Source: Acidobacteriota bacterium (GTDB lineage: Bacteria > Acidobacteriota > UBA6911 > RPQK01 > JAJDTT01). From it: a stretch of DNA of 64,000 bases. The DNA lies in contig OZ253580.1 of NCBI GenBank assembly GCA_965263035.1, positions 2,240,001 through 2,304,000 of the forward strand. Reading direction: 5' to 3'. The notes beneath the pieces were generated by a model. It ran no database searches. It saw only the letters and a program-made list of their open reading frames with translations, and was not told where the DNA came from. Shown piece after piece: positions 1-64,000 of the stretch (position 1 is its first letter; every line of letters starts with the position of its first letter). Position numbers and translations under genes: made by a program.

Positions 1-11497: not shown

Positions 11498-12706
11498 CTA
11501 CTCCACCAGGGAGGCGGCGACGGCGTTGGAGACGATTCCCAGCTCCCGGTCGCTCTGGGGCTTGTTGCTGAACAGGGTCATGAAGAGGCCGGTTTCGGGG
11601 TCGGCCCAGACCGAGCAGCCTGTCACCCCGTAGTGGCCGAAGGCCCGCGGCGAGACCAGGCTTCCCATGAACTGGAAGTGTCCATTGTCCCGCAGCTGCC
11701 AGCCGAAACCCGTTGCATAAGCGATCCGGTGGGCGGGGCTCAAACCGGGGAGCCGCGGGAGCTGGTTGCGGGTCATCATCCGGACCGTGGCCGGGCTGAA
11801 AATGCGCACTCCCCGGTACTCTCCGCCGTTCAGGAGCATCTGGAGAAACCGGGTGTAGTCCCGCACGGTGGAGAAGATCCCGCCCCAGGGGTTGCCCAGG
11901 CGATGGAAGTAGTCGCTGTTCCAGTTGCTGACCGCCACCGCCAGCTCGGGCGGCAGGACGCAGTCGGAGATTCGGCTCCGGTCCTGGTCGGTCCGGCCCA
12001 GGAAGGAGTCTGGCATTCCCAGGGGCCGGAAGAATTCCTTTTCCAGGAAATCCGGGGTGGGCATGCCGCTGGCGCGGCAGATCGCTTCGCTCAAGAGGGC
12101 GAAGCCGGCGTTGCAGTACTTGACACCGGTGCCCGGCGCGAAATCGAATTTCCTCCGTTTGAACATCTCGCGGAGGAACCGGTCCAGGGACTGACGGGTG
12201 GCCCGGAATTCCTGGTTGCGGGGGATGGGACCGAAACCGGAGGTGTGGGTCATGAGGTGGATGAGACGAATTCCGTTCTGCTCTTCCGCCACTTCCGGAA
12301 TGATCTCGTGAAGAGGCTGGTTCAATTCCAGGAGACCTCGTTCGATCAGCAGGCAGGCGGCGCTGGCGACGATGGGCTTGGTGCAGGAGGCAATGAGGAA
12401 GATGGTGCCGGCGCTCACCGCCGGGGCGTCGAGGGTGCCCATTCGGCCGAAGGCCCGCGGAGCGACGATCCGGTCTCCCCGGCCCACCAGGATGGCGGCT
12501 CCGTATTCGGGCCGGGGGGACAGCATGCGTTGGACCAGGGCGTAGGCGCGGTCGAGGCGGGTGGGGTCGAGGCCGAGATCCTGGGGGCGGGCGTGGGGGG
12601 CCGGCGCCGAGGTGGCCCGAAGACGGCCGGGAGCAGCGCCCTGAAAGATCGCTACGGCGCCCATGTGGGTGAGGAAGAGGCGTCTGGTGGAGGTTGGTGG
12701 GGTCAT
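11498..12706 (-). CDS. Serine hydrolase, beta-lactamase/class C-like family, probable Tat signal
   Basis: TRRLFL, SxxK (ASCTK), LMTHTSG, YCN, GHYG. Confidence 0.88.
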   Translation of the reverse strand: MTPPTSTRRLFLTHMGAVAIFQGAAPGRLRATSAPAPHARPQDLGLDPTRLDRAYALVQRMLSPRPEYGAAILVGRGDRIVAPRAFGRMGTLDAPAVSAGTIFLIASCTKPIVASAACLLIERGLLELNQPLHEIIPEVAEEQNGIRLIHLMTHTSGFGPIPRNQEFRATRQSLDRFLREMFKRRKFDFAPGTGVKYCNAGFALLSEAICRASGMPTPDFLEKEFFRPLGMPDSFLGRTDQDRSRISDCVLPPELAVAVSNWNSDYFHRLGNPWGGIFSTVRDYTRFLQMLLNGGEYRGVRIFSPATVRMMTRNQLPRLPGLSPAHRIAYATGFGWQLRDNGHFQFMGSLVSPRAFGHYGVTGCSVWADPETGLFMTLFSNKPQSDRELGIVSNAVAASLVE

Positions 12707-12818
12707 GATGGTGCTGAGAAGAAGAGTAAAGAGTAAAGAGGAAAGAGGGAAGAGGAGGTGTTTGGGGATTGTCAATTAGTTGGGGTTTTCGGTTGTTGGA
12801 AGCGCGGAGGGGGGCTAG

Positions 12819-12927
12819 GAGGCTGTCCGAGAATAGACTATTTTCAAAAAGTCTTGTTTGTAAACTACTGATTTATGAAGGGTTAAGTTTTCAAAAACTA
12901 TGATTTTTCGAGTTCTCGGACAGCCTC
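12819..12927. mobile_element. 109-bp MITE (IS5/IS1182-like ends) with CTAG target duplication
   Basis: Terminal inverted repeats GAGGCTGTCCGAGAA / TTCTCGGACAGCCTC; CTAG at 12815-12818 and 12928-12931; AT-rich interior. Confidence 0.85.
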
Positions 12928-12953
12928 CTAGTGCGCCCCTTGACGCCCCGAAT

Positions 12954-13006
12954 CGGCGACAAGAAAGTCGCCGCTCCCAGTCGGCGGCAAGAAAGCCGCC
13001 GCTCCT
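12954..13006. repeat. Tandem REP family-1 hairpins
   Basis: CGGCGACAAGAAAGTCGCCGCTCC and CGGCGGCAAGAAAGCCGCCGCTCC, abutting the dnaE2 stop. Confidence 0.8.
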
Positions 13007-16000
13007 AGTGGAAGTCTCGGCTTTTGAGGCGGACCGAGGCGTTGTCCAGCTTGGGCCTCCAGATCTTGTCGACCACCAGGTGGGTGACTCTTTCCGCCAC
13101 CTGCAGGTTGCCGGTGACCCCCATGCAGGAGAGGGTCTTGGCCAGTACGGAATAACGCTGGAAGGTCTGTTGCCAGATCACCAGGTTCACGAACCCCGTC
13201 TCGTCCTCCAGAGTCATGAAGGTGACTCCCCGTGCGGTCCCCGGCCGCTGGCGGCAGATGACCATGCCCGCATAGTGGACCCGGCGTCCATCCGGCATTC
13301 GGTTGAGTTGGCGGGCGGTGGGCAGCCCCCAGGCGGCCAGAACGGGCCGTAGCGGTTTCAGGAGGTGGGCCTGGGAGCTGTGGCTGGTGACCCGATGGTC
13401 CCAGACGATGCTCTCCAGCCGGCTCAGAGGGGGGAACGGAGGCGAGGGGGCGCGGCTGCTCAACGGCAACCGGGGCGGCCGCCGGCCAGCGAGGCCCTGA
13501 ATCTGCCAGAGGGCGCTCCGGCGGTCCAGGCCGAAGCACTCGAAGGCGCCGGCCTCGGCCAGCGTCTCCAGCTTGTCCTGGCGGAGCCCGCTCCGCCGGA
13601 CGACGTCCGGGAGCTCGCTGAAGGGGGACTGCCGGGCGGCCGCGTCCAACCGGTCCCAGTCCCCTTCCCCCATCCCCTTGACGTAGCGCAGCCCCATGCG
13701 AACCGCGAACCTGGAGGTCCTCTCCGGAGCGGCCGGAGCCGGGACCAGGCTGCAGTCCCAGCGGCTGTGGAGAATGCTGACGGGCCGGACCTCGATCCCA
13801 TGAATCCGGGCGTCGTTGACGATGGTGGAGGGGGAGTAGAACCCCATGGGCTGGGCATTCAGCAGGGCACAGGTGAACTCCGCCGGATAGCGGCACTTGA
13901 GGTAGGCGGTGGCGTAGGCAATATGGGCAAAGCTGGCGGCATGGCTCTCGGGGAAGCCGTAGTCGCCGAATCCACGGACCTGCTGAAAGACGCGCTCGGC
14001 GAACTCCTCCCGGATCCCCTTCCTCACCATGCGGTCCACCAGCCTCCGGTGGTGCCGCTCGATCCGTCCCGAACGCCGCCAGGCCGCCATGTCCCGCCGC
14101 AACTGGTCGGCCTCGCCCGGCGTGTAGTCGGCGGCCACCATGGCCAGTTGCATCACCTGCTCCTGAAACAGGGGGATCCCCAGGGTCTTCTGCAGGACGG
14201 GAATGAGGCAGGGGTGGGGATATTCGACCGCTTCCTCCCCTTTGCGCCGCCGCAGATAGGGATGCACCATGCCTCCCGTGATCGGTCCGGGACGGACGAT
14301 GCTGATCTCGATCACCAGGTCGTAGTAGTTGCGCGGCTTGAGGCGGCCCAGCATGGCCATCTGGGCCCGGCTCTCGATCTGGAACACCCCCACCGTATCG
14401 GCGCGGCAGACCATGTCGAAGGTGGCCGCGTCCTCCCTGGGGAGGGTGGCCAGGGAGAGGACCCGGCGGCGGTGCTGCCGCAGGAGATCGAAGCAGAGGT
14501 GCAGGTGGGTGAGGGCGCCCAGCCCCAGCAGGTCCACCTTGAACAGGCCCGCCTGATCCACGTCCTCCTTGTCCCACTGAATGACGGTCCGGCCCTTCAT
14601 GGAGGCGTTCTCGATGGGCACCAGGTCGTGGACGGGCCGGTGACCCAGCAGAAAGCCTCCGGGATGGATGGAGAGATGGCGGGGAAAATCCTGAATCTCC
14701 TGCACCAGAGCCATCAGATGGCCCAGGGCGGGGCTCCGGGGATCGAGTCCGGCCTGCTCCACCAGTTCCTCGCTCCAGCTTTCGTGGGACACCAGCTTGG
14801 CCAGGCGATCCAGGCTGGTGGCCGAAATCCCCAACACCTTCCCCACTTCCCGGATGGCGGACCGATAGCGGTAACGGACCACGTTGGACACCATGGCGGC
14901 GCGGTCGCGCCCGTACTTCCGGTACACGTGCTGGATCACCTCTTCCCGGCGGTTGTGCTCGATGTCCAGGTCGATGTCGGGAGGCTCGGCCCGCTCCCGG
15001 GACAGAAAACGCTCGAAGAGGAGGTCCACCTGGGTCGGGTCCACGCTGGTGATCCCCAGGGCGAAGCAGACGGTGGAGTTGGCGGCCGATCCCCGGCCTT
15101 GACAGAGGATGCCGTGGCGGCGGCAGTACTCGACGATCTCGTGCATGGTCAGGAAGTAGCCCTCGTACTCCAGCTCCCGGATCAGATCCAGTTCCTTCAC
15201 CAACTGCGGGACCTGGCTCCGGAACTTCCCTCCCAGGCGGCGCTCGGCCCCCTCGAAGGTCCGCCGGCGCAGGTACTGGCTGGAGTCCATTCCTTCCGGC
15301 AGACGCTCCAGCGGATAGCGGTAACGCAACTCCTGGAGCGAGAAGGAACAGCGGTCGGTTACTTGACGGGTCCGCTGGACCGACTCGGGATCATCGGCAA
15401 AAAGACGAGCCAGATCGTCCGGACTCTTCAGGGCGTGCTGATCGTTGGGCCGGATGAGCCGGCCGGCCGCAGACAGGGTCACTCCTTCCCGGATGCAGGT
15501 CAGGACGTCCTGCAGGCGGCGCCGTCCAGAACAGTGGTAGAGCACCTCTACGGCGGCCACCGTGGGCAGTCCGAACCGGTCCGCCAACTCCCGGAGCCGG
15601 ACCTCCCGCAGCACTTCCTCCGCCCGGCGGTGTCTGGCGATCAGGACGTAGAGGCGATCCTGAAAAGCGGCTTGGAGCCGCTCCAGGACAGGTTCCGGTT
15701 CCGTCTGGGCGTGGGACCCGGGGTCCGCCGGCGGGATCCCCCAGAGGGCGATCAGGCCGGGACTGGAGCGGCAGACCTCCCGCCAGCCCAGCCGGCACTC
15801 CCCCTTGGAGGAACGGAGATGCCCGCCGGTCAACAGGCGGCAGAGATTGCGGTAGCCCTCCTGGTCCTGGACCAGCAGCAGGAGCTCCGATCCGTCCCGG
15901 AGGTCGACCTGGGACCCCACGATCAGATGGATGCCCAACCGGCGGGCTCGAACCTGGGCCCGGACGATGCCGTAGACTCCGTTGCGATCGGTGAGGGCCA

Positions 16001-16217
16001 GGGCGGGAATTTCCTTTTCATGGCAGGCCTCCACCAGTTCCTCGGGGTGGCTGGCCCCTTCCAGGAAGGAGTAGTTGCTCTTGCACCAGAGGGGGACGTA
16101 GGGCTCTGGAGCGGCGGTTTCCAGCCGCCGGGCTCCGGAGCGACAACTTGGCGCAGAAGAATGGGCGACTGGAAATCGCCCCTCCTGTGGGCGATTGGAA
16201 ATCGCCCCTCCTGTCAC
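13005..16217 (-). CDS. dnaE2: Error-prone DNA polymerase DnaE2 (ImuC)
   Basis: PHP domain SNYSFLEGASHPEEL, CQGRGSAANS, EPPDIDLDIEH, FPRHLSIHPGG, YGFPESHAASFA, C-terminal SRDFH; GTG start overlaps the imuB stop. Confidence 0.95.
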   Translation of the reverse strand: MTGGAISNRPQEGRFPVAHSSAPSCRSGARRLETAAPEPYVPLWCKSNYSFLEGASHPEELVEACHEKEIPALALTDRNGVYGIVRAQVRARRLGIHLIVGSQVDLRDGSELLLLVQDQEGYRNLCRLLTGGHLRSSKGECRLGWREVCRSSPGLIALWGIPPADPGSHAQTEPEPVLERLQAAFQDRLYVLIARHRRAEEVLREVRLRELADRFGLPTVAAVEVLYHCSGRRRLQDVLTCIREGVTLSAAGRLIRPNDQHALKSPDDLARLFADDPESVQRTRQVTDRCSFSLQELRYRYPLERLPEGMDSSQYLRRRTFEGAERRLGGKFRSQVPQLVKELDLIRELEYEGYFLTMHEIVEYCRRHGILCQGRGSAANSTVCFALGITSVDPTQVDLLFERFLSRERAEPPDIDLDIEHNRREEVIQHVYRKYGRDRAAMVSNVVRYRYRSAIREVGKVLGISATSLDRLAKLVSHESWSEELVEQAGLDPRSPALGHLMALVQEIQDFPRHLSIHPGGFLLGHRPVHDLVPIENASMKGRTVIQWDKEDVDQAGLFKVDLLGLGALTHLHLCFDLLRQHRRRVLSLATLPREDAATFDMVCRADTVGVFQIESRAQMAMLGRLKPRNYYDLVIEISIVRPGPITGGMVHPYLRRRKGEEAVEYPHPCLIPVLQKTLGIPLFQEQVMQLAMVAADYTPGEADQLRRDMAAWRRSGRIERHHRRLVDRMVRKGIREEFAERVFQQVRGFGDYGFPESHAASFAHIAYATAYLKCRYPAEFTCALLNAQPMGFYSPSTIVNDARIHGIEVRPVSILHSRWDCSLVPAPAAPERTSRFAVRMGLRYVKGMGEGDWDRLDAAARQSPFSELPDVVRRSGLRQDKLETLAEAGAFECFGLDRRSALWQIQGLAGRRPPRLPLSSRAPSPPFPPLSRLESIVWDHRVTSHSSQAHLLKPLRPVLAAWGLPTARQLNRMPDGRRVHYAGMVICRQRPGTARGVTFMTLEDETGFVNLVIWQQTFQRYSVLAKTLSCMGVTGNLQVAERVTHLVVDKIWRPKLDNASVRLKSRDFH
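16108..16213. repeat. Three REP family-1 hairpins inside the dnaE2 5' end
   Basis: GGAGCGGCGGTTTCCAGCCGCC, GGGCGACTGGAAATCGCCCCTCC, GGGCGATTGGAAATCGCCCCTCC. Confidence 0.75.
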
Positions 16218-17686
16218 TCGACTCGGCCCTGCGAGTACCAGCGCCGCCTCTTCTGGTCGTAGTAGACCCAGAGGATCTCGCCCCGGCCGGTGCCGACGAA
16301 CCGGTAGTCCCGACGGACCTCCCGGCTCCACCATCCTCCGCTGATGAGATAACCCAGCAGGCGCCCCAGTCCCGGGGATCTCTTCCACCACCGGCCCGCC
16401 GACTCCAAGGGAGACCGTTTCAGCGGCCGGGGACGGGCGTGGGCGCGCCGCACCAGGGAGCGCAGAGAGACCGAACGGGGGCTGGCCGCCGGGAGCTTCT
16501 CGAGGGGCCGCCACTCGCAACGGGCTTCCGGCAGATGCCCCGACTTGAGCCGGGCCGAGACCACCGAATCGGGGCCGAACTCGGCCCGGACCCGGGCCAG
16601 AGCGCGCAGGGCCGCCTCCAGGTTCCGGCTCGGGTTCCGTTGCAGAAGGCTCACCACCCGGGGGGCGGCGGACACGCCCTCCACCTCCAGGGAGAGCTCC
16701 ACCGGACGAACCGGCAGGGAGAGGCTCTCCAGGCGCAAACGGACCAGATCCAGCAGGGCCGAAACCTTCAAGGTGGGCCTGGCCGGCTGGATCTGCTCGA
16801 GGCGGCGGTGGCCGTCCTCCAGCAGCAGCTGCAACCGGAGGACGGCCACCTTCTGGCCCCTGTCCGCCGCCGCCATCAACAAGGGGTCCAGCAACTGCTT
16901 GATCCTGAAAAGGAGCCTCGGCGCATTGGATTCGGGCTCCTCCAGTTCCGTCCGGGCACGGAGAGGCTCGGGGATCATTCGGGGCTGGAGCGGCAGCGAA
17001 AGCTCACCCGCCGCAAGACGGTACAGGGTCCGGGCCTCCCGGCCGAGATGCCGGGCGATGCCGCCTTGGGGAAGATCCAGGAAGTCTCCGACGGTGTGAA
17101 TCCCCAGCTTCTCCAGCCGGTCGCGCAAGCTCGGGGCGATCCGCAGATGCTGCAGGCGCACCTTGCGGCTGCAGACCTCCTCCATCTCGAAGGAGGGGAG
17201 CACCATCACCCGGTTCTCCGCCTTGGCGATGGCATAGCTGCCGAAACGGCTGAAGCCGACCACGATACTCGCCGGCAGCTCCAGCCGGGAGAAACCGGAG
17301 GCCATCTCCCGGGTCCAGTTCTCGAAAGAGCCGTAGAGCCTGTCGAGCCGGGTGGCGTCGACCCAGAAAATCCCGGGTTCGTCTTCAGAGGGCTCGACCC
17401 CGGGACTGAAATCGGCCAGCAGCTCGTGCACCTGCCGGACCGCGGCCCCGATCTCCTCCTCCGAAACCGTGCCCGCACACAGGTTCCGATCCAGGGAGAG
17501 GCCGGAGGCATAGCGCATCCCCGGCCGAATGCCGGCCCCGGCAGCCGCGGAGTTGACCCACAGGATGGGGCTCTGAGGTTTCTCCTGCTCCACCACCGCA
17601 ACCGGTCTCTGCCTCCACTCCGGATGCCTCCTCATCAGGAGCTGCAGCGGCAGTGCCCGGATGTTAATGCAGGCCGTCCGGTCCAC
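16214..17686 (-). CDS. imuB: Y-family polymerase-like ImuB (start GTG 17686 or ATG 17719)
   Basis: FPLQLL-like N-terminus, GIRPGMRYASG, FSPGVEP, LEKLGIHTVGDF, SGGWW..EVRRDY; position in the cassette. Confidence 0.9.
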   Translation of the reverse strand: MDRTACINIRALPLQLLMRRHPEWRQRPVAVVEQEKPQSPILWVNSAAAGAGIRPGMRYASGLSLDRNLCAGTVSEEEIGAAVRQVHELLADFSPGVEPSEDEPGIFWVDATRLDRLYGSFENWTREMASGFSRLELPASIVVGFSRFGSYAIAKAENRVMVLPSFEMEEVCSRKVRLQHLRIAPSLRDRLEKLGIHTVGDFLDLPQGGIARHLGREARTLYRLAAGELSLPLQPRMIPEPLRARTELEEPESNAPRLLFRIKQLLDPLLMAAADRGQKVAVLRLQLLLEDGHRRLEQIQPARPTLKVSALLDLVRLRLESLSLPVRPVELSLEVEGVSAAPRVVSLLQRNPSRNLEAALRALARVRAEFGPDSVVSARLKSGHLPEARCEWRPLEKLPAASPRSVSLRSLVRRAHARPRPLKRSPLESAGRWWKRSPGLGRLLGYLISGGWWSREVRRDYRFVGTGRGEILWVYYDQKRRRWYSQGRVE

Positions 17687-18299
17687 GGCAGACCTCGGTG
17701 TGGCTCCAACCCGGTCCATGACGCCTGTCCTTCAAGATCTCGATCTGGTACTGGAAGCGATCGACCTCCAGACGCCGGCAGGAGGTCTGTCCCCGCAGAG
17801 AGACCATGGATCCCAGCGAAGGCGCCCCCCGAGCCTTGGAGGTGAGGCAGAGGAGGGCGGCATCGTGGGTCCGCGCCTGCTGGACCAGACGCGTCTGCAG
17901 CGGTACGGAAATGGTGCGATTGGAGTTCAGGTCCATCACGATCAGTCCGAAAGCCCCCGACCTCAGGAGCCGGTCCGCCGCGCGCCCCGCGGACTGAGCG
18001 TCCGGGACCCGAATCACCACCAGGGCATCCAGGTCCACGCCGTTCTCGGCCGCGTCCGGAGCGAAGAAAGTGCCCGGTCCGGCCGCGATCCAGGCGGCCG
18101 GCTCCCCTTCCAGTTGTGCGTCCAGCACCAGCCGAAAGGCGGACGTCAGCAGCGCCGCTCCGGAAATCGAGGAGAGTTCACAGAGGCGGCCGGCCAACTG
18201 TTCCCGGGACCAGAGTGGAGTTTCCGTCCGGGGCGTTGCCGCCGCCCAATCGAGATGGGTCCTGAGACCCCGCAGATCGATGGCTTGCAAGGCTGACAT
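17664..18299 (-). CDS. imuA: ImuA / RecA-like protein
   Basis: LAGRLCELS, FFAPDAAENGVDLDALVVIR, AADRLLRSGAFGLIVMDL; lies between lexA and imuB. Confidence 0.85.
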   Translation of the reverse strand: MSALQAIDLRGLRTHLDWAAATPRTETPLWSREQLAGRLCELSSISGAALLTSAFRLVLDAQLEGEPAAWIAAGPGTFFAPDAAENGVDLDALVVIRVPDAQSAGRAADRLLRSGAFGLIVMDLNSNRTISVPLQTRLVQQARTHDAALLCLTSKARGAPSLGSMVSLRGQTSCRRLEVDRFQYQIEILKDRRHGPGWSHTEVCRGPDGLH

Positions 18300-18309
18300 G
18301 CTTCCTCCT

Positions 18310-18927
18310 TTACTCAAAACTCCTTCTGACTTCGATGACCTTGCCCAGGATCGAGAACGGCTCTCCGTCCTCTCGAGGGACGATGGGCTCGAAGGCGTCG
18401 TTTTCGGGATGCAGTTCGACCCGGCCCTTCTCCTCCCGGTACCGCTTGACGGTCGCCTCTTCACCCACCAGGGCCACTACGATCTCCCCCGTCCTGGCGG
18501 CCGGCTGCCGGCGGACGATCACGGTGTCCCCCGGCAGGATGCCGGCCCGGAGCATGCTCTCCCCCTGAACGGTCAGGGCGAAGAGCTCCCGGTCGTCGAA
18601 GGGGCTCTTCTGCACCAGGAGATAGTCGCCCGGGTCCTGCAGGGCCGTGGTCAACTCTCCCGCCTGGACCCGGCCCAGCATGGGGATCAGCCGGGAGGAA
18701 AGAGACCGCCCCAACTCCGGCAGGCGGTGGGACCGGGCCTTGCCCGAGTCCTTCACCAGCTTCCCCTCGGCCACCAGCGCCTCCAGATGCTGGCGCGCCG
18801 ACTGGACCGCCCGGAACCCGAAGGCCTGCTGCACCTCCCGGACGGTGGGTGGAGCTCCGTTCAGGATCCTCTCCCGCACGAACTCGTAGACCTTCTTCCG
18901 TGTCTCTCCAGGTGGCGTATAGGCCAT
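18310..18927 (-). CDS. lexA: LexA repressor
   Basis: wHTH PPTVREVQQAFG, cleavage site VQAG, catalytic GESM and ATVKR, LHPEN. Confidence 0.93.
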   Translation of the reverse strand: MAYTPPGETRKKVYEFVRERILNGAPPTVREVQQAFGFRAVQSARQHLEALVAEGKLVKDSGKARSHRLPELGRSLSSRLIPMLGRVQAGELTTALQDPGDYLLVQKSPFDDRELFALTVQGESMLRAGILPGDTVIVRRQPAARTGEIVVALVGEEATVKRYREEKGRVELHPENDAFEPIVPREDGEPFSILGKVIEVRRSFE

Positions 18928-18980
18928 GTCTCCCTCCCTGGCCGTTGACGGCCGAGCGATCGAAAAACTCAGGAAAAGAA

Positions 18981-19010
18981 AGAATAACAGACATTTGTCT
19001 GTTATGGCAA
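18981..19010 (-). promoter_or_regulatory. Putative sigma70 promoter of the lexA cassette with a 22-bp palindromic operator
   Basis: Minus strand TTGCCA-N18-TATTCT; palindrome ATAACAGACA-TT-TGTCTGTTAT at 18984-19005 fills the spacer. Confidence 0.7.
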
Positions 19011-19061
19011 GCGTTTCTTGACTTCATCTCGGGAACTTGCCCAACTCATTGAAAACAGGAG

Positions 19062-19146
19062 CGGGAGCGGCGTCTTTCCAGGCGGCGAATTCCAGAATCA
19101 CAGTACGCCAAAAAGGGTCCGGGAGACTGGAAAGTCCCCCTCCTGT
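19062..19146. repeat. Degenerate REP family-1 doublet
   Basis: GGGAGCGGCGTCTTTCCAGGCGGC ... GGGAGACTGGAAAGTCCCCCTCC. Confidence 0.55.
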
Positions 19147-19221
19147 TGGGAAAGTTCAGCCTTACTTTACCGATATAAGTAAGGAATTAATCTATATTGT
19201 AAGTCGATTTCAGGTATTGCC

Positions 19222-20265
19222 ATGATCGAATCTTCCATCGGGGACGCGGCCGTTCCAGACCCGTCGCTTGCCGGGTGGGAACGGACGGACGGGAGTCTCT
19301 TCCGCATCGACGCCCAGAGTCACATGGTCCCGCCCCCCGTCCTCGAGTTCATGATGACCCGCGACACCGTCCCCCGGGCCTACAAACAGGAGGGCGCCTA
19401 CTACACGCTCACGGGCGAATGGCGCCGGCGCGTCCGCCCGCAACACCTGGACGTCGACGCCAAGATCGCCGACATGGACCGGGCCGGCATCCGGACAGCC
19501 GCTCTCAGCATCAACGACCCCGGACCCGAATGCTTCGGCGCCGACGGCCCCAAGGTGGCCAGGCTGGCGCACGATTTCATCGGAGACGCTGTCGAATCGT
19601 ACCCGGGCCGTTTCTTCGGATTGGCAACGCTCCCGCTCCATCACATGGAGGAGGCGCTCAAGGAGCTGGACCGTTGCGTCGACAAGCTCGGCTTTCGCGG
19701 CATCCTGCTCTACTCGAACCTGGCGGGCCGCTTTCCCGACGAAGACGAGTTCCGGCCTCTGTTCCAGCGCGCCGAGGAGATGGGCGTCCCCATCCTGCTG
19801 CACCCGGCCTATCCGATGACGTACGACGCCGTGAAGGGCCGCTCCCTGGTGGGCGGCCTGGGGTTGATGTTCGACACCACCATCGCCCTGGCCCGGATCA
19901 TCCTGGCCGGGATCCTCGACCGGCACCCCCGGCTCAAGCTGCTCTGCCCTCACGTGGGCGGAGCGCTCCCCTATCTGATCGGCCGCATGGACCACCAGAC
20001 CCAGGTGCTCAAGCGGGGAGCGGACAACATCACCCGGCCGCCCAGCGAATACCTGCGCCAAATCTATCTCGACACCGTCTCGCCCATCGCCATGGCCATC
20101 CGGTACGGCTACGACTTCGCCGGCCCCGACCGGCTGCTCTACGCCAGCGACCATCCGTGGGTGGATCCCAACCTGATCGTGTCGAAAATCGACAGTCTCG
20201 GCCTGCCGGCTGCGGATCGGAAGAAGATCTACACCGACAACGCGAAGAAGCTCTTCCAGCTATGA
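19222..20265 (+). CDS. Amidohydrolase_2 family protein (ACMSD/decarboxylase-like)
   Basis: IDAQSH, IADMDRAGI, ILLHP, PHVGGALPYL, LLYASDHPW, NAKKLF. Confidence 0.88.
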   Translation: MIESSIGDAAVPDPSLAGWERTDGSLFRIDAQSHMVPPPVLEFMMTRDTVPRAYKQEGAYYTLTGEWRRRVRPQHLDVDAKIADMDRAGIRTAALSINDPGPECFGADGPKVARLAHDFIGDAVESYPGRFFGLATLPLHHMEEALKELDRCVDKLGFRGILLYSNLAGRFPDEDEFRPLFQRAEEMGVPILLHPAYPMTYDAVKGRSLVGGLGLMFDTTIALARIILAGILDRHPRLKLLCPHVGGALPYLIGRMDHQTQVLKRGADNITRPPSEYLRQIYLDTVSPIAMAIRYGYDFAGPDRLLYASDHPWVDPNLIVSKIDSLGLPAADRKKIYTDNAKKLFQL

Positions 20266-21158
20266 CACCGGCGGCCGGCCGGCCACAAGAGGCGTCTGCG
20301 GCAAGGACTCCTCCCGAGCCCTCTTCCTACCGATTTCGGCTCGCCATCTGCAGCGGGACGTTCCATGGCTGGAGCTTCGCCGACGCCTGCAAAGGAGCGG
20401 TCCGAACCGGCTACGAGGCGATCGAGATCGCGCCCCATCTGCTCTCGGACGATCCCAACTCCCTTTCCGCCGGCCGGCGCAGGGAGCTGCGGGACATCCG
20501 CGAGTCGGAGGGCCTCCTCTACGTAGGAATGCACAACATGCTCAAGGCCCCGGGCTGGCTTCACCTGACGACGCCGGACCGGATCCGGCGTGGGAAAAGC
20601 TGGGATTACTTCCGCGGTCTCGTCGACCTGTGCGCCGACCTGGGCGACGACGGCCTGATGATTCTGGGATCGGCCCGGCAGCGCAACACGGTGGAGGGAG
20701 CGACGCGCCGGGAGGCCACGGGACGTCTGGCCGAGGGCCTCGCCGCGGTGTCGCCCCATGCCGAGGCGCGCCGGGTGCGGATCCTCCTGGAGCCTCTGGC
20801 ACCGCATCTGTGCGACGTGGTCAACAACCTGGAGGAGGCGACCGCCATCGTCGAGCAGGTCGGCAGTCCGGCGGTGCAGTCCATGTTCGACACCCACAAC
20901 GCCGTCGCTGAGACGCTGCCCCACGGCGAGGCGGTCCGGAAGCACTATCGCTACCTCAAGCACGTCCACGTCAACGAGCTGGACGGCCGCCACCCGGGCA
21001 CCGGCGACTACGACTTCAGGCCGCCCCTGCAGGCGCTGAAGGGCCTATCCTATCCGGGCTGGGTGTCGCTCGAGGTGTTCCACTTCGATCACGGCCCCGA
21101 AAACATTGCTCGCGATTCGGCAACGTTCATCAGGGAACTGGAAAGGGAGTTGGACTAG
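20262..21158 (+). CDS. Sugar phosphate isomerase/epimerase (AP_endonuc_2 TIM barrel)
   Basis: GYEAIEIAP, LLEPL, MFDTHN, HVHVNE, PGTGDYDF, WVSLEVF; ATG overlaps the upstream stop. Confidence 0.88.
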   Translation: MTPAAGRPQEASAARTPPEPSSYRFRLAICSGTFHGWSFADACKGAVRTGYEAIEIAPHLLSDDPNSLSAGRRRELRDIRESEGLLYVGMHNMLKAPGWLHLTTPDRIRRGKSWDYFRGLVDLCADLGDDGLMILGSARQRNTVEGATRREATGRLAEGLAAVSPHAEARRVRILLEPLAPHLCDVVNNLEEATAIVEQVGSPAVQSMFDTHNAVAETLPHGEAVRKHYRYLKHVHVNELDGRHPGTGDYDFRPPLQALKGLSYPGWVSLEVFHFDHGPENIARDSATFIRELERELD

Positions 21159-21368
21159 GGTTCAGCATTGGACATGGTCCGGAGCTTCCCATAATCCTCC
21201 TCCGGAGACGGAAGCTCTCCCCTGGTCCCTGGTCCCATGCTAAATCGCATTTTGTGCGGCCAAAAGCTCCGGCAATCGCCGCAGTCTCCAGGCACGAGTC
21301 ACCTGGCCAGTCATTGACAACGGAGCAGAATGCTTTCTAAATACTGTCAATGCTTTCATAATGACAGC

Positions 21369-21605
21369 ATGCCGGTACAGATTACCATCAGACGTGTCCC
21401 CGAAAAGGTGCGGGACGAACTTGCGGCGCGCGCAGCGTTGCGACGCCAATCCATGCAGGAGTTTCTGCGTCACGAGTTGGAACGCATCGCATCGCGGCCG
21501 TCCCTCGACCTTTGGCTGCAGCGCGTTCGCGAGCGCAAGGAAGCGGCGGGCACTCGCGTTCGAGCCTCCAGCATTTTGCGCGCCCAGGATGCGGACCGGA
21601 TGTGA
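21369..21605 (+). CDS. FitA-like RHH antitoxin
   Basis: QITIRRVPEKVRDELAARAA..QSMQEFLR; overlaps a PIN gene. Confidence 0.8.
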   Translation: MPVQITIRRVPEKVRDELAARAALRRQSMQEFLRHELERIASRPSLDLWLQRVRERKEAAGTRVRASSILRAQDADRM

Positions 21606-22000
21606 CGGTCGTCGTTGACGCGTCCGTGCTGGTTGCGGCCCTGGTCGACTCGGGGCGCGAAGGGGTGTGGGCGGAATCGGCGATGGCCGAGGGCTCTCTG
21701 GCCGGTCCGGAATTGGTCCTGGCGGAGGTGAGCAACATCTTGCGCCGGTTGGAACGGATCGGGGAAATCTCGAGGCTCGAGGCCAACAGTGCACACCGCG
21801 ATCTGCTTCGGCTCGACCTGGACCTATTTCCATTCGCGCCGTTCGCCGACCGTGTGTGGGCTTTGCGGAGCAACTTGACCAGCTACGACGCGTGGTACGT
21901 GGCCCTGGCCGAGGCGTTGGATTGTCCGCTGGTGACACTTGACCGGAAACTGGACCGGGCCAACGGACCTGCCTGCGAGATCATCACCCCGCCCCGTTAG
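21602..22000 (+). CDS. VapC/FitB PIN toxin
   Basis: VVVDASVLV, AEVSNILRR, LTSYDAWYVALAE, LVTLDRKL. Confidence 0.88.
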   Translation: MTVVVDASVLVAALVDSGREGVWAESAMAEGSLAGPELVLAEVSNILRRLERIGEISRLEANSAHRDLLRLDLDLFPFAPFADRVWALRSNLTSYDAWYVALAEALDCPLVTLDRKLDRANGPACEIITPPR

Positions 22001-22124
22001 CTTGTTCTCATCCGGAATATGCAGCTCTGGGTGACGAAGATCCTCCGATAAAGTCATAGCGCTGAAATCGTAGCATCACTAAACGGCGTCCGGCGTCACG
22101 GGTCACGCTGAAGGATTTCGGAGA

Positions 22125-23237
22125 CTACGAGAGGTCGACGAGGCTGTAGCTCGTGCTTCGGCCTCCTCCCGGATTGCGGGCGAGGAGACCGCGCCGGACC
22201 AGATCGGTAATGTCCCGCAGGGCGGTATCCTGAGAGCATTTGGCAAGCTTGGCCCACTTCGAAGTGGTCAACTTCCCCTCGAAATCATCCAGGAGGCGGT
22301 CAAGGACTCGTCTCTGGCGCTGGTTGAGAGGAACATCGGCGACGCGTTTCCAGAATTGTGCCTTTTTATGGACCGCCGCCAGCGTCGACCGTGAACCTTC
22401 GATGGCTCGGCCCAGGCAAGACAGGAACCAGACCAGCCAAGCCGTGATATCCGTCGTCCCCTTCTGCGTCCGTTCCAGGACGTCGTAGTAGGCGGCGCGT
22501 TCCTGCCGAATTTGCGACGACATGCTGTAGTAGCGTTGCGATCTCCCCTCGGAGCGGGCCAAGATCATGTCCGCAATCGCCCGCGCCATGCGGCCATTGC
22601 CGTCGTCAAAGGGATGAACGGTGACGAACCAGAGGTGGGCCACCCCGGCCTTGAGCACTTCATCGGTGTCGGCGGGCGCATTGAACCAGTCCAGAAAGGT
22701 TCCCATTTCCCGGGCGAGACGGGCGGCGGGCGGGGCTTCGAAATGCACCCTCTCCCGGCCGATGGGACCGGAAACGACCTGCATCGGGCCGGTGCGGTCA
22801 TCGCGCCAGCCTCCCACTCTGATCCGTCGCCGGTCACTGCGATCGGTTGAAAACAGAGACTCGTGCCAACCGTATAGCCGCGTTCTGGTCAGAGGCTGCT
22901 CAAAGCGTCCGGTGGCGTCCAGCATCATTTCCACGATCCCCTCGACCTTGCGGTCGGCGGGCCTGAGGCCGCCGAGGTCCAGGCCGAGGTGACGGGCGAC
23001 CGAAGAGCGGACCTGCTCCGCGTCGAGTCGTTCCCCTTCGATATCGCTCGTCTGCAGCACGTCTTCCGTAAGGGTTTCGAACACCGCTTCCTGCCGGAGA
23101 TCGAAGCCGAGAGCCTCCATCTGACCGCTCAAGCGGCCCTGCTGATACCGGACAGCAGCCAAAGTTCTGACCAGGCTGTCATTCTTCCAGTGGAGACGGG
23201 GCCAGTCGGGATGCTCGTAAATGCATAATCTCCGCAT
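22125..23237 (-). CDS. Fic family protein (DUF4172 N-terminus, C-terminal HTH)
   Basis: Fic motif HPFDDGNGRMAR; KWAKLAKCSQDTALRDI HTH. Confidence 0.92.
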   Translation of the reverse strand: MRRLCIYEHPDWPRLHWKNDSLVRTLAAVRYQQGRLSGQMEALGFDLRQEAVFETLTEDVLQTSDIEGERLDAEQVRSSVARHLGLDLGGLRPADRKVEGIVEMMLDATGRFEQPLTRTRLYGWHESLFSTDRSDRRRIRVGGWRDDRTGPMQVVSGPIGRERVHFEAPPAARLAREMGTFLDWFNAPADTDEVLKAGVAHLWFVTVHPFDDGNGRMARAIADMILARSEGRSQRYYSMSSQIRQERAAYYDVLERTQKGTTDITAWLVWFLSCLGRAIEGSRSTLAAVHKKAQFWKRVADVPLNQRQRRVLDRLLDDFEGKLTTSKWAKLAKCSQDTALRDITDLVRRGLLARNPGGGRSTSYSLVDLS

Positions 23238-23324
23238 ATTAAGCGGGAATTATAGGCATTAATCGCCGCAGAAGGCCATTATTCTCCGCATTTTGTGCGT
23301 TCAATAACTCTGATAATCGCCGCA
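23226..23324. repeat. Four 11-bp direct repeats TA(A/T)TC(T/G)CCGCA over the fic start/promoter
   Basis: Copies at 23226, 23260, 23280 and 23314. Confidence 0.6.
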
Positions 23325-23334
23325 ATCTCCGGGC

Positions 23335-23537
23335 ACGCGCGACAGGGACCACAGCGAATCGGTGTGCGGAGGGCATTCGTGGTCGTACCTGAACGTGATT
23401 CGCAAGCTCACGTGCCGGTCCTCACGCCCTTGGGACAGTGGCTGGTCGACAACACGCCACGCGGTGTGGACCTTGAGATTCCGCGAGACAGAGGTTCACG
23501 GCGGGAGATCCCGTTTGCTTCCGGAGATACGGATTGA
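23335..23537 (+). pseudogene. Antitoxin remnant (probably lacking its N-terminus)
   Basis: GPQRIG..AFVVVP..LGQWLVDNTPRGVDLEIP..SRREIPF; stop overlaps the start of the PIN toxin. Confidence 0.55.
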
Positions 23538-23591
23538 AGGGCTGTCTCCTGGACACCAACGTGATCTCGGAGCTGACAAGAACGGCTCCGG

Positions 23592-25373
23592 TGAAGGTGT
23601 CCCGTTTTCGTGGACGGTTTATTAGTGCGGTTTACGTTGGTCTAGGTTGTAATACTCCTTCTGTCGTTGGGGAGCAAGACTTCCTCCCGCTGAATGTCAA
23701 TGGCCATAGAAAATGTCAGGGTTTTGACCATTGACAGAGCGTTCTTTCTTCTGTGGGGGGACTGATGGAGGCGTCAGCAAAAGGGCTCACGTTGTGGGAA
23801 ATCTCTGATTTTCCACAATGGGATACCGCGTAACGAGGGGGCCTCGGCGCTTTCTTTCCAGGGATTTAAGAGTGGTGTGTATCTCTTTGCATCCGGGGGT
23901 CTCAGGGGGGCAGCGCCCCCCTGCCCTCTTCAATCGTGTCGCGCGCGACGCTTGGTGCGACGGTGATGGTGCTGGCTTCGTGGTCGAGCAGCGCGAAAAC
24001 GAACCGGTTCGTGAGGCGGCGTCAGTCCTTCTGAGCCTCCCGGCCCGCAGGACCGGCATTGGAGGCAGGAAAGACGACCCCAGCAGGTCATCACTGCACT
24101 CGGCGAGAGCACGAATCGAGGATCTCGTCGTCCGGATCGAGTTTCGACGACGCCGTGGGTCCTACGCTGCCTGCTGCTCGTAGCGGACCGGCGACTCGTA
24201 GCCCAGCGCCGAGTGTCGGCGGCGCCGGTTGTAGAATCCCTCAATGAAGTCGAAGACGGTCCGCCTCGCCTGATTCGGATTCCGGAACTGGTGACGGTCC
24301 AGCAACTCGCATTCCAGCGTCGCGAAGAAGCTCTCGCACATCGCGTTGTCGTAAGCGTCCCCCACCGAGCCCATCGACGGCCGCACCCCGGCCTCCCGGC
24401 ATCTCTTCCCGAAGGCCGTCGAGGTGTATTGTGCCCCCTGGTCCGAGTGGTGGATCACCTGCTTCGGCTGTCGCCGTATCACCGCCATGGCGAGCGCATT
24501 CTCGACCAGTTCGGACCGCAGATGGGTCTCCATTGCCCAGCCCACGACCATTCGGCTCCAGGCGTCCAGGACCACGGCCACATACAACCAGCCCGCCTGC
24601 GTGCGAACATACGTCAGGTCCGCCACCCAGAGCTGATCCGGTCCCTCAGCCGCGAAGTTCCGGTTCACCAGGTCCGGTGCGGGACGCGCCTTCCGGTCCC
24701 TCCGGGTGAGCCCGGCCTTCCGGTGCCTCCGGCTCACCCCCTGAATTCCCGCTTCCCGCATCAATCGGCCCACACGCTTCGGGCTCGTCCGTTCCCCTCG
24801 AGCTCTCAGTTCGGCATGCAGACGAGGCCGACCGTAAACTCTCCGGTTCTCGTTCCAGATCTGCACGATCTTTTCCCGAAGCGCCTGGTCCTGGCGAGCC
24901 CGGTTCGAGGGCAGACGTTTCAACCAGGCGTAGTACCCACTGGGGGAGAGACCCAACACGCGGCACATCACCCGAATCGGAAACTGGGCCCGGTGCGCCT
25001 TTACGAACTCGAATCCTTTCCTGGGATCGAGTCGCTCTCCCGGGCGAACCAAGCCGCGGCTTTTTTTAGGATGTCCCGCTCCATCCGCAGGCGCTTGATC
25101 TCCCGCCTCGCCTGACGCAACTCCTGGCGCTCGAACTTCGTCAACCCGTCGCTCCGGTGCCCCTCGTCCAGATCGGCCTGCTTGACCCACTTCCGGATCG
25201 CCGAAGCCGAGGGCTCGAACTCCCGCGCCAGTGCCTCCGGCGATCGCCCCGAGCGCACCAGCCCTACGATCTCCCGCCGGAACTCCGGCGGATACCGTCT
25301 CTGCTTTCTTGCCATCGTGGATCCCTCCTTACTCCCCTACTTTGGATGTGTCCACGAAAGCGGGTCAACTCCA
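23592..25373 (-). mobile_element. IS3-family element, 1782 bp, CCGG target duplication
   Basis: Ends TGAAGGTGTCCCGTTTTCGTGGAC / GTCCACGAAAGCGGGTCAACTCCA; CCGG at 23588-23591 and 25374-25377. Confidence 0.9.
24162..25315 (-). CDS. IS3 transposase OrfA (25001-25315) / OrfB with programmed -1 frameshift
   Basis: OrfA RYPPEFRREIV; slippery A7G at 25060-25067; OrfB DDE motifs WVADLTY, HHSDQGAQY, DNAMCESFFATLE. Confidence 0.92.
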
Positions 25374-25716
25374 CCGGCTCCACCGGTTGTCGCCTTCCTG
25401 TCTGGACACCACGATTTGTGGCTCCCGACGATCGTGTTGCATGAGTTGGAATTCGGCTTGCGACTGCTGCCGTTGGGACAACGCCCTGACCGATTGGGGG
25501 CGGCGCTGCCGGAGTTCATTACCGGATACGAGGAACGAGTCCTGCCCCTGGAGAGAATGGGCGCGGAGTGGGCTGCCCAATTTCGCGCGCAGGCGCATCG
25601 CACCGGATGCGCACTGGACTTCCGAGATGCGCTCATTGCCGGAACCGCCAAGGCTCACGACCTGGCGCTCGCAACCAGGAACGTCGCCGACTTCGGGAGC
25701 TTGGACCTCGAGGTGG

Positions 25717-26706
25717 TCAATCCCTGGGAGGCGACGTGACGGGGGGGCAGCGGATCAGGCGCTCCGCCAACTCCAGCGCGTCCACCGGCCAGAAACACTC
25801 CGGGCGAGGACGGAAGACGTTGGCCCGTCCGGCCGCGGGACGGCAGTTGAGCAGGCATTCGGTCCATTGTCCCGGAACGGCGTCCCGGCCGTAGACGGCG
25901 CCCAGAAGCGCCCCGCAGATGGCCGCGTTGGTGTCGGTGTCTCCGCCGCGCATGACCGTGTCCACCACCGCCTCCTTCAGATCCGGCGCATGGGTGAGCT
26001 GCCAGAGGGAGTTGCGGAACGCCGTCAGGACCCAGCCCTGTTGATGGATGTAGTCGGCGGGCGGCGCCACGGCGGCGCCGTGGACGGCGTCCAGCAGGCT
26101 GCGCTCCACCCCCATCTCCTCGGCCCAACCGGTGACGCGGCGATAGAGGTCCTGCGGCTCACATTCAGCACGGACGGCTTCGGCAATCGCCAGGGCGAAG
26201 AGGGCGTTGGCCTGCCGGCAGACCGGGTGCGGATGGGTGAGCGCCGCGTCCTGGCGCGCCCACTCGGCTACCTGCGGCAACTCATAGCGGGCTCCAAAGA
26301 TGCCCAACGGGCTGATCCTCATCAGGGCGCCGTTGGCCTGGCTGTCCGCGTTGGGCCGGCCCCGCAGACCCCGGGAGATCGTTCCGCCGCAATCGAAGGG
26401 ATCCGATTGCAGCCAGAAGACGTAGGCTTTCCTGGCTTCCCCGGGGTCGTACCTGCCCTGCTCCGCCAGCATCCGGGCCAGCGACAACGCCATCTCGGAG
26501 TCGTCGGTGGGTTGTCCGGCGATGGTGTTCCAGGTCCCTCCATTCGCCAGCTCCCGGACGCCTTCGGGATATTTCCTTCGGATCTCTTCCGGTGCCTGGA
26601 ACTCCACCAAGCTGCCCAGCGCGTCGCTGGCGAGTTGTCCCAGCAGGCACCCCTGTGCCCGGGCGAGGACGCCGGCGTCTAAGAATTCAGGCTTGATCCC
26701 GCTCAT
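25717..26706 (-). CDS. ADP-ribosylglycohydrolase (DraG/ARH family)
   Basis: GCLLGQLASDALG, PTDDSEMA, SQANGALMR, LTHPH, GGDTDTNAAICGALLGA. Confidence 0.92.
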   Translation of the reverse strand: MSGIKPEFLDAGVLARAQGCLLGQLASDALGSLVEFQAPEEIRRKYPEGVRELANGGTWNTIAGQPTDDSEMALSLARMLAEQGRYDPGEARKAYVFWLQSDPFDCGGTISRGLRGRPNADSQANGALMRISPLGIFGARYELPQVAEWARQDAALTHPHPVCRQANALFALAIAEAVRAECEPQDLYRRVTGWAEEMGVERSLLDAVHGAAVAPPADYIHQQGWVLTAFRNSLWQLTHAPDLKEAVVDTVMRGGDTDTNAAICGALLGAVYGRDAVPGQWTECLLNCRPAAGRANVFRPRPECFWPVDALELAERLIRCPPVTSPPRD

Positions 26707-27045
26707 CGGTCCGGCTCGAACACACCTATCCCGCCAGAAAGTTCAGAAAAGTGTCCCGGCTCACTAACAGCTGGTTTCGTGCACTTGCCGATTCCTCGAA
26801 TAGGCAACTGCACACGCTCTCGGACAGCTCGTCCGCTGCTCCCGAGACCACATAGTCGACCCACGAGAATTAACGATGTGTCGCCTCGCCCATCGTGCCC
26901 TCTCAATTGGCACGGCCAACATGGTCGCCATGTCAGGGGCACGTTCCTTGATCTTCCGCAGGAGCGCCAGAAAGGGCACGTGTCGATGGGGTCCGACTCC
27001 ATCTTGCTTGACACGTGAGTATCGGACTTCAGGCCAACCGGCCTT

Positions 27046-27409
27046 TCAAATCGGTAGAACCCGTACCCGACTTCGCGCCTCGTCCACGACGACCAAAGCT
27101 CCAGAAGACAAGTCATCGGCATGTTGCTTGAGGGCAGCGACGATCAAACTTGCCAGATTCTCCGGCAATGCATCCTTAGAACGAACCTGAAGTACGCTGG
27201 CCCCCCTTGTGTGAGATAAAGCCAGCATGGCTCCGAAGTCGAGATCGTGACTCAATAACACATACTCCATGCTCCACAGCCCAATCCACAATGGTATGGT
27301 CGCTCGCTCGTGGATCACCTACGGTTGACCAATGGACCGCCGACCACTCGTCACTGGTCAGCACGGGAACCCAGTCGGGTGAGAGATTCATATCGATCAA
27401 GAGCTTCAC
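27046..27409 (-). pseudogene. DUF5615 PIN-like toxin, frameshifted near 27265
   Basis: Frame 1 MKLLIDMNLSPDW...ASDHTIVDWAVEHG; frame 2 YVLLSHDLDFGAMLA...RVRVLPI. Confidence 0.8.
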
Positions 27410-27645
27410 GGGCGTGTTGAGATGGAAAGCGGAACTTCCCGTTCTTCCAATCTCCATGCCGCGTAGGCCAGGGATTGATCAATATCTTCTCGTTCCAGAT
27501 AAGGATATGCCTTCAGGATTTCGTCGGCCGATCGGCCTGCCGCCAACAACCCCACGACCGTGCCCACCGTCACGCGCAAACCTCGGATACACGGCTTGCC
27601 GCCCATCACAGCAGGATCGAAAGTGATTCGCGCAAATGCTTGCAT
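27406..27645 (-). CDS. DUF433 antitoxin
   Basis: RITFDPAVMGGKPCIRGLRVTV...EILKAYPYLEREDI. Confidence 0.9.
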   Translation of the reverse strand: MQAFARITFDPAVMGGKPCIRGLRVTVGTVVGLLAAGRSADEILKAYPYLEREDIDQSLAYAAWRLEEREVPLSISTRP

Positions 27646-28070
27646 GTTGGATCTCCGTCCGTTCAACACGACCCATGCGCTCCGGCGCACGGAGAAACCG
27701 ACCGTTTAGCGCTGCCTCGAGCAAAACGCGGATCAGGATCAGCGTATTCCCTGCGAACCAGTGAGTGGTTCTCGCGTGACCAGTACTAGGAGTCTGCGCG
27801 GTAGAAATGATCGTAGCGAGAAAGTGGGGAATCGAGGCCAGATTTTCTCGATTTTGAGGTGCATAGTTGTGCTATTCGCCGAGAAATCGGGGAAATATGG
27901 ACCGATTCTACCGCTTTCGCAGTAGATCAATTTCTGCGGCGCAGGCTCCTAGATCCCATTTCGGGCCCGCAGAAAAAGCGTGGCTCCATGTATGTATTGA
28001 ATGATTCCGGTGAATGGACTCGGAGTGGGCGGCTGGAAGGTCGCCCCGCCAAGCCGTCCCTCCTGGCCCG

Positions 28071-31025
28071 TCAGTCGATGTAGAGGAACTCGTTGGTGAG
28101 GAACAGTAGTTGGCAGAAGCTTTCCAGAGCTTTCTTCTCCGCCGGTGCCTCCTCGGCGTTGGCTTTGAGATAGAGATCCTTCTGGCGAGCCAGATGCGCT
28201 CCGGCGATCTGGGCTTCCTCCGGTGAAGGCCGGCGGGAGAGAGCCAGCAGGTAGGCTTTCTCGATCGCCTCTTCCGGATCGCCTTTGGACAGGCCGGCGA
28301 CCCGCCGGGCAAAGGCCTGGGCGTTTTCGACGACGAAATCGCCGTTCATCAGCGTGAGGGACTGCAGCGGCGACACCGAGTTCATCCGCCGGCTGCAGTT
28401 GGTCTGCATGATGGGAGCATCGAAGGTCTCCAGGAAGCCCAGAGGGTAGTAGCGCCGCGCCAGAAGGTACACGCTGCGCCGCCATTGTCCCGCGGGTTTG
28501 GCGTCGGCCGGCTCGCCTGGCGCATCGGTGTGCGGGTTCAGTGTCTTCAGGCCGTCGGCCATCAAAGGACCCTCAACCGAAGGTCCTCCCATGGTCCAGT
28601 CCAGCGTGCCGCTGGTGGCCATGATGGAGTCCCGCAAGGTCTCCGCTTCCAACCGGCGCAGGTTCATGCGCCACAAGAGCCGGTTTCCCGGATCCACTTG
28701 GAGCGCGCGCGAGCCGGCCGGAAGCCCCTGGGTCGATTGCCGGTAGGCCGTGGAAGTCATGATCAGCCTGTGGAGCTTCTTGATGCTCCAGCCCCGGCGC
28801 ACGAACTCCACCGCCAGCCAATCCAGCAGCTCGGGATGGGATGGAGGCTTGCCCTGCTTCCCGAAATTGTCCTGGGTCTCCACGATGCCCCGCCCGAAAT
28901 GGTGCTGCCAGACCTGGTTCACGAACACCCGGGCGGTGAGAGGATGGTCGGGCCGGGTCAGCCAGCGCGCCAAGGCCAGACGGGCGCCGCTGGTCTCTCC
29001 CTTCGTCTCCGGGGGCCGGACCGCATCGGTCCCTCCGGGAGCACTCGCCACCTCCAGGAACCCCGGCCGGACCGGAGGTCCCGGACGCTCGACCTCGCCG
29101 CGCTGGAGCAGGCGAATCTTGGGCGGCGGCACCACTTCCCACAGGGCCTGGATCTTGTCCCAGGAACGGCGGTAACCGTTCAGAATTCGGATCCTTTCAA
29201 TCAACTTCTTGTGGGTCGCGAGGTGCTCCTCGTTCAGGGCTTTGACCACTTCCTCCGGAGTGACGGCCAGCTGTTCCTCGAATTTGGAGGCCAGGAACTT
29301 CTGCACTTCGTCCCGCTTGTCTTCGGGCGTGGCCAGGGCCTCTTTCGTCTCTTGGCGGATGTTTTCCGGCAGTTCCTTGAGCTTGGCGTCCAGCAGGCCG
29401 TCGCGGTAGGGGCGGTAGACCGCCTCGAGCCGCTCCTTGAGCTTGGCCACCGGCTTGTCGATCTCCGCGTTGTGGCGCTCGATTGTCTCCTGTTCCCGTT
29501 TGGAGACACTGGGCAGATGATGATTCTTGGGCTGCAGCCAGCGCACCGGGTTGTAGCCGGTGGCGAAGACGGACAGCATGCGGTAGTAGTCCCGCTGCGG
29601 GATGGGATCGTACTTGTGGCTGTGGCAGCGGGCACATCCCACGGTCAACCCCATCAGGCCGGTGGAGACCTTCTCCATCAGATGGAAGAGCACGTCGTAC
29701 CGCTCTCCCACCAGATTCACCACGTCCTGGTCGGTGCGGTCGAAGACGGAGCGCAGATAGCCCGTGGCGACCAGCTTGTCCAGGATTTCCGGCGTGTAAT
29801 TCTCGGCCGAGCGCCAGTCCACCAGCTCGTCACCGGCCAACTGCTCCACCAGGAACCGGTCGTAGGGCAGGTCCTGGTTGAAGGCCCGGATCACCCAGTC
29901 CCGGTAACGCCACATGCCGTCGATGACGATTACGGACTCGACGGCGGAGTCGAATCCGGTGACGTCGCTGTAGCCGGCCGCATCCAGCCAATGGCGGCCC
30001 CACCGCTCACCGTAGTGCTTCGACTCGAGCAGCGTATCGATGAGCCTCTCGTACGCATCCGGTCTCTCGTCCTCCAGATAGGCCCGGATGTCTTTCAGGG
30101 ACGGCGGCACCCCGATCAGATCCAACCAGGCGCGGCGCATCAACGTGAGCTTGGAGGCATCGGGCGAGAAACCGAGTCCCTCGGATTCGAGCCGCTTCAA
30201 CAGAAAGGCGTCAATCGGCGTGCGAACGCGCTTCCGGTTCTTGACCTGCGGGACGGGTGCGGCCACGGGCTTCCGGAAGGACCAGAATTGCCGGTCCTCT
30301 TCGGTCACCGGCGGCGCTTCGGCCGGGTTGAAGGTGGTGCGCTCCACGTGGGGCCGCAGGAGCCGGAAGTCCGAAGTGTCGATCCAGCGGGCCAGGGTCC
30401 GGATCTCACCGTCGTTCAGCGGCCGGCCCATGCCCGGGGGCGGCATCTCACGAGAGGTCACCTTGCGGATCAGGATGCTCTTGATGGAACCCAGGTCGGA
30501 GATCACGGGACCGCCCTCGCTTCCCTTCAACACCGACTGCACCGTGCGCAGGTCGAGCCCCCCCATGGGCTGGTCCGCGGCATGACAGTTGAAGCAACGG
30601 TCCTCGAAGATGGGAAGCGCCAAATCCTCGAACCTCGCGGTCTCCTGTTTCTTCTTGGCGGCGATGGCGGCTTCCTCATCCGAGGGGACACCCGCCTCGA
30701 TCCAGCGCCGGACGGTATCGATCTCCGAATCGGTCAGCTTCAGTTTGAAAGCGGGCGGCGGCATCATTCGCTGGGAGACCTTCTGGTAGAGCAGGCTTTC
30801 TTCGGGGGCGTGCTTCACCACTACCGGCCCCTCATGGCTGCCGCGCAGAATGGAGGTGGCCGTGCGCAGATCCAGCCCGACCATGGCGGTGCCGCCATGG
30901 CAACTGTAGCAATTGGTCTTGAAGATGGGCTCGACGTCCCGTTCAAAGCTGGGCTGCGCGAAGACGGCCGCCGTCGTCAACGCACCCATGATCGATAGCG
31001 GAACCAGCAGACGAGAAAGCTTCAC
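28071..31025 (-). CDS. Planctomycete cytochrome c + DUF1549/DUF1553 (PSD1) protein
   Basis: CYSCH and CFNCH heme motifs, HYGERWGRHWLD, CARCHSHK, HPLTARVFVN, PSHPELLDWLA, NEFLYID. Confidence 0.92.
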   Translation of the reverse strand: MKLSRLLVPLSIMGALTTAAVFAQPSFERDVEPIFKTNCYSCHGGTAMVGLDLRTATSILRGSHEGPVVVKHAPEESLLYQKVSQRMMPPPAFKLKLTDSEIDTVRRWIEAGVPSDEEAAIAAKKKQETARFEDLALPIFEDRCFNCHAADQPMGGLDLRTVQSVLKGSEGGPVISDLGSIKSILIRKVTSREMPPPGMGRPLNDGEIRTLARWIDTSDFRLLRPHVERTTFNPAEAPPVTEEDRQFWSFRKPVAAPVPQVKNRKRVRTPIDAFLLKRLESEGLGFSPDASKLTLMRRAWLDLIGVPPSLKDIRAYLEDERPDAYERLIDTLLESKHYGERWGRHWLDAAGYSDVTGFDSAVESVIVIDGMWRYRDWVIRAFNQDLPYDRFLVEQLAGDELVDWRSAENYTPEILDKLVATGYLRSVFDRTDQDVVNLVGERYDVLFHLMEKVSTGLMGLTVGCARCHSHKYDPIPQRDYYRMLSVFATGYNPVRWLQPKNHHLPSVSKREQETIERHNAEIDKPVAKLKERLEAVYRPYRDGLLDAKLKELPENIRQETKEALATPEDKRDEVQKFLASKFEEQLAVTPEEVVKALNEEHLATHKKLIERIRILNGYRRSWDKIQALWEVVPPPKIRLLQRGEVERPGPPVRPGFLEVASAPGGTDAVRPPETKGETSGARLALARWLTRPDHPLTARVFVNQVWQHHFGRGIVETQDNFGKQGKPPSHPELLDWLAVEFVRRGWSIKKLHRLIMTSTAYRQSTQGLPAGSRALQVDPGNRLLWRMNLRRLEAETLRDSIMATSGTLDWTMGGPSVEGPLMADGLKTLNPHTDAPGEPADAKPAGQWRRSVYLLARRYYPLGFLETFDAPIMQTNCSRRMNSVSPLQSLTLMNGDFVVENAQAFARRVAGLSKGDPEEAIEKAYLLALSRRPSPEEAQIAGAHLARQKDLYLKANAEEAPAEKKALESFCQLLFLTNEFLYID

Positions 31026-31027
31026 GG

Positions 31028-32464
31028 TCAAGCCTCCCGCGGAGGATTCTTGAGGATATCCGAGACGATGCGCGCGCCCGTGATGCTGGCGTTGGTGGGG
31101 GTTTCTTCCCGGCCCTCGTGCCGGACGGTCAGCCGCTTGTGATCGATTCCGAGCTGACGCAGCAGTGTGGCCTGCAGGTCGGCGACCCCGACGCGATTCA
31201 CCGTGGACCGGTAGCCGAACTCGTCGGTCGCTCCGTAGATCAGGCCCTCCTTGAAGCCGCCGCCGGCCAGCCAGAGGCTGAACGCGTTGCGGTTGTGGTC
31301 CCGGCCGTCGGAGTTCTGGGTGGTGGGAAGGCGGCCGAATTCGCCCGCCCACAGCAGGATCGTGCTCTCCATCAAGCCGCGGCTCTTCAGGTCTTTCAGC
31401 AATCCGGCGACCGGCTGGTCGGTCTTGGCGCAGATCTCGCTCAGTTTCTCCCTGAGCTTGGCGTGATTATCCCAGGGCTGTCCCGGTCCCGGATGGATCT
31501 GCACGAACCGGACGCCGGCCTCGATCAGGCGGCGCGCCATCAGGCAGCGCTGGCCGTAGCTGGCGGACACCGGGTTGTCTATCCCGTAGAGCTTCTTCGT
31601 TGCCTCCGATTCCTTGGAGACATCCAGGACGTCCGTCGCGGCCAGTTGCATGCGCGCGGCCAGCTCGTAGTTCTGGATGCGGGCCTCCAACTCCGAATCC
31701 CCAGGGTGGCGGCCCAGATGCAAGCGGTTCAGCTTGGCCAGAGTGTCGAGCTCCGCCCGCTGCGCGCCCGGAGGCGGGGGCACCCGGGGATGCAGGTGCC
31801 GGACCGGGGTCCCGCTGGAACTGAACTCCACCCCCTGGTAGAGCGCCGACAGGAAGCCGCTGGTCCAGAGCTGCTTGCCCAGCGTCGAGTACCCCTCCGG
31901 ATCGCGCAACACCACAAAGGAGGGGAGGTTCTGATTCTCCGTTCCCAGCGCGTACGACACCCAAGCCCCCAGCACCGGCCGTCCCGCGAAGATGCGGCAG
32001 GTCAGTAACATGTGCAGGCCTTCCGAGTGGTTGTTGTGCTCGGTGTGCATGGAGCGGATGAGGCAGATGTCGTCGGCGACGGTCGCCAGGTGAGGAATGG
32101 TTTCGCCCAGTTCCATGCCGCTCTGGCCATGCCGGCTGAACTGGAACGGGCTGGCCAGCAACACGTTGGCATTGTTGGGCTGATGGATCTCGACCCCGTC
32201 CGGGTGCGGCTTTCCGGACCACTTCGTCAGCTCGGGCTTGGGATCGAACAGGTCCATCTGGCTGGGGCCGCCGTTCTGGACGAACTGGATCACCGCCTTC
32301 GCCGGACCCGGAAAGTGGCCGTCCCGCGGCTTCAGGTCGTTGTAGGCGAGGCGGTCCTCTTCGGCTTTCAGCATGCCGCCGAGGGCCACGCTGCCCATGC
32401 CGAGAGCACTCATTTCCAGCAGTTTGCGGCGGGAGATGGTATGCGGAAGAACGTCCCAGATCAT
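31028..32464 (-). CDS. DUF1501 family protein
   Basis: SRRKLL, GGPSQMDLFDPKP, YGLG/ALGTENQNLP, ARRLIEAGVRFVQ, GEFGRLP, GRDHN. Confidence 0.92.
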   Translation of the reverse strand: MIWDVLPHTISRRKLLEMSALGMGSVALGGMLKAEEDRLAYNDLKPRDGHFPGPAKAVIQFVQNGGPSQMDLFDPKPELTKWSGKPHPDGVEIHQPNNANVLLASPFQFSRHGQSGMELGETIPHLATVADDICLIRSMHTEHNNHSEGLHMLLTCRIFAGRPVLGAWVSYALGTENQNLPSFVVLRDPEGYSTLGKQLWTSGFLSALYQGVEFSSSGTPVRHLHPRVPPPPGAQRAELDTLAKLNRLHLGRHPGDSELEARIQNYELAARMQLAATDVLDVSKESEATKKLYGIDNPVSASYGQRCLMARRLIEAGVRFVQIHPGPGQPWDNHAKLREKLSEICAKTDQPVAGLLKDLKSRGLMESTILLWAGEFGRLPTTQNSDGRDHNRNAFSLWLAGGGFKEGLIYGATDEFGYRSTVNRVGVADLQATLLRQLGIDHKRLTVRHEGREETPTNASITGARIVSDILKNPPREA

Positions 32465-32517
32465 GGCTCGAAGTCCCTGAGTCCAGTGGATTTGATCTGT
32501 CCTCAATGCTACGCCGT

Positions 32518-32571
32518 GGAGCGGCGACTTTCCAGCCGCCCAGGAGCGCCGACTTTCTTGCCGCCGATTAG
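32518..32571. repeat. REP family-1 cluster (3' exon side of the intron)
   Basis: GGAGCGGCGACTTTCCAGCCGCC, GGAGCGCCGACTTTCTTGCCGCCG. Confidence 0.75.
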
Positions 32572-33201
32572 ATCGGGTCGAGTGCAGGGGATTGCGCCCC
32601 TGCACCCTCCCACACCACCGGACGTACCGTTTTCAGTATCCGGCGGTTGGAGTCACTCGAGGCTCTTTCGAGCCTCGTAAAGGGCCTTTCTTTCCGGTTT
32701 TCGCCGCCGCTGGGACTTGATCTCCGCCCTTCCGGCTTGACGGGTTCCACCCTTGGGCCTTCCGTGCCGGGTCCGAGGGGCCTCCCCCCGCCCCGTTTCC
32801 GGAGGTAGTTGCGATCCCGCTGACGAGTCCGCCATAGGGCCAGTCCGACTCCTTCGGTCCTTCGCTCCACCGGCATTATCCGGCTTCTTCGCTACTATGA
32901 CCTCTGCTGACTTCTCAAAGGCTCTCACCCTTGAGATCTCCCCGAGTAAGGTGCTGCATCTTTCCCCCCGGGCCGCCCGGCTCTACCTGGTACGTCTGGA
33001 TGGGGTTCGGGTTTCGCTGTTGCTCGCCAGCTCACCGCCCGCACCCGGCCTCGCTGCCGGTTCGTGTTCCTGCGGTCGTGGGTTTGCCTTCCGCTTCCTT
33101 CAGCTTCACCTCGCGGCTACGCCTTGCGGTTCGGCTAGGGTTGGTCCCATCACCTCCCTTGGGATCTTTCATCCCTTAGATACAGCCCATGTCGGGCGCA
33201 C
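32572..33201 (-). ncRNA. ORF-less group II intron, class IIC-like (630 nt)
   Basis: 5' GTGCGCCCGACATGG; domain V AACCGCCGGATACTGAAAACGGTACGTCCGGTGGTGT (CGC triad); domain VI ending CGACCCGAT; no RT ORF between them. Confidence 0.85.
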
Positions 33202-33325
33202 GAGCGGCGACTTTCTTGCCGCCGGACTCCGGTGGAACAAAGGAACAAGGAGGAAACGGGGCAACGGAAGAGTGGGGGACAAGAATGTCCCCCCTCCTGT
33301 CGGGCGATTAGAAATCGCCCCTCCT
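33202..33325. repeat. REP family-1 cluster (5' exon side of the intron)
   Basis: GAGCGGCGACTTTCTTGCCGCC, GGGGACAAGAATGTCCCCCTCC, GGGCGATTAGAAATCGCCCCTCC. Confidence 0.75.
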
Positions 33326-33367
33326 GGTACACTACGGAGCAACCACCTGTCCGGGAGTCGAAGCACT

Positions 33368-34120
33368 ATGAACCACCATCTGAAATTCTTTCTACCCTTG
33401 TCTTTGCTCTGGCTGTCCGCCTGCAACGTGACGGTCCCCGACAACCCCTCCCAGCCTGATCCTCCCGAACGCGGCCCGCGCACCCAGCCCGGCACCGCCA
33501 TGGGGATCTACGCCCCGAAACAGCACGACCTGTACGACGGCCGCTTCATCATCTCGGGGGGCCGCATCTACCAGGTCGGCACGCTGAACGACGAGAGCCC
33601 GTGGGACCATATGGGCAATGACGGATCGAACCTGAGGCCGGTGGAGGGCACGGTCGATTTCGACGTCGACGAGATCAACAACACGGGAACCTTCCGGGCC
33701 GAACTCCAATTGCCCGAGGGCAGCTACGTCATCGACCTGGAGGAATTCAAGGAATTCTCACCGTGTCAGGACGGCGGCATCGCGGCGTGGCTGTTCGAGC
33801 ACGGCGACTCCGGATGCGGCGATGCCAATTGGCCCAAGAGCATCCTCTACGTGGCCGGCTGGGGGATCGGCTCCGCCACCTTGAACGGCGAGCCGCTCTA
33901 CCAGGACTACCAGATCCATTTCATGGTCACCCAGGGCATGCGCGACCGGAACCTGGTGGCTCGCTATCCTCTCGACGGGAAAAATTCAGAGGCCGGCGCC
34001 GTCAACCCGGCCCTCCAGCAACTGGATTTCTACATCCGCAGTCCCAAAACCAATGAGGCCAACCATCCCAAGCGGGAAGTGTTCGACCACTTCTTCGCCA
34101 TGGAAGTCACCTGGAAATAG
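33368..34120 (+). CDS. Hypothetical lipoprotein
   Basis: Lipobox LSAC after a hydrophobic signal; strong GC3 coding bias. Confidence 0.8.
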   Translation: MNHHLKFFLPLSLLWLSACNVTVPDNPSQPDPPERGPRTQPGTAMGIYAPKQHDLYDGRFIISGGRIYQVGTLNDESPWDHMGNDGSNLRPVEGTVDFDVDEINNTGTFRAELQLPEGSYVIDLEEFKEFSPCQDGGIAAWLFEHGDSGCGDANWPKSILYVAGWGIGSATLNGEPLYQDYQIHFMVTQGMRDRNLVARYPLDGKNSEAGAVNPALQQLDFYIRSPKTNEANHPKREVFDHFFAMEVTWK

Positions 34121-34195
34121 CACCGCCGGCCGCTCCGGAGGCGGGTTCCGCTTGCTCGTTGCTTCTGACTGCTGATTCATCAGGTAACAGAAGAG

Positions 34196-36229
34196 ATGAG
34201 ATTCACATTACTCCTTGTCTTTTTCCTTCATCCGGCGTTTGCCTTCGCGCAGACCACCGAGCAGGTGGGCGCGATCCTCGAACTGCCGGTTCAATCTCCC
34301 GAGACCGTCGAGTTCCAGTTGCGCCAGTACCTGATGGAACGCGTGCCTCCCCTGCCCACTCCTGGAAACGCCCGGGAATGGGAGACCGAAGCTCGGAAAT
34401 TGAGAGAACGGGTCCTGAAAGACGTGATCTTCCACGGTTGGCCTCCCCGCTGGGTGGAAGCGGAGCCCAGATTTGAAGATCTGGGAATCATCGCCTCGGG
34501 GAGGGGCTACCGGTTGCGCGGACTTCGCTACGAGATCCTCCCCGGTTTCCAGACGACGGCCCTCCTCTATGAGCCGGAGAACCTGACCGGGAAGGTCCCT
34601 GCCATCGTCAATGTGAACGGCCACACGCCCGTTGGCAATGCGAGCGGTTACAAGCAGATCCGCTGCATCAACTACGCACTGCGAGGCATGCTGGCCCTGA
34701 GTTTGGAATGGTTCAACTGCGGGGAACTGTACCTGCCCGGGAACGATCACTGGTACGGCGGCCACTTGAATCTGGCGGGCATGAGCGCCACCGGCCTTTT
34801 TTATCTGGCCATGCGCAAGGGCTTGGACTACCTGGAACGTCACCCTCATGTCGATCGGGGTCGCCTGGGGGTCACGGGCCTGTCCGGGGGAGCCTGGCAA
34901 ACCGGGGTCTTGAGCGGACTGGATGAACGGGTTGCCGCTGCCGCCCCGGTCTCCGGGTATTTCGCGTTCCTCTCGGCGATCGAGCGGAACGCCGATGTGG
35001 GGGACATGGAGTACAACCCGCCCGACCTGGGCATCGATTACACTCATCTCACCGCCCTGCGGGCGCCACGCCCCACCTTGCTGATGTTCTCCGCCGAGGA
35101 CAATTATTACGTGGGCCGGGCGGCCCTCACCAAACCCTACCTCTACGACCAGATCAGGCCCTTCTTCCGGTTGTTCGGGAAAGAGGAGGCCTTTGAATGG
35201 CACGAGAACACCGACCCGGGAACGCATAACTACGAGCTGGACAATCGCCAACAGTCCTATCGCTTTTTCAGCCACCACTTCGGATTGCCCGTGCAAGCCG
35301 GGGAGATCCCGGTGGATGCGGAGGTCAAGACCGCCCAAGAGCTGAAGCTGGGAATCCCCGAGGACAATCTCACCATCCTGGCTCTGGCTCGAAAGCTGGC
35401 CGGAGAGATCGAACACGAGTCTCCACCCGGCAACCTGGAGAGGAGACGAGCCTGGGTCGGACGCAAGAGACAACGGCTCCAGGAAGTGGTGCGTTATCGC
35501 TCTCGGAGCGTCAAACACCCCTGGGGCGTGGCCAATACCAAGAAGAGGGGACTCGAGAGTGTTTCCTACCGTCTCCAATTCGACAACGATCTCAGCGCCT
35601 CGGCAATCTGGCTGAAGGCGATTGCCAGCCCCCCGGATGCTCCCGCAACCATAGTTCTGCACGACCGGGGGTTTGCAGCGGCGGCGTCACAGGTTTCCGA
35701 GCTCTTGAATCAAGGTGGTCAGGTCCTGGCGCTGGATCTGATCTTCACCGGCAATGCCGCCCCTGAAGGCCCGTTGAGACCCGAGGGTTCACGGGCCAAC
35801 GATCGTGCCCTGAATCAACTTCTCGAGGAAAGCAGGAATGAATCGATGGCCTCCTGGATGGTCAGCCGGCCTCCTTCGGCTCTGTACGGACAACTGATCG
35901 CCCCCCTGGGAGAGCGCCCGCTCGGCATTCGGGCTGCCCAGTTGGTGGCCGCGGCCCGCTGGCTGGAAGAGACGACGGGCACCCGCCGCATCCGTCTGGA
36001 GGGCAGCGGCATCCGCAGTCAAGTGGTTGCCCTGATCGCCGCGGCCCTGAAACCCGAGCTGTTTTCGCAGGTTCGGATTCACCAGGGGATGGACAGCCTG
36101 AGCCATTTGTACGCCGTTCCCGTCACCTATCAGCAGGCTCCCGACCTTTTCTGCCGGGATCTCTACAAGGAGTTCGACCTGGATCAGCTCGAGGTTCTGG
36201 CCCAGCCCACGGAGATTCTTCGAGAGTGA
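34196..36229 (+). CDS. Secreted alpha/beta hydrolase (acetylxylan esterase-like)
   Basis: Signal peptide, VNVNGH, GLDYL..HPHVD..RLGVTGLSGGAWQT nucleophile motif, PRPTLL, THNY. Confidence 0.85.
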   Translation: MRFTLLLVFFLHPAFAFAQTTEQVGAILELPVQSPETVEFQLRQYLMERVPPLPTPGNAREWETEARKLRERVLKDVIFHGWPPRWVEAEPRFEDLGIIASGRGYRLRGLRYEILPGFQTTALLYEPENLTGKVPAIVNVNGHTPVGNASGYKQIRCINYALRGMLALSLEWFNCGELYLPGNDHWYGGHLNLAGMSATGLFYLAMRKGLDYLERHPHVDRGRLGVTGLSGGAWQTGVLSGLDERVAAAAPVSGYFAFLSAIERNADVGDMEYNPPDLGIDYTHLTALRAPRPTLLMFSAEDNYYVGRAALTKPYLYDQIRPFFRLFGKEEAFEWHENTDPGTHNYELDNRQQSYRFFSHHFGLPVQAGEIPVDAEVKTAQELKLGIPEDNLTILALARKLAGEIEHESPPGNLERRRAWVGRKRQRLQEVVRYRSRSVKHPWGVANTKKRGLESVSYRLQFDNDLSASAIWLKAIASPPDAPATIVLHDRGFAAAASQVSELLNQGGQVLALDLIFTGNAAPEGPLRPEGSRANDRALNQLLEESRNESMASWMVSRPPSALYGQLIAPLGERPLGIRAAQLVAAARWLEETTGTRRIRLEGSGIRSQVVALIAAALKPELFSQVRIHQGMDSLSHLYAVPVTYQQAPDLFCRDLYKEFDLDQLEVLAQPTEILRE

Positions 36230-36232
36230 AAT

Positions 36233-36301
36233 GGGAGCGGGGGTTTGTAACCCCCGATTCCGGGTCGGTTTTGAAGAGGGGGACAGAATGTCCCCCCTCC
36301 C
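36233..36301. repeat. REP family-1 doublet
   Basis: GGGAGCGGGGGTTTGTAACCCCC ... GGGGGACAGAATGTCCCCCTCC. Confidence 0.6.
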
Positions 36302-36398
36302 ATCCCCCCTCCCAGGGTGCCCGTATTTGCCTTTCTAGGAAGGTTAAAAGGTGGAACGGAGCCCAGTCGGTCCATCTCGACTGTCAAGGAGAATACGA

Positions 36399-38177
36399 AT
36401 GCGCCACCTGATCATCGGACTGTTGCTGCTGGTGCCCGGCGGGGTCTTGGCGCAGGACCGTCCCAACGTCATCCTGATCCTGACCGATGACCAGGGCTAC
36501 GGCGACCTGGGCAGCCAGGGAAATCCCTTCATTCAAACGCCCCACCTCGACCAGTTCTACGCCGAAAGCGTTCGCCTCTCGGATTTCCATGTCGACCCGG
36601 TCTGCACGCCGACCCGGGCGGCATTGTTGACCGGGCGCTACTCCATTCGCACCGGGGCCTGGCGGACGGGGGCCGGGCGGGCCTTCCTGCGGCGGGACGA
36701 GGTCACCCTTGCCGATGTTTTTGCAGCGGCGGGCTATCGCACCGGCATGTTTGGGAAATGGCACCTCGGAGACAATTTCCCCTACCGGCCACATGATCGT
36801 GGCTTCCAGGAGGCCGTGTGGCACCGCCATGGCGCCATTGGGATGTCAGGGGATGCCTGGGGAAACGACTACCTCGACGACATCTACCAGCGGAATGGCG
36901 AGCGTGAGCAATTCACCGGGTACTGCACCGACGTATTCTTCGACGAAGCCTTCAAGTTCATGGAGGTGAACCGGGACAGGCCCTTTTTCGTGTACCTGTC
37001 GACCAACGCACCGCACAATCCTTACATCGTACCGGATCAGTATTCCGCGCCTTATCGGAGCAAAGGACTGTCTGCCCAACTGGCCAACTTCATGGGGATG
37101 GTCACCAACATCGACGAGAACGTGGGCCGGTTGCTGAGGAAACTGAAGGAATGGGATCTGGAAGACAACACCATCTTGATCTTCATGACCGATAACGGAG
37201 CCCTCGGCGGCATCCGAATGGAAAACGGAGATTCTGATGGTTTTCCGCTCGAGCCATGGAGCCGCTTCGGGGCCAACCTGCGGGGGCGAAAAGGGTCGCC
37301 TTACGAAGGAGGCCACCGGGTCCCCTTTTTCCTGCGCTGGCCGCAAGGCGGTCTGGGTGGAGGAAAAGATGTTGCGGGGTTGACGTCTCACATTGACGTG
37401 ATGCCGACCTTGATGGAGTTTTGCGGCGTAGAGAGTTCCTCGCCGGTACAATTCGACGGCGTCAGTCTGGCACAGCTTCTCCGCGGGCAGGCGTCGTCCA
37501 GTGAACGGACGCTGTTCGTCGCGCACCTGGGCGGCAGCTACGCGAATCCTACCTTCGAGTTGCTCCCCTACGATATTTCCGCCGTCCTGACGACCCGCTG
37601 GCGCCTGGTCTTTGGCAAGGAGCTTTACGACATCACGCGCGACCCCATGCAGAGAACAGACGTTGCCGCTCATCATCCACAGATTGTGAGGGAATTGAGG
37701 AAGGAATACGATCGCTGGTTTTCTGACGTCACCCGAAGGATTTCCGAACCCTGCCGAATCGTGCTGGGCGACCCGGCTGAAAACCCCGTCCACCTGAATC
37801 TGCAGGACTGGTACATGTCGAAAGGGAATGCTCCCTGGTATCAGAGGCCTTTTGGGCCGTATGTATACGTTGCCAGTACTCCGGCGCCCTATGTGAACGG
37901 AAAATGGATGGTGGACGTCGCGCAATCCGGCCGCTATGAGATCACGCTTCGACAACTTCCGAGCGAGGCGGCCTTTGTGATCCAGGCCGACGAGGCTCGG
38001 ATGAAGGTTGGGAATTTGGACAAGACCAGGGCGGTCCCCGATGGCGTCACGGCCGTGAAGTTTGCGGTGGAGCTCAGTGCCGGGCCGCAGTCCTTGCAGA
38101 CGTGGTTCACCCAGGCCGGCGGCAAATCCCGCGGAGCCTTTTACGTCGAGGTCCGACGGGTGGATGACGCGGGTTGA
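36399..38177 (+). CDS. Arylsulfatase (S1, Cys-type)
   Basis: PNVILILTDDQGYGD, CTPTRAALLTG, GKWHLG, FMTDNG, RGRKGSPYEGGHRVP. Confidence 0.95.
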   Translation: MRHLIIGLLLLVPGGVLAQDRPNVILILTDDQGYGDLGSQGNPFIQTPHLDQFYAESVRLSDFHVDPVCTPTRAALLTGRYSIRTGAWRTGAGRAFLRRDEVTLADVFAAAGYRTGMFGKWHLGDNFPYRPHDRGFQEAVWHRHGAIGMSGDAWGNDYLDDIYQRNGEREQFTGYCTDVFFDEAFKFMEVNRDRPFFVYLSTNAPHNPYIVPDQYSAPYRSKGLSAQLANFMGMVTNIDENVGRLLRKLKEWDLEDNTILIFMTDNGALGGIRMENGDSDGFPLEPWSRFGANLRGRKGSPYEGGHRVPFFLRWPQGGLGGGKDVAGLTSHIDVMPTLMEFCGVESSSPVQFDGVSLAQLLRGQASSSERTLFVAHLGGSYANPTFELLPYDISAVLTTRWRLVFGKELYDITRDPMQRTDVAAHHPQIVRELRKEYDRWFSDVTRRISEPCRIVLGDPAENPVHLNLQDWYMSKGNAPWYQRPFGPYVYVASTPAPYVNGKWMVDVAQSGRYEITLRQLPSEAAFVIQADEARMKVGNLDKTRAVPDGVTAVKFAVELSAGPQSLQTWFTQAGGKSRGAFYVEVRRVDDAG

Positions 38178-38298
38178 GATGGTCTACGTCTTCAGTAATT
38201 GTTCCCTGAGAAGGGGACAGTCACGTTCTCGCCCCGTTCAGGACACAAAGCGGAGCGGCAAAAGACGGGAGAAGGGGGACAGTCAGTTTCCGCCCCGG

Positions 38299-40299
38299 TC
38301 AGGACACGCCTGCGCCCAGCAGGAAGTTGATTTCGTCACTCAACTTCTGCGTCAGGTCCACGTCCGAATCGAACCCCACGTGGCGGTACTGAATCCGGCC
38401 TTCCCGCCCGATGAGCACGATCGTCGGTATCGCTGACACTCCGAATTCATCGTCGACCTTGCCGTCTCTGGCGACCGGAAAATCGTATTCGTTCTTCTTC
38501 ATGAACCTGCGGACCATGTCCGCATCCTCGTCCACGCTGACGGCGAGAAAAACGACTTCAGGCCGGTCCGACCACCGATCGACCGTCGCCTGGAACTGGG
38601 GAAGTTCCTCGACACACGGTCCGCACCACGTAGCCCAGAAATCGAGGACCACGACCTTTCCCTTGAGATCCGCCGATCTGACGCTTTCGCCACCCAGAGT
38701 CTTCAGATTGATTTCCGGTGCCTCGCCCGAGGAAAGCCCGCGCGCCCGCAGTATTGCCTCGTCCAGACTGAGCGCGGTTGGAGCGCCAACAGCCACGCTC
38801 CCTTCGGTCTTGGCCTGAGTCACGTGGTCCAGGACATACTGGTTCAGACCGTCAATCGAACCGTGCACCTTTGCGAACAGGGATTCCAGGGGTTTCCGCG
38901 CAGGATCGTGCAGATATTCAATCAGGGAACTCGCGTAGTGCTTCAGTGCCTCCTGGTGCTGCCCGGTGACTTCGTACGCGGCGGCAAGTTCAAGATGGAT
39001 CAGGTCCCCCGCTCGATCCCACACGCCTACCACGGGCAGAAGCACGGCGATTGCCTCCTGGTGTCTCCGATTCTTGTTGAGCACCTTGCCCAACTCGTAG
39101 GAAACCCCGGTTCGCACTTGTCCCCCCACTTCTTCCAACAGCTCACGGCTCGGCTCACTGCTGGTGAATAGAACGGTCCCGTGGACACTGTCCGGGTTCG
39201 CGAAATCGAGGGCTCGTTCAAGGAACCGGATGGCAAGCTCCGTCTGCCCCTCCTTCGCGTAGTGGACTGCGACTTGCGTGTATGCCATCGGATTCGGATA
39301 TCCCGATTCCAGGAGTTCCTGCACAAGTTCCTCTTCCTTCCGAGCCTCTCCAGACTTCCAATAGAGATTGAACAAGGCTTGGTAAGCATAATTCTTGAGC
39401 CTCTTGTCATCCGGGATTTCTTCTTTCTCCAGGCACTCCCGGGCGAGGGCTTCCGTCTTCTCCGGATCCGTTTCCACGTAGTGTTTCAAGAGGTAATCGT
39501 AGACGTGCACAATATTGGGACCCGTGGGGTAATCTTCGATGAAGCGATTCCAGAGCCGGACCTTCTGGTCCTGGTCCTCCAGGGATTCCGCCATCTCGTA
39601 CAGGGCAAGGCCCCCATTGCGGGGGTCGGATCTGAACCGCTCATAGATTTGCTGCAAGAGACTTGCGGCGTCGGTGTCCCGCTCAGCCTTCTCGTAGGCG
39701 CGCATGAGACCCCAATAACCGCGGGCGACGTCCGGCAACTCTGAGATCATCTTCCGGTAGGCGGCGATTTCGTTCTCCCGGCGGCCCATGCGACCGAAAG
39801 TTCGCGCCAGTCCCCGATGGCCCAGTTCACTCGTGGGCTCAAGGGCAAGGACCCTCTGGTAGTTGGTCAATGCCTGGTCGAAGGACCGGCGGTCTTCCAG
39901 CAACTCACCCAGACCCAGGTAGCCCCAGGGGGAGCCGGGATCCAACACGATCGCCTTCTCGTAATGGGCCTGCTTCGCGTCGCCCTCGGCGACTTCGCCG
40001 AGCAGGTAGTGGAAGACGGCACTGTCCGGATTCTCCTGGACGCGCCATTCGTACTCTTGGCGCAGCAGTTCCTTGTCTTCCGTGAGGCGGATGATCTCGC
40101 GGTGCGCTTCGGTGAACTCCGGGTCGTGTTCGACCGCTTGCCTGCAAAGCTCCAAAATTCGATCGGAATCGTCTCCACGATCGAGAGACATGGCCTCCAG
40201 ATAGAACCTCTGGGCCGTCTGCGGATCAGGAGTAGTAGTGCCGGTGCAGGATAAGCCGATGACAAGAAGTGGGCAGCAGAAAACCTGGATCAGCCTCAT
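38299..40299 (-). CDS. TPR-repeat lipoprotein with C-terminal TlpA/ResA thioredoxin domain
   Basis: Lipobox LSC, TPR helices, VLDFWATWCGPC. Confidence 0.88.
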   Translation of the reverse strand: MRLIQVFCCPLLVIGLSCTGTTTPDPQTAQRFYLEAMSLDRGDDSDRILELCRQAVEHDPEFTEAHREIIRLTEDKELLRQEYEWRVQENPDSAVFHYLLGEVAEGDAKQAHYEKAIVLDPGSPWGYLGLGELLEDRRSFDQALTNYQRVLALEPTSELGHRGLARTFGRMGRRENEIAAYRKMISELPDVARGYWGLMRAYEKAERDTDAASLLQQIYERFRSDPRNGGLALYEMAESLEDQDQKVRLWNRFIEDYPTGPNIVHVYDYLLKHYVETDPEKTEALARECLEKEEIPDDKRLKNYAYQALFNLYWKSGEARKEEELVQELLESGYPNPMAYTQVAVHYAKEGQTELAIRFLERALDFANPDSVHGTVLFTSSEPSRELLEEVGGQVRTGVSYELGKVLNKNRRHQEAIAVLLPVVGVWDRAGDLIHLELAAAYEVTGQHQEALKHYASSLIEYLHDPARKPLESLFAKVHGSIDGLNQYVLDHVTQAKTEGSVAVGAPTALSLDEAILRARGLSSGEAPEINLKTLGGESVRSADLKGKVVVLDFWATWCGPCVEELPQFQATVDRWSDRPEVVFLAVSVDEDADMVRRFMKKNEYDFPVARDGKVDDEFGVSAIPTIVLIGREGRIQYRHVGFDSDVDLTQKLSDEINFLLGAGVS

Positions 40300-40833
40300 G
40301 GTAGACCTCCGTAGCAGTCTGTAGCGCCGGTCCTGGGCAGGTGGGAACCGGTGTGAAAGCCAGTTGTGTCCAAGATAGCACCATGGACATCGGGGAGGTA
40401 CTGGCCGGAAAACGGCACGTCGTTTGTACGTGAAAATTCCGTTCTATTGGCACGTGTTCGATCCGGACAACGAGCTGGGATGGAGCTGTACCTGTCGCCC
40501 GCCGTGGAGCAGGCGGTGAGTGGACAGATCCACCAGGTTCAGGAGAGTGGCTCTCTTGACGCGTCCACAGTACTTCTCCTCGGTCTCGACGGTGAGAAGT
40601 TGCTTACCGTTGATCGTATTCCCTCTCCTCCATTGTGGTTCTCCTCTGGTACTCGACCTGATCGGTAGATTGCGCCACCCCTTTTTGATGTCGTAAAAGG
40701 GCATGGAGGTTCACTTTGGGGGCGAGGATCACCCGGATAGAGAAGGCAACTGGCCCCTTCTCCCCAACCTCTTGCAGATTCGCGTCAGATAAGGCTGCCA
40801 AACCGAGATAGGTTGGCGGTCACCACTTGCCGA

Positions 40834-41294
40834 TCACAGAATAGCGTTCAAGTCGTCAAGGAGTACCATCCGGTCATCCAGCTCCTGGACTTGATCGGCA
40901 AGACGCTTGGCCCTTGAAATCAGATCCTGTGCTGCCTGTCTCTCTCCCTGCAACGCCTTGGCGCGTGCGCTCGCCTCGTAGCCATAGCCGACATAGTAGG
41001 GAGGCAGATCGTTGGTCTCACCGACCTCGACACATCGCTGCGCGAAGTATTCCGCACGCTCCGGAAGTCCCGCAACGGCGTAGACACGAGCCAGCTGCCA
41101 GGTCCCAATTGCGATGTTCAATGGTGTGTGATCCTCAACCTGATTCCAATGCCAGAAGGAAGCATGGGACACACGTGAATCATCTCTTCAGCTTCGTTGG
41201 CGCTGAGCTCCGGCTTACGCAGGTACTCCCACGTCTTGTTGAAGCAGGAAGCGGCCAACCTGCGGTGAGTCAGATTGTCTGATTGATCGTTCAT
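40834..41294 (-). pseudogene. Helical hypothetical protein, frameshifted by an extra GT near 41172
   Basis: MNDQSDNLTHRRLAASCFNKTWEYL...EEMIHV, then a shifted frame SHASFWHW...WQLARVYA. Confidence 0.7.
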
Positions 41295-41393
41295 GTCGTC
41301 TCCAATGCATGGGCTTGGAACGAGCGCCTGTGAAAAAAGGTGACAGACGAGCGGAGAACGTCGGGAGAACGTGACTATTCCCTTTTCGCTCGA

Positions 41394-43673
41394 TTAGACG
41401 AGACTCCGATAGCGATCCAATGCGCGTCTTGCCATGCCTGCTGCCAAATGTTTTGAGACCATCCTGAAGGCGTTGTCCAGTCCCCAAGCGTATCCGAGAT
41501 CGACGATCGCCTTTCCACAAGATTCAATGACCCTACGTTCGGGAATCTTAACTCTGTTTGCTAGCTCAACGAGTTCATGGATTCGCTTTCCGTCCGGAAT
41601 CACAACAGGTGCACAGCACTCGATCGCCCTCCCCATCATGAGGGTCGCCAGGCGCGCCGATTCGGCTGGAAGCTGCTCCCAGTGATTCCAAATAATTGGG
41701 GCACACTTCATCTGCTTGGCGTGGTCGAGCACCCGAAAGCACGCGACCGCATCCAGAATCCGCTCGCTCGGCAACACTCCCACGTAGACCGGACCGTGCA
41801 CAGTCTCAACACGGAAACCAAAATCGGTTGTGTTCCGGCCCGAGCAGCCGAGGACGACCGGCTGTCCGCCACTCAATGCGACAGGAATGGGCTTCAGTAC
41901 CTTCCCCTGCCTTGGGCGCTTGGGTTTTTTGGAGGACGGGATCTTGGACCAGTCGAGCGGCTCGCCGACCTTGGCCATATCGAGGTCTATCACGTAGATG
42001 CTTCCGGCCTTGCAACATTCGGACAGAGGCAGTGAGGTCGCAGAACCCGCTAGCCTAGCCGAAAGCTCAGTGCCGTCGGGAGAGAACGCGAAGGGGTGGG
42101 TCTTACGGCGCTTCACATCGCAATGGAGCGTGCAGAGACTGAAGAAGCGGTTCTCCACCGCTCGCAGCCGGAGAATCGACGACCACTTGATATCAGACAC
42201 GTTGTCGAAGCTCGGATTGACCCACAGGCGTGCGCCGCGTCTCGCGAGAGCCCTGGGAAAGAGCCCGAGATAGTGATCATGACAAATCGTTGCACCGGCC
42301 GTTGTGCCGCCCAGTTCAAAGGTCGGGAGCACAGAGTTCGGCTCCCAGTCCGGCCGCTCGAAAGCCACGGCATCGGCGGTGGAGTGTTTCGTATACACGC
42401 GGGAGCGGGAGCCGTCGGGATCGAAACGGAGAAGAACCTGCCAGGCGCGGTCAGTGGAGTCGACGGTTCTGTCGACAGCACCCACGAGAAGCGGTGCGCC
42501 CAGTTCTGCGGCCAGCTTGGTCAGTGATTCGGAGCGTTCCTGGTCGGACGCCGAGATGTAGCCTTCGGGAAATAGCGCGAAGTCGAGGTCCTCGCCGGAG
42601 AATGAATCGACTGCCGGTACGTCCGGCTGTTGGGCACCGGCACCGGTCGGCGGAACGCCGTTCGAGGCTCTTTGGGCGACTTGAGGAAACACCATCGCCA
42701 CGCTCAGGGTCGATTCCGGTCGTGTGGCAGGGGAGCGGATTCCCACCGGTGTCCGACGGAACCGAGAGCCCCCCTGATGGATCAGGTCCGAGAAGCGCTC
42801 CCGGTCTTCCCTGCTGTCCGGATCGAGCGAGCACCAGACCCGGTCGCGGGCGTAGAGCCGCACTGTTGGCCGCAAGTCCATGATCGACGGGACGAGATCC
42901 CGCAGTGTGTCGTACCAGGCCCGTTGTTCGTCGCGGAAGGGAGGATCGTTGTCCCTCGCATCGTGCTGTTCGCAGAGGTCCAGCCAGCGCCTCGCGGAGA
43001 ACCCCAAAGGGTGCGCGTCCGCGTAGACGGAAAGGGCGAGCCTCCGCGGGCTCGTGAAGTGCTGGCTCTCATCGAACTCGATGAGAAATCCAGGGTCGGG
43101 GACCCAGTAGTCGCAGCCTGCCAGCACGTCGCTTCGCACGAACGTGCCGATGCCGTATCCGCGATAGCTCTCAAGGACCCCGGCCACCTCCCGAAGCACC
43201 AAGTCGATCGAGGTTCCCTCGTAAGCTGCGAGCCCAGTCTTCCATCCGAATCTGTGGTCGGACACACACGCTCCGTAGATACACTCGAGAAGTTGCCCGA
43301 CCCGGATCTTGCAGGCGCGACACCGCTCGGAGTGGCGCCTAGAGGGAATCGTACCCGGCCCCCTCACCGATGGAGGGGATACAAGCGTGACGCAGACGTT
43401 GCGGATGCTACCGCCGCAGTCGCACTTGGTCACGGCGAAGCCGCGGCTCCGGAGAAACTCATTGGACTCCAGGCCTCCAGAGAATCGACCCGCGCTCAGC
43501 AACTCGCCCGTGGCGACCTGATGGGCCAGCGAAATCGTGTATTTCGGGGGCAAATGCTCGCCCTTCGTCGTCAAGCAGTAGCTTCGGCCCCTTCTTTGCC
43601 GTGGTACCCCGTCACGGATGATGAGCCGTATAGCTTCCTCGATGTGTGCCCTCGTGATGCGCCTTGGGATCAT
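41394..43673 (-). CDS. Multidomain protein: McrA/McrB-type N-terminal head + PD-(D/E)xK-like nuclease + carbon-nitrogen hydrolase (nitrilase) domain
   Basis: ITRAHIEEAI...YCL...LPPKY...FSGG...FLRSRGF; DYWVPDPGFLIEFDESQHF...QRAWYDTLRD; LFPEGY, YTKHS, ICHD, RAVENR. Confidence 0.8.
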   Translation of the reverse strand: MIPRRITRAHIEEAIRLIIRDGVPRQRRGRSYCLTTKGEHLPPKYTISLAHQVATGELLSAGRFSGGLESNEFLRSRGFAVTKCDCGGSIRNVCVTLVSPPSVRGPGTIPSRRHSERCRACKIRVGQLLECIYGACVSDHRFGWKTGLAAYEGTSIDLVLREVAGVLESYRGYGIGTFVRSDVLAGCDYWVPDPGFLIEFDESQHFTSPRRLALSVYADAHPLGFSARRWLDLCEQHDARDNDPPFRDEQRAWYDTLRDLVPSIMDLRPTVRLYARDRVWCSLDPDSREDRERFSDLIHQGGSRFRRTPVGIRSPATRPESTLSVAMVFPQVAQRASNGVPPTGAGAQQPDVPAVDSFSGEDLDFALFPEGYISASDQERSESLTKLAAELGAPLLVGAVDRTVDSTDRAWQVLLRFDPDGSRSRVYTKHSTADAVAFERPDWEPNSVLPTFELGGTTAGATICHDHYLGLFPRALARRGARLWVNPSFDNVSDIKWSSILRLRAVENRFFSLCTLHCDVKRRKTHPFAFSPDGTELSARLAGSATSLPLSECCKAGSIYVIDLDMAKVGEPLDWSKIPSSKKPKRPRQGKVLKPIPVALSGGQPVVLGCSGRNTTDFGFRVETVHGPVYVGVLPSERILDAVACFRVLDHAKQMKCAPIIWNHWEQLPAESARLATLMMGRAIECCAPVVIPDGKRIHELVELANRVKIPERRVIESCGKAIVDLGYAWGLDNAFRMVSKHLAAGMARRALDRYRSLV

Positions 43674-43777
43674 TGCCTTCTTCAGTCACATTGGAGATTC
43701 AGATCAGTCGCTCGCATCAAGTACGAACCGGTTGAAAAATACTCTCGCGAGTAAGAAATGGTGACTGTCCCCATTTC

Positions 43778-43960
43778 GATCCCCTTCTCGCGGGCGATCA
43801 GAATCCAGCGTCGAGCATCGTCCGGCCGGATTTGCTCTCCGTCGATCAGCTCGGGATGCTCCGCGATCAGCTCCTGGAGATGGTACTCGTCACCGAATGC
43901 CTCCTCTTGTACTCCCTCCAGTGCTCCCTTCTGACCTCTTATCCATATTCGCTCAGCCAC
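43778..43960 (-). pseudogene. N-terminal 61 codons of a NucS-like/PD-(D/E)xK hypothetical protein, cut at a family-2 hairpin
   Basis: RBS AAGGAG + GTG; MAERIW...EYHLQELIAEHPELIDGEQI...WILIAREKGI runs directly into the repeat. Confidence 0.65.
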
Positions 43961-44169
43961 AGCGTGCTCCTTGGTTTGGTACGCGACGACATGGTAGTCC
44001 GCCGTGGCCAACTCGGCCAGTTTGGGCAATCCAACTTGTCACCCCGACGTTAAACGCGTAAATCGGACTTTTCACCGTTTTCCCGGGGGAGGCCCACGCA
44101 GCCATGTACCGGACGCTGTAGATTGAGGACACGAGAACGTGACTGTCCCGTTTTCGGTCCCCTTTTCGC

Positions 44170-44236
44170 GCGCGCTTCGTCCTTTGAAGAAGAGGAAGGC
44201 TACATTGACCGCTTGAACTTGGAGGATTACCACTGA
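44170..44236 (+). pseudogene. 3' tail of a HigB toxin
   Basis: FEEEEGYIDRLNLEDYH* with the stop overlapping the higA ATG; the rest is replaced by hairpin 44133. Confidence 0.7.
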
Positions 44237-44571
44237 TGGCGACCAATGGCATCAAAGTGAACATGACCCCTTCCCATCCGGGCGACTTCATCCGTACGGA
44301 GGCCATTGAGGAATTGGGTCTGACCGTGACGAAGGCGGCGCAGACCCTGGAAGTTCGCCGGGCAACGCTTTCGGACCTGCTGAACGGCAAGGCCGCGCTC
44401 TCGCCGGAGATGGCGCTACGCATCGAAAAGGCCTTTGACGTGAGCATGGATATGCTGCTGCGGATGCAGGCCTGGTACGACGCCTCGCAGATGCGTGCGC
44501 GCGCAGGCGAGATCACCGTCCAGCGCTACGTGAGATTAGAGAAGGTGACTGTCCCCCTTCTCCTGCAGTGA
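44236..44571 (+). CDS. higA: HigA antitoxin (orphan); C-terminus reads through a family-2 hairpin
   Basis: PSHPGDFIR, LGLTVTKAA, LSDLLNGKAALSPEMALRIEKAF, MQAWYD. Confidence 0.88.
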   Translation: MATNGIKVNMTPSHPGDFIRTEAIEELGLTVTKAAQTLEVRRATLSDLLNGKAALSPEMALRIEKAFDVSMDMLLRMQAWYDASQMRARAGEITVQRYVRLEKVTVPLLLQ

Positions 44572-44690
44572 AGATCGTGAATCTGACGCCACGTCATTTG
44601 CTGGGTGAAACAGTCATGCATCGTTGGATCTTTCCCACGTTCATTATCTCGATCCGGTCACGGCAGCCAGGGGTGGCAGGTCGCGTTTGG

Positions 44691-44730
44691 GAATAAGCCG
44701 GAATAAGCCGGAATAAGCCGGAATAAGCCA
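44691..44730. repeat. Tandem repeat (GAATAAGCCG) x4
   Basis: Three exact 10-mers plus one with a final mismatch. Confidence 0.9.
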
Positions 44731-44740
44731 ACCCACAGTT

Positions 44741-46138
44741 TTACAAGCGTTTCCAGCGCGCTCCCCGACCATGGCCCGTAGGTGTGATCAAACCTCGAGC
44801 CTTTAGAGTGGCGAGGTCTTCACGCAGTCGCCGCTTGTTGATTTGCGGTCCCAACTCGGCGAGGATCTCGCGCAGTGCCATGGCGCGATCCGCCTGATCG
44901 ATTAGCGCAAGGATCTCCCGTTGCCGCTCGGTCAAAAGGGTCACCTTGACAGGATCCATTTCGGAGAGGGAAGCGGGTCGGAACCGGACCGTCACGCACC
45001 CTCCGGCATCCTCGATCTCGGGGAGTGGCAGACCGGCAGAGGTCGCCAGCTCCGCCATCTTGAGAGTCCCGCGTCCCCACTCCTCAATGATGCCTCGCCG
45101 ATAGAACGTACGGGCGATCAGTGGGTTCCACGGCAAGGATTCGTGCGGTGCGAACAGCTTTTCCGGGGTCAACCCGAAATGCAAGGTGCCGGACGACGTC
45201 ACCTCCAGACGGTCATCGTAGACCGCCACTCCCACGGAGCCGCCACCGATGGAGTAATCACGATGACACAAGGCATTCGCCAGCGACTCTCGAGTCGCCA
45301 GGGGAGGATAGAGGGGTTCGTCAATCCGTTCGAAGCGACCCGATTCGAACCGTCCGGAGATGGGCAGGGTCTCACGAAGAAAACGTTCCGCATTCGCGAG
45401 AAGCGTGAAGGCGTTGCCGTGGAACTGCCTGTTGTCCAGGAACTCCGTCCGGTCAAGCCCCCGAAAACGCGCGACACGGAGCAGACATTGCGGCATCTCA
45501 AACTCGATCCGTTGGGCTTTGCCGAAGAGCACCACCGCCGCGCGCCACAAGATCCCGTCTCGAAAAAGTCCCAGCCCCCGCAACATTTCAATGGGATCTT
45601 GCGTCCCCGGGTCCTCCAATCGGCCCCGCCTGACCGCCTCCGAAACCGTGCGGCGGATCTCTGCTACGTCCAGATCATCGATCGACCAACCGGTCGCTGG
45701 CTGGTTCTCCCATCGTCGCTCGCTGTGCATGCGCTCAAAGAGCATGCGGTTGTACTCATCGGCCGACAAGGCCAAGGTGGTGTTCCCAACCCGACGATAC
45801 GCTATGCCTCGGTAAACGTACGGCCTTGAAGACCCGCGGCTTACGCGCACCACGACCACCTCACGGTCCCCCTCTATGGGAACCCGCTCGATCTCTGGAA
45901 AGGACGGCGGATCGATCCTTTGGATCTCGCCGCTCACGCCCTCAATAGTCCGGTCGCTCACTTGCTGTCCAACCACGTCTCCATTGAGTGTGACACCGAA
46001 CAGCACATACCCACCGCGTTGGTTGAGCATGGCGCATACGGTTCGGGCTGCCTCACGACGCTCCCCCGTCGTGCTCTTGAACTCCAGAGTCTGTGACTCG
46101 TGGGTGGAGACCAGCGCCGCAAGTCGCTCAGACATCAT
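44741..46138 (-). CDS. AlbA_2/Schlafen-domain + HATPase_c_4 + wHTH protein (often annotated RecG-like)
   Basis: ESQTLEFKS, CAMLNQRGGYVLFGV, ATRESLANALCHRDY, IIEEWGRG, GHGRGARW. Confidence 0.88.
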   Translation of the reverse strand: MMSERLAALVSTHESQTLEFKSTTGERREAARTVCAMLNQRGGYVLFGVTLNGDVVGQQVSDRTIEGVSGEIQRIDPPSFPEIERVPIEGDREVVVVRVSRGSSRPYVYRGIAYRRVGNTTLALSADEYNRMLFERMHSERRWENQPATGWSIDDLDVAEIRRTVSEAVRRGRLEDPGTQDPIEMLRGLGLFRDGILWRAAVVLFGKAQRIEFEMPQCLLRVARFRGLDRTEFLDNRQFHGNAFTLLANAERFLRETLPISGRFESGRFERIDEPLYPPLATRESLANALCHRDYSIGGGSVGVAVYDDRLEVTSSGTLHFGLTPEKLFAPHESLPWNPLIARTFYRRGIIEEWGRGTLKMAELATSAGLPLPEIEDAGGCVTVRFRPASLSEMDPVKVTLLTERQREILALIDQADRAMALREILAELGPQINKRRLREDLATLKARGLITPTGHGRGARWKRL

Positions 46139-46579
46139 CGGGCCGCCTCGACCACTCGCATGGGGTTATGGCGTATATCCACAAAATAGCTCTCATCTAC
46201 AACAATGTGTTCAGTGCGTCGAAGACCTTTTTGGAAGCGATCGAGTTCCTGCTCATTCCCTGATACGCACGTGAGTTTCATATACCCAAGTCTGCACCGA
46301 CGATGTGTCAGCCGGGTAAATCCGTCTCGGGGCGCTCGAAGGCGCCAACTCCGAGCACAGGAAGCAGCGACAGCATTTCGGCCAGATAGCCGTCCATCAC
46401 AGCTCGATCCGGGTCCGCCAACCTGGGGCGTTGCGGTTTTCTGAATCACCAATGGCCGCGGATCGGTCATGTCCCCCGCCAAGGATGCGCGCCGGAAGAT
46501 CCTCCGCCATCCGGTCAACCGCGACGATTCCTACCAGGAGCACTGCAGCACTCAAGAGATCCCGACTCGGCTTCCCACC

Positions 46580-46768
46580 CTATGACAAATTATTTTCCTT
46601 GCGTCGGCTCGCCAAACGCCGCAGAACCGGGTCCGTATATCGGTGCGCATGAAGCCAGTGATCAAGCTCGTCACGGGTCTTCCCCACGATCTCCGCGCTG
46701 ACGCGATCCCGAATCTCCCGCATGGTCTTTACGCCATCGAATCCCCTCTTTTTCATTTTCTCAATCAT
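46580..46768 (-). CDS. Small putative antitoxin downstream of a PIN remnant
   Basis: KKRGFDGVKTMREIRDRVS pattern of PIN-associated small proteins. Confidence 0.55.
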   Translation of the reverse strand: MIEKMKKRGFDGVKTMREIRDRVSAEIVGKTRDELDHWLHAHRYTDPVLRRLASRRKENNLS

Positions 46769-46860
46769 CGCATATCTCCCTCGGCGTCCGGATCTCGACT
46801 CCTGCCACCGTGGCAACGGCGATATGCAGGCCGTCGGCCAACACTCGTGAGCTGAGCGTA
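46763..46860 (-). pseudogene. Internally deleted PIN toxin remnant
   Basis: LADGLHIAVATVAGV joined directly to EIRTPREI*. Confidence 0.55.
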
Positions 46861-46880
46861 AGCAAAGCGAGAATTGCGGT

Positions 46881-48118
46881 CTAGCGATTCCAACGACGCT
46901 TGAGGTAGAGGGGCACAAGCGCCAACAACACGGCAACGCTCAGATGAATCCATGGTTCGATTTTCCTACTGTTGCCGCTATTCCTCACAATCAGCATGCG
47001 AACTTGACGTCTTGCTTGGACGAGTTCCAGACCCAAGGTGCTCTTGATGGCATGAGCAATCGAAGAATGGTCTTCAGGATCGAACTGTAGCTTGATGCGA
47101 TAAGAACCATAGAGTCTTGTCTCATCGAGTACGGGCCGATCCAGCCTTGATGCGACCACGTGCGCAAGACTCTCGACGCTGGAGGCCTCGAGTTCTCCTC
47201 TGGACGCACGGGAGTAACTCCCCTGGACCGCCGGTAGAGGCTCGAGCTTCGTCTCAGGCGATTTCCGCAATACGTAAGCGTCCACCATCCGGTTTTCCCA
47301 GACCGCTTCGATTCCCAGCGCGGCCGAGACCGCCTGTTGCATCATGGGTTCCAAGAGATCCTTTCTGCCGGCCGTGTTGATCACGACATCGTATTTCTGA
47401 TTGGGCAACTCGGCCTCGATCAGGAATCGGCCCGGTCGAGCATTGAAGGCAACGGGAAGGATGTGTTCCGGAAGAAAGGAAATGATCTTGATCTCGCTGT
47501 GGCTGCGGCTCATTCCGCTACGATCACTCGTGGACGGGCGGATGAGTACTTGAAAAACCGGTTCCGGCCCATCATCTCCCACCGCTAAGAGGGTGCCCGT
47601 GGACTTCTCCGGGACATCGGGCCGCCGACCAGCCAAAAAAGATCGAGCAGAACCGTCTTGGTCACGTGATGGGGTTGTGTGACCGCTTGGATGACACCCT
47701 CCTTGTCGACCAGCACGGTGGCCGGAATACCCATCACGGCATAGTCCCGGAATACGGATCGATCAAGATCGAGACCAACCCAACCGGAGATGGGTTGAGA
47801 ATCCAAGAAGGGTTCAATGATGCTCTCTTCCTCATCCGTTATGGAGAGGAACCGAACCGGCTGATCCGAGAATTCCTCCGCGAGTTCGTTGAAGTGGGGA
47901 ATGGCTCCGATACACGGCCCGCACCAAGTGGCCCAGAACTCCAGGACCAGCGCCTGACCCTTGAGGGCCTTCCAGCTCAAATCATTGTCGACCGGACCCT
48001 TCAGCATCGTATCGATGGCGAGTTCCGGAGCTCGGTCGCCGATCTTCGGTGGTGCACCGAGCACCAAGGCCGCAGTCATCATTATGTTGGCGAGCGTCCC
48101 GATCGAGATTCTTGGCAT
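46881..48118 (-). pseudogene. TlpA redoxin + TIGR03435-like domain protein, frameshifted in a T6 run near 47637
   Basis: ORF 47585-48118 has EFWATWCGPC; ORF 46881-47636 has LDRPVLDETRL...LGLEL; the frames switch at the homopolymer. Confidence 0.75.
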
Positions 48119-48224
48119 CGTACGGCCTCCGCTAGTTCGTCAAGTTCGGTCGTGTCAAGCAAAGCGAGAATGTGACTATCACCATTTTCTGCTCTGGCCT
48201 CTTCTCTTGCCCTCTCGCCTGGTT

Positions 48225-49907
48225 TCAGTCGGCTGCGTTGCGGGGCGACAACACCAGCACCTCGTAGGTCGTGGGTTCGGATACTCGCTCCATGGTCACT
48301 CCGAAGTTTTCGCGCAAAAATTTGAGGGCCACCTCCCAGCCATCGGAGAAATCGACGGAAATGTCCACCCTGCGGTGGAAGGGATTGGCCGCCGCCGCAC
48401 CCTCCCATTTCATCTCGACTTCGTCGAGAAGCTCGTTGTAACCCTTGACCAAGTCGTTGGCTGCCGCGTTTGGGAGCATGTTTTGTATTGCGGCGAAGAG
48501 CGGGGTCCCTGTGCCGTGAAAGTTGTTCCCATTGGTCTTAGATGACTCACTCCGCGCCACGCTGATCGGAAAATCGGTTCCGTCCTGGGAAAAGATCCAG
48601 CGGGTCCTCGTTCCCTGCCGTTCCTTCAAATCGGCGACAAAACCGAAGCGCTGGCCAAGTCGCTTCACCCGCTCCACGGGGTCCATATTGATTCGGTGGA
48701 CAATCCGAACCGAGTAACGCTGGTCAGAAAGCACCGCATCCGGAGTCTCCACCGGCCTGTCCCCCAGCTTCTGGGCGATCTCGGTCAACGGCGTACGGTG
48801 AAATTCGTAGCTCGCGACCCCGCCGCTCACACGGGCCGACATACCTTGGCGCCCCTTGGTCGGATCGTTCGAGGGAGGGTGGACCACAATTTCCATCCCC
48901 TCCAGCGGCATGAAAAACACCCTGTTGTGCAAAGGCCCAAATGGAGCCAACGCTTTGCCCAACGGGTCTGCTTTCAAGACACTCATGGGAGCCGCTCGGA
49001 CGGCATCATCGGCGACCTCGAAGAGCTCGTCAGCAAGCGGTACATCATAGTCCCGATATTTCAATTCGTTGACCAGGTCCCATTCTTGCTGCCCCCTGTC
49101 CAAATAAACGCGGGAGTGTTTGGGCAATCGCGTCTGCACGTCGACTTCGATTTCAAATCGGATGTCCGAAGGTGTCTTCCTGCCCAACGAGGAGCGTTGC
49201 CAGATCGAAAAAAGCACTGTCTGTCCCCGGTCCTTCCGATCGATCTGATACGACAACGCCTTGAGTTGTTCGCGTCCGGGCAGGACCAAATTCTTGCTTA
49301 CCTTGTCCACGGACCATGCCCCGGGCCAAGGTAGTTTCTTCCGGTACCAGGCGCCCTCGATGTTCATGGACACGGACTTGTCATCGGACAGAACTACCTG
49401 CCGTGACAGGCCAGTATCTATCTCGGCGCGGAAAAAGTGCGGGGCCTGAAACCAGTGCTTCACCGGCACGCGCTCGCCCCTCTCCCCGCGGAACCAGCCC
49501 ACCGTGTGCACCGAAGAGAGTTTGCGCACTTCCTCGACCACCTGCGCCCACGCCAGCGTGGATGTTCCGCGCCAGAGTACGCCGAGAAACAGGCCGGCCA
49601 GTGCGATAGCAAGCGCCGACATCCAGGCCGGTCGCGGCAACGCCAGCCAAAATCCCGACTTTCGCGGTTGCTCGTGCTCCGAGCGAATTGCCCTCAGGGT
49701 GCTGGCACGGGCCGCTGCCAGGAGCTGGGCGGGTGGCTCCGACGCGCTGATGTCGGCACTCAGTTCCAGGATCGTGCGTGCTGCCTCGACGTCGCCGGCC
49801 GTTTCGGGGTGAGCAGCCAGATAGTCATCGAATTCCCGCGCGACCGCATTCGGCAACTCGCCTCGCACGTAGTCGCTCAGTCTTCTCTCGAATTCGGTTC
49901 TGTCCAT
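48225..49907 (-). CDS. Membrane-anchored anti-sigma factor with large periplasmic region
   Basis: N-terminal LSDYVRGEL...FDDYLAAHP (zf-HC2-like, lacking Cys), TM helix, LAWAQVVE LolA-like start; downstream of an ECF sigma gene. Confidence 0.75.
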   Translation of the reverse strand: MDRTEFERRLSDYVRGELPNAVAREFDDYLAAHPETAGDVEAARTILELSADISASEPPAQLLAAARASTLRAIRSEHEQPRKSGFWLALPRPAWMSALAIALAGLFLGVLWRGTSTLAWAQVVEEVRKLSSVHTVGWFRGERGERVPVKHWFQAPHFFRAEIDTGLSRQVVLSDDKSVSMNIEGAWYRKKLPWPGAWSVDKVSKNLVLPGREQLKALSYQIDRKDRGQTVLFSIWQRSSLGRKTPSDIRFEIEVDVQTRLPKHSRVYLDRGQQEWDLVNELKYRDYDVPLADELFEVADDAVRAAPMSVLKADPLGKALAPFGPLHNRVFFMPLEGMEIVVHPPSNDPTKGRQGMSARVSGGVASYEFHRTPLTEIAQKLGDRPVETPDAVLSDQRYSVRIVHRINMDPVERVKRLGQRFGFVADLKERQGTRTRWIFSQDGTDFPISVARSESSKTNGNNFHGTGTPLFAAIQNMLPNAAANDLVKGYNELLDEVEMKWEGAAAANPFHRRVDISVDFSDGWEVALKFLRENFGVTMERVSEPTTYEVLVLSPRNAAD

Positions 49908-49920
49908 TGCTCCAATCCTT

Positions 49921-50421
49921 TCAGTCCGTGCCCATCCGAGACCGGATTTTCTTCAGTGCCTTGTATTCGCTAGACCTTGCCGAACCCGCGCTGCACCCCA
50001 GTTGCGCGGCAATCTCGGCGAAGGTCCAACCCTCAAAGTTGCGCAGCGCAAAGACGGTGCGCTGGCGCTCGGGCAAATCGGCCGCCAAGTCGCGTACCCG
50101 GTCCATGAGCAAGCGACGCTCTGCGTCTTTTTCGGTGTTGGCTTCCACCGCAGTGTCCTCTTCTATGCGAAGCGTCGGCCGCTGCTGGCGCCGCGCGTTA
50201 AACGCGACGTTGGTAGCCACTCGACAAAGCCATGCCTTGGGATAGGCGATCACCTCCCCGCGCGTGCAAGCGGCGTGGAAGCGGAGGAAGGTCTCCTGGA
50301 AGATCTCCTGCGCCTGATCGGCGTTCGGGACAATCCTGTAGGCGACCTTGAGGACCAGCTGTCCATAATCCCCTATGGCCTTGGCGCTGATTTCGGCCGG
50401 TTTCTTCGAGAATGCCTTCAT
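49921..50421 (-). CDS. ECF sigma-70 factor
   Basis: AQEIFQETFLR, AWLCRVATN, LPERQRTVFALR, FAEIAAQLG. Confidence 0.9.
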   Translation of the reverse strand: MKAFSKKPAEISAKAIGDYGQLVLKVAYRIVPNADQAQEIFQETFLRFHAACTRGEVIAYPKAWLCRVATNVAFNARRQQRPTLRIEEDTAVEANTEKDAERRLLMDRVRDLAADLPERQRTVFALRNFEGWTFAEIAAQLGCSAGSARSSEYKALKKIRSRMGTD

Positions 50422-50739
50422 ATCGTTTGGCCGCCGGCATTACGTCGATCTGGACCGCGCTCGCCAGCCCCTTTGTCCTATATGACCCGCGAACCGCAAT
50501 TTTGTGAACCCACAAAATCCGTCTGGACCGCAAAGCATGGTTCGTCGGAGTGAGTGATGAACGTGACTGTCCCCTTTTCCCGGTCCCCCTTTTCCCGCTT
50601 GACATGGTTCCCCCGGCGGCGAGAGATTCGGCAGGTTTTCGGTCGGCGCCCGGATGGACCTCCTTGGAGCGCCCGGTGTGGAGGCGCGTGAAAAGTAGTA
50701 GGGATTACAGACTGGGCACTGATAGGTTACACTTTACAA

Positions 50740-51018
50740 GTGATTGTCCGCTTCCGGCACAAGGGTCTCCAGCTTCTCTTCGAGAAAGGGGATCGACAGC
50801 GGGTGGCGGCAGCGTACGTTGCCAAGGTGGAACGTATCTTGGCACGTCTCGACGAGGCGACGGTTCCCATTGACATGGATCTGCCGGGCTTCCGGCTGCA
50901 TCCTTTGAAAGGCGAATTTGCCGATTATTGGACGGTTACCGTGTCCGGCAACTGGTGCATCATCTTTCGCTTCGCGCGCGCGGATGCCCCTGACGTGGAC
51001 TTGGTCGATTACCACTGA
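50740..51018 (+). CDS. higB: HigB toxin
   Basis: [31 protein letters not shown]. Confidence 0.88.
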
Positions 51019-51032
51019 AGGAGAACCATGAC

Positions 51033-51323
51033 ATGCCGATGAAAAACCCACCCCACCCCGGTTTTTCCGTGCGTCACGATTGCCTGGAACCTTTAGGACT
51101 GAGCGTGACGGAAGCTGCAAGGAAGCTCGGGGTCAGCCGCAAGCAGTTGTCCGATGTGGTCAATGGCCATTCGGGGATCTCACCGGAGATGGCGATCCGC
51201 CTTGACAAAGCCTTCGGTGGAGGCGCGAACACGTGGTACCGATTGCAGGCGGCCTACGATCTGGCGCAGGCGATGAAAAAAGCCGATCAGATCAACGTAG
51301 AGCGGCTGTCGACGGTCGCTTAG
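51033..51323 (+). CDS. higA: HigA antitoxin
   Basis: [40 protein letters not shown]. Confidence 0.92.
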
Positions 51324-51409
51324 CCCGCATTCCTCACCGGGGGACGCGAAAATCGCACAGGACTTGTGCCCTCAGGAACGAATAGAGAAGGTAACTACCC
51401 CCTTTTCCC

Positions 51410-51602
51410 GCTCCCTTCCCAAACCGATCTTCCCGAACCCTGGCCGCGCATCCAGCCAGCACCACTCCTGGGATCTATGCGCCCGAACAGCACGGCCTGT
51501 ACGACGGCACATCATCATCTCGGGAAGCTGCATCAATCACCCCGGCACGCTGAACGATGTTAGTTCGTGGGACTACATGAGAAACGACGGATCGAATCTG
51601 CG
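51410..51602 (+). pseudogene. Degenerate copy of the 5' part of the lipoprotein gene at 33368
   Basis: Aligns by eye with about 33445-33636 (GATCTATGCGCCCGAACAGCACGGCCTGTACGACGG, GGCACGCTGAACGA, GACGGATCGAA); bounded by hairpins 51385 and 51610. Confidence 0.8.
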
Positions 51603-52009
51603 AACGAGTGACGAACGTGACTGTCCCCTTCTCGCTGATCCGGTTTGTCGAAGCCAGGATCAACCGCTCGACTAATCCCTCAATCTTCGACGGGGCAGGC
51701 TCCTATGAAAAGATTGCAATCCAGTCCAAAAGACCAAGAGCAGGAGGACACGGGCGTTTTCCGCCGTAACTGGGAGTGTCGGAAAAGTACATGTTACCGA
51801 TAAACTACCTTGGTATTATCACTCCGCGCCACAAGGGTCCAACGATCAAGATCGTTCTGATCCACGGTTCTTCGGTATGCTGGCGCGTCAAACAGACTCG
51901 CGGCAATTGGACGCCATGAACAAGGGGCAAACTACTTCCGGATGGAAGATAACGATCCCGCAAGCGGCTTCGTTCATTCTTGCGGGTATTTATCTATCTG
52001 GGTTCCTAG

Positions 52010-53774
52010 CCTGCATTTCTCATCAGTAGAACAATAAACGGAAGTTGAACCGTCGTCTGGGTGATTCTTTATCCATACGAGTTCAAGAGGCAGTTTTCGT
52101 GCTCGAACGTGCCGACCAACGGCCAGATGCAGCGCTTCTCCAGAGCCTTTTGACGCCCATCCTGCGCTTCTGAGCGACGACTCTCGACCCGGTGCCCACT
52201 CCGGGGCGCAGTCCATCCTGGGGACTCCCAAGTCGCCATCGTCCAAAGAGTTCTTTCCATCCGTTGCTAACAGCGAAGCGGGAGGGCTTGCACTTGCGTC
52301 AGAGCCGTCCTCAACAGCGCCGCATACGGATAGCTCTCGGAAAAGGACAACCAGACCTTGCGGCTGGTGATCCGGACCTGTGCCCCGATCTTCAGCAATC
52401 TCACCCGCAGGGTCCAGCTCTGCGCCCGCGCCAGCTTCGTCCCCGCCAGCCCCACCCGTCGCAACGTCTCCATCATCACGTAGGCGAATGCCGAGAAATA
52501 CAACCGCAGTTGATTCCCCGCCAGCTTCCGGGTCGACGTGCGGTCCGCAAACAGACCCATCTGCTGTTCCTTTATCCGATTCTCCATGTCTCCCCGCGCG
52601 CAGTAGACCTCCTCGTACAATCTTCGCCCATCGCATTCCTGGACCGGGACCGAAGTCACGATGAATCGCGGGTTCTTTCCCCGGGGCAGGTGCTCCACCT
52701 TCGCCACCACCCGGCGCTCGCACGACCAACTCTTGTGCGTCTGATAGCGCAGTTCCTGGAACTGCCTCACGGCCTTCCCGATCGCCCGCTGCAACTGCCG
52801 GACGGTCTCCATCCGGGTCGCGATCCTCCGCTTCAGCCGATCGTTCTGCGCCAACCCCAGGACGTAATCGATCCCTTCCTTCTCGCACCAGACCATCAAC
52901 TCGTCGTTGGAGAAGGCACTGTCCCCTCGAACCGTGATCCGCACCTGGGGCCACGCTTCACGCAGCCGCCTCACGATTGGTTCCAACTCCGCCACCACCC
53001 CGTGGGCCGCGCCTCGATCCGCCGTGCGCAGCCGCGCACGCAACAGGTGTTCCCCACAGAAGACGTACAGCGGCAGGTAGCAGTAGCGTTTGTAATAGCC
53101 GTGGAAGAACCGTCCCTCCTGCTTCCCATGCAGCGGATCGTCCGTGGCGTCTACATCCAGGATCACCTCCTCCGGGGGCTCCGGATGCGCTTCCACAAAC
53201 ACCTCCAGCAGCAGCTCGTCCATCCCCGCCGGGTCGGCCACGATCTTCTTGTACGCGCCCTCCGGTCCCTCCAACGGAGTCCGCTCCAGTCGGTTCAGGG
53301 TGCTCTTGCCTGCCAGCGGCTTGCCTCGATCCGACTCCACGCGCCGGAACTCCCCCGTCAGATCATCTCGATCACACAACAGCGCCAAGAGCCGGTCCCG
53401 GCACAACTCGTCGTGGTCGTTGAGGTCCTCGTAGCCCAGGCACAGCCCCAGCACCCGCTGTTTGATCAACGCCTCCACCGGGTGTTCGACTCGATCCGAG
53501 TCTCGATAGTCGGTGAAGCATTCGCTCAGACGACCCAGAATCCGGGTCCGCTGCTCCACTTCGCGCAGGAGCACGCCACCGGCGTCGGAGGTGATCTCGC
53601 CGCCGTCGAACCGGCCCACGACATCCCGTCCGTCCAGGCCCTGAAATCTGAGCTTTATTCTGGTACACTCTGCGGTCATAAGGTCGCGTCCCTTCTGCTT
53701 TGTAAGTTATTGATTACACAACACTTATAGCAGAAAACGCGGCCTTTATCAATCTTTCTGATGAGATATCCGGG
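52010..53774 (-). mobile_element. IS1380-family element, 1765 bp, CTAG target duplication
   Basis: Inverted repeats CCTGCATTTCTCATCAG / CTGATGAGATATCCGGG; CTAG at 52006-52009 and 53775-53778. Confidence 0.92.
52267..53679 (-). CDS. IS1380 transposase (DDE_Tnp_1_4)
   Basis: FDGGEITSDAG, GYEDLNDH, LAGKSTLNRLE, LDVDATDDPLHG, RGDSAF, RGDMENRIKE. Confidence 0.95.
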   Translation of the reverse strand: MTAECTRIKLRFQGLDGRDVVGRFDGGEITSDAGGVLLREVEQRTRILGRLSECFTDYRDSDRVEHPVEALIKQRVLGLCLGYEDLNDHDELCRDRLLALLCDRDDLTGEFRRVESDRGKPLAGKSTLNRLERTPLEGPEGAYKKIVADPAGMDELLLEVFVEAHPEPPEEVILDVDATDDPLHGKQEGRFFHGYYKRYCYLPLYVFCGEHLLRARLRTADRGAAHGVVAELEPIVRRLREAWPQVRITVRGDSAFSNDELMVWCEKEGIDYVLGLAQNDRLKRRIATRMETVRQLQRAIGKAVRQFQELRYQTHKSWSCERRVVAKVEHLPRGKNPRFIVTSVPVQECDGRRLYEEVYCARGDMENRIKEQQMGLFADRTSTRKLAGNQLRLYFSAFAYVMMETLRRVGLAGTKLARAQSWTLRVRLLKIGAQVRITSRKVWLSFSESYPYAALLRTALTQVQALPLRC

Positions 53775-54821
53775 CTAGGGCTCAATGTCCACTTGGGCAA
53801 GCATGGAGTTTTCGATTTCGATCTTGCTAGTTCGCGCTACCTAATAGTCGGGGTTCTCTTCTTTTCGTTCCTTGTTTTTTGGTACCTCTTTGGCGGACGA
53901 GCAATAATTTTTGGAACGAAGCGTCTCCGCAATGAACTAGCCTTAGTGGAAAGGTCAGACTTGGGTCCTGTTTGGAAAGGTCTGTCTTATGTAAATTTTC
54001 TCATCGAACTTACATTCCAACACTTATTATCGGCTGCGCTCTTTTCACATCTAATTTTGGGGGACAAGGAGCCAACGTGGTTTTTACGCTATTTGATCGT
54101 CCTCTTCTTAATCTTATATCCTTGGGATTCTCTAAACCTTGACCGTCGGTTCCCACGCGCGCACCAAATATTGAATTTGACAACAAAGACTTCTGCAATC
54201 CTCTTATTCTTAATAACGATTACACTACTCTCGCCAACGTCAATTGTGCTCATCAATTTTATTGTAATGACATTCTATGCCAACCTCGTTCTCGATTCAA
54301 TGGAGAGATTTAAAATTACGGTTGATACGTTAGTTTACGATATTACATATACCCTAATCTTCGTTCTTCTGTTTTCGGCGGCGTTTGGCGCGGCACATTA
54401 TGAACATATCACATCTGCCTTCGGCGGCGGACAACTTCAGCCGGTCGAAATCATAGTTGCCGACCAGACAACACGGGAGGGCCTCGATGCCATGGGTTTT
54501 AGAGTAACACCGTTGCTCAAAGCCGAACTCATTCACGAAAACCATCAGGAACTTATCGTTGGTGTAGAGGGCCAGACAATTCGATTGCCTAGAAAGGCCA
54601 TTTCGGGAATAAAAGTGGCACCTGTTGAAGACATCCATTGGATCCTTAAATTTTTGACTCAGGACGCTCCGCTCGGCCGTGAGCTGGAAGGCAGCGCTAA
54701 ACCTACACCTCCGACGGATCTAGATTGAACCAACGACATCGCCCAATACTGTGCTTGGCACACCTAAATCCAGTTAAAAACGTGGTGATCCAGAAGGGGA
54801 CTGTCCCCTTCTCTTCCCTTT

Positions 54822-55082
54822 GGCGCCTGGGCGGACACTACGACGCCTTCTATCCGTATCTACAGGGGACAGGCACAGGAGGCTGAAGAGCATGATGCCG
54901 AACTCCACACCTCCGGCATCCTCAAAATCTACATTCAGGACTTCCTGAGGTAACTCATGACGTCACGGACGGAGGGAGCGGATTTGCAGGAGCGCATGGC
55001 CGCCCTGAACTGGATTGGCCAGCTCTTCTTTGGCAAGCTCTGGAACGTCTTCGCCAAGCATTTCATCGAGTACGGACCCTGA
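54822..55082 (+). pseudogene. 3' remnant resembling the C-terminal domain of GMC/cholesterol-oxidase- or patatin-associated proteins
   Basis: WADTTT...GILKIYIQDFLR*LMT...ERMAALNWIGQLFFGKLWNVF; begins right after hairpin 54792. Confidence 0.55.
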
Positions 55083-55093
55083 GGAGGAGTGGA

Positions 55094-56458
55094 ATGAAAA
55101 TCATTCTGGTTCCGCACACTCCATACAAGTATCGGGCTTCGGTTTGGGCAGCAGCGGTCGGAACCGACAGCCCTCCGCAGGGCCTCATCATCACCCTGCA
55201 GCCTGAAGGCAGGTCTATTGCCGTCTCAGACAGGTCCTGGCGAAAGCTATCGTACTCGGAGGCAAGTGGGCACAACGTCTTCGTGCAGGTTATCACCGTG
55301 CGGGATTTGGAGCCGGGAAGGAGATATGAGCTGACATCGCACGGAGGAAGCAGAGCCAGGATTTCCACTCTGCCTTCCTCACTGCCCGAGGAAGGAGGGA
55401 GGCCTTTCACGGTTCTTCTGGGATCCTGCTTTCACCAGGGAACCGACCAAGAGGGACAATACGGAAGGGCCGTCAAGTTGCTCCCAGAGGAACAGAAGCC
55501 GGACCTGAAGATTCTGTCTGGAGACCAGGTCTATCTCGATATCCCGATCTTTACAGTGAAAAGGGCGAAAGAGAAGCTTCTGGCAAAGGACTTCATGGAG
55601 AAGTATTTGAGAAGCTGGACGCAGAGGGGGAGTCTCGGCGAAGGCTTTCTGAGCGTCCTCGAAACCGGAGGCACCTTTTTTACTGCCGATGATCACGAAT
55701 TCTGGAACAACTACCCAAACTGGACAACCCTCATCCCTCTCTCTTGGACCAAGTCAGGACGCAGAACGTGGCAGAGGGTGTCCAGGACCCTCTATGGGGA
55801 CTTTCAGTCAGATGACCCGGCGCAGACAGGCCGCTGCCGGCGCTTTGATGTTGGCGAGCTTTCGTTTTTTATTGCAGACACACGTTATTTTCGGGAAGAA
55901 GGCAATCAGCGTTTCATGAAGGATTGTGACATGTATCAGCTTGGAGTCTGGGTGAGAGGGCTGGAGGGACCGGGTATTCTGGTCGTGGGTCAGCCCATCT
56001 TTGACGGGCCCTCAGGCTGGTTCAGCTCAAGGTTCGAAGACCGCTCTCTTGCGGACTACGAACAGTACCAGGAGCTGGTGAAGATCCTCCATGAGAGTAC
56101 CCACTCGATAGTTCTGATGACTGGCGACGTGCACTATGGCCGGGTGGTATCCGTCTCCCTTAACATCAGGCCGGAGCCGATCAAGATCATCGAAGTCATC
56201 TCCTCGCCTACGTCTCTGGTTAATCCCTTTGTCGGCGGAAGCGCGAAGGACCCGCCCGAAAAGTTCCCACCCGTAGCGATTCCAGGAATTGTTCCCTCGG
56301 CTCCCACAAATCACTACATGACAGCAGAGGATAATTTCGCCACCCTTCATTTCACCAAACGGGGAGGAAAGGTCCGGATGAGGATTCGGTACTGGTTTCC
56401 GAAGCAGGCGTCAGCGAGTGTTCTGGCAGGACACTGTCTACCACCCTTGGATCTCTGA
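55094..56458 (+). CDS. PhoD-like metallophosphoesterase without signal peptide
   Basis: LLGSCF, SGDQVYLD, ADDHEFWNNYP, IADTR, TGDVHYGR. Confidence 0.85.
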   Translation: MKIILVPHTPYKYRASVWAAAVGTDSPPQGLIITLQPEGRSIAVSDRSWRKLSYSEASGHNVFVQVITVRDLEPGRRYELTSHGGSRARISTLPSSLPEEGGRPFTVLLGSCFHQGTDQEGQYGRAVKLLPEEQKPDLKILSGDQVYLDIPIFTVKRAKEKLLAKDFMEKYLRSWTQRGSLGEGFLSVLETGGTFFTADDHEFWNNYPNWTTLIPLSWTKSGRRTWQRVSRTLYGDFQSDDPAQTGRCRRFDVGELSFFIADTRYFREEGNQRFMKDCDMYQLGVWVRGLEGPGILVVGQPIFDGPSGWFSSRFEDRSLADYEQYQELVKILHESTHSIVLMTGDVHYGRVVSVSLNIRPEPIKIIEVISSPTSLVNPFVGGSAKDPPEKFPPVAIPGIVPSAPTNHYMTAEDNFATLHFTKRGGKVRMRIRYWFPKQASASVLAGHCLPPLDL

Positions 56459-56467
56459 GGAAGAACT

Positions 56468-57229
56468 ATGATCTCATCACGACAGTCTGTTGCGGCCGAG
56501 CCAAATCCCGGTCTGAAGCCGGAGTCGCGGGAGCAGGCAGAATCGAATGCGGGATGGCTCGAACGCGTACTTGGAGACAAGAAACCCGAGGGCTGGATTT
56601 GTCTTTTCGGCGGCGCCAATCTGACGGATTTCAGGTTGCGGGTGGCTCAGTCGCATGTACGAAATGACCTGCTGCCGAGCTTCTGGTCCCATGTCGCCAT
56701 TGTCGAGAGCGCGAAATCGGATTCTCCGATGGAGTGGAAGCTTGACGAGGTGAGACTGGACCCCTTCTTGGAGGGATTTGGAAACGTTGCTGCAAACAAC
56801 GGCGTGCAGCAGAGTAGCTTCAGCCGCTACGACGATCCCGGCCTTTTCCCCAACATCGGGATCGTTAACTTTCACGTTGATGCTGAACTCATCAAGGAAT
56901 CCAAGGACAAGTTCAAAAGTCAGCGCAACCTTATCGATGTTCCGGGGCTGATGGTTGATTGGCTAGCTTATGCCTGGGGCGTGGCGGACCGCGGCAATCC
57001 TCTCCTCAAGGCAGTCGGAATACCTAGTGCGTCGTTTGTCGAGGGCGTCTTTGCAATTGCCGGGTTGGATCTCACCCCAGGGCTGTCCGCCAGGTCAAGT
57101 TGCCCGGAGGCAATCTGGCAGGCTGCGAAGTGGTGGCACCGGTTTTACTCCTCTGAAGCAGGCCTCACAAAGAGGGCGCCGGAAGGCTGTTACGCCATAG
57201 GCCAGGAAGCCGCAGCAGTCCTCATGTAA
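56468..57229 (+). CDS. Hypothetical protein, possibly circularly permuted papain-like (YiiX/NlpC-P60)
   Basis: WSHVAIV (His) precedes SSCPEAIWQA (Cys); 9 bp downstream of the phosphoesterase. Confidence 0.6.
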   Translation: MISSRQSVAAEPNPGLKPESREQAESNAGWLERVLGDKKPEGWICLFGGANLTDFRLRVAQSHVRNDLLPSFWSHVAIVESAKSDSPMEWKLDEVRLDPFLEGFGNVAANNGVQQSSFSRYDDPGLFPNIGIVNFHVDAELIKESKDKFKSQRNLIDVPGLMVDWLAYAWGVADRGNPLLKAVGIPSASFVEGVFAIAGLDLTPGLSARSSCPEAIWQAAKWWHRFYSSEAGLTKRAPEGCYAIGQEAAAVLM

Positions 57230-57350
57230 CCAAAGAAAGAGATTCTACCGCAAAGAGCATGGTGCAACCGGTCTATTGATCTGATTTGAACGCGCAGGCG
57301 CGAAGATGACTGTCCTCTTCTCCCGTTATTCTCGAAGCGGCAGGTCCTTA

Positions 57351-58442
57351 CTACGGGCTGATAACATTCCTCATATCGGCCCACTTGATACTGAACGTAT
57401 TCCCATGCATAGCCAATTCGTCAAGAGCAAGTAGATCATTAACAGACTCCTCTAAAACGCCGGCCGACCGTTGGTTTCGCTCCGCAATCGTTTCTCCAGG
57501 TTTAAGCGGCAGCTTGCGTAGGAAAAGTGCGAAGAATATCCCATTCAGAATCGTGTCTACAATCAACATGTGTGGAATGGCTTCGATTTCAAGCTCTGTG
57601 ATCCCAATGTTCAATTCCTCAGCTGTCATTGCATACGCCCCGAAGTATTTCACAAAATGTTCGAGCCACTCACCAGGATGTTTCGACAAGGATCCCGCGA
57701 TTACCTTGGAAAGGTCATTCGATGCGACTACGACATCTAGAAGACGGGGACCGTAAGAAAGCAAATCCCAATCGAGCAATCCGCGGATGTCCTTTCCATC
57801 AAATACGACATTGCAAGATCTATAATCCCCGTGGTTGGCTGTTCTTTTGAGTCTCTTGTAGGGCTCCGATGCCCAAAATACCCGCAACCTATCGATACTT
57901 CTATTGACAGTGGCTTCTAAGTCTCTGTTAGGCATTGCGAGTGCCTGAAACCGGCCTTTCAAATGGTCCAGATCTTCTGTATATACAATTGGCAATACTT
58001 CATCAGAGGCAACAAGTTCTTGGGTAACTTGATAATCGTCGACTGCAGCATGGTAAGTTGCGAGGAAAGCCATCATTTTCGTCTGCTGGGTGCTCGTAAG
58101 AGCCAATGGAGAATGATAGACCATTCCTGGGATGTATCTGTGGACAGTGATGAACAATCCCTTGTCCTGAAAGACCGCATGTCCTTGAATGGTGCGGACG
58201 AAACCATCCACTGTCATTCCATGTTCTTCTAAGTAAGACAAAAATGACGCCAAGTGTTCCAATGCAGTCTTGGACTGTCTCACTCGATTGACTTTCATCA
58301 CATACTTACCGCAAGATGTTTGTAGGCGATAGACTTCGTTGAGAAGGCCACCCTTTAGGCGAGTCACGTCAGCCAAATTACCGAGATCGAAGACGCGTGA
58401 GGCGACGTTGATCAGTTGCCGCATGCCCTTATCTTGATACAT
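57351..58442 (-). CDS. APH / homoserine kinase type II-like phosphotransferase (low GC)
   Basis: GGLLNEVY, YVMK, Brenner motif HGDYRSCNVVF, GLLDWD. Confidence 0.85.
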   Translation of the reverse strand: MYQDKGMRQLINVASRVFDLGNLADVTRLKGGLLNEVYRLQTSCGKYVMKVNRVRQSKTALEHLASFLSYLEEHGMTVDGFVRTIQGHAVFQDKGLFITVHRYIPGMVYHSPLALTSTQQTKMMAFLATYHAAVDDYQVTQELVASDEVLPIVYTEDLDHLKGRFQALAMPNRDLEATVNRSIDRLRVFWASEPYKRLKRTANHGDYRSCNVVFDGKDIRGLLDWDLLSYGPRLLDVVVASNDLSKVIAGSLSKHPGEWLEHFVKYFGAYAMTAEELNIGITELEIEAIPHMLIVDTILNGIFFALFLRKLPLKPGETIAERNQRSAGVLEESVNDLLALDELAMHGNTFSIKWADMRNVISP

Positions 58443-58696
58443 GGCAGTTCAGAACAGACTGTCGAGTTTGGCACATTTGTGAAGATATGAATCGGCTGAG
58501 ACGACAGTACGGATACTTGGTACGACTTCCGCTCACCCCTCATTACATGTGCGCGGCAATAAGTTAGCTCAGCCGCGTTCCTGTCCACATGCGAATGTAG
58601 CGATCAAGCTGCTTCTTGAGGCCAGCGCACACCAAATCAATATCGTCGCTGTTCAAAAAGCAGTAGAGAAGGCAACAGCCCCCTTCTCCCGCGCTA

Positions 58697-60178
58697 TCAG
58701 GCAATGATCTCGTGCACGACGTTGCCGTGGACGTCGGTCAGGCGGAAGTCGCGGCTGTTGTGGCGGAAGGTGAGCCGTTTGTGATCCAGGCCCAACAGGT
58801 GAAGGATCGTGGCGTGAAGATCGTGATGCGAGACGCGGTCCTTGATGGCGTGCATGCCGAGCTCGTCGGTGGCGCCGTGCGTGATCCCCGGCTTGACGCC
58901 GCCGCCCGCCATCCACATGGAGAAGCCGTAGTGGTGATGGCCGCGCCCGAGGGTTGTTTTGGTCAGCGTCATATCCGACTCCTCCATCGGCGTGCGACCG
59001 AACTCAGTGGCCCAGACGACGAGCGTCTCGTCGAGCAGACCGCGTGACTTCAGGTCCATGATGAGGGCCGTGATGCCGCGGTCGGTGCGCGCGGCGTTCG
59101 TGCGGTGGTTCTTGATGAGCCCGCCGCGGTTGCCGTGCGCGTCCCATAGCCGTCTGGGGGCGCCGTCGAGAATCTCCACGAAACGGACGCCGCTCTCCAC
59201 CAGCCGTCTCGCCGTCAGGCACTTCCTCCCGAAGTCGGTGTCGCCGTAAAGCGCCTTCACCGAGTCCGGCTCGTTACGGATATCGAAGAGCTCCGGCGCT
59301 TCCATCTGCATGCGAAACGCCGTCTCGAATGCAGCGATGCGCGCGTCGAGCTCGGGCTGCGTACGATGCCTGCCGCGATGGAGGCGATTCAACTTCCGCA
59401 CCAGATCCAACTGCTCGCGCTGCCGGTCTCGGCTGAGAAACGCCGGCGCCTTGATGTGCGGCACCGGTGGATTTCCGGGCTTGGCGTCCGCCAGCGTAGC
59501 CTGGTGGATACCAGGGAGGAATCCGGCATCGTGAAGCGCGCGCCCGCCGGACGGACGGCCGTCCGTCATCGCCACGAATCCCGGCATGTTCCGGTTCTCC
59601 GTCCCCAGCCCGTAGGTCACCCACGAGCCAAGACTGGGGTGGCCCTGCCTGGAATAACCCGTATGCATGAGGATCTGGCCGGGGCCGTGAATCGCTGAAT
59701 CGGTGTGCATCGAGTTGATGAATGCGATGTCGTCGACCACCTTCGTCAGGTTCGGGAAAATCTCGCTGACCCACGCGCCGCTCTGGCCATACCGCTTGAA
59801 GGAAAACACCGGCGGAACGATGCGCGTGTTGGTGTACGTCTTCTCCGGGTTAAGGCCTTCCAGGTCTTCTTTGGAGAAGATGTCTCGTGCCAATCTTCCG
59901 GCGTACTTTTTCAGAAGCGGCTTGTGATCGAACGTCTCAAGCTGACTCGCGCCACCGACCATGAACAGGAAGATGACGTTCCTCGCCCTGGGGGCGAAGT
60001 GTGGCTGCCTGGGCGCGAGTGGCTCGCTGAGGTCACCCGCCGGCACGGCCGCCGCACCGCTCGCCGTCTGGTCCGCGATCAGGCTGGCCAGCGCGATGCC
60101 GCCCAGGCCGAGTTCCTTGAGGAACCCACGGCGGTCCCAACCAACCGGTCGAGCTTCGTAGCCTGCGTTGGTGAACAT
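58697..60178 (-). CDS. DUF1501 family protein, copy B
   Basis: DRRGFL, GGASQLETFDHKP, YGLGTENRNMP, TEFGRTP; 493 aa. Confidence 0.93.
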   Translation of the reverse strand: MFTNAGYEARPVGWDRRGFLKELGLGGIALASLIADQTASGAAAVPAGDLSEPLAPRQPHFAPRARNVIFLFMVGGASQLETFDHKPLLKKYAGRLARDIFSKEDLEGLNPEKTYTNTRIVPPVFSFKRYGQSGAWVSEIFPNLTKVVDDIAFINSMHTDSAIHGPGQILMHTGYSRQGHPSLGSWVTYGLGTENRNMPGFVAMTDGRPSGGRALHDAGFLPGIHQATLADAKPGNPPVPHIKAPAFLSRDRQREQLDLVRKLNRLHRGRHRTQPELDARIAAFETAFRMQMEAPELFDIRNEPDSVKALYGDTDFGRKCLTARRLVESGVRFVEILDGAPRRLWDAHGNRGGLIKNHRTNAARTDRGITALIMDLKSRGLLDETLVVWATEFGRTPMEESDMTLTKTTLGRGHHHYGFSMWMAGGGVKPGITHGATDELGMHAIKDRVSHHDLHATILHLLGLDHKRLTFRHNSRDFRLTDVHGNVVHEIIA

Positions 60179-60270
60179 GGATGAACCCGCTCAGGCAAAA
60201 GACGGAATGGCAAGATTGTACAAGAGAGAGGAGGTGACTGTCCCCTTCTCCTGATAGATCTCCATGTGAA

Positions 60271-60575
60271 TCAGATCAGGTCGTCCACGTCGACGCCGAG
60301 CGCCTCGGCGAGCGCGGCCAAGGTTCGAGCCGGGCCGGTGCGGACGCCCCTCTCGATTTGCGACAGATAGAGTGGGTTGATCCCAGCGGCACCGGCCAGC
60401 TGATTCTGGGTCATGCGGCGATGGTCCCGGTATACCCTGACGGCGTTCTCTCCCGCCAGAAGGCGATCCGCCAACTCGATTGGAAAAGACTCTCCCCCCA
60501 CAGACTTGGCGTGATCGTAAAGCTCTTCGTTGGTTAGGCCCGCGGTGACATCCAACATCGCCAAGCGAGTGTACT
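60271..60575 (-). pseudogene. XRE HTH antitoxin-like gene lacking its N-terminus, bounded by hairpins 60228 and 60581
   Basis: GENAVRVYRDHRRMTQNQLA..AGINPLYLSQIERG; the frame begins at the repeat. Confidence 0.7.
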
Positions 60576-60633
60576 CGAGAGAGGAGGTGACTGTCCCATT
60601 CTCAGTTCCCTTCCCACACGGAAGACGGCGGCA

Positions 60634-60683
60634 GGGCGATTAGAAATCGCCCCTCCTCGGCGGCAAGAAAGCCGCCGCTCCCG
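60634..60683. repeat. REP family-1 pair
   Basis: GGGCGATTAGAAATCGCCCCTCC, CGGCGGCAAGAAAGCCGCCGCTCC. Confidence 0.8.
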
Positions 60684-60739
60684 CGCGATGCCGCGCAGGG
60701 CCGTGAGGGTGTGGCCAGCCCTAAATTGACAGTACCCGA

Positions 60740-62221
60740 TCAGGCAATGATGTCGTGCACGACATTGCCGTAGACGTCGGTCAGGCGGAAGTCGCGGCTG
60801 TTGTGGCGGAAGGTGAGCTGTTCGTGATCCAGGCCCAACAGGTGGAGGATGGTGGCGTGGAGATCGTGATGCGAGACGCGGTCCTTGATGGCGTGCATGC
60901 CGAGTTCGTCGGTGGCACCGTAGGTGATCCCCGGCTTGACGCCGCCGCCCGCCATCCACATGGAGAAGCCGTAATGGTGATGGCTGCGGCCGAGGGTTGT
61001 TTTTGTAAGCGTCTTATCCGCCTCCTCAAACGGCGTGCGACCGAACTCAGTGGCCCAGACGACGAGAGTCTCGTCCAGCAGGCCGCGTGACTTCAGGTCC
61101 ATGATGAGGGCCGTGATGCCCTGATCGGTGCGCGCCGCGTTGGTGCGGTGGTTCTTGATGAGCCCGCCGCGGTTGCCGTGGGCGTCCCATTGCCGCCCGT
61201 GGGCGCCGTCGAGAATCTCCACGAAACGGACGCCGCTCTCCACCAGCCGTCTCGCCGTCAGGCACTTCCTCCCGAAGTCGGTGTCGCCGTAAAGCGCCTT
61301 CACCGAGTCCGGCTCGTTACGGATATCGAAGAGTTCCGGCGCTTCCATCTGCATGCGAAACGCCGTCTCGAATGAAGCGATGCGCGCGTCGAGGTCGGGC
61401 TGCGTGCGATGCCTGCCGCGATGGAGGCGATTCAACTTCCGCACCAGATCCAGTTGCCGGCGATGCTGTCCTGGGCTCAGAAAGGCCGGCGCCTTGATGT
61501 GCGGCACCGGTGGATTCCCGGGCTTGACGTCCACCAGCGTGGCCTGGTGGATACCAGGGAGGAATCCGGCATCGTGAAGCGAGCGCCCGCCGGACGGACG
61601 GCCGTCCGCCATCGCCACGAATCCCGGCATGTTCCGGTTTTCCGTCCCCAGCCCGTAGGTCACCCAGGAACCAAGACTGGGGTGGCCCTGTCTGGAATAA
61701 CCCGTGTGCATGAGGATCTGGCCTGTGGAGTGAAGCGGTGAATCGGTGTGCATCGATTTGATGAATGCGATGTCGTCGACCACCTTCGTCAGATTCGGGA
61801 AGATCTCGCTGACCCACGCGCCGCTCTGGCCATAGCGCTTGAAGGAGAACACCGGCGGAACGATGCGCGTGTTGTAGAACGTCTTCGACGGGTTGAGGCC
61901 GTCCAGGTCTTCTTTGGGAAATATGTCTTGTGCCGCTCTTCCGGCGTACTTTTTCAGAAGCGGCTTATGATCGAACGTCTCAATCTGACTTGCGCCACCG
62001 ACCATGAACAGCAAGATGACGTTCCTGGCCCTGGGAGCGAAGTGTGGCTGCCTGGGAGCAAGCGGCTCGCTGAGGTCTGCCCCCGGCACGGCCACCGCAC
62101 CGTTCGCCGTCTGGTCCGCGAGCAGGCTGGTCAGAGCGATGCCGCCCAAGCCGAGCTCCTTGAGGAACCCCCGGCGGTTCCGACCCACCGGTCGAGTTTC
62201 ATTGGCTGCGTCAGTGAACAT
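60740..62221 (-). CDS. DUF1501 family protein, copy A
   Basis: 493 aa, colinear with copy B with scattered substitutions. Confidence 0.93.
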   Translation of the reverse strand: MFTDAANETRPVGRNRRGFLKELGLGGIALTSLLADQTANGAVAVPGADLSEPLAPRQPHFAPRARNVILLFMVGGASQIETFDHKPLLKKYAGRAAQDIFPKEDLDGLNPSKTFYNTRIVPPVFSFKRYGQSGAWVSEIFPNLTKVVDDIAFIKSMHTDSPLHSTGQILMHTGYSRQGHPSLGSWVTYGLGTENRNMPGFVAMADGRPSGGRSLHDAGFLPGIHQATLVDVKPGNPPVPHIKAPAFLSPGQHRRQLDLVRKLNRLHRGRHRTQPDLDARIASFETAFRMQMEAPELFDIRNEPDSVKALYGDTDFGRKCLTARRLVESGVRFVEILDGAHGRQWDAHGNRGGLIKNHRTNAARTDQGITALIMDLKSRGLLDETLVVWATEFGRTPFEEADKTLTKTTLGRSHHHYGFSMWMAGGGVKPGITYGATDELGMHAIKDRVSHHDLHATILHLLGLDHEQLTFRHNSRDFRLTDVYGNVVHDIIA

Positions 62222-62299
62222 GGATGAACCCGCTCAGGCTAAAGACGGAATGGCAAGAATGTACGGGAGAAAAGAGGTGATTGTCCGCTCCCACGGAGG

Positions 62300-62353
62300 C
62301 CGGCGACAAGAAAGTCGCCGCTCCCAGCCGGCGACAAGAAAGCCGCCGCTCCC
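62300..62353. repeat. Tandem REP family-1 pair
   Basis: CCGGCGACAAGAAAGTCGCCGCTCCC, CCGGCGACAAGAAAGCCGCCGCTCCC. Confidence 0.8.
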
Positions 62354-62354
62354 G

Positions 62355-62441
62355 CGCGATGCCGCCCAGGCCGAGTTCCTTGAGGAACCCACGGCGGTCC
62401 CGGCCCACCGGTCGAGTTCCATCGGCTCCGTCAGTGAACAT
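62355..62441 (-). pseudogene. First 29 codons of a third DUF1501 copy, cut at REP
   Basis: MFTDGADGTRPVGRDRRGFLKELGLGGIA followed by REP sequence; start overlaps the PSD1 stop. Confidence 0.85.
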
Positions 62442-64000
62442 AGATGAACTCGTTCAGGCTCATGACGGCATGGCAGTACTGTACCAGCGGGCTTTGAGCA
62501 TCCAAGGACCCCGGCTCGTTGCTTTCCTCCAACGCGCCGGCGCGCCGTTGACCGAGAAACGACAGGCCGATCTCGCGTTCTTCCACGGTCGGTGGCCGGG
62601 AAAGAGCAATCCGGTAGGCCGACTCGATCTGTCGGCCGGGGTCGCCTCCGACTCTGTCCCGCACCCGTTCGGCGAAGCGCGTCGCCTGCTCCCACACGAA
62701 TGGCGCATTCAGCATGAACGCCGTGCTGCCCGGTGTCGTGCTGATGTGACGAAGGCCGACGCTTTGCGTGTTGTCCGGAAGGTCGAAGATCTTGAGGACC
62801 GGATGGAGGTTGAAGCGCGGCGACATGAGGTAGACGGACCGGCGCCAGGTGTCCGGCGTGTCCTTGAAAGGTTTCTTGCGGCTGCCAATGGGAGTGCTGG
62901 GCCCGTACATGTCCGGGCGCAGAGCGCCGGAGACGCTCAACATGTGGTCGCGGATGACTTCCGCCTCCATGCGCAAGGGCCTGCGGTGCCACAGGTACTC
63001 GTTGTAAGCATCGTGCCGGGCCTGAGCCAACTTCGTGCTGGCCGCCTGTTTGTACACGGAGCTGTTCATGATCAGCCGGTGGATCGGTTTCAATCGCCAG
63101 CCCTCCTGGACGAGCTGGGAAGCGAGCCAATCCAGCAGAGCGGGGTGGGTGGGCTCGGTTCCGAGTCTGCCGAAATCATTCGGGGTGCTGACGATGCCGC
63201 GCCCGAAATGATGTTGCCAGAGACGATTGACGATCACCCGAGCCAGCAACGCGCCGGCGCCATGCTCGACGTCGGTCATCCAGTTCGCAAGCATCCGAAG
63301 CTTCGATGCCTCGAGCTCCTCCTCGGGGCCATCGGCGGCTTCGGAACGGGGCCGCCAATCCTTCGCGCTGCGACCGTCCCGCATCATGACGCGCAGGAAA
63401 CCGGGTTCGACCGGCTTGACGGGCCGCTGCCAACTGCCCCCGGCCAGCAGATGGGGTGTGGTCACCTCCAGGGGGACGTGCTTGCCGCCTGCGTCCGGCT
63501 TGACCTCGGCTTCGTCGAAGAATACGGCCGTCAACTGGTAATACTCTTCGGCCGTGATCGGGTCGATCTTGTGGTCGTGGCAACGCGCACACCCGACCGT
63601 GAGGGCAAGGAACGCCTGACCGGTCGCCGACACCATGTCGTCGAGGCGGTGAAACTTGCGATCGTTCGGGTTGTCGCTCCCGCTCAGGTTCGTCCCAATG
63701 TGAACGAACATGCCCAGATCCCGCCGGCCGGCGGGGAAACCTTTCGGAGCGCCGGCAACCTGGTCGCGGACGAACTCGTCGTAAGGCAGATCGTCATTGA
63801 AAGCGCGAATCACGGCGTCGCGGTATCGATACGCGTCCTCTCGAAGTGCGTTGTCCCCCTCGTGTGCTCCAAGGCTCTCGCCAAACCGAGCCACATCCAA
63901 CCAGTGCCGTCCCCACCGTTCGCCGTAGTGCGGGCTGGCGAGCAGCCGGTCAACGAGCTGGCGAAAGGGTTCCGCAGAAGAATCTCGAACGAACGCCTCG
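62431..64000 (-). CDS. DUF1549/DUF1553 (PSD1) protein, 5' part outside the window
   Basis: HYGERWGRHWLDVARFGES, CARCHDHK, LARVIVNRLWQHHFGRG, PTHPALLDWLA, NEFIYVH. Confidence 0.92.
   Translation of the reverse strand, partial: EAFVRDSSAEPFRQLVDRLLASPHYGERWGRHWLDVARFGESLGAHEGDNALREDAYRYRDAVIRAFNDDLPYDEFVRDQVAGAPKGFPAGRRDLGMFVHIGTNLSGSDNPNDRKFHRLDDMVSATGQAFLALTVGCARCHDHKIDPITAEEYYQLTAVFFDEAEVKPDAGGKHVPLEVTTPHLLAGGSWQRPVKPVEPGFLRVMMRDGRSAKDWRPRSEAADGPEEELEASKLRMLANWMTDVEHGAGALLARVIVNRLWQHHFGRGIVSTPNDFGRLGTEPTHPALLDWLASQLVQEGWRLKPIHRLIMNSSVYKQAASTKLAQARHDAYNEYLWHRRPLRMEAEVIRDHMLSVSGALRPDMYGPSTPIGSRKKPFKDTPDTWRRSVYLMSPRFNLHPVLKIFDLPDNTQSVGLRHISTTPGSTAFMLNAPFVWEQATRFAERVRDRVGGDPGRQIESAYRIALSRPPTVEEREIGLSFLGQRRAGALEESNEPGSLDAQSPLVQYCHAVMSLNEFIYVH

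Follow-up and report, generated by a model that had tools for sequence, protein, structure and literature searches.

Short conserved sites bound exchangeable modules or mosaic intergenic arrays in the pdif modules of Acinetobacter plasmids and in Neisseria dRS3/NIME. The pdif sites are XerC/D sites of 28 bp whose orientation alternates, and to our knowledge neither system has been linked to cassette arrays of the form presented here. Integron attC sites measure 55–140 bp, and in IS608 the LE and RE are repeats of one orientation. A passage of PMC3733652 places dRS3 among the CGTC-tagged REPs. According to excerpts from PMC3390384, canonical REPs occur as inverted doublets and are markers of stable regions, variable DNA forming "REP deserts". 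Excerpts from PMC6006769 state that several REP families can coexist in one genome, each served by a RAYT of its own. They also place the Class 3 TnpA_Y1 found in Acidobacteria and Planctomycetes between IS and REPtron, its gene being present in several closely related copies per genome with high-copy repeated secondary structures on its flanks; the section on this class describes no cassette arrays.

The locus analyzed here lies in a 64,000-nt stretch of an Acidobacteriota genome, G000 (hereafter, the window). It probably represents a system of the known REP/RAYT type in an unusual organization, in which single co-oriented REPs bound gene cassettes in hypervariable arrays. The repeat forms a compact, imperfect palindrome of 24 bp, A-GAGAAGGTGACTGTCCCCTTCTC (23–24 bp within the genus), whose conserved core, GACTGTCCCCTT, is all that a sister family retains. 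The window contains its loop word, TGACTGTCC, 10 times (0.53 expected), a count reached in 0 of 100 shuffles. Scoring copies as matches to a 23-mer consensus with a threshold of at least 17/23, we identified 15 copies plus two degenerate ones at 38270 (−) and 62271 (+), every copy facing the same direction (+) save the pair at 38.2 kb (−). The initial annotation had recorded about 15 repeated copies in this orientation pattern, and both observations were borne out. The features are as follows, scored copies being consensus matches.

38208–38230, − strand: motif copy, 22/23, left array edge, opposite in orientation to the rest; relatives carry the motif or a diverged palindrome at the orthologous position
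38270–38292, − strand: degenerate motif copy, 15/23, its TGACTGTCC core exact
38208–64000, + strand: window part of the hypervariable array; flanking genes conserved in 7/7 relatives compared
40740–40762, + strand: motif copy, 20/23; a G006 block begins 6 nt off
41365–41387, + strand: motif copy, 19/23, bounding the CN_hydrolase cassette on the left (also from homology blocks)
41365–43749, unstranded: example cassette from homology blocks, with a CN_hydrolase-domain gene (41394–43673, −); among the relatives compared, found in G005 only, at a different place within that array, both ends lying at or near a motif in both genomes (0 and 6 nt in G000, 0 and 19 nt in G005)
43755–43777, + strand: motif copy, 19/23, arms GAAATGG/CCATTTC
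44133–44155, + strand: motif copy, 20/23, followed by a right-arm repeat (ggtCCCCTTTTC)
44539–44561, + strand: motif copy, 19/23; blocks of 6 relatives stop 7 nt upstream
46850–46866, + strand: left-half remnant consisting of the left flank of copy 48166 (AAGCAAAGC) and GAGAAT, beyond which the DNA is unrelated; blocks begin here, at 46867–46869
48166–48188, + strand: motif copy, 17/23; G004 and G003 blocks begin at 48167–48179
50557–50579, + strand: motif copy, 19/23; a close strain has an indel of 70 nt beginning at 50580 (joint 50580 to 51; runs X1 and X2)
51385–51407, + strand: motif copy, 19/23
51408–51610, unstranded: mini-cassette between two motifs, holding a 190-bp gene fragment (51413–51602)
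51611–51633, + strand: motif copy, 20/23
54791–54813, + strand: motif copy, 21/23, a nearly perfect palindrome
54784–57322, unstranded: example cassette with a PhoD-like gene and a 253-aa ORF, 98% identical in G007, its end matching the right edge of motif 57300 to the nucleotide
57300–57322, + strand: motif copy, 20/23
58666–58688, + strand: motif copy, 19/23
60228–60250, + strand: motif copy, 22/23; a single shared left flank with 4 different right flanks across 5 genomes
60581–60603, + strand: motif copy, 21/23
62271–62293, + strand: degenerate motif copy, 15/23, followed at ~62305–62350 by 2 copies of a second REP family (GGCGACAAGAAAGTCGCC)

The array extends beyond the window with five further + copies, to window-equivalent 70.8 kb, and its GC content in 2-kb windows is 0.51–0.63, against 0.59–0.68 upstream. 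Genome-wide, 89 copies score at least 19/23, compared with 0 in a shuffled genome, and 80 of these fall outside called genes, which cover 85.5% of the genome (both figures based on a home-made gene caller). At a threshold of at least 18/23, 71/100 copies fall into 11 runs of three or more, nearly all co-oriented. With up to two mismatches, the motif was present in 8/8 same-genus genomes and in 0/6 genomes of the sister genus. Across the genus, repeats are mostly single, co-oriented and intergenic, with a few hypervariable arrays at conserved sites. Array orientation does not track replichores, which counts against the explanation that we favor.

Comparison of related genomes gives the repeats a well-supported role as junctions. 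The array occupies the same chromosomal site in 8/8 genomes (the window genome and seven relatives), and 115/125 of its copies are co-directed. Distinct ends of homology blocks lay within 10 bp of a repeat in 20/73 cases, whereas 1.8 were expected and the maximum in 2000 randomizations was 9; conversely, 16/19 repeats have a breakpoint within 10 bp. Block order breaks at one to four places per genome. In a second array with the same pattern, blocks end 0–9 nt off repeats at five places, and Schlafen-like paralogues in three other arrays keep their polarity relative to the repeat. Thus, the proposal that the repeats are junctions of a cassette mosaic was upheld: gene-sized blocks of related species are gained, lost and reordered exactly at motifs, with polarity kept.

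The cargo in the window includes HigBA and a Schlafen/AlbA_2 protein, and another array carries Septu PtuA and PDC-M55 components. Truncated genes adjoin repeats, among them an integrase cut at residue ~323/334, an integrase fragment, a TnpB fragment and an IS fragment. Most of the gene fragments named in the initial annotation were not borne out. The one between copies 51385 and 51611 is genuine, its 190 bp being 77–79% identical to part of the gene at 33368–34120. The "NucS-like" and "GMC/patatin-like" sequences and the tail of an ORF near 58660 matched no Pfam family at E ≤ 1, apart from one chance-level match to a 63-aa frame. The supposed "HTH fragment" (60271–60558) contains a complete HTH_3 domain (profile 2–55/55). 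Likewise, the "DUF1553 tails" were not confirmed: the DUF1553 gene reads through to a stop at 62431, its PSD1 domain aligns over 243/244 positions, and the ~50 nt preceding both DUF1501 genes are a homologous leader sequence.

An HUH/Y1 enzyme acting in trans had been guessed, and a gene of this kind is indeed encoded elsewhere in the genome. A RayT-like Y1/HUH transposase of 311 aa is present in four full copies (81–85% identity), all at sites outside the window, and genus relatives carry 3–12 matches per genome. The four G000 genes have the motif at the upstream unit boundary (4/4), and the Y1 unit itself is a 1.15–1.2-kb multicopy module of 90–97% identity that ends at the motif. Across 12 loci (12 genomes), the core flanks the gene on one side in 11/12 and on the other in 9/11, always as inverted, outward-pointing copies; in G023, for example, a Y1_Tnp gene (Pfam E 5.4e-9) has inverted repeats on both sides. 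Moreover, abundance of the core follows close homologues of the gene, the core 11-mer occurring 26–119 times in 10/10 genomes with a homologue of at least 74% identity and at most 13 times in the other 21. A point against our explanation is that the repeats beside the Y1 genes form a sub-variant (GAAAAACAGACTGTCCCCTT) of those in the arrays, with the 12-nt core alone in common. The protein scores 29.1 bits for Pfam Y1_Tnp (cut-off 23) and matches NCBIfam REP_Tyr_transpos with E 2.6e-12 over profile positions 3–145/146, but its score of 46.8 is below the equivalog cut-off of 80, which also counts against our explanation. H63, H65 and Y162 are the same in all 11 sequences compared, and relatives bear the source name "REP element-mobilizing transposase RayT". 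The AlphaFold model of the protein is poor (pLDDT 51), and solved structures contained no sequence match to it.

On this evidence, the "hairpins" are probably the REP-type repeat family of this RayT/RAYT-like transposase. The Y1 protein is probably also the enzyme that makes the junctions, cutting and rejoining single-stranded DNA at the repeats in trans. A segment between two co-oriented repeats would then resemble a non-autonomous IS200/IS605-type unit that could be lifted out, lost, duplicated or reinserted beside another repeat with constant polarity, and one-ended or aberrant events might leave repeat-truncated genes, half-repeats and short right-arm duplications. Such motif-bounded gain, loss and reordering hints at transposase-driven gene shuffling. 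The covarying hairpin itself, however, did not hold up. Watson–Crick counts equaled the independence expectation at 7/7 stem pairs among 205 copies, so the covarying stem reported earlier reduces to the single case at 43755, and predicted single-strand energies are −1.9 to −8.4 kcal/mol with arms of merely 7–11 bp, many copies folding weakly. Y1 enzymes known so far usually read a hairpin, and the weak folding and non-covarying arms therefore count against a Y1-driven cassette system. Left-arm variants also move independently of the left flank, which is a further point against it, and assembled contigs of public runs gave no direct sign of activity.

It is possible, although unlikely, that the repeats are passive: selfish or neutral copies disseminated by the Y1 protein would accumulate in dispensable, horizontally acquired DNA that turns over by horizontal transfer with homologous recombination in conserved flanks and by illegitimate recombination, the repeats marking junctions merely through insertion into the same intergenic spots. 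In line with this, a ~99.5% identical strain has an unchanged cassette order over 44.7–58.4 kb (assembled contigs of public runs), and the second REP family is likewise distributed unevenly along the genome. One solitary copy occupies an insertion of ~150 bp between two convergent genes, a spot at which relatives hold 18–26 bp; a repeat can therefore arrive alone, without a gene. In addition, 53/73 breakpoints lie more than 10 bp from any scored repeat, but several of these "distant" ones sit on degenerate or half repeats. Against the passive reading, the excess at 0–10 bp persists even when only positions within 150 bp of repeats are considered (20/43 breakpoints, ~6 expected). Furthermore, 16 clusters join an identical left flank and repeat to differing right flanks, up to six unrelated ones, and 101/103 blocks retain orientation, the two reversed ones being an IS, whereas unspecific rearrangement should invert about half.

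Site-specific recombination on duplex DNA, with the 23-bp site as a tyrosine recombinase core site (integron, Xer/pdif or lox-type) and cassettes traveling as double-stranded circles, is decidedly improbable. The site architecture is compatible, with a strongly conserved, asymmetric center and inverted arms of 7–9 bp, as are the co-oriented arrays with kept polarity; the A9 variant (TAACTGTCC) predominates in one array, and the 5.548-Mb array lies directly next to a gene for a 334-aa tyrosine recombinase. That gene, however, is itself cut by a repeat, its other full copies (5 in G000, 6 in relatives) are more than 1.5 kb away from any repeat, and G005 and G004 hold mere fragments of it. The G023 left arm is not an inverted repeat, and the motif-flanked gene encodes a Y1 enzyme rather than a recombinase. 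No integron integrase (IntI) was found above the cut-off in nine genus genomes; together with the lack of an attC-sized site, this removes "integron-like" in the strict sense.

We consider it very improbable that the repeats are fragile palindromes that stall replication or are cut by structure-specific nucleases, end joining or slippage repair then producing deletions, duplications and captured fragments with no need for a dedicated enzyme. Tandem duplication of the right arm and a few flank bases at many copies, half-sites and whole-repeat duplications would fit, but the short arms and modest folding energies given above speak against it, and it leaves unexplained the same motif beside many unrelated genes, the preserved polarity and the association with the Y1 gene. 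A functional RNA or terminator hairpin, conserved at gene ends for transcription termination or mRNA stability, is hardly credible: most copies are intergenic (80/89) and some lie 7 nt past a stop codon (e.g., 41365 and 5549104), but covariation is absent, the flank logo has no T run after the stem, no Rfam family matches, both orientations occur relative to the neighboring gene, and G023 keeps the core while losing the left arm.

How, then, does this REP/RAYT-type system compare with described ones? Like integron arrays (attC, CALINs), it forms a co-oriented array at a fixed chromosomal site, with modules mostly of one or two genes, a median spacing of 1415 bp and species-specific content that includes TA and defense genes; unlike them, it has a 24-bp site without R/L boxes, genes on either strand and an associated enzyme of the HUH kind. 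Xer-dependent pdif and dRS3/NIME share with it short conserved sites as borders of modules or mosaic arrays. With IS200/IS605 elements and PATEs, the system shares the Y1 HUH transposase, units bounded by one-orientation repeats and a Y1 unit that is itself a multicopy module ending at the motif. It differs from them in a cargo of varied ordinary genes in place of tnpA/tnpB; a defined cleavage tetranucleotide was not found, and by Pfam and NCBIfam the protein is closer to RayT than to IS200. The Acidobacteria host, multiple related gene copies and flanking high-copy repeats recall Class 3 TnpA_Y1 as outlined in excerpts from PMC6006769, but the protein reads NHFH and YVELNA instead of the NHVH and Y----Q signature given there. 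With respect to REP/RAYT, the differences are the 3–12 gene matches per genome rather than one (as stated in part of PMC5581495), the lack of a GTAG/CGTC tag conserved across the motif family, ~130 additional C-terminal residues in the protein, and mostly single, co-oriented copies in hypervariable arrays where the excerpts from PMC3390384 describe doublets in stable regions. In common with REP/RAYT (TnpA_REP; REPtrons, REPINs), the genome holds a short, imperfectly palindromic extragenic repeat in ~100 copies and a Y1/HUH RayT-like gene between inverted copies of its own repeat, and the second pair, a 224-aa protein with GGCGACAAGAAAGTCGCC, fits the several families per genome noted in PMC6006769.

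The loop word TGACTGTCC occurred 10 times in the window against an expectation of 0.53, a count reached in 0 of 100 shuffles. Scanning the window with the 23-mer consensus GAGAAGGTGACTGTCCCCTTCTC at a threshold of at least 17/23 matches yielded 15 copies between 38208 and 60603, with a further two, degenerate ones, beginning at 38270 and 62271. Motif copies lie on the + strand throughout, except for the − pair at 38.2 kb, and five further + copies continue beyond the window's end to the equivalent of 70.8 kb. The repeat copies of the initial annotation are thus real, with the orientation claimed for them. In the whole genome, a single contig of 6.2 Mb with 62% G+C, we counted 89 copies at a minimum of 19/23 (0 in the shuffled genome). 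Their logo is conserved at 24 positions, an A followed by the 23-mer, with uninformative flanks; this marks the element as a compact site and not a piece of a longer repeat, as did comparing 400-bp flanks all against all. Among the 89 copies, A occupies position 0 in 57 and T position −1 in 24. Neither a conserved cleavage word nor a family-wide GTAG or CGTC end tetranucleotide was found in the flanks of the 89 copies, GTAG being present in a subset of copies only, such as those of an array at 1.94 Mb. According to our own rough gene caller, 80 of the 89 copies fall outside called genes, which make up 85.5% of the genome. At 18/23 or better, 11 runs of at least three hold 71 of 100 copies and are nearly all co-oriented, with an array orientation independent of the GC-skew replichores. 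Cumulative GC skew is lowest near 2.87 Mb and peaks broadly over 5.5–5.9 Mb, where a 13-copy array (5.548–5.559 Mb) is situated. With up to two mismatches, the 23-mer was present in 8/8 same-genus genomes (10–56 hits each), 0/6 sister-genus genomes and 1/16 other genomes of the order. The conserved entity is the sequence GACTGTCCCCTT with its neighbours, which takes the form of an imperfect palindrome in this genus.

The stem had been described as covarying, a claim that did not survive: across 205 copies from eight genomes, Watson–Crick counts at all seven stem positions equalled the independent-column expectation, and G6, for example, is replaced by C in 47 copies that keep C18. In the logo of 89 copies, the left arm varies much more than either the centre or the right arm. 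Single-strand DNA folding of six window copies gave −1.9 to −8.4 kcal/mol, and two of the six were no better than shuffles. The motif takes the form TAAATGGTGACTGTCCCCTTCTC or GAAATCGTGACTGTCCCCTTCTC in G023, a genome from a different family within the order; there the core is intact and the left arm lacks complementarity. The repeat is not a conserved hairpin. As for an intrinsic terminator or structured RNA, compensatory stem changes, a U run and a known RNA family were all absent, and an Rfam search matched no family.

Genes flanking the array, the hypervariable stretch from 38208 onward, are syntenic in relatives at 82–92% identity, and a repeat array occupies the orthologous site in 7/7 relatives compared, each species being represented by one genome and several of these being metagenome assemblies. 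Across eight genomes, including that of the window, 115 of 125 copies at this site face the same way, with a median spacing of 1415 bp. The conserved flanks and two informative cassettes are as follows (window coordinates; G005 and G007 are relatives).

28–32.5 kb: DUF1553/DUF1501 gene pair, conserved flank
38.3–40.2 kb: TPR-thioredoxin gene, conserved flank
70.9 kb onward: genes of the conserved flank
41365–43749: CN_hydrolase cassette, found only in G005, elsewhere in the G005 array; in either genome each end has a repeat at it or close by
54784–57322: cassette 98% identical in G007, its end coinciding with the final base of repeat 57300

Comparison with the seven relatives by BLAST gave 73 distinct breakpoints, taken as the ends of blocks inside the array. 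Twenty of these lie at most 10 bp from a repeat edge (random expectation 1.8; maximum 9 in 2000 trials), and of the 43 breakpoints no more than 150 bp away from a repeat, 20 are within 10 bp where ~6 are expected. Conversely, 16 of 19 repeats have a breakpoint within 10 bp, and several "distant" breakpoints fall at sites that the threshold missed, either degenerate copies (48166, 62271) or the left-half remnant at 46861. Cassette order differs among species, with one to four order breaks per genome; orientation is preserved in 101 of 103 blocks, both reversed blocks being an insertion sequence. In 16 clusters, a common left flank and repeat are followed by unrelated right flanks, the maximum being a single left flank with six different right flanks in five genomes; the reverse case of a common right flank accounts for seven clusters. 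When crossovers were mapped by arm variants, right arms weakly tracked right flanks (~5% versus ~14% background mismatch, 14 pairs) and left arms tracked neither flank; no single crossover point emerged. Blocks end at the repeats, their order is shuffled and their polarity is kept; as the initial annotation had proposed, the repeats probably serve as junction sites of a cassette mosaic.

The TPR and thioredoxin-like gene at the left edge of the array (38299–40191), which is flanked by inverted motif copies, is doubled in the relatives G005 and G001, where the second copy is 80–81% identical. A repeat of ~650–680 bp (32543–33225) separates the DUF1501 gene from the gene that follows and is absent there in relatives; it has more than 20 copies at 92–100% identity in the genome, occurs elsewhere in relatives too, and has the appearance of a small mobile element of the non-autonomous kind.

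Mobile-element genes end abruptly beside repeats, and gene pieces are found next to or between them (genome coordinates, unless marked as window).

Repeat 5548266: 334-aa recombinase gene, last ~11 codons lost
Repeat 1954556: fragment of the 334-aa recombinase gene (residues 145–254), beginning 41 nt past the repeat
Repeat 2397612: TnpB fragment (from residue 143), ending 4 nt from the repeat
Repeat 5967550: IS fragment, ending 8 nt ahead of the repeat
Repeats 51385 and 51611 (window): 190-bp piece between them, from a paralogue of the gene at 33368–34120

Many copies are followed, 3–10 nt after the motif, by a tandem repetition of their own right arm and a few (4–10) flank bases, each carrying that motif's own variant (window 44156–44167 and 50580–50600; genome 3957565, 11979 and 5558912). 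Relatives show 27–40-nt insertions consisting of half or a whole motif and, in some, local duplication of whole repeats. The tandem right-arm duplications may reflect either slippage or repair of enzyme nicks.

A ~99.5% identical strain (run X1, contigs only) retains the same order over 44.7–58.4 kb and carries a 70-nt replacement starting one base past repeat 50557–50579. Cassette turnover is thus slow at the strain scale and plain at the species scale. All 24 sequencing runs are assembled contigs, of which four runs were compared, a material in which rare junctions are not detectable; three joints (53418/60225, 58750/60824 and 60681/62301) had sides of only 21–30 letters and were dismissed as repeat artefacts. 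The insertion sequence at 52006–53774, encoding a 470-aa DDE_Tnp_1_4 transposase, has at least 13 other genome copies at 97–100% identity and is missing at this site in the same strain, indicating recent activity.

A similar picture emerged at the 5.548–5.559-Mb array, where block ends lie 0–9 nt from repeats in five places and the cassettes are reordered, in a single orientation, in the genomes G007 and G002. Diverged Schlafen/AlbA_2 paralogues occupy other repeat arrays of G003, G007 and G008 with unchanged polarity to the repeat. The 1.94-Mb array of the window's genome (contig C1, 1940001–1960000; locus L032) holds defence-type cargo.

Defence-type cargo: Septu PtuA-like ATPase (E 1.7e-137), PDC-M55 A and C components, GmrSD_N protein
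Further contents: TnpB element and P450, radical SAM and GNAT genes

We assessed which enzyme belongs to the repeat. The lead came from G023, in which a Y1_Tnp gene (Pfam E 5.4e-9; 36.6 bits) lies between inverted motif copies. The window's genome encodes four full 311-aa copies with 81–85% identity to the G023 protein, at 800924, 1560688, 1832165 and 5961195, and every genus genome has Y1 homologues (3–12 matches each). The four copies form modules of 1.15–1.2 kb, 90–97% identical and set in unrelated contexts; the motif GAAAAACAGACTGTCCCCTT, inverted relative to the gene, forms the upstream boundary in 4/4, and a downstream motif copy is present in 3/4. Over 12 loci in 12 genomes of four genera, the core adjoins the Y1 gene on one side in 11/12 and on the other in 9/11, always facing outward. 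The 311-aa protein scored 29.1 bits against Pfam Y1_Tnp (cut-off 23) and matched the NCBIfam profile REP_Tyr_transpos ("REP-associated tyrosine transposase") over nearly its full length at E 2.6e-12, its 46.8 bits lying under the equivalog cut-off of 80. H63/H65 and Y162 are invariant in 11 sequences, in an HFH motif and in LYVELNAVRAG, which we take to be the HUH and catalytic-tyrosine motifs. The family has 650 relatives at E ≤ 1e-10, and JGI applies the name "REP element-mobilizing transposase RayT" to relatives. Its AlphaFold model has a pLDDT of 51 (below 50 in the catalytic half), and sequence and profile searches of solved structures returned nothing credible.

The core 11-mer ACTGTCCCCTT has 26–119 copies (reversed-word control, at most 4) in 10/10 genomes with a homologue at least 74% identical and at most 13 in the other 21, which is a pattern rather than a statistical test because the genomes are kin; the 31-genome tallies of Y1 matches and the core 11-mer include genome G016 as one row each, and none of the claims depends on it. 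In the sister genus, the Y1 protein is 53–56% identical and its gene is flanked by AGTCTGTCCCCTTCTC. Taken together, the repeat and the 311-aa protein very probably constitute a REP/RayT pair. The RayT-like transposase that the initial annotation had envisaged acting from outside the window does exist as a gene type, with the inverted core flanking it in 12 genomes.

Core copies take other forms further afield. In the 3.4-Mb genome of G023, most of the 86 core copies lie within ~70 kb at 1.42–1.49 Mb of contig C1 (loci L071, L097, L100 and L121) around one Y1 gene, and they are often tandem units of 30–220 bp and not placed between genes. Another genome, G029, has REPIN-like inverted core doublets 54–75 nt apart (for example C3:349247/349316 and C4:471049/471123), and a Y1 query found no match there at E ≤ 1e-5.

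Other candidate owners fared less well. The 334-aa tyrosine recombinase beside the 5.548-Mb array, from a class with 27 Pfam hits, was followed and rejected, its gene being itself cut at repeat 5548266. It occurs as solitary 1.0–1.05-kb modules in unrelated contexts (contig C1, 2087369–2088337, 3683196–3684164, 5547290–5548260, 5656001–5656966 and others), each preceded by the near-palindrome TACGATAAAGTATATTATACGTA, which is reminiscent of a dif-type site. A Pfam Y1_Tnp scan of the window's genome returned only a 224-aa RayT-like gene (C1:2482813–2483487) and a pseudogene, missing the 311-aa family. The motif was found at 0/9 loci of the 224-aa family, apart from a weak match within the 3′ end of the gene itself, and this gene was rejected as the partner; in this genome and in G003 the gene is flanked instead by the REP family GGCGACAAGAAAGTCGCC, which has ~300 unevenly spread copies at up to three mismatches and is more abundant than the array motif. 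Two GGCGACAAGAAAGTCGCC copies adjoin the degenerate motif at 62271 (~62305–62350 in the window). The TnpB element of the 1.94-Mb array is a 1247-bp unit that ends well inside its flanking repeats and was for that reason rejected as their owner, and no gene between inverted repeat pairs resembled a recombinase.

How might the 311-aa RayT-type enzyme produce such arrays? IS200/IS605 transposases cut and rejoin single-stranded DNA. The Y1 enzyme would likewise cut single-stranded DNA at repeats and rejoin the ends, and a segment between co-oriented repeats could be lifted out, lost, copied or placed beside another repeat. Such movement would account for the co-orientation, polarity and exactness of the junctions, and one-ended events would account for the truncated genes as well. 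The Y1 gene lies on the left side of both its flanking repeats, which, with the left flank staying linked (16 versus 7 clusters), fits the repeat as the right-hand end of the unit on its left. Judged from sequence comparison, it is plausible, if a little short of likely, that the Y1 enzyme makes the repeat junctions. The combined explanation, uniting the REP/RayT identity, the junction sites and junction formation by the enzyme, is the one we moderately favour. More speculatively, the REP repeat together with its HUH transposase of RayT type might act as a gene-cassette platform, in which any gene with an end repeat would become a unit excisable as ssDNA and re-insertable beside a different repeat, and the enzyme would build and reshuffle polar cassette arrays at fixed chromosomal sites.

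The role of REP repeats and domesticated RayT transposases is a long-standing open question, and the pair is usually seen as inverted doublets scattered in stable parts of genomes; here it is linked to polar, hypervariable arrays whose gene-sized modules are bounded by the repeats themselves. A platform of this kind would be functionally analogous to the integron, with a different enzyme class, and would give REP/RAYT a cellular role. If the enzyme makes the junctions, HUH transposases would provide a second way, independent of integrons, of capturing and shuffling genes much as integrons do. Captured genes would include toxin–antitoxin and phage-defence genes, and REP-bounded arrays in phyla that have received little study could be searched as reservoirs of accessory genes. 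With a site of 24 bp, a protein of 311 aa and natural arrays in nine or more genomes, the system lends itself to direct testing.

Finally, we compared the system with known ones. IS200/IS605 elements have a Y1 TnpA with defined left and right ends and a specific target or cleavage tetranucleotide; here one end of the Y1 unit coincides with the motif, and the motif flanks carry no conserved cleavage word. The integron-like array proposed in the initial annotation stood in part: as in integrons, exchangeable cassettes form a co-oriented array at a fixed site. Unlike integrons, the array is without IntI; the profile TIGR02249 had a hit above its 265-bit cut-off in 0/9 genus genomes, the best score being 80.8 bits. 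Integron attC sites comprise paired R and L boxes over 55–140 bp, whereas conservation here is confined to the 24 positions, between uninformative flanks, with no attC-sized site.

A literature search found nothing on REP-bounded gene-cassette arrays, and the family may figure in the supplementary species tables of PMC6006769 and PMC3733652. PMC6006769 describes rare Y1 genes of Acidobacteria and Planctomycetes, in several copies and with many flanking structures, as IS–REPtron intermediates. In PMC3390384, REPs are described as mostly inverted pairs marking stable regions, variable DNA forms "REP deserts", and each REP family has one RAYT. Of the known kinds, the REP/RAYT pair (REPtron) comes closest: in both, a Y1 HUH gene is flanked by inverted copies of its own repeat, and that repeat is short (20–40 bp), palindromic, extragenic and multicopy, although here the palindromic arms match imperfectly and show no covariation. 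The present system differs in that the GTAG/CGTC end tetranucleotide is not conserved, REPIN inverted doublets are not the array form (inverted core doublets being seen only in G029), and the gene has 3–12 matches per genome in place of a single-copy, vertically inherited RAYT. It differs as well in its single co-oriented repeats, concentrated at the cassette boundaries of hypervariable arrays.
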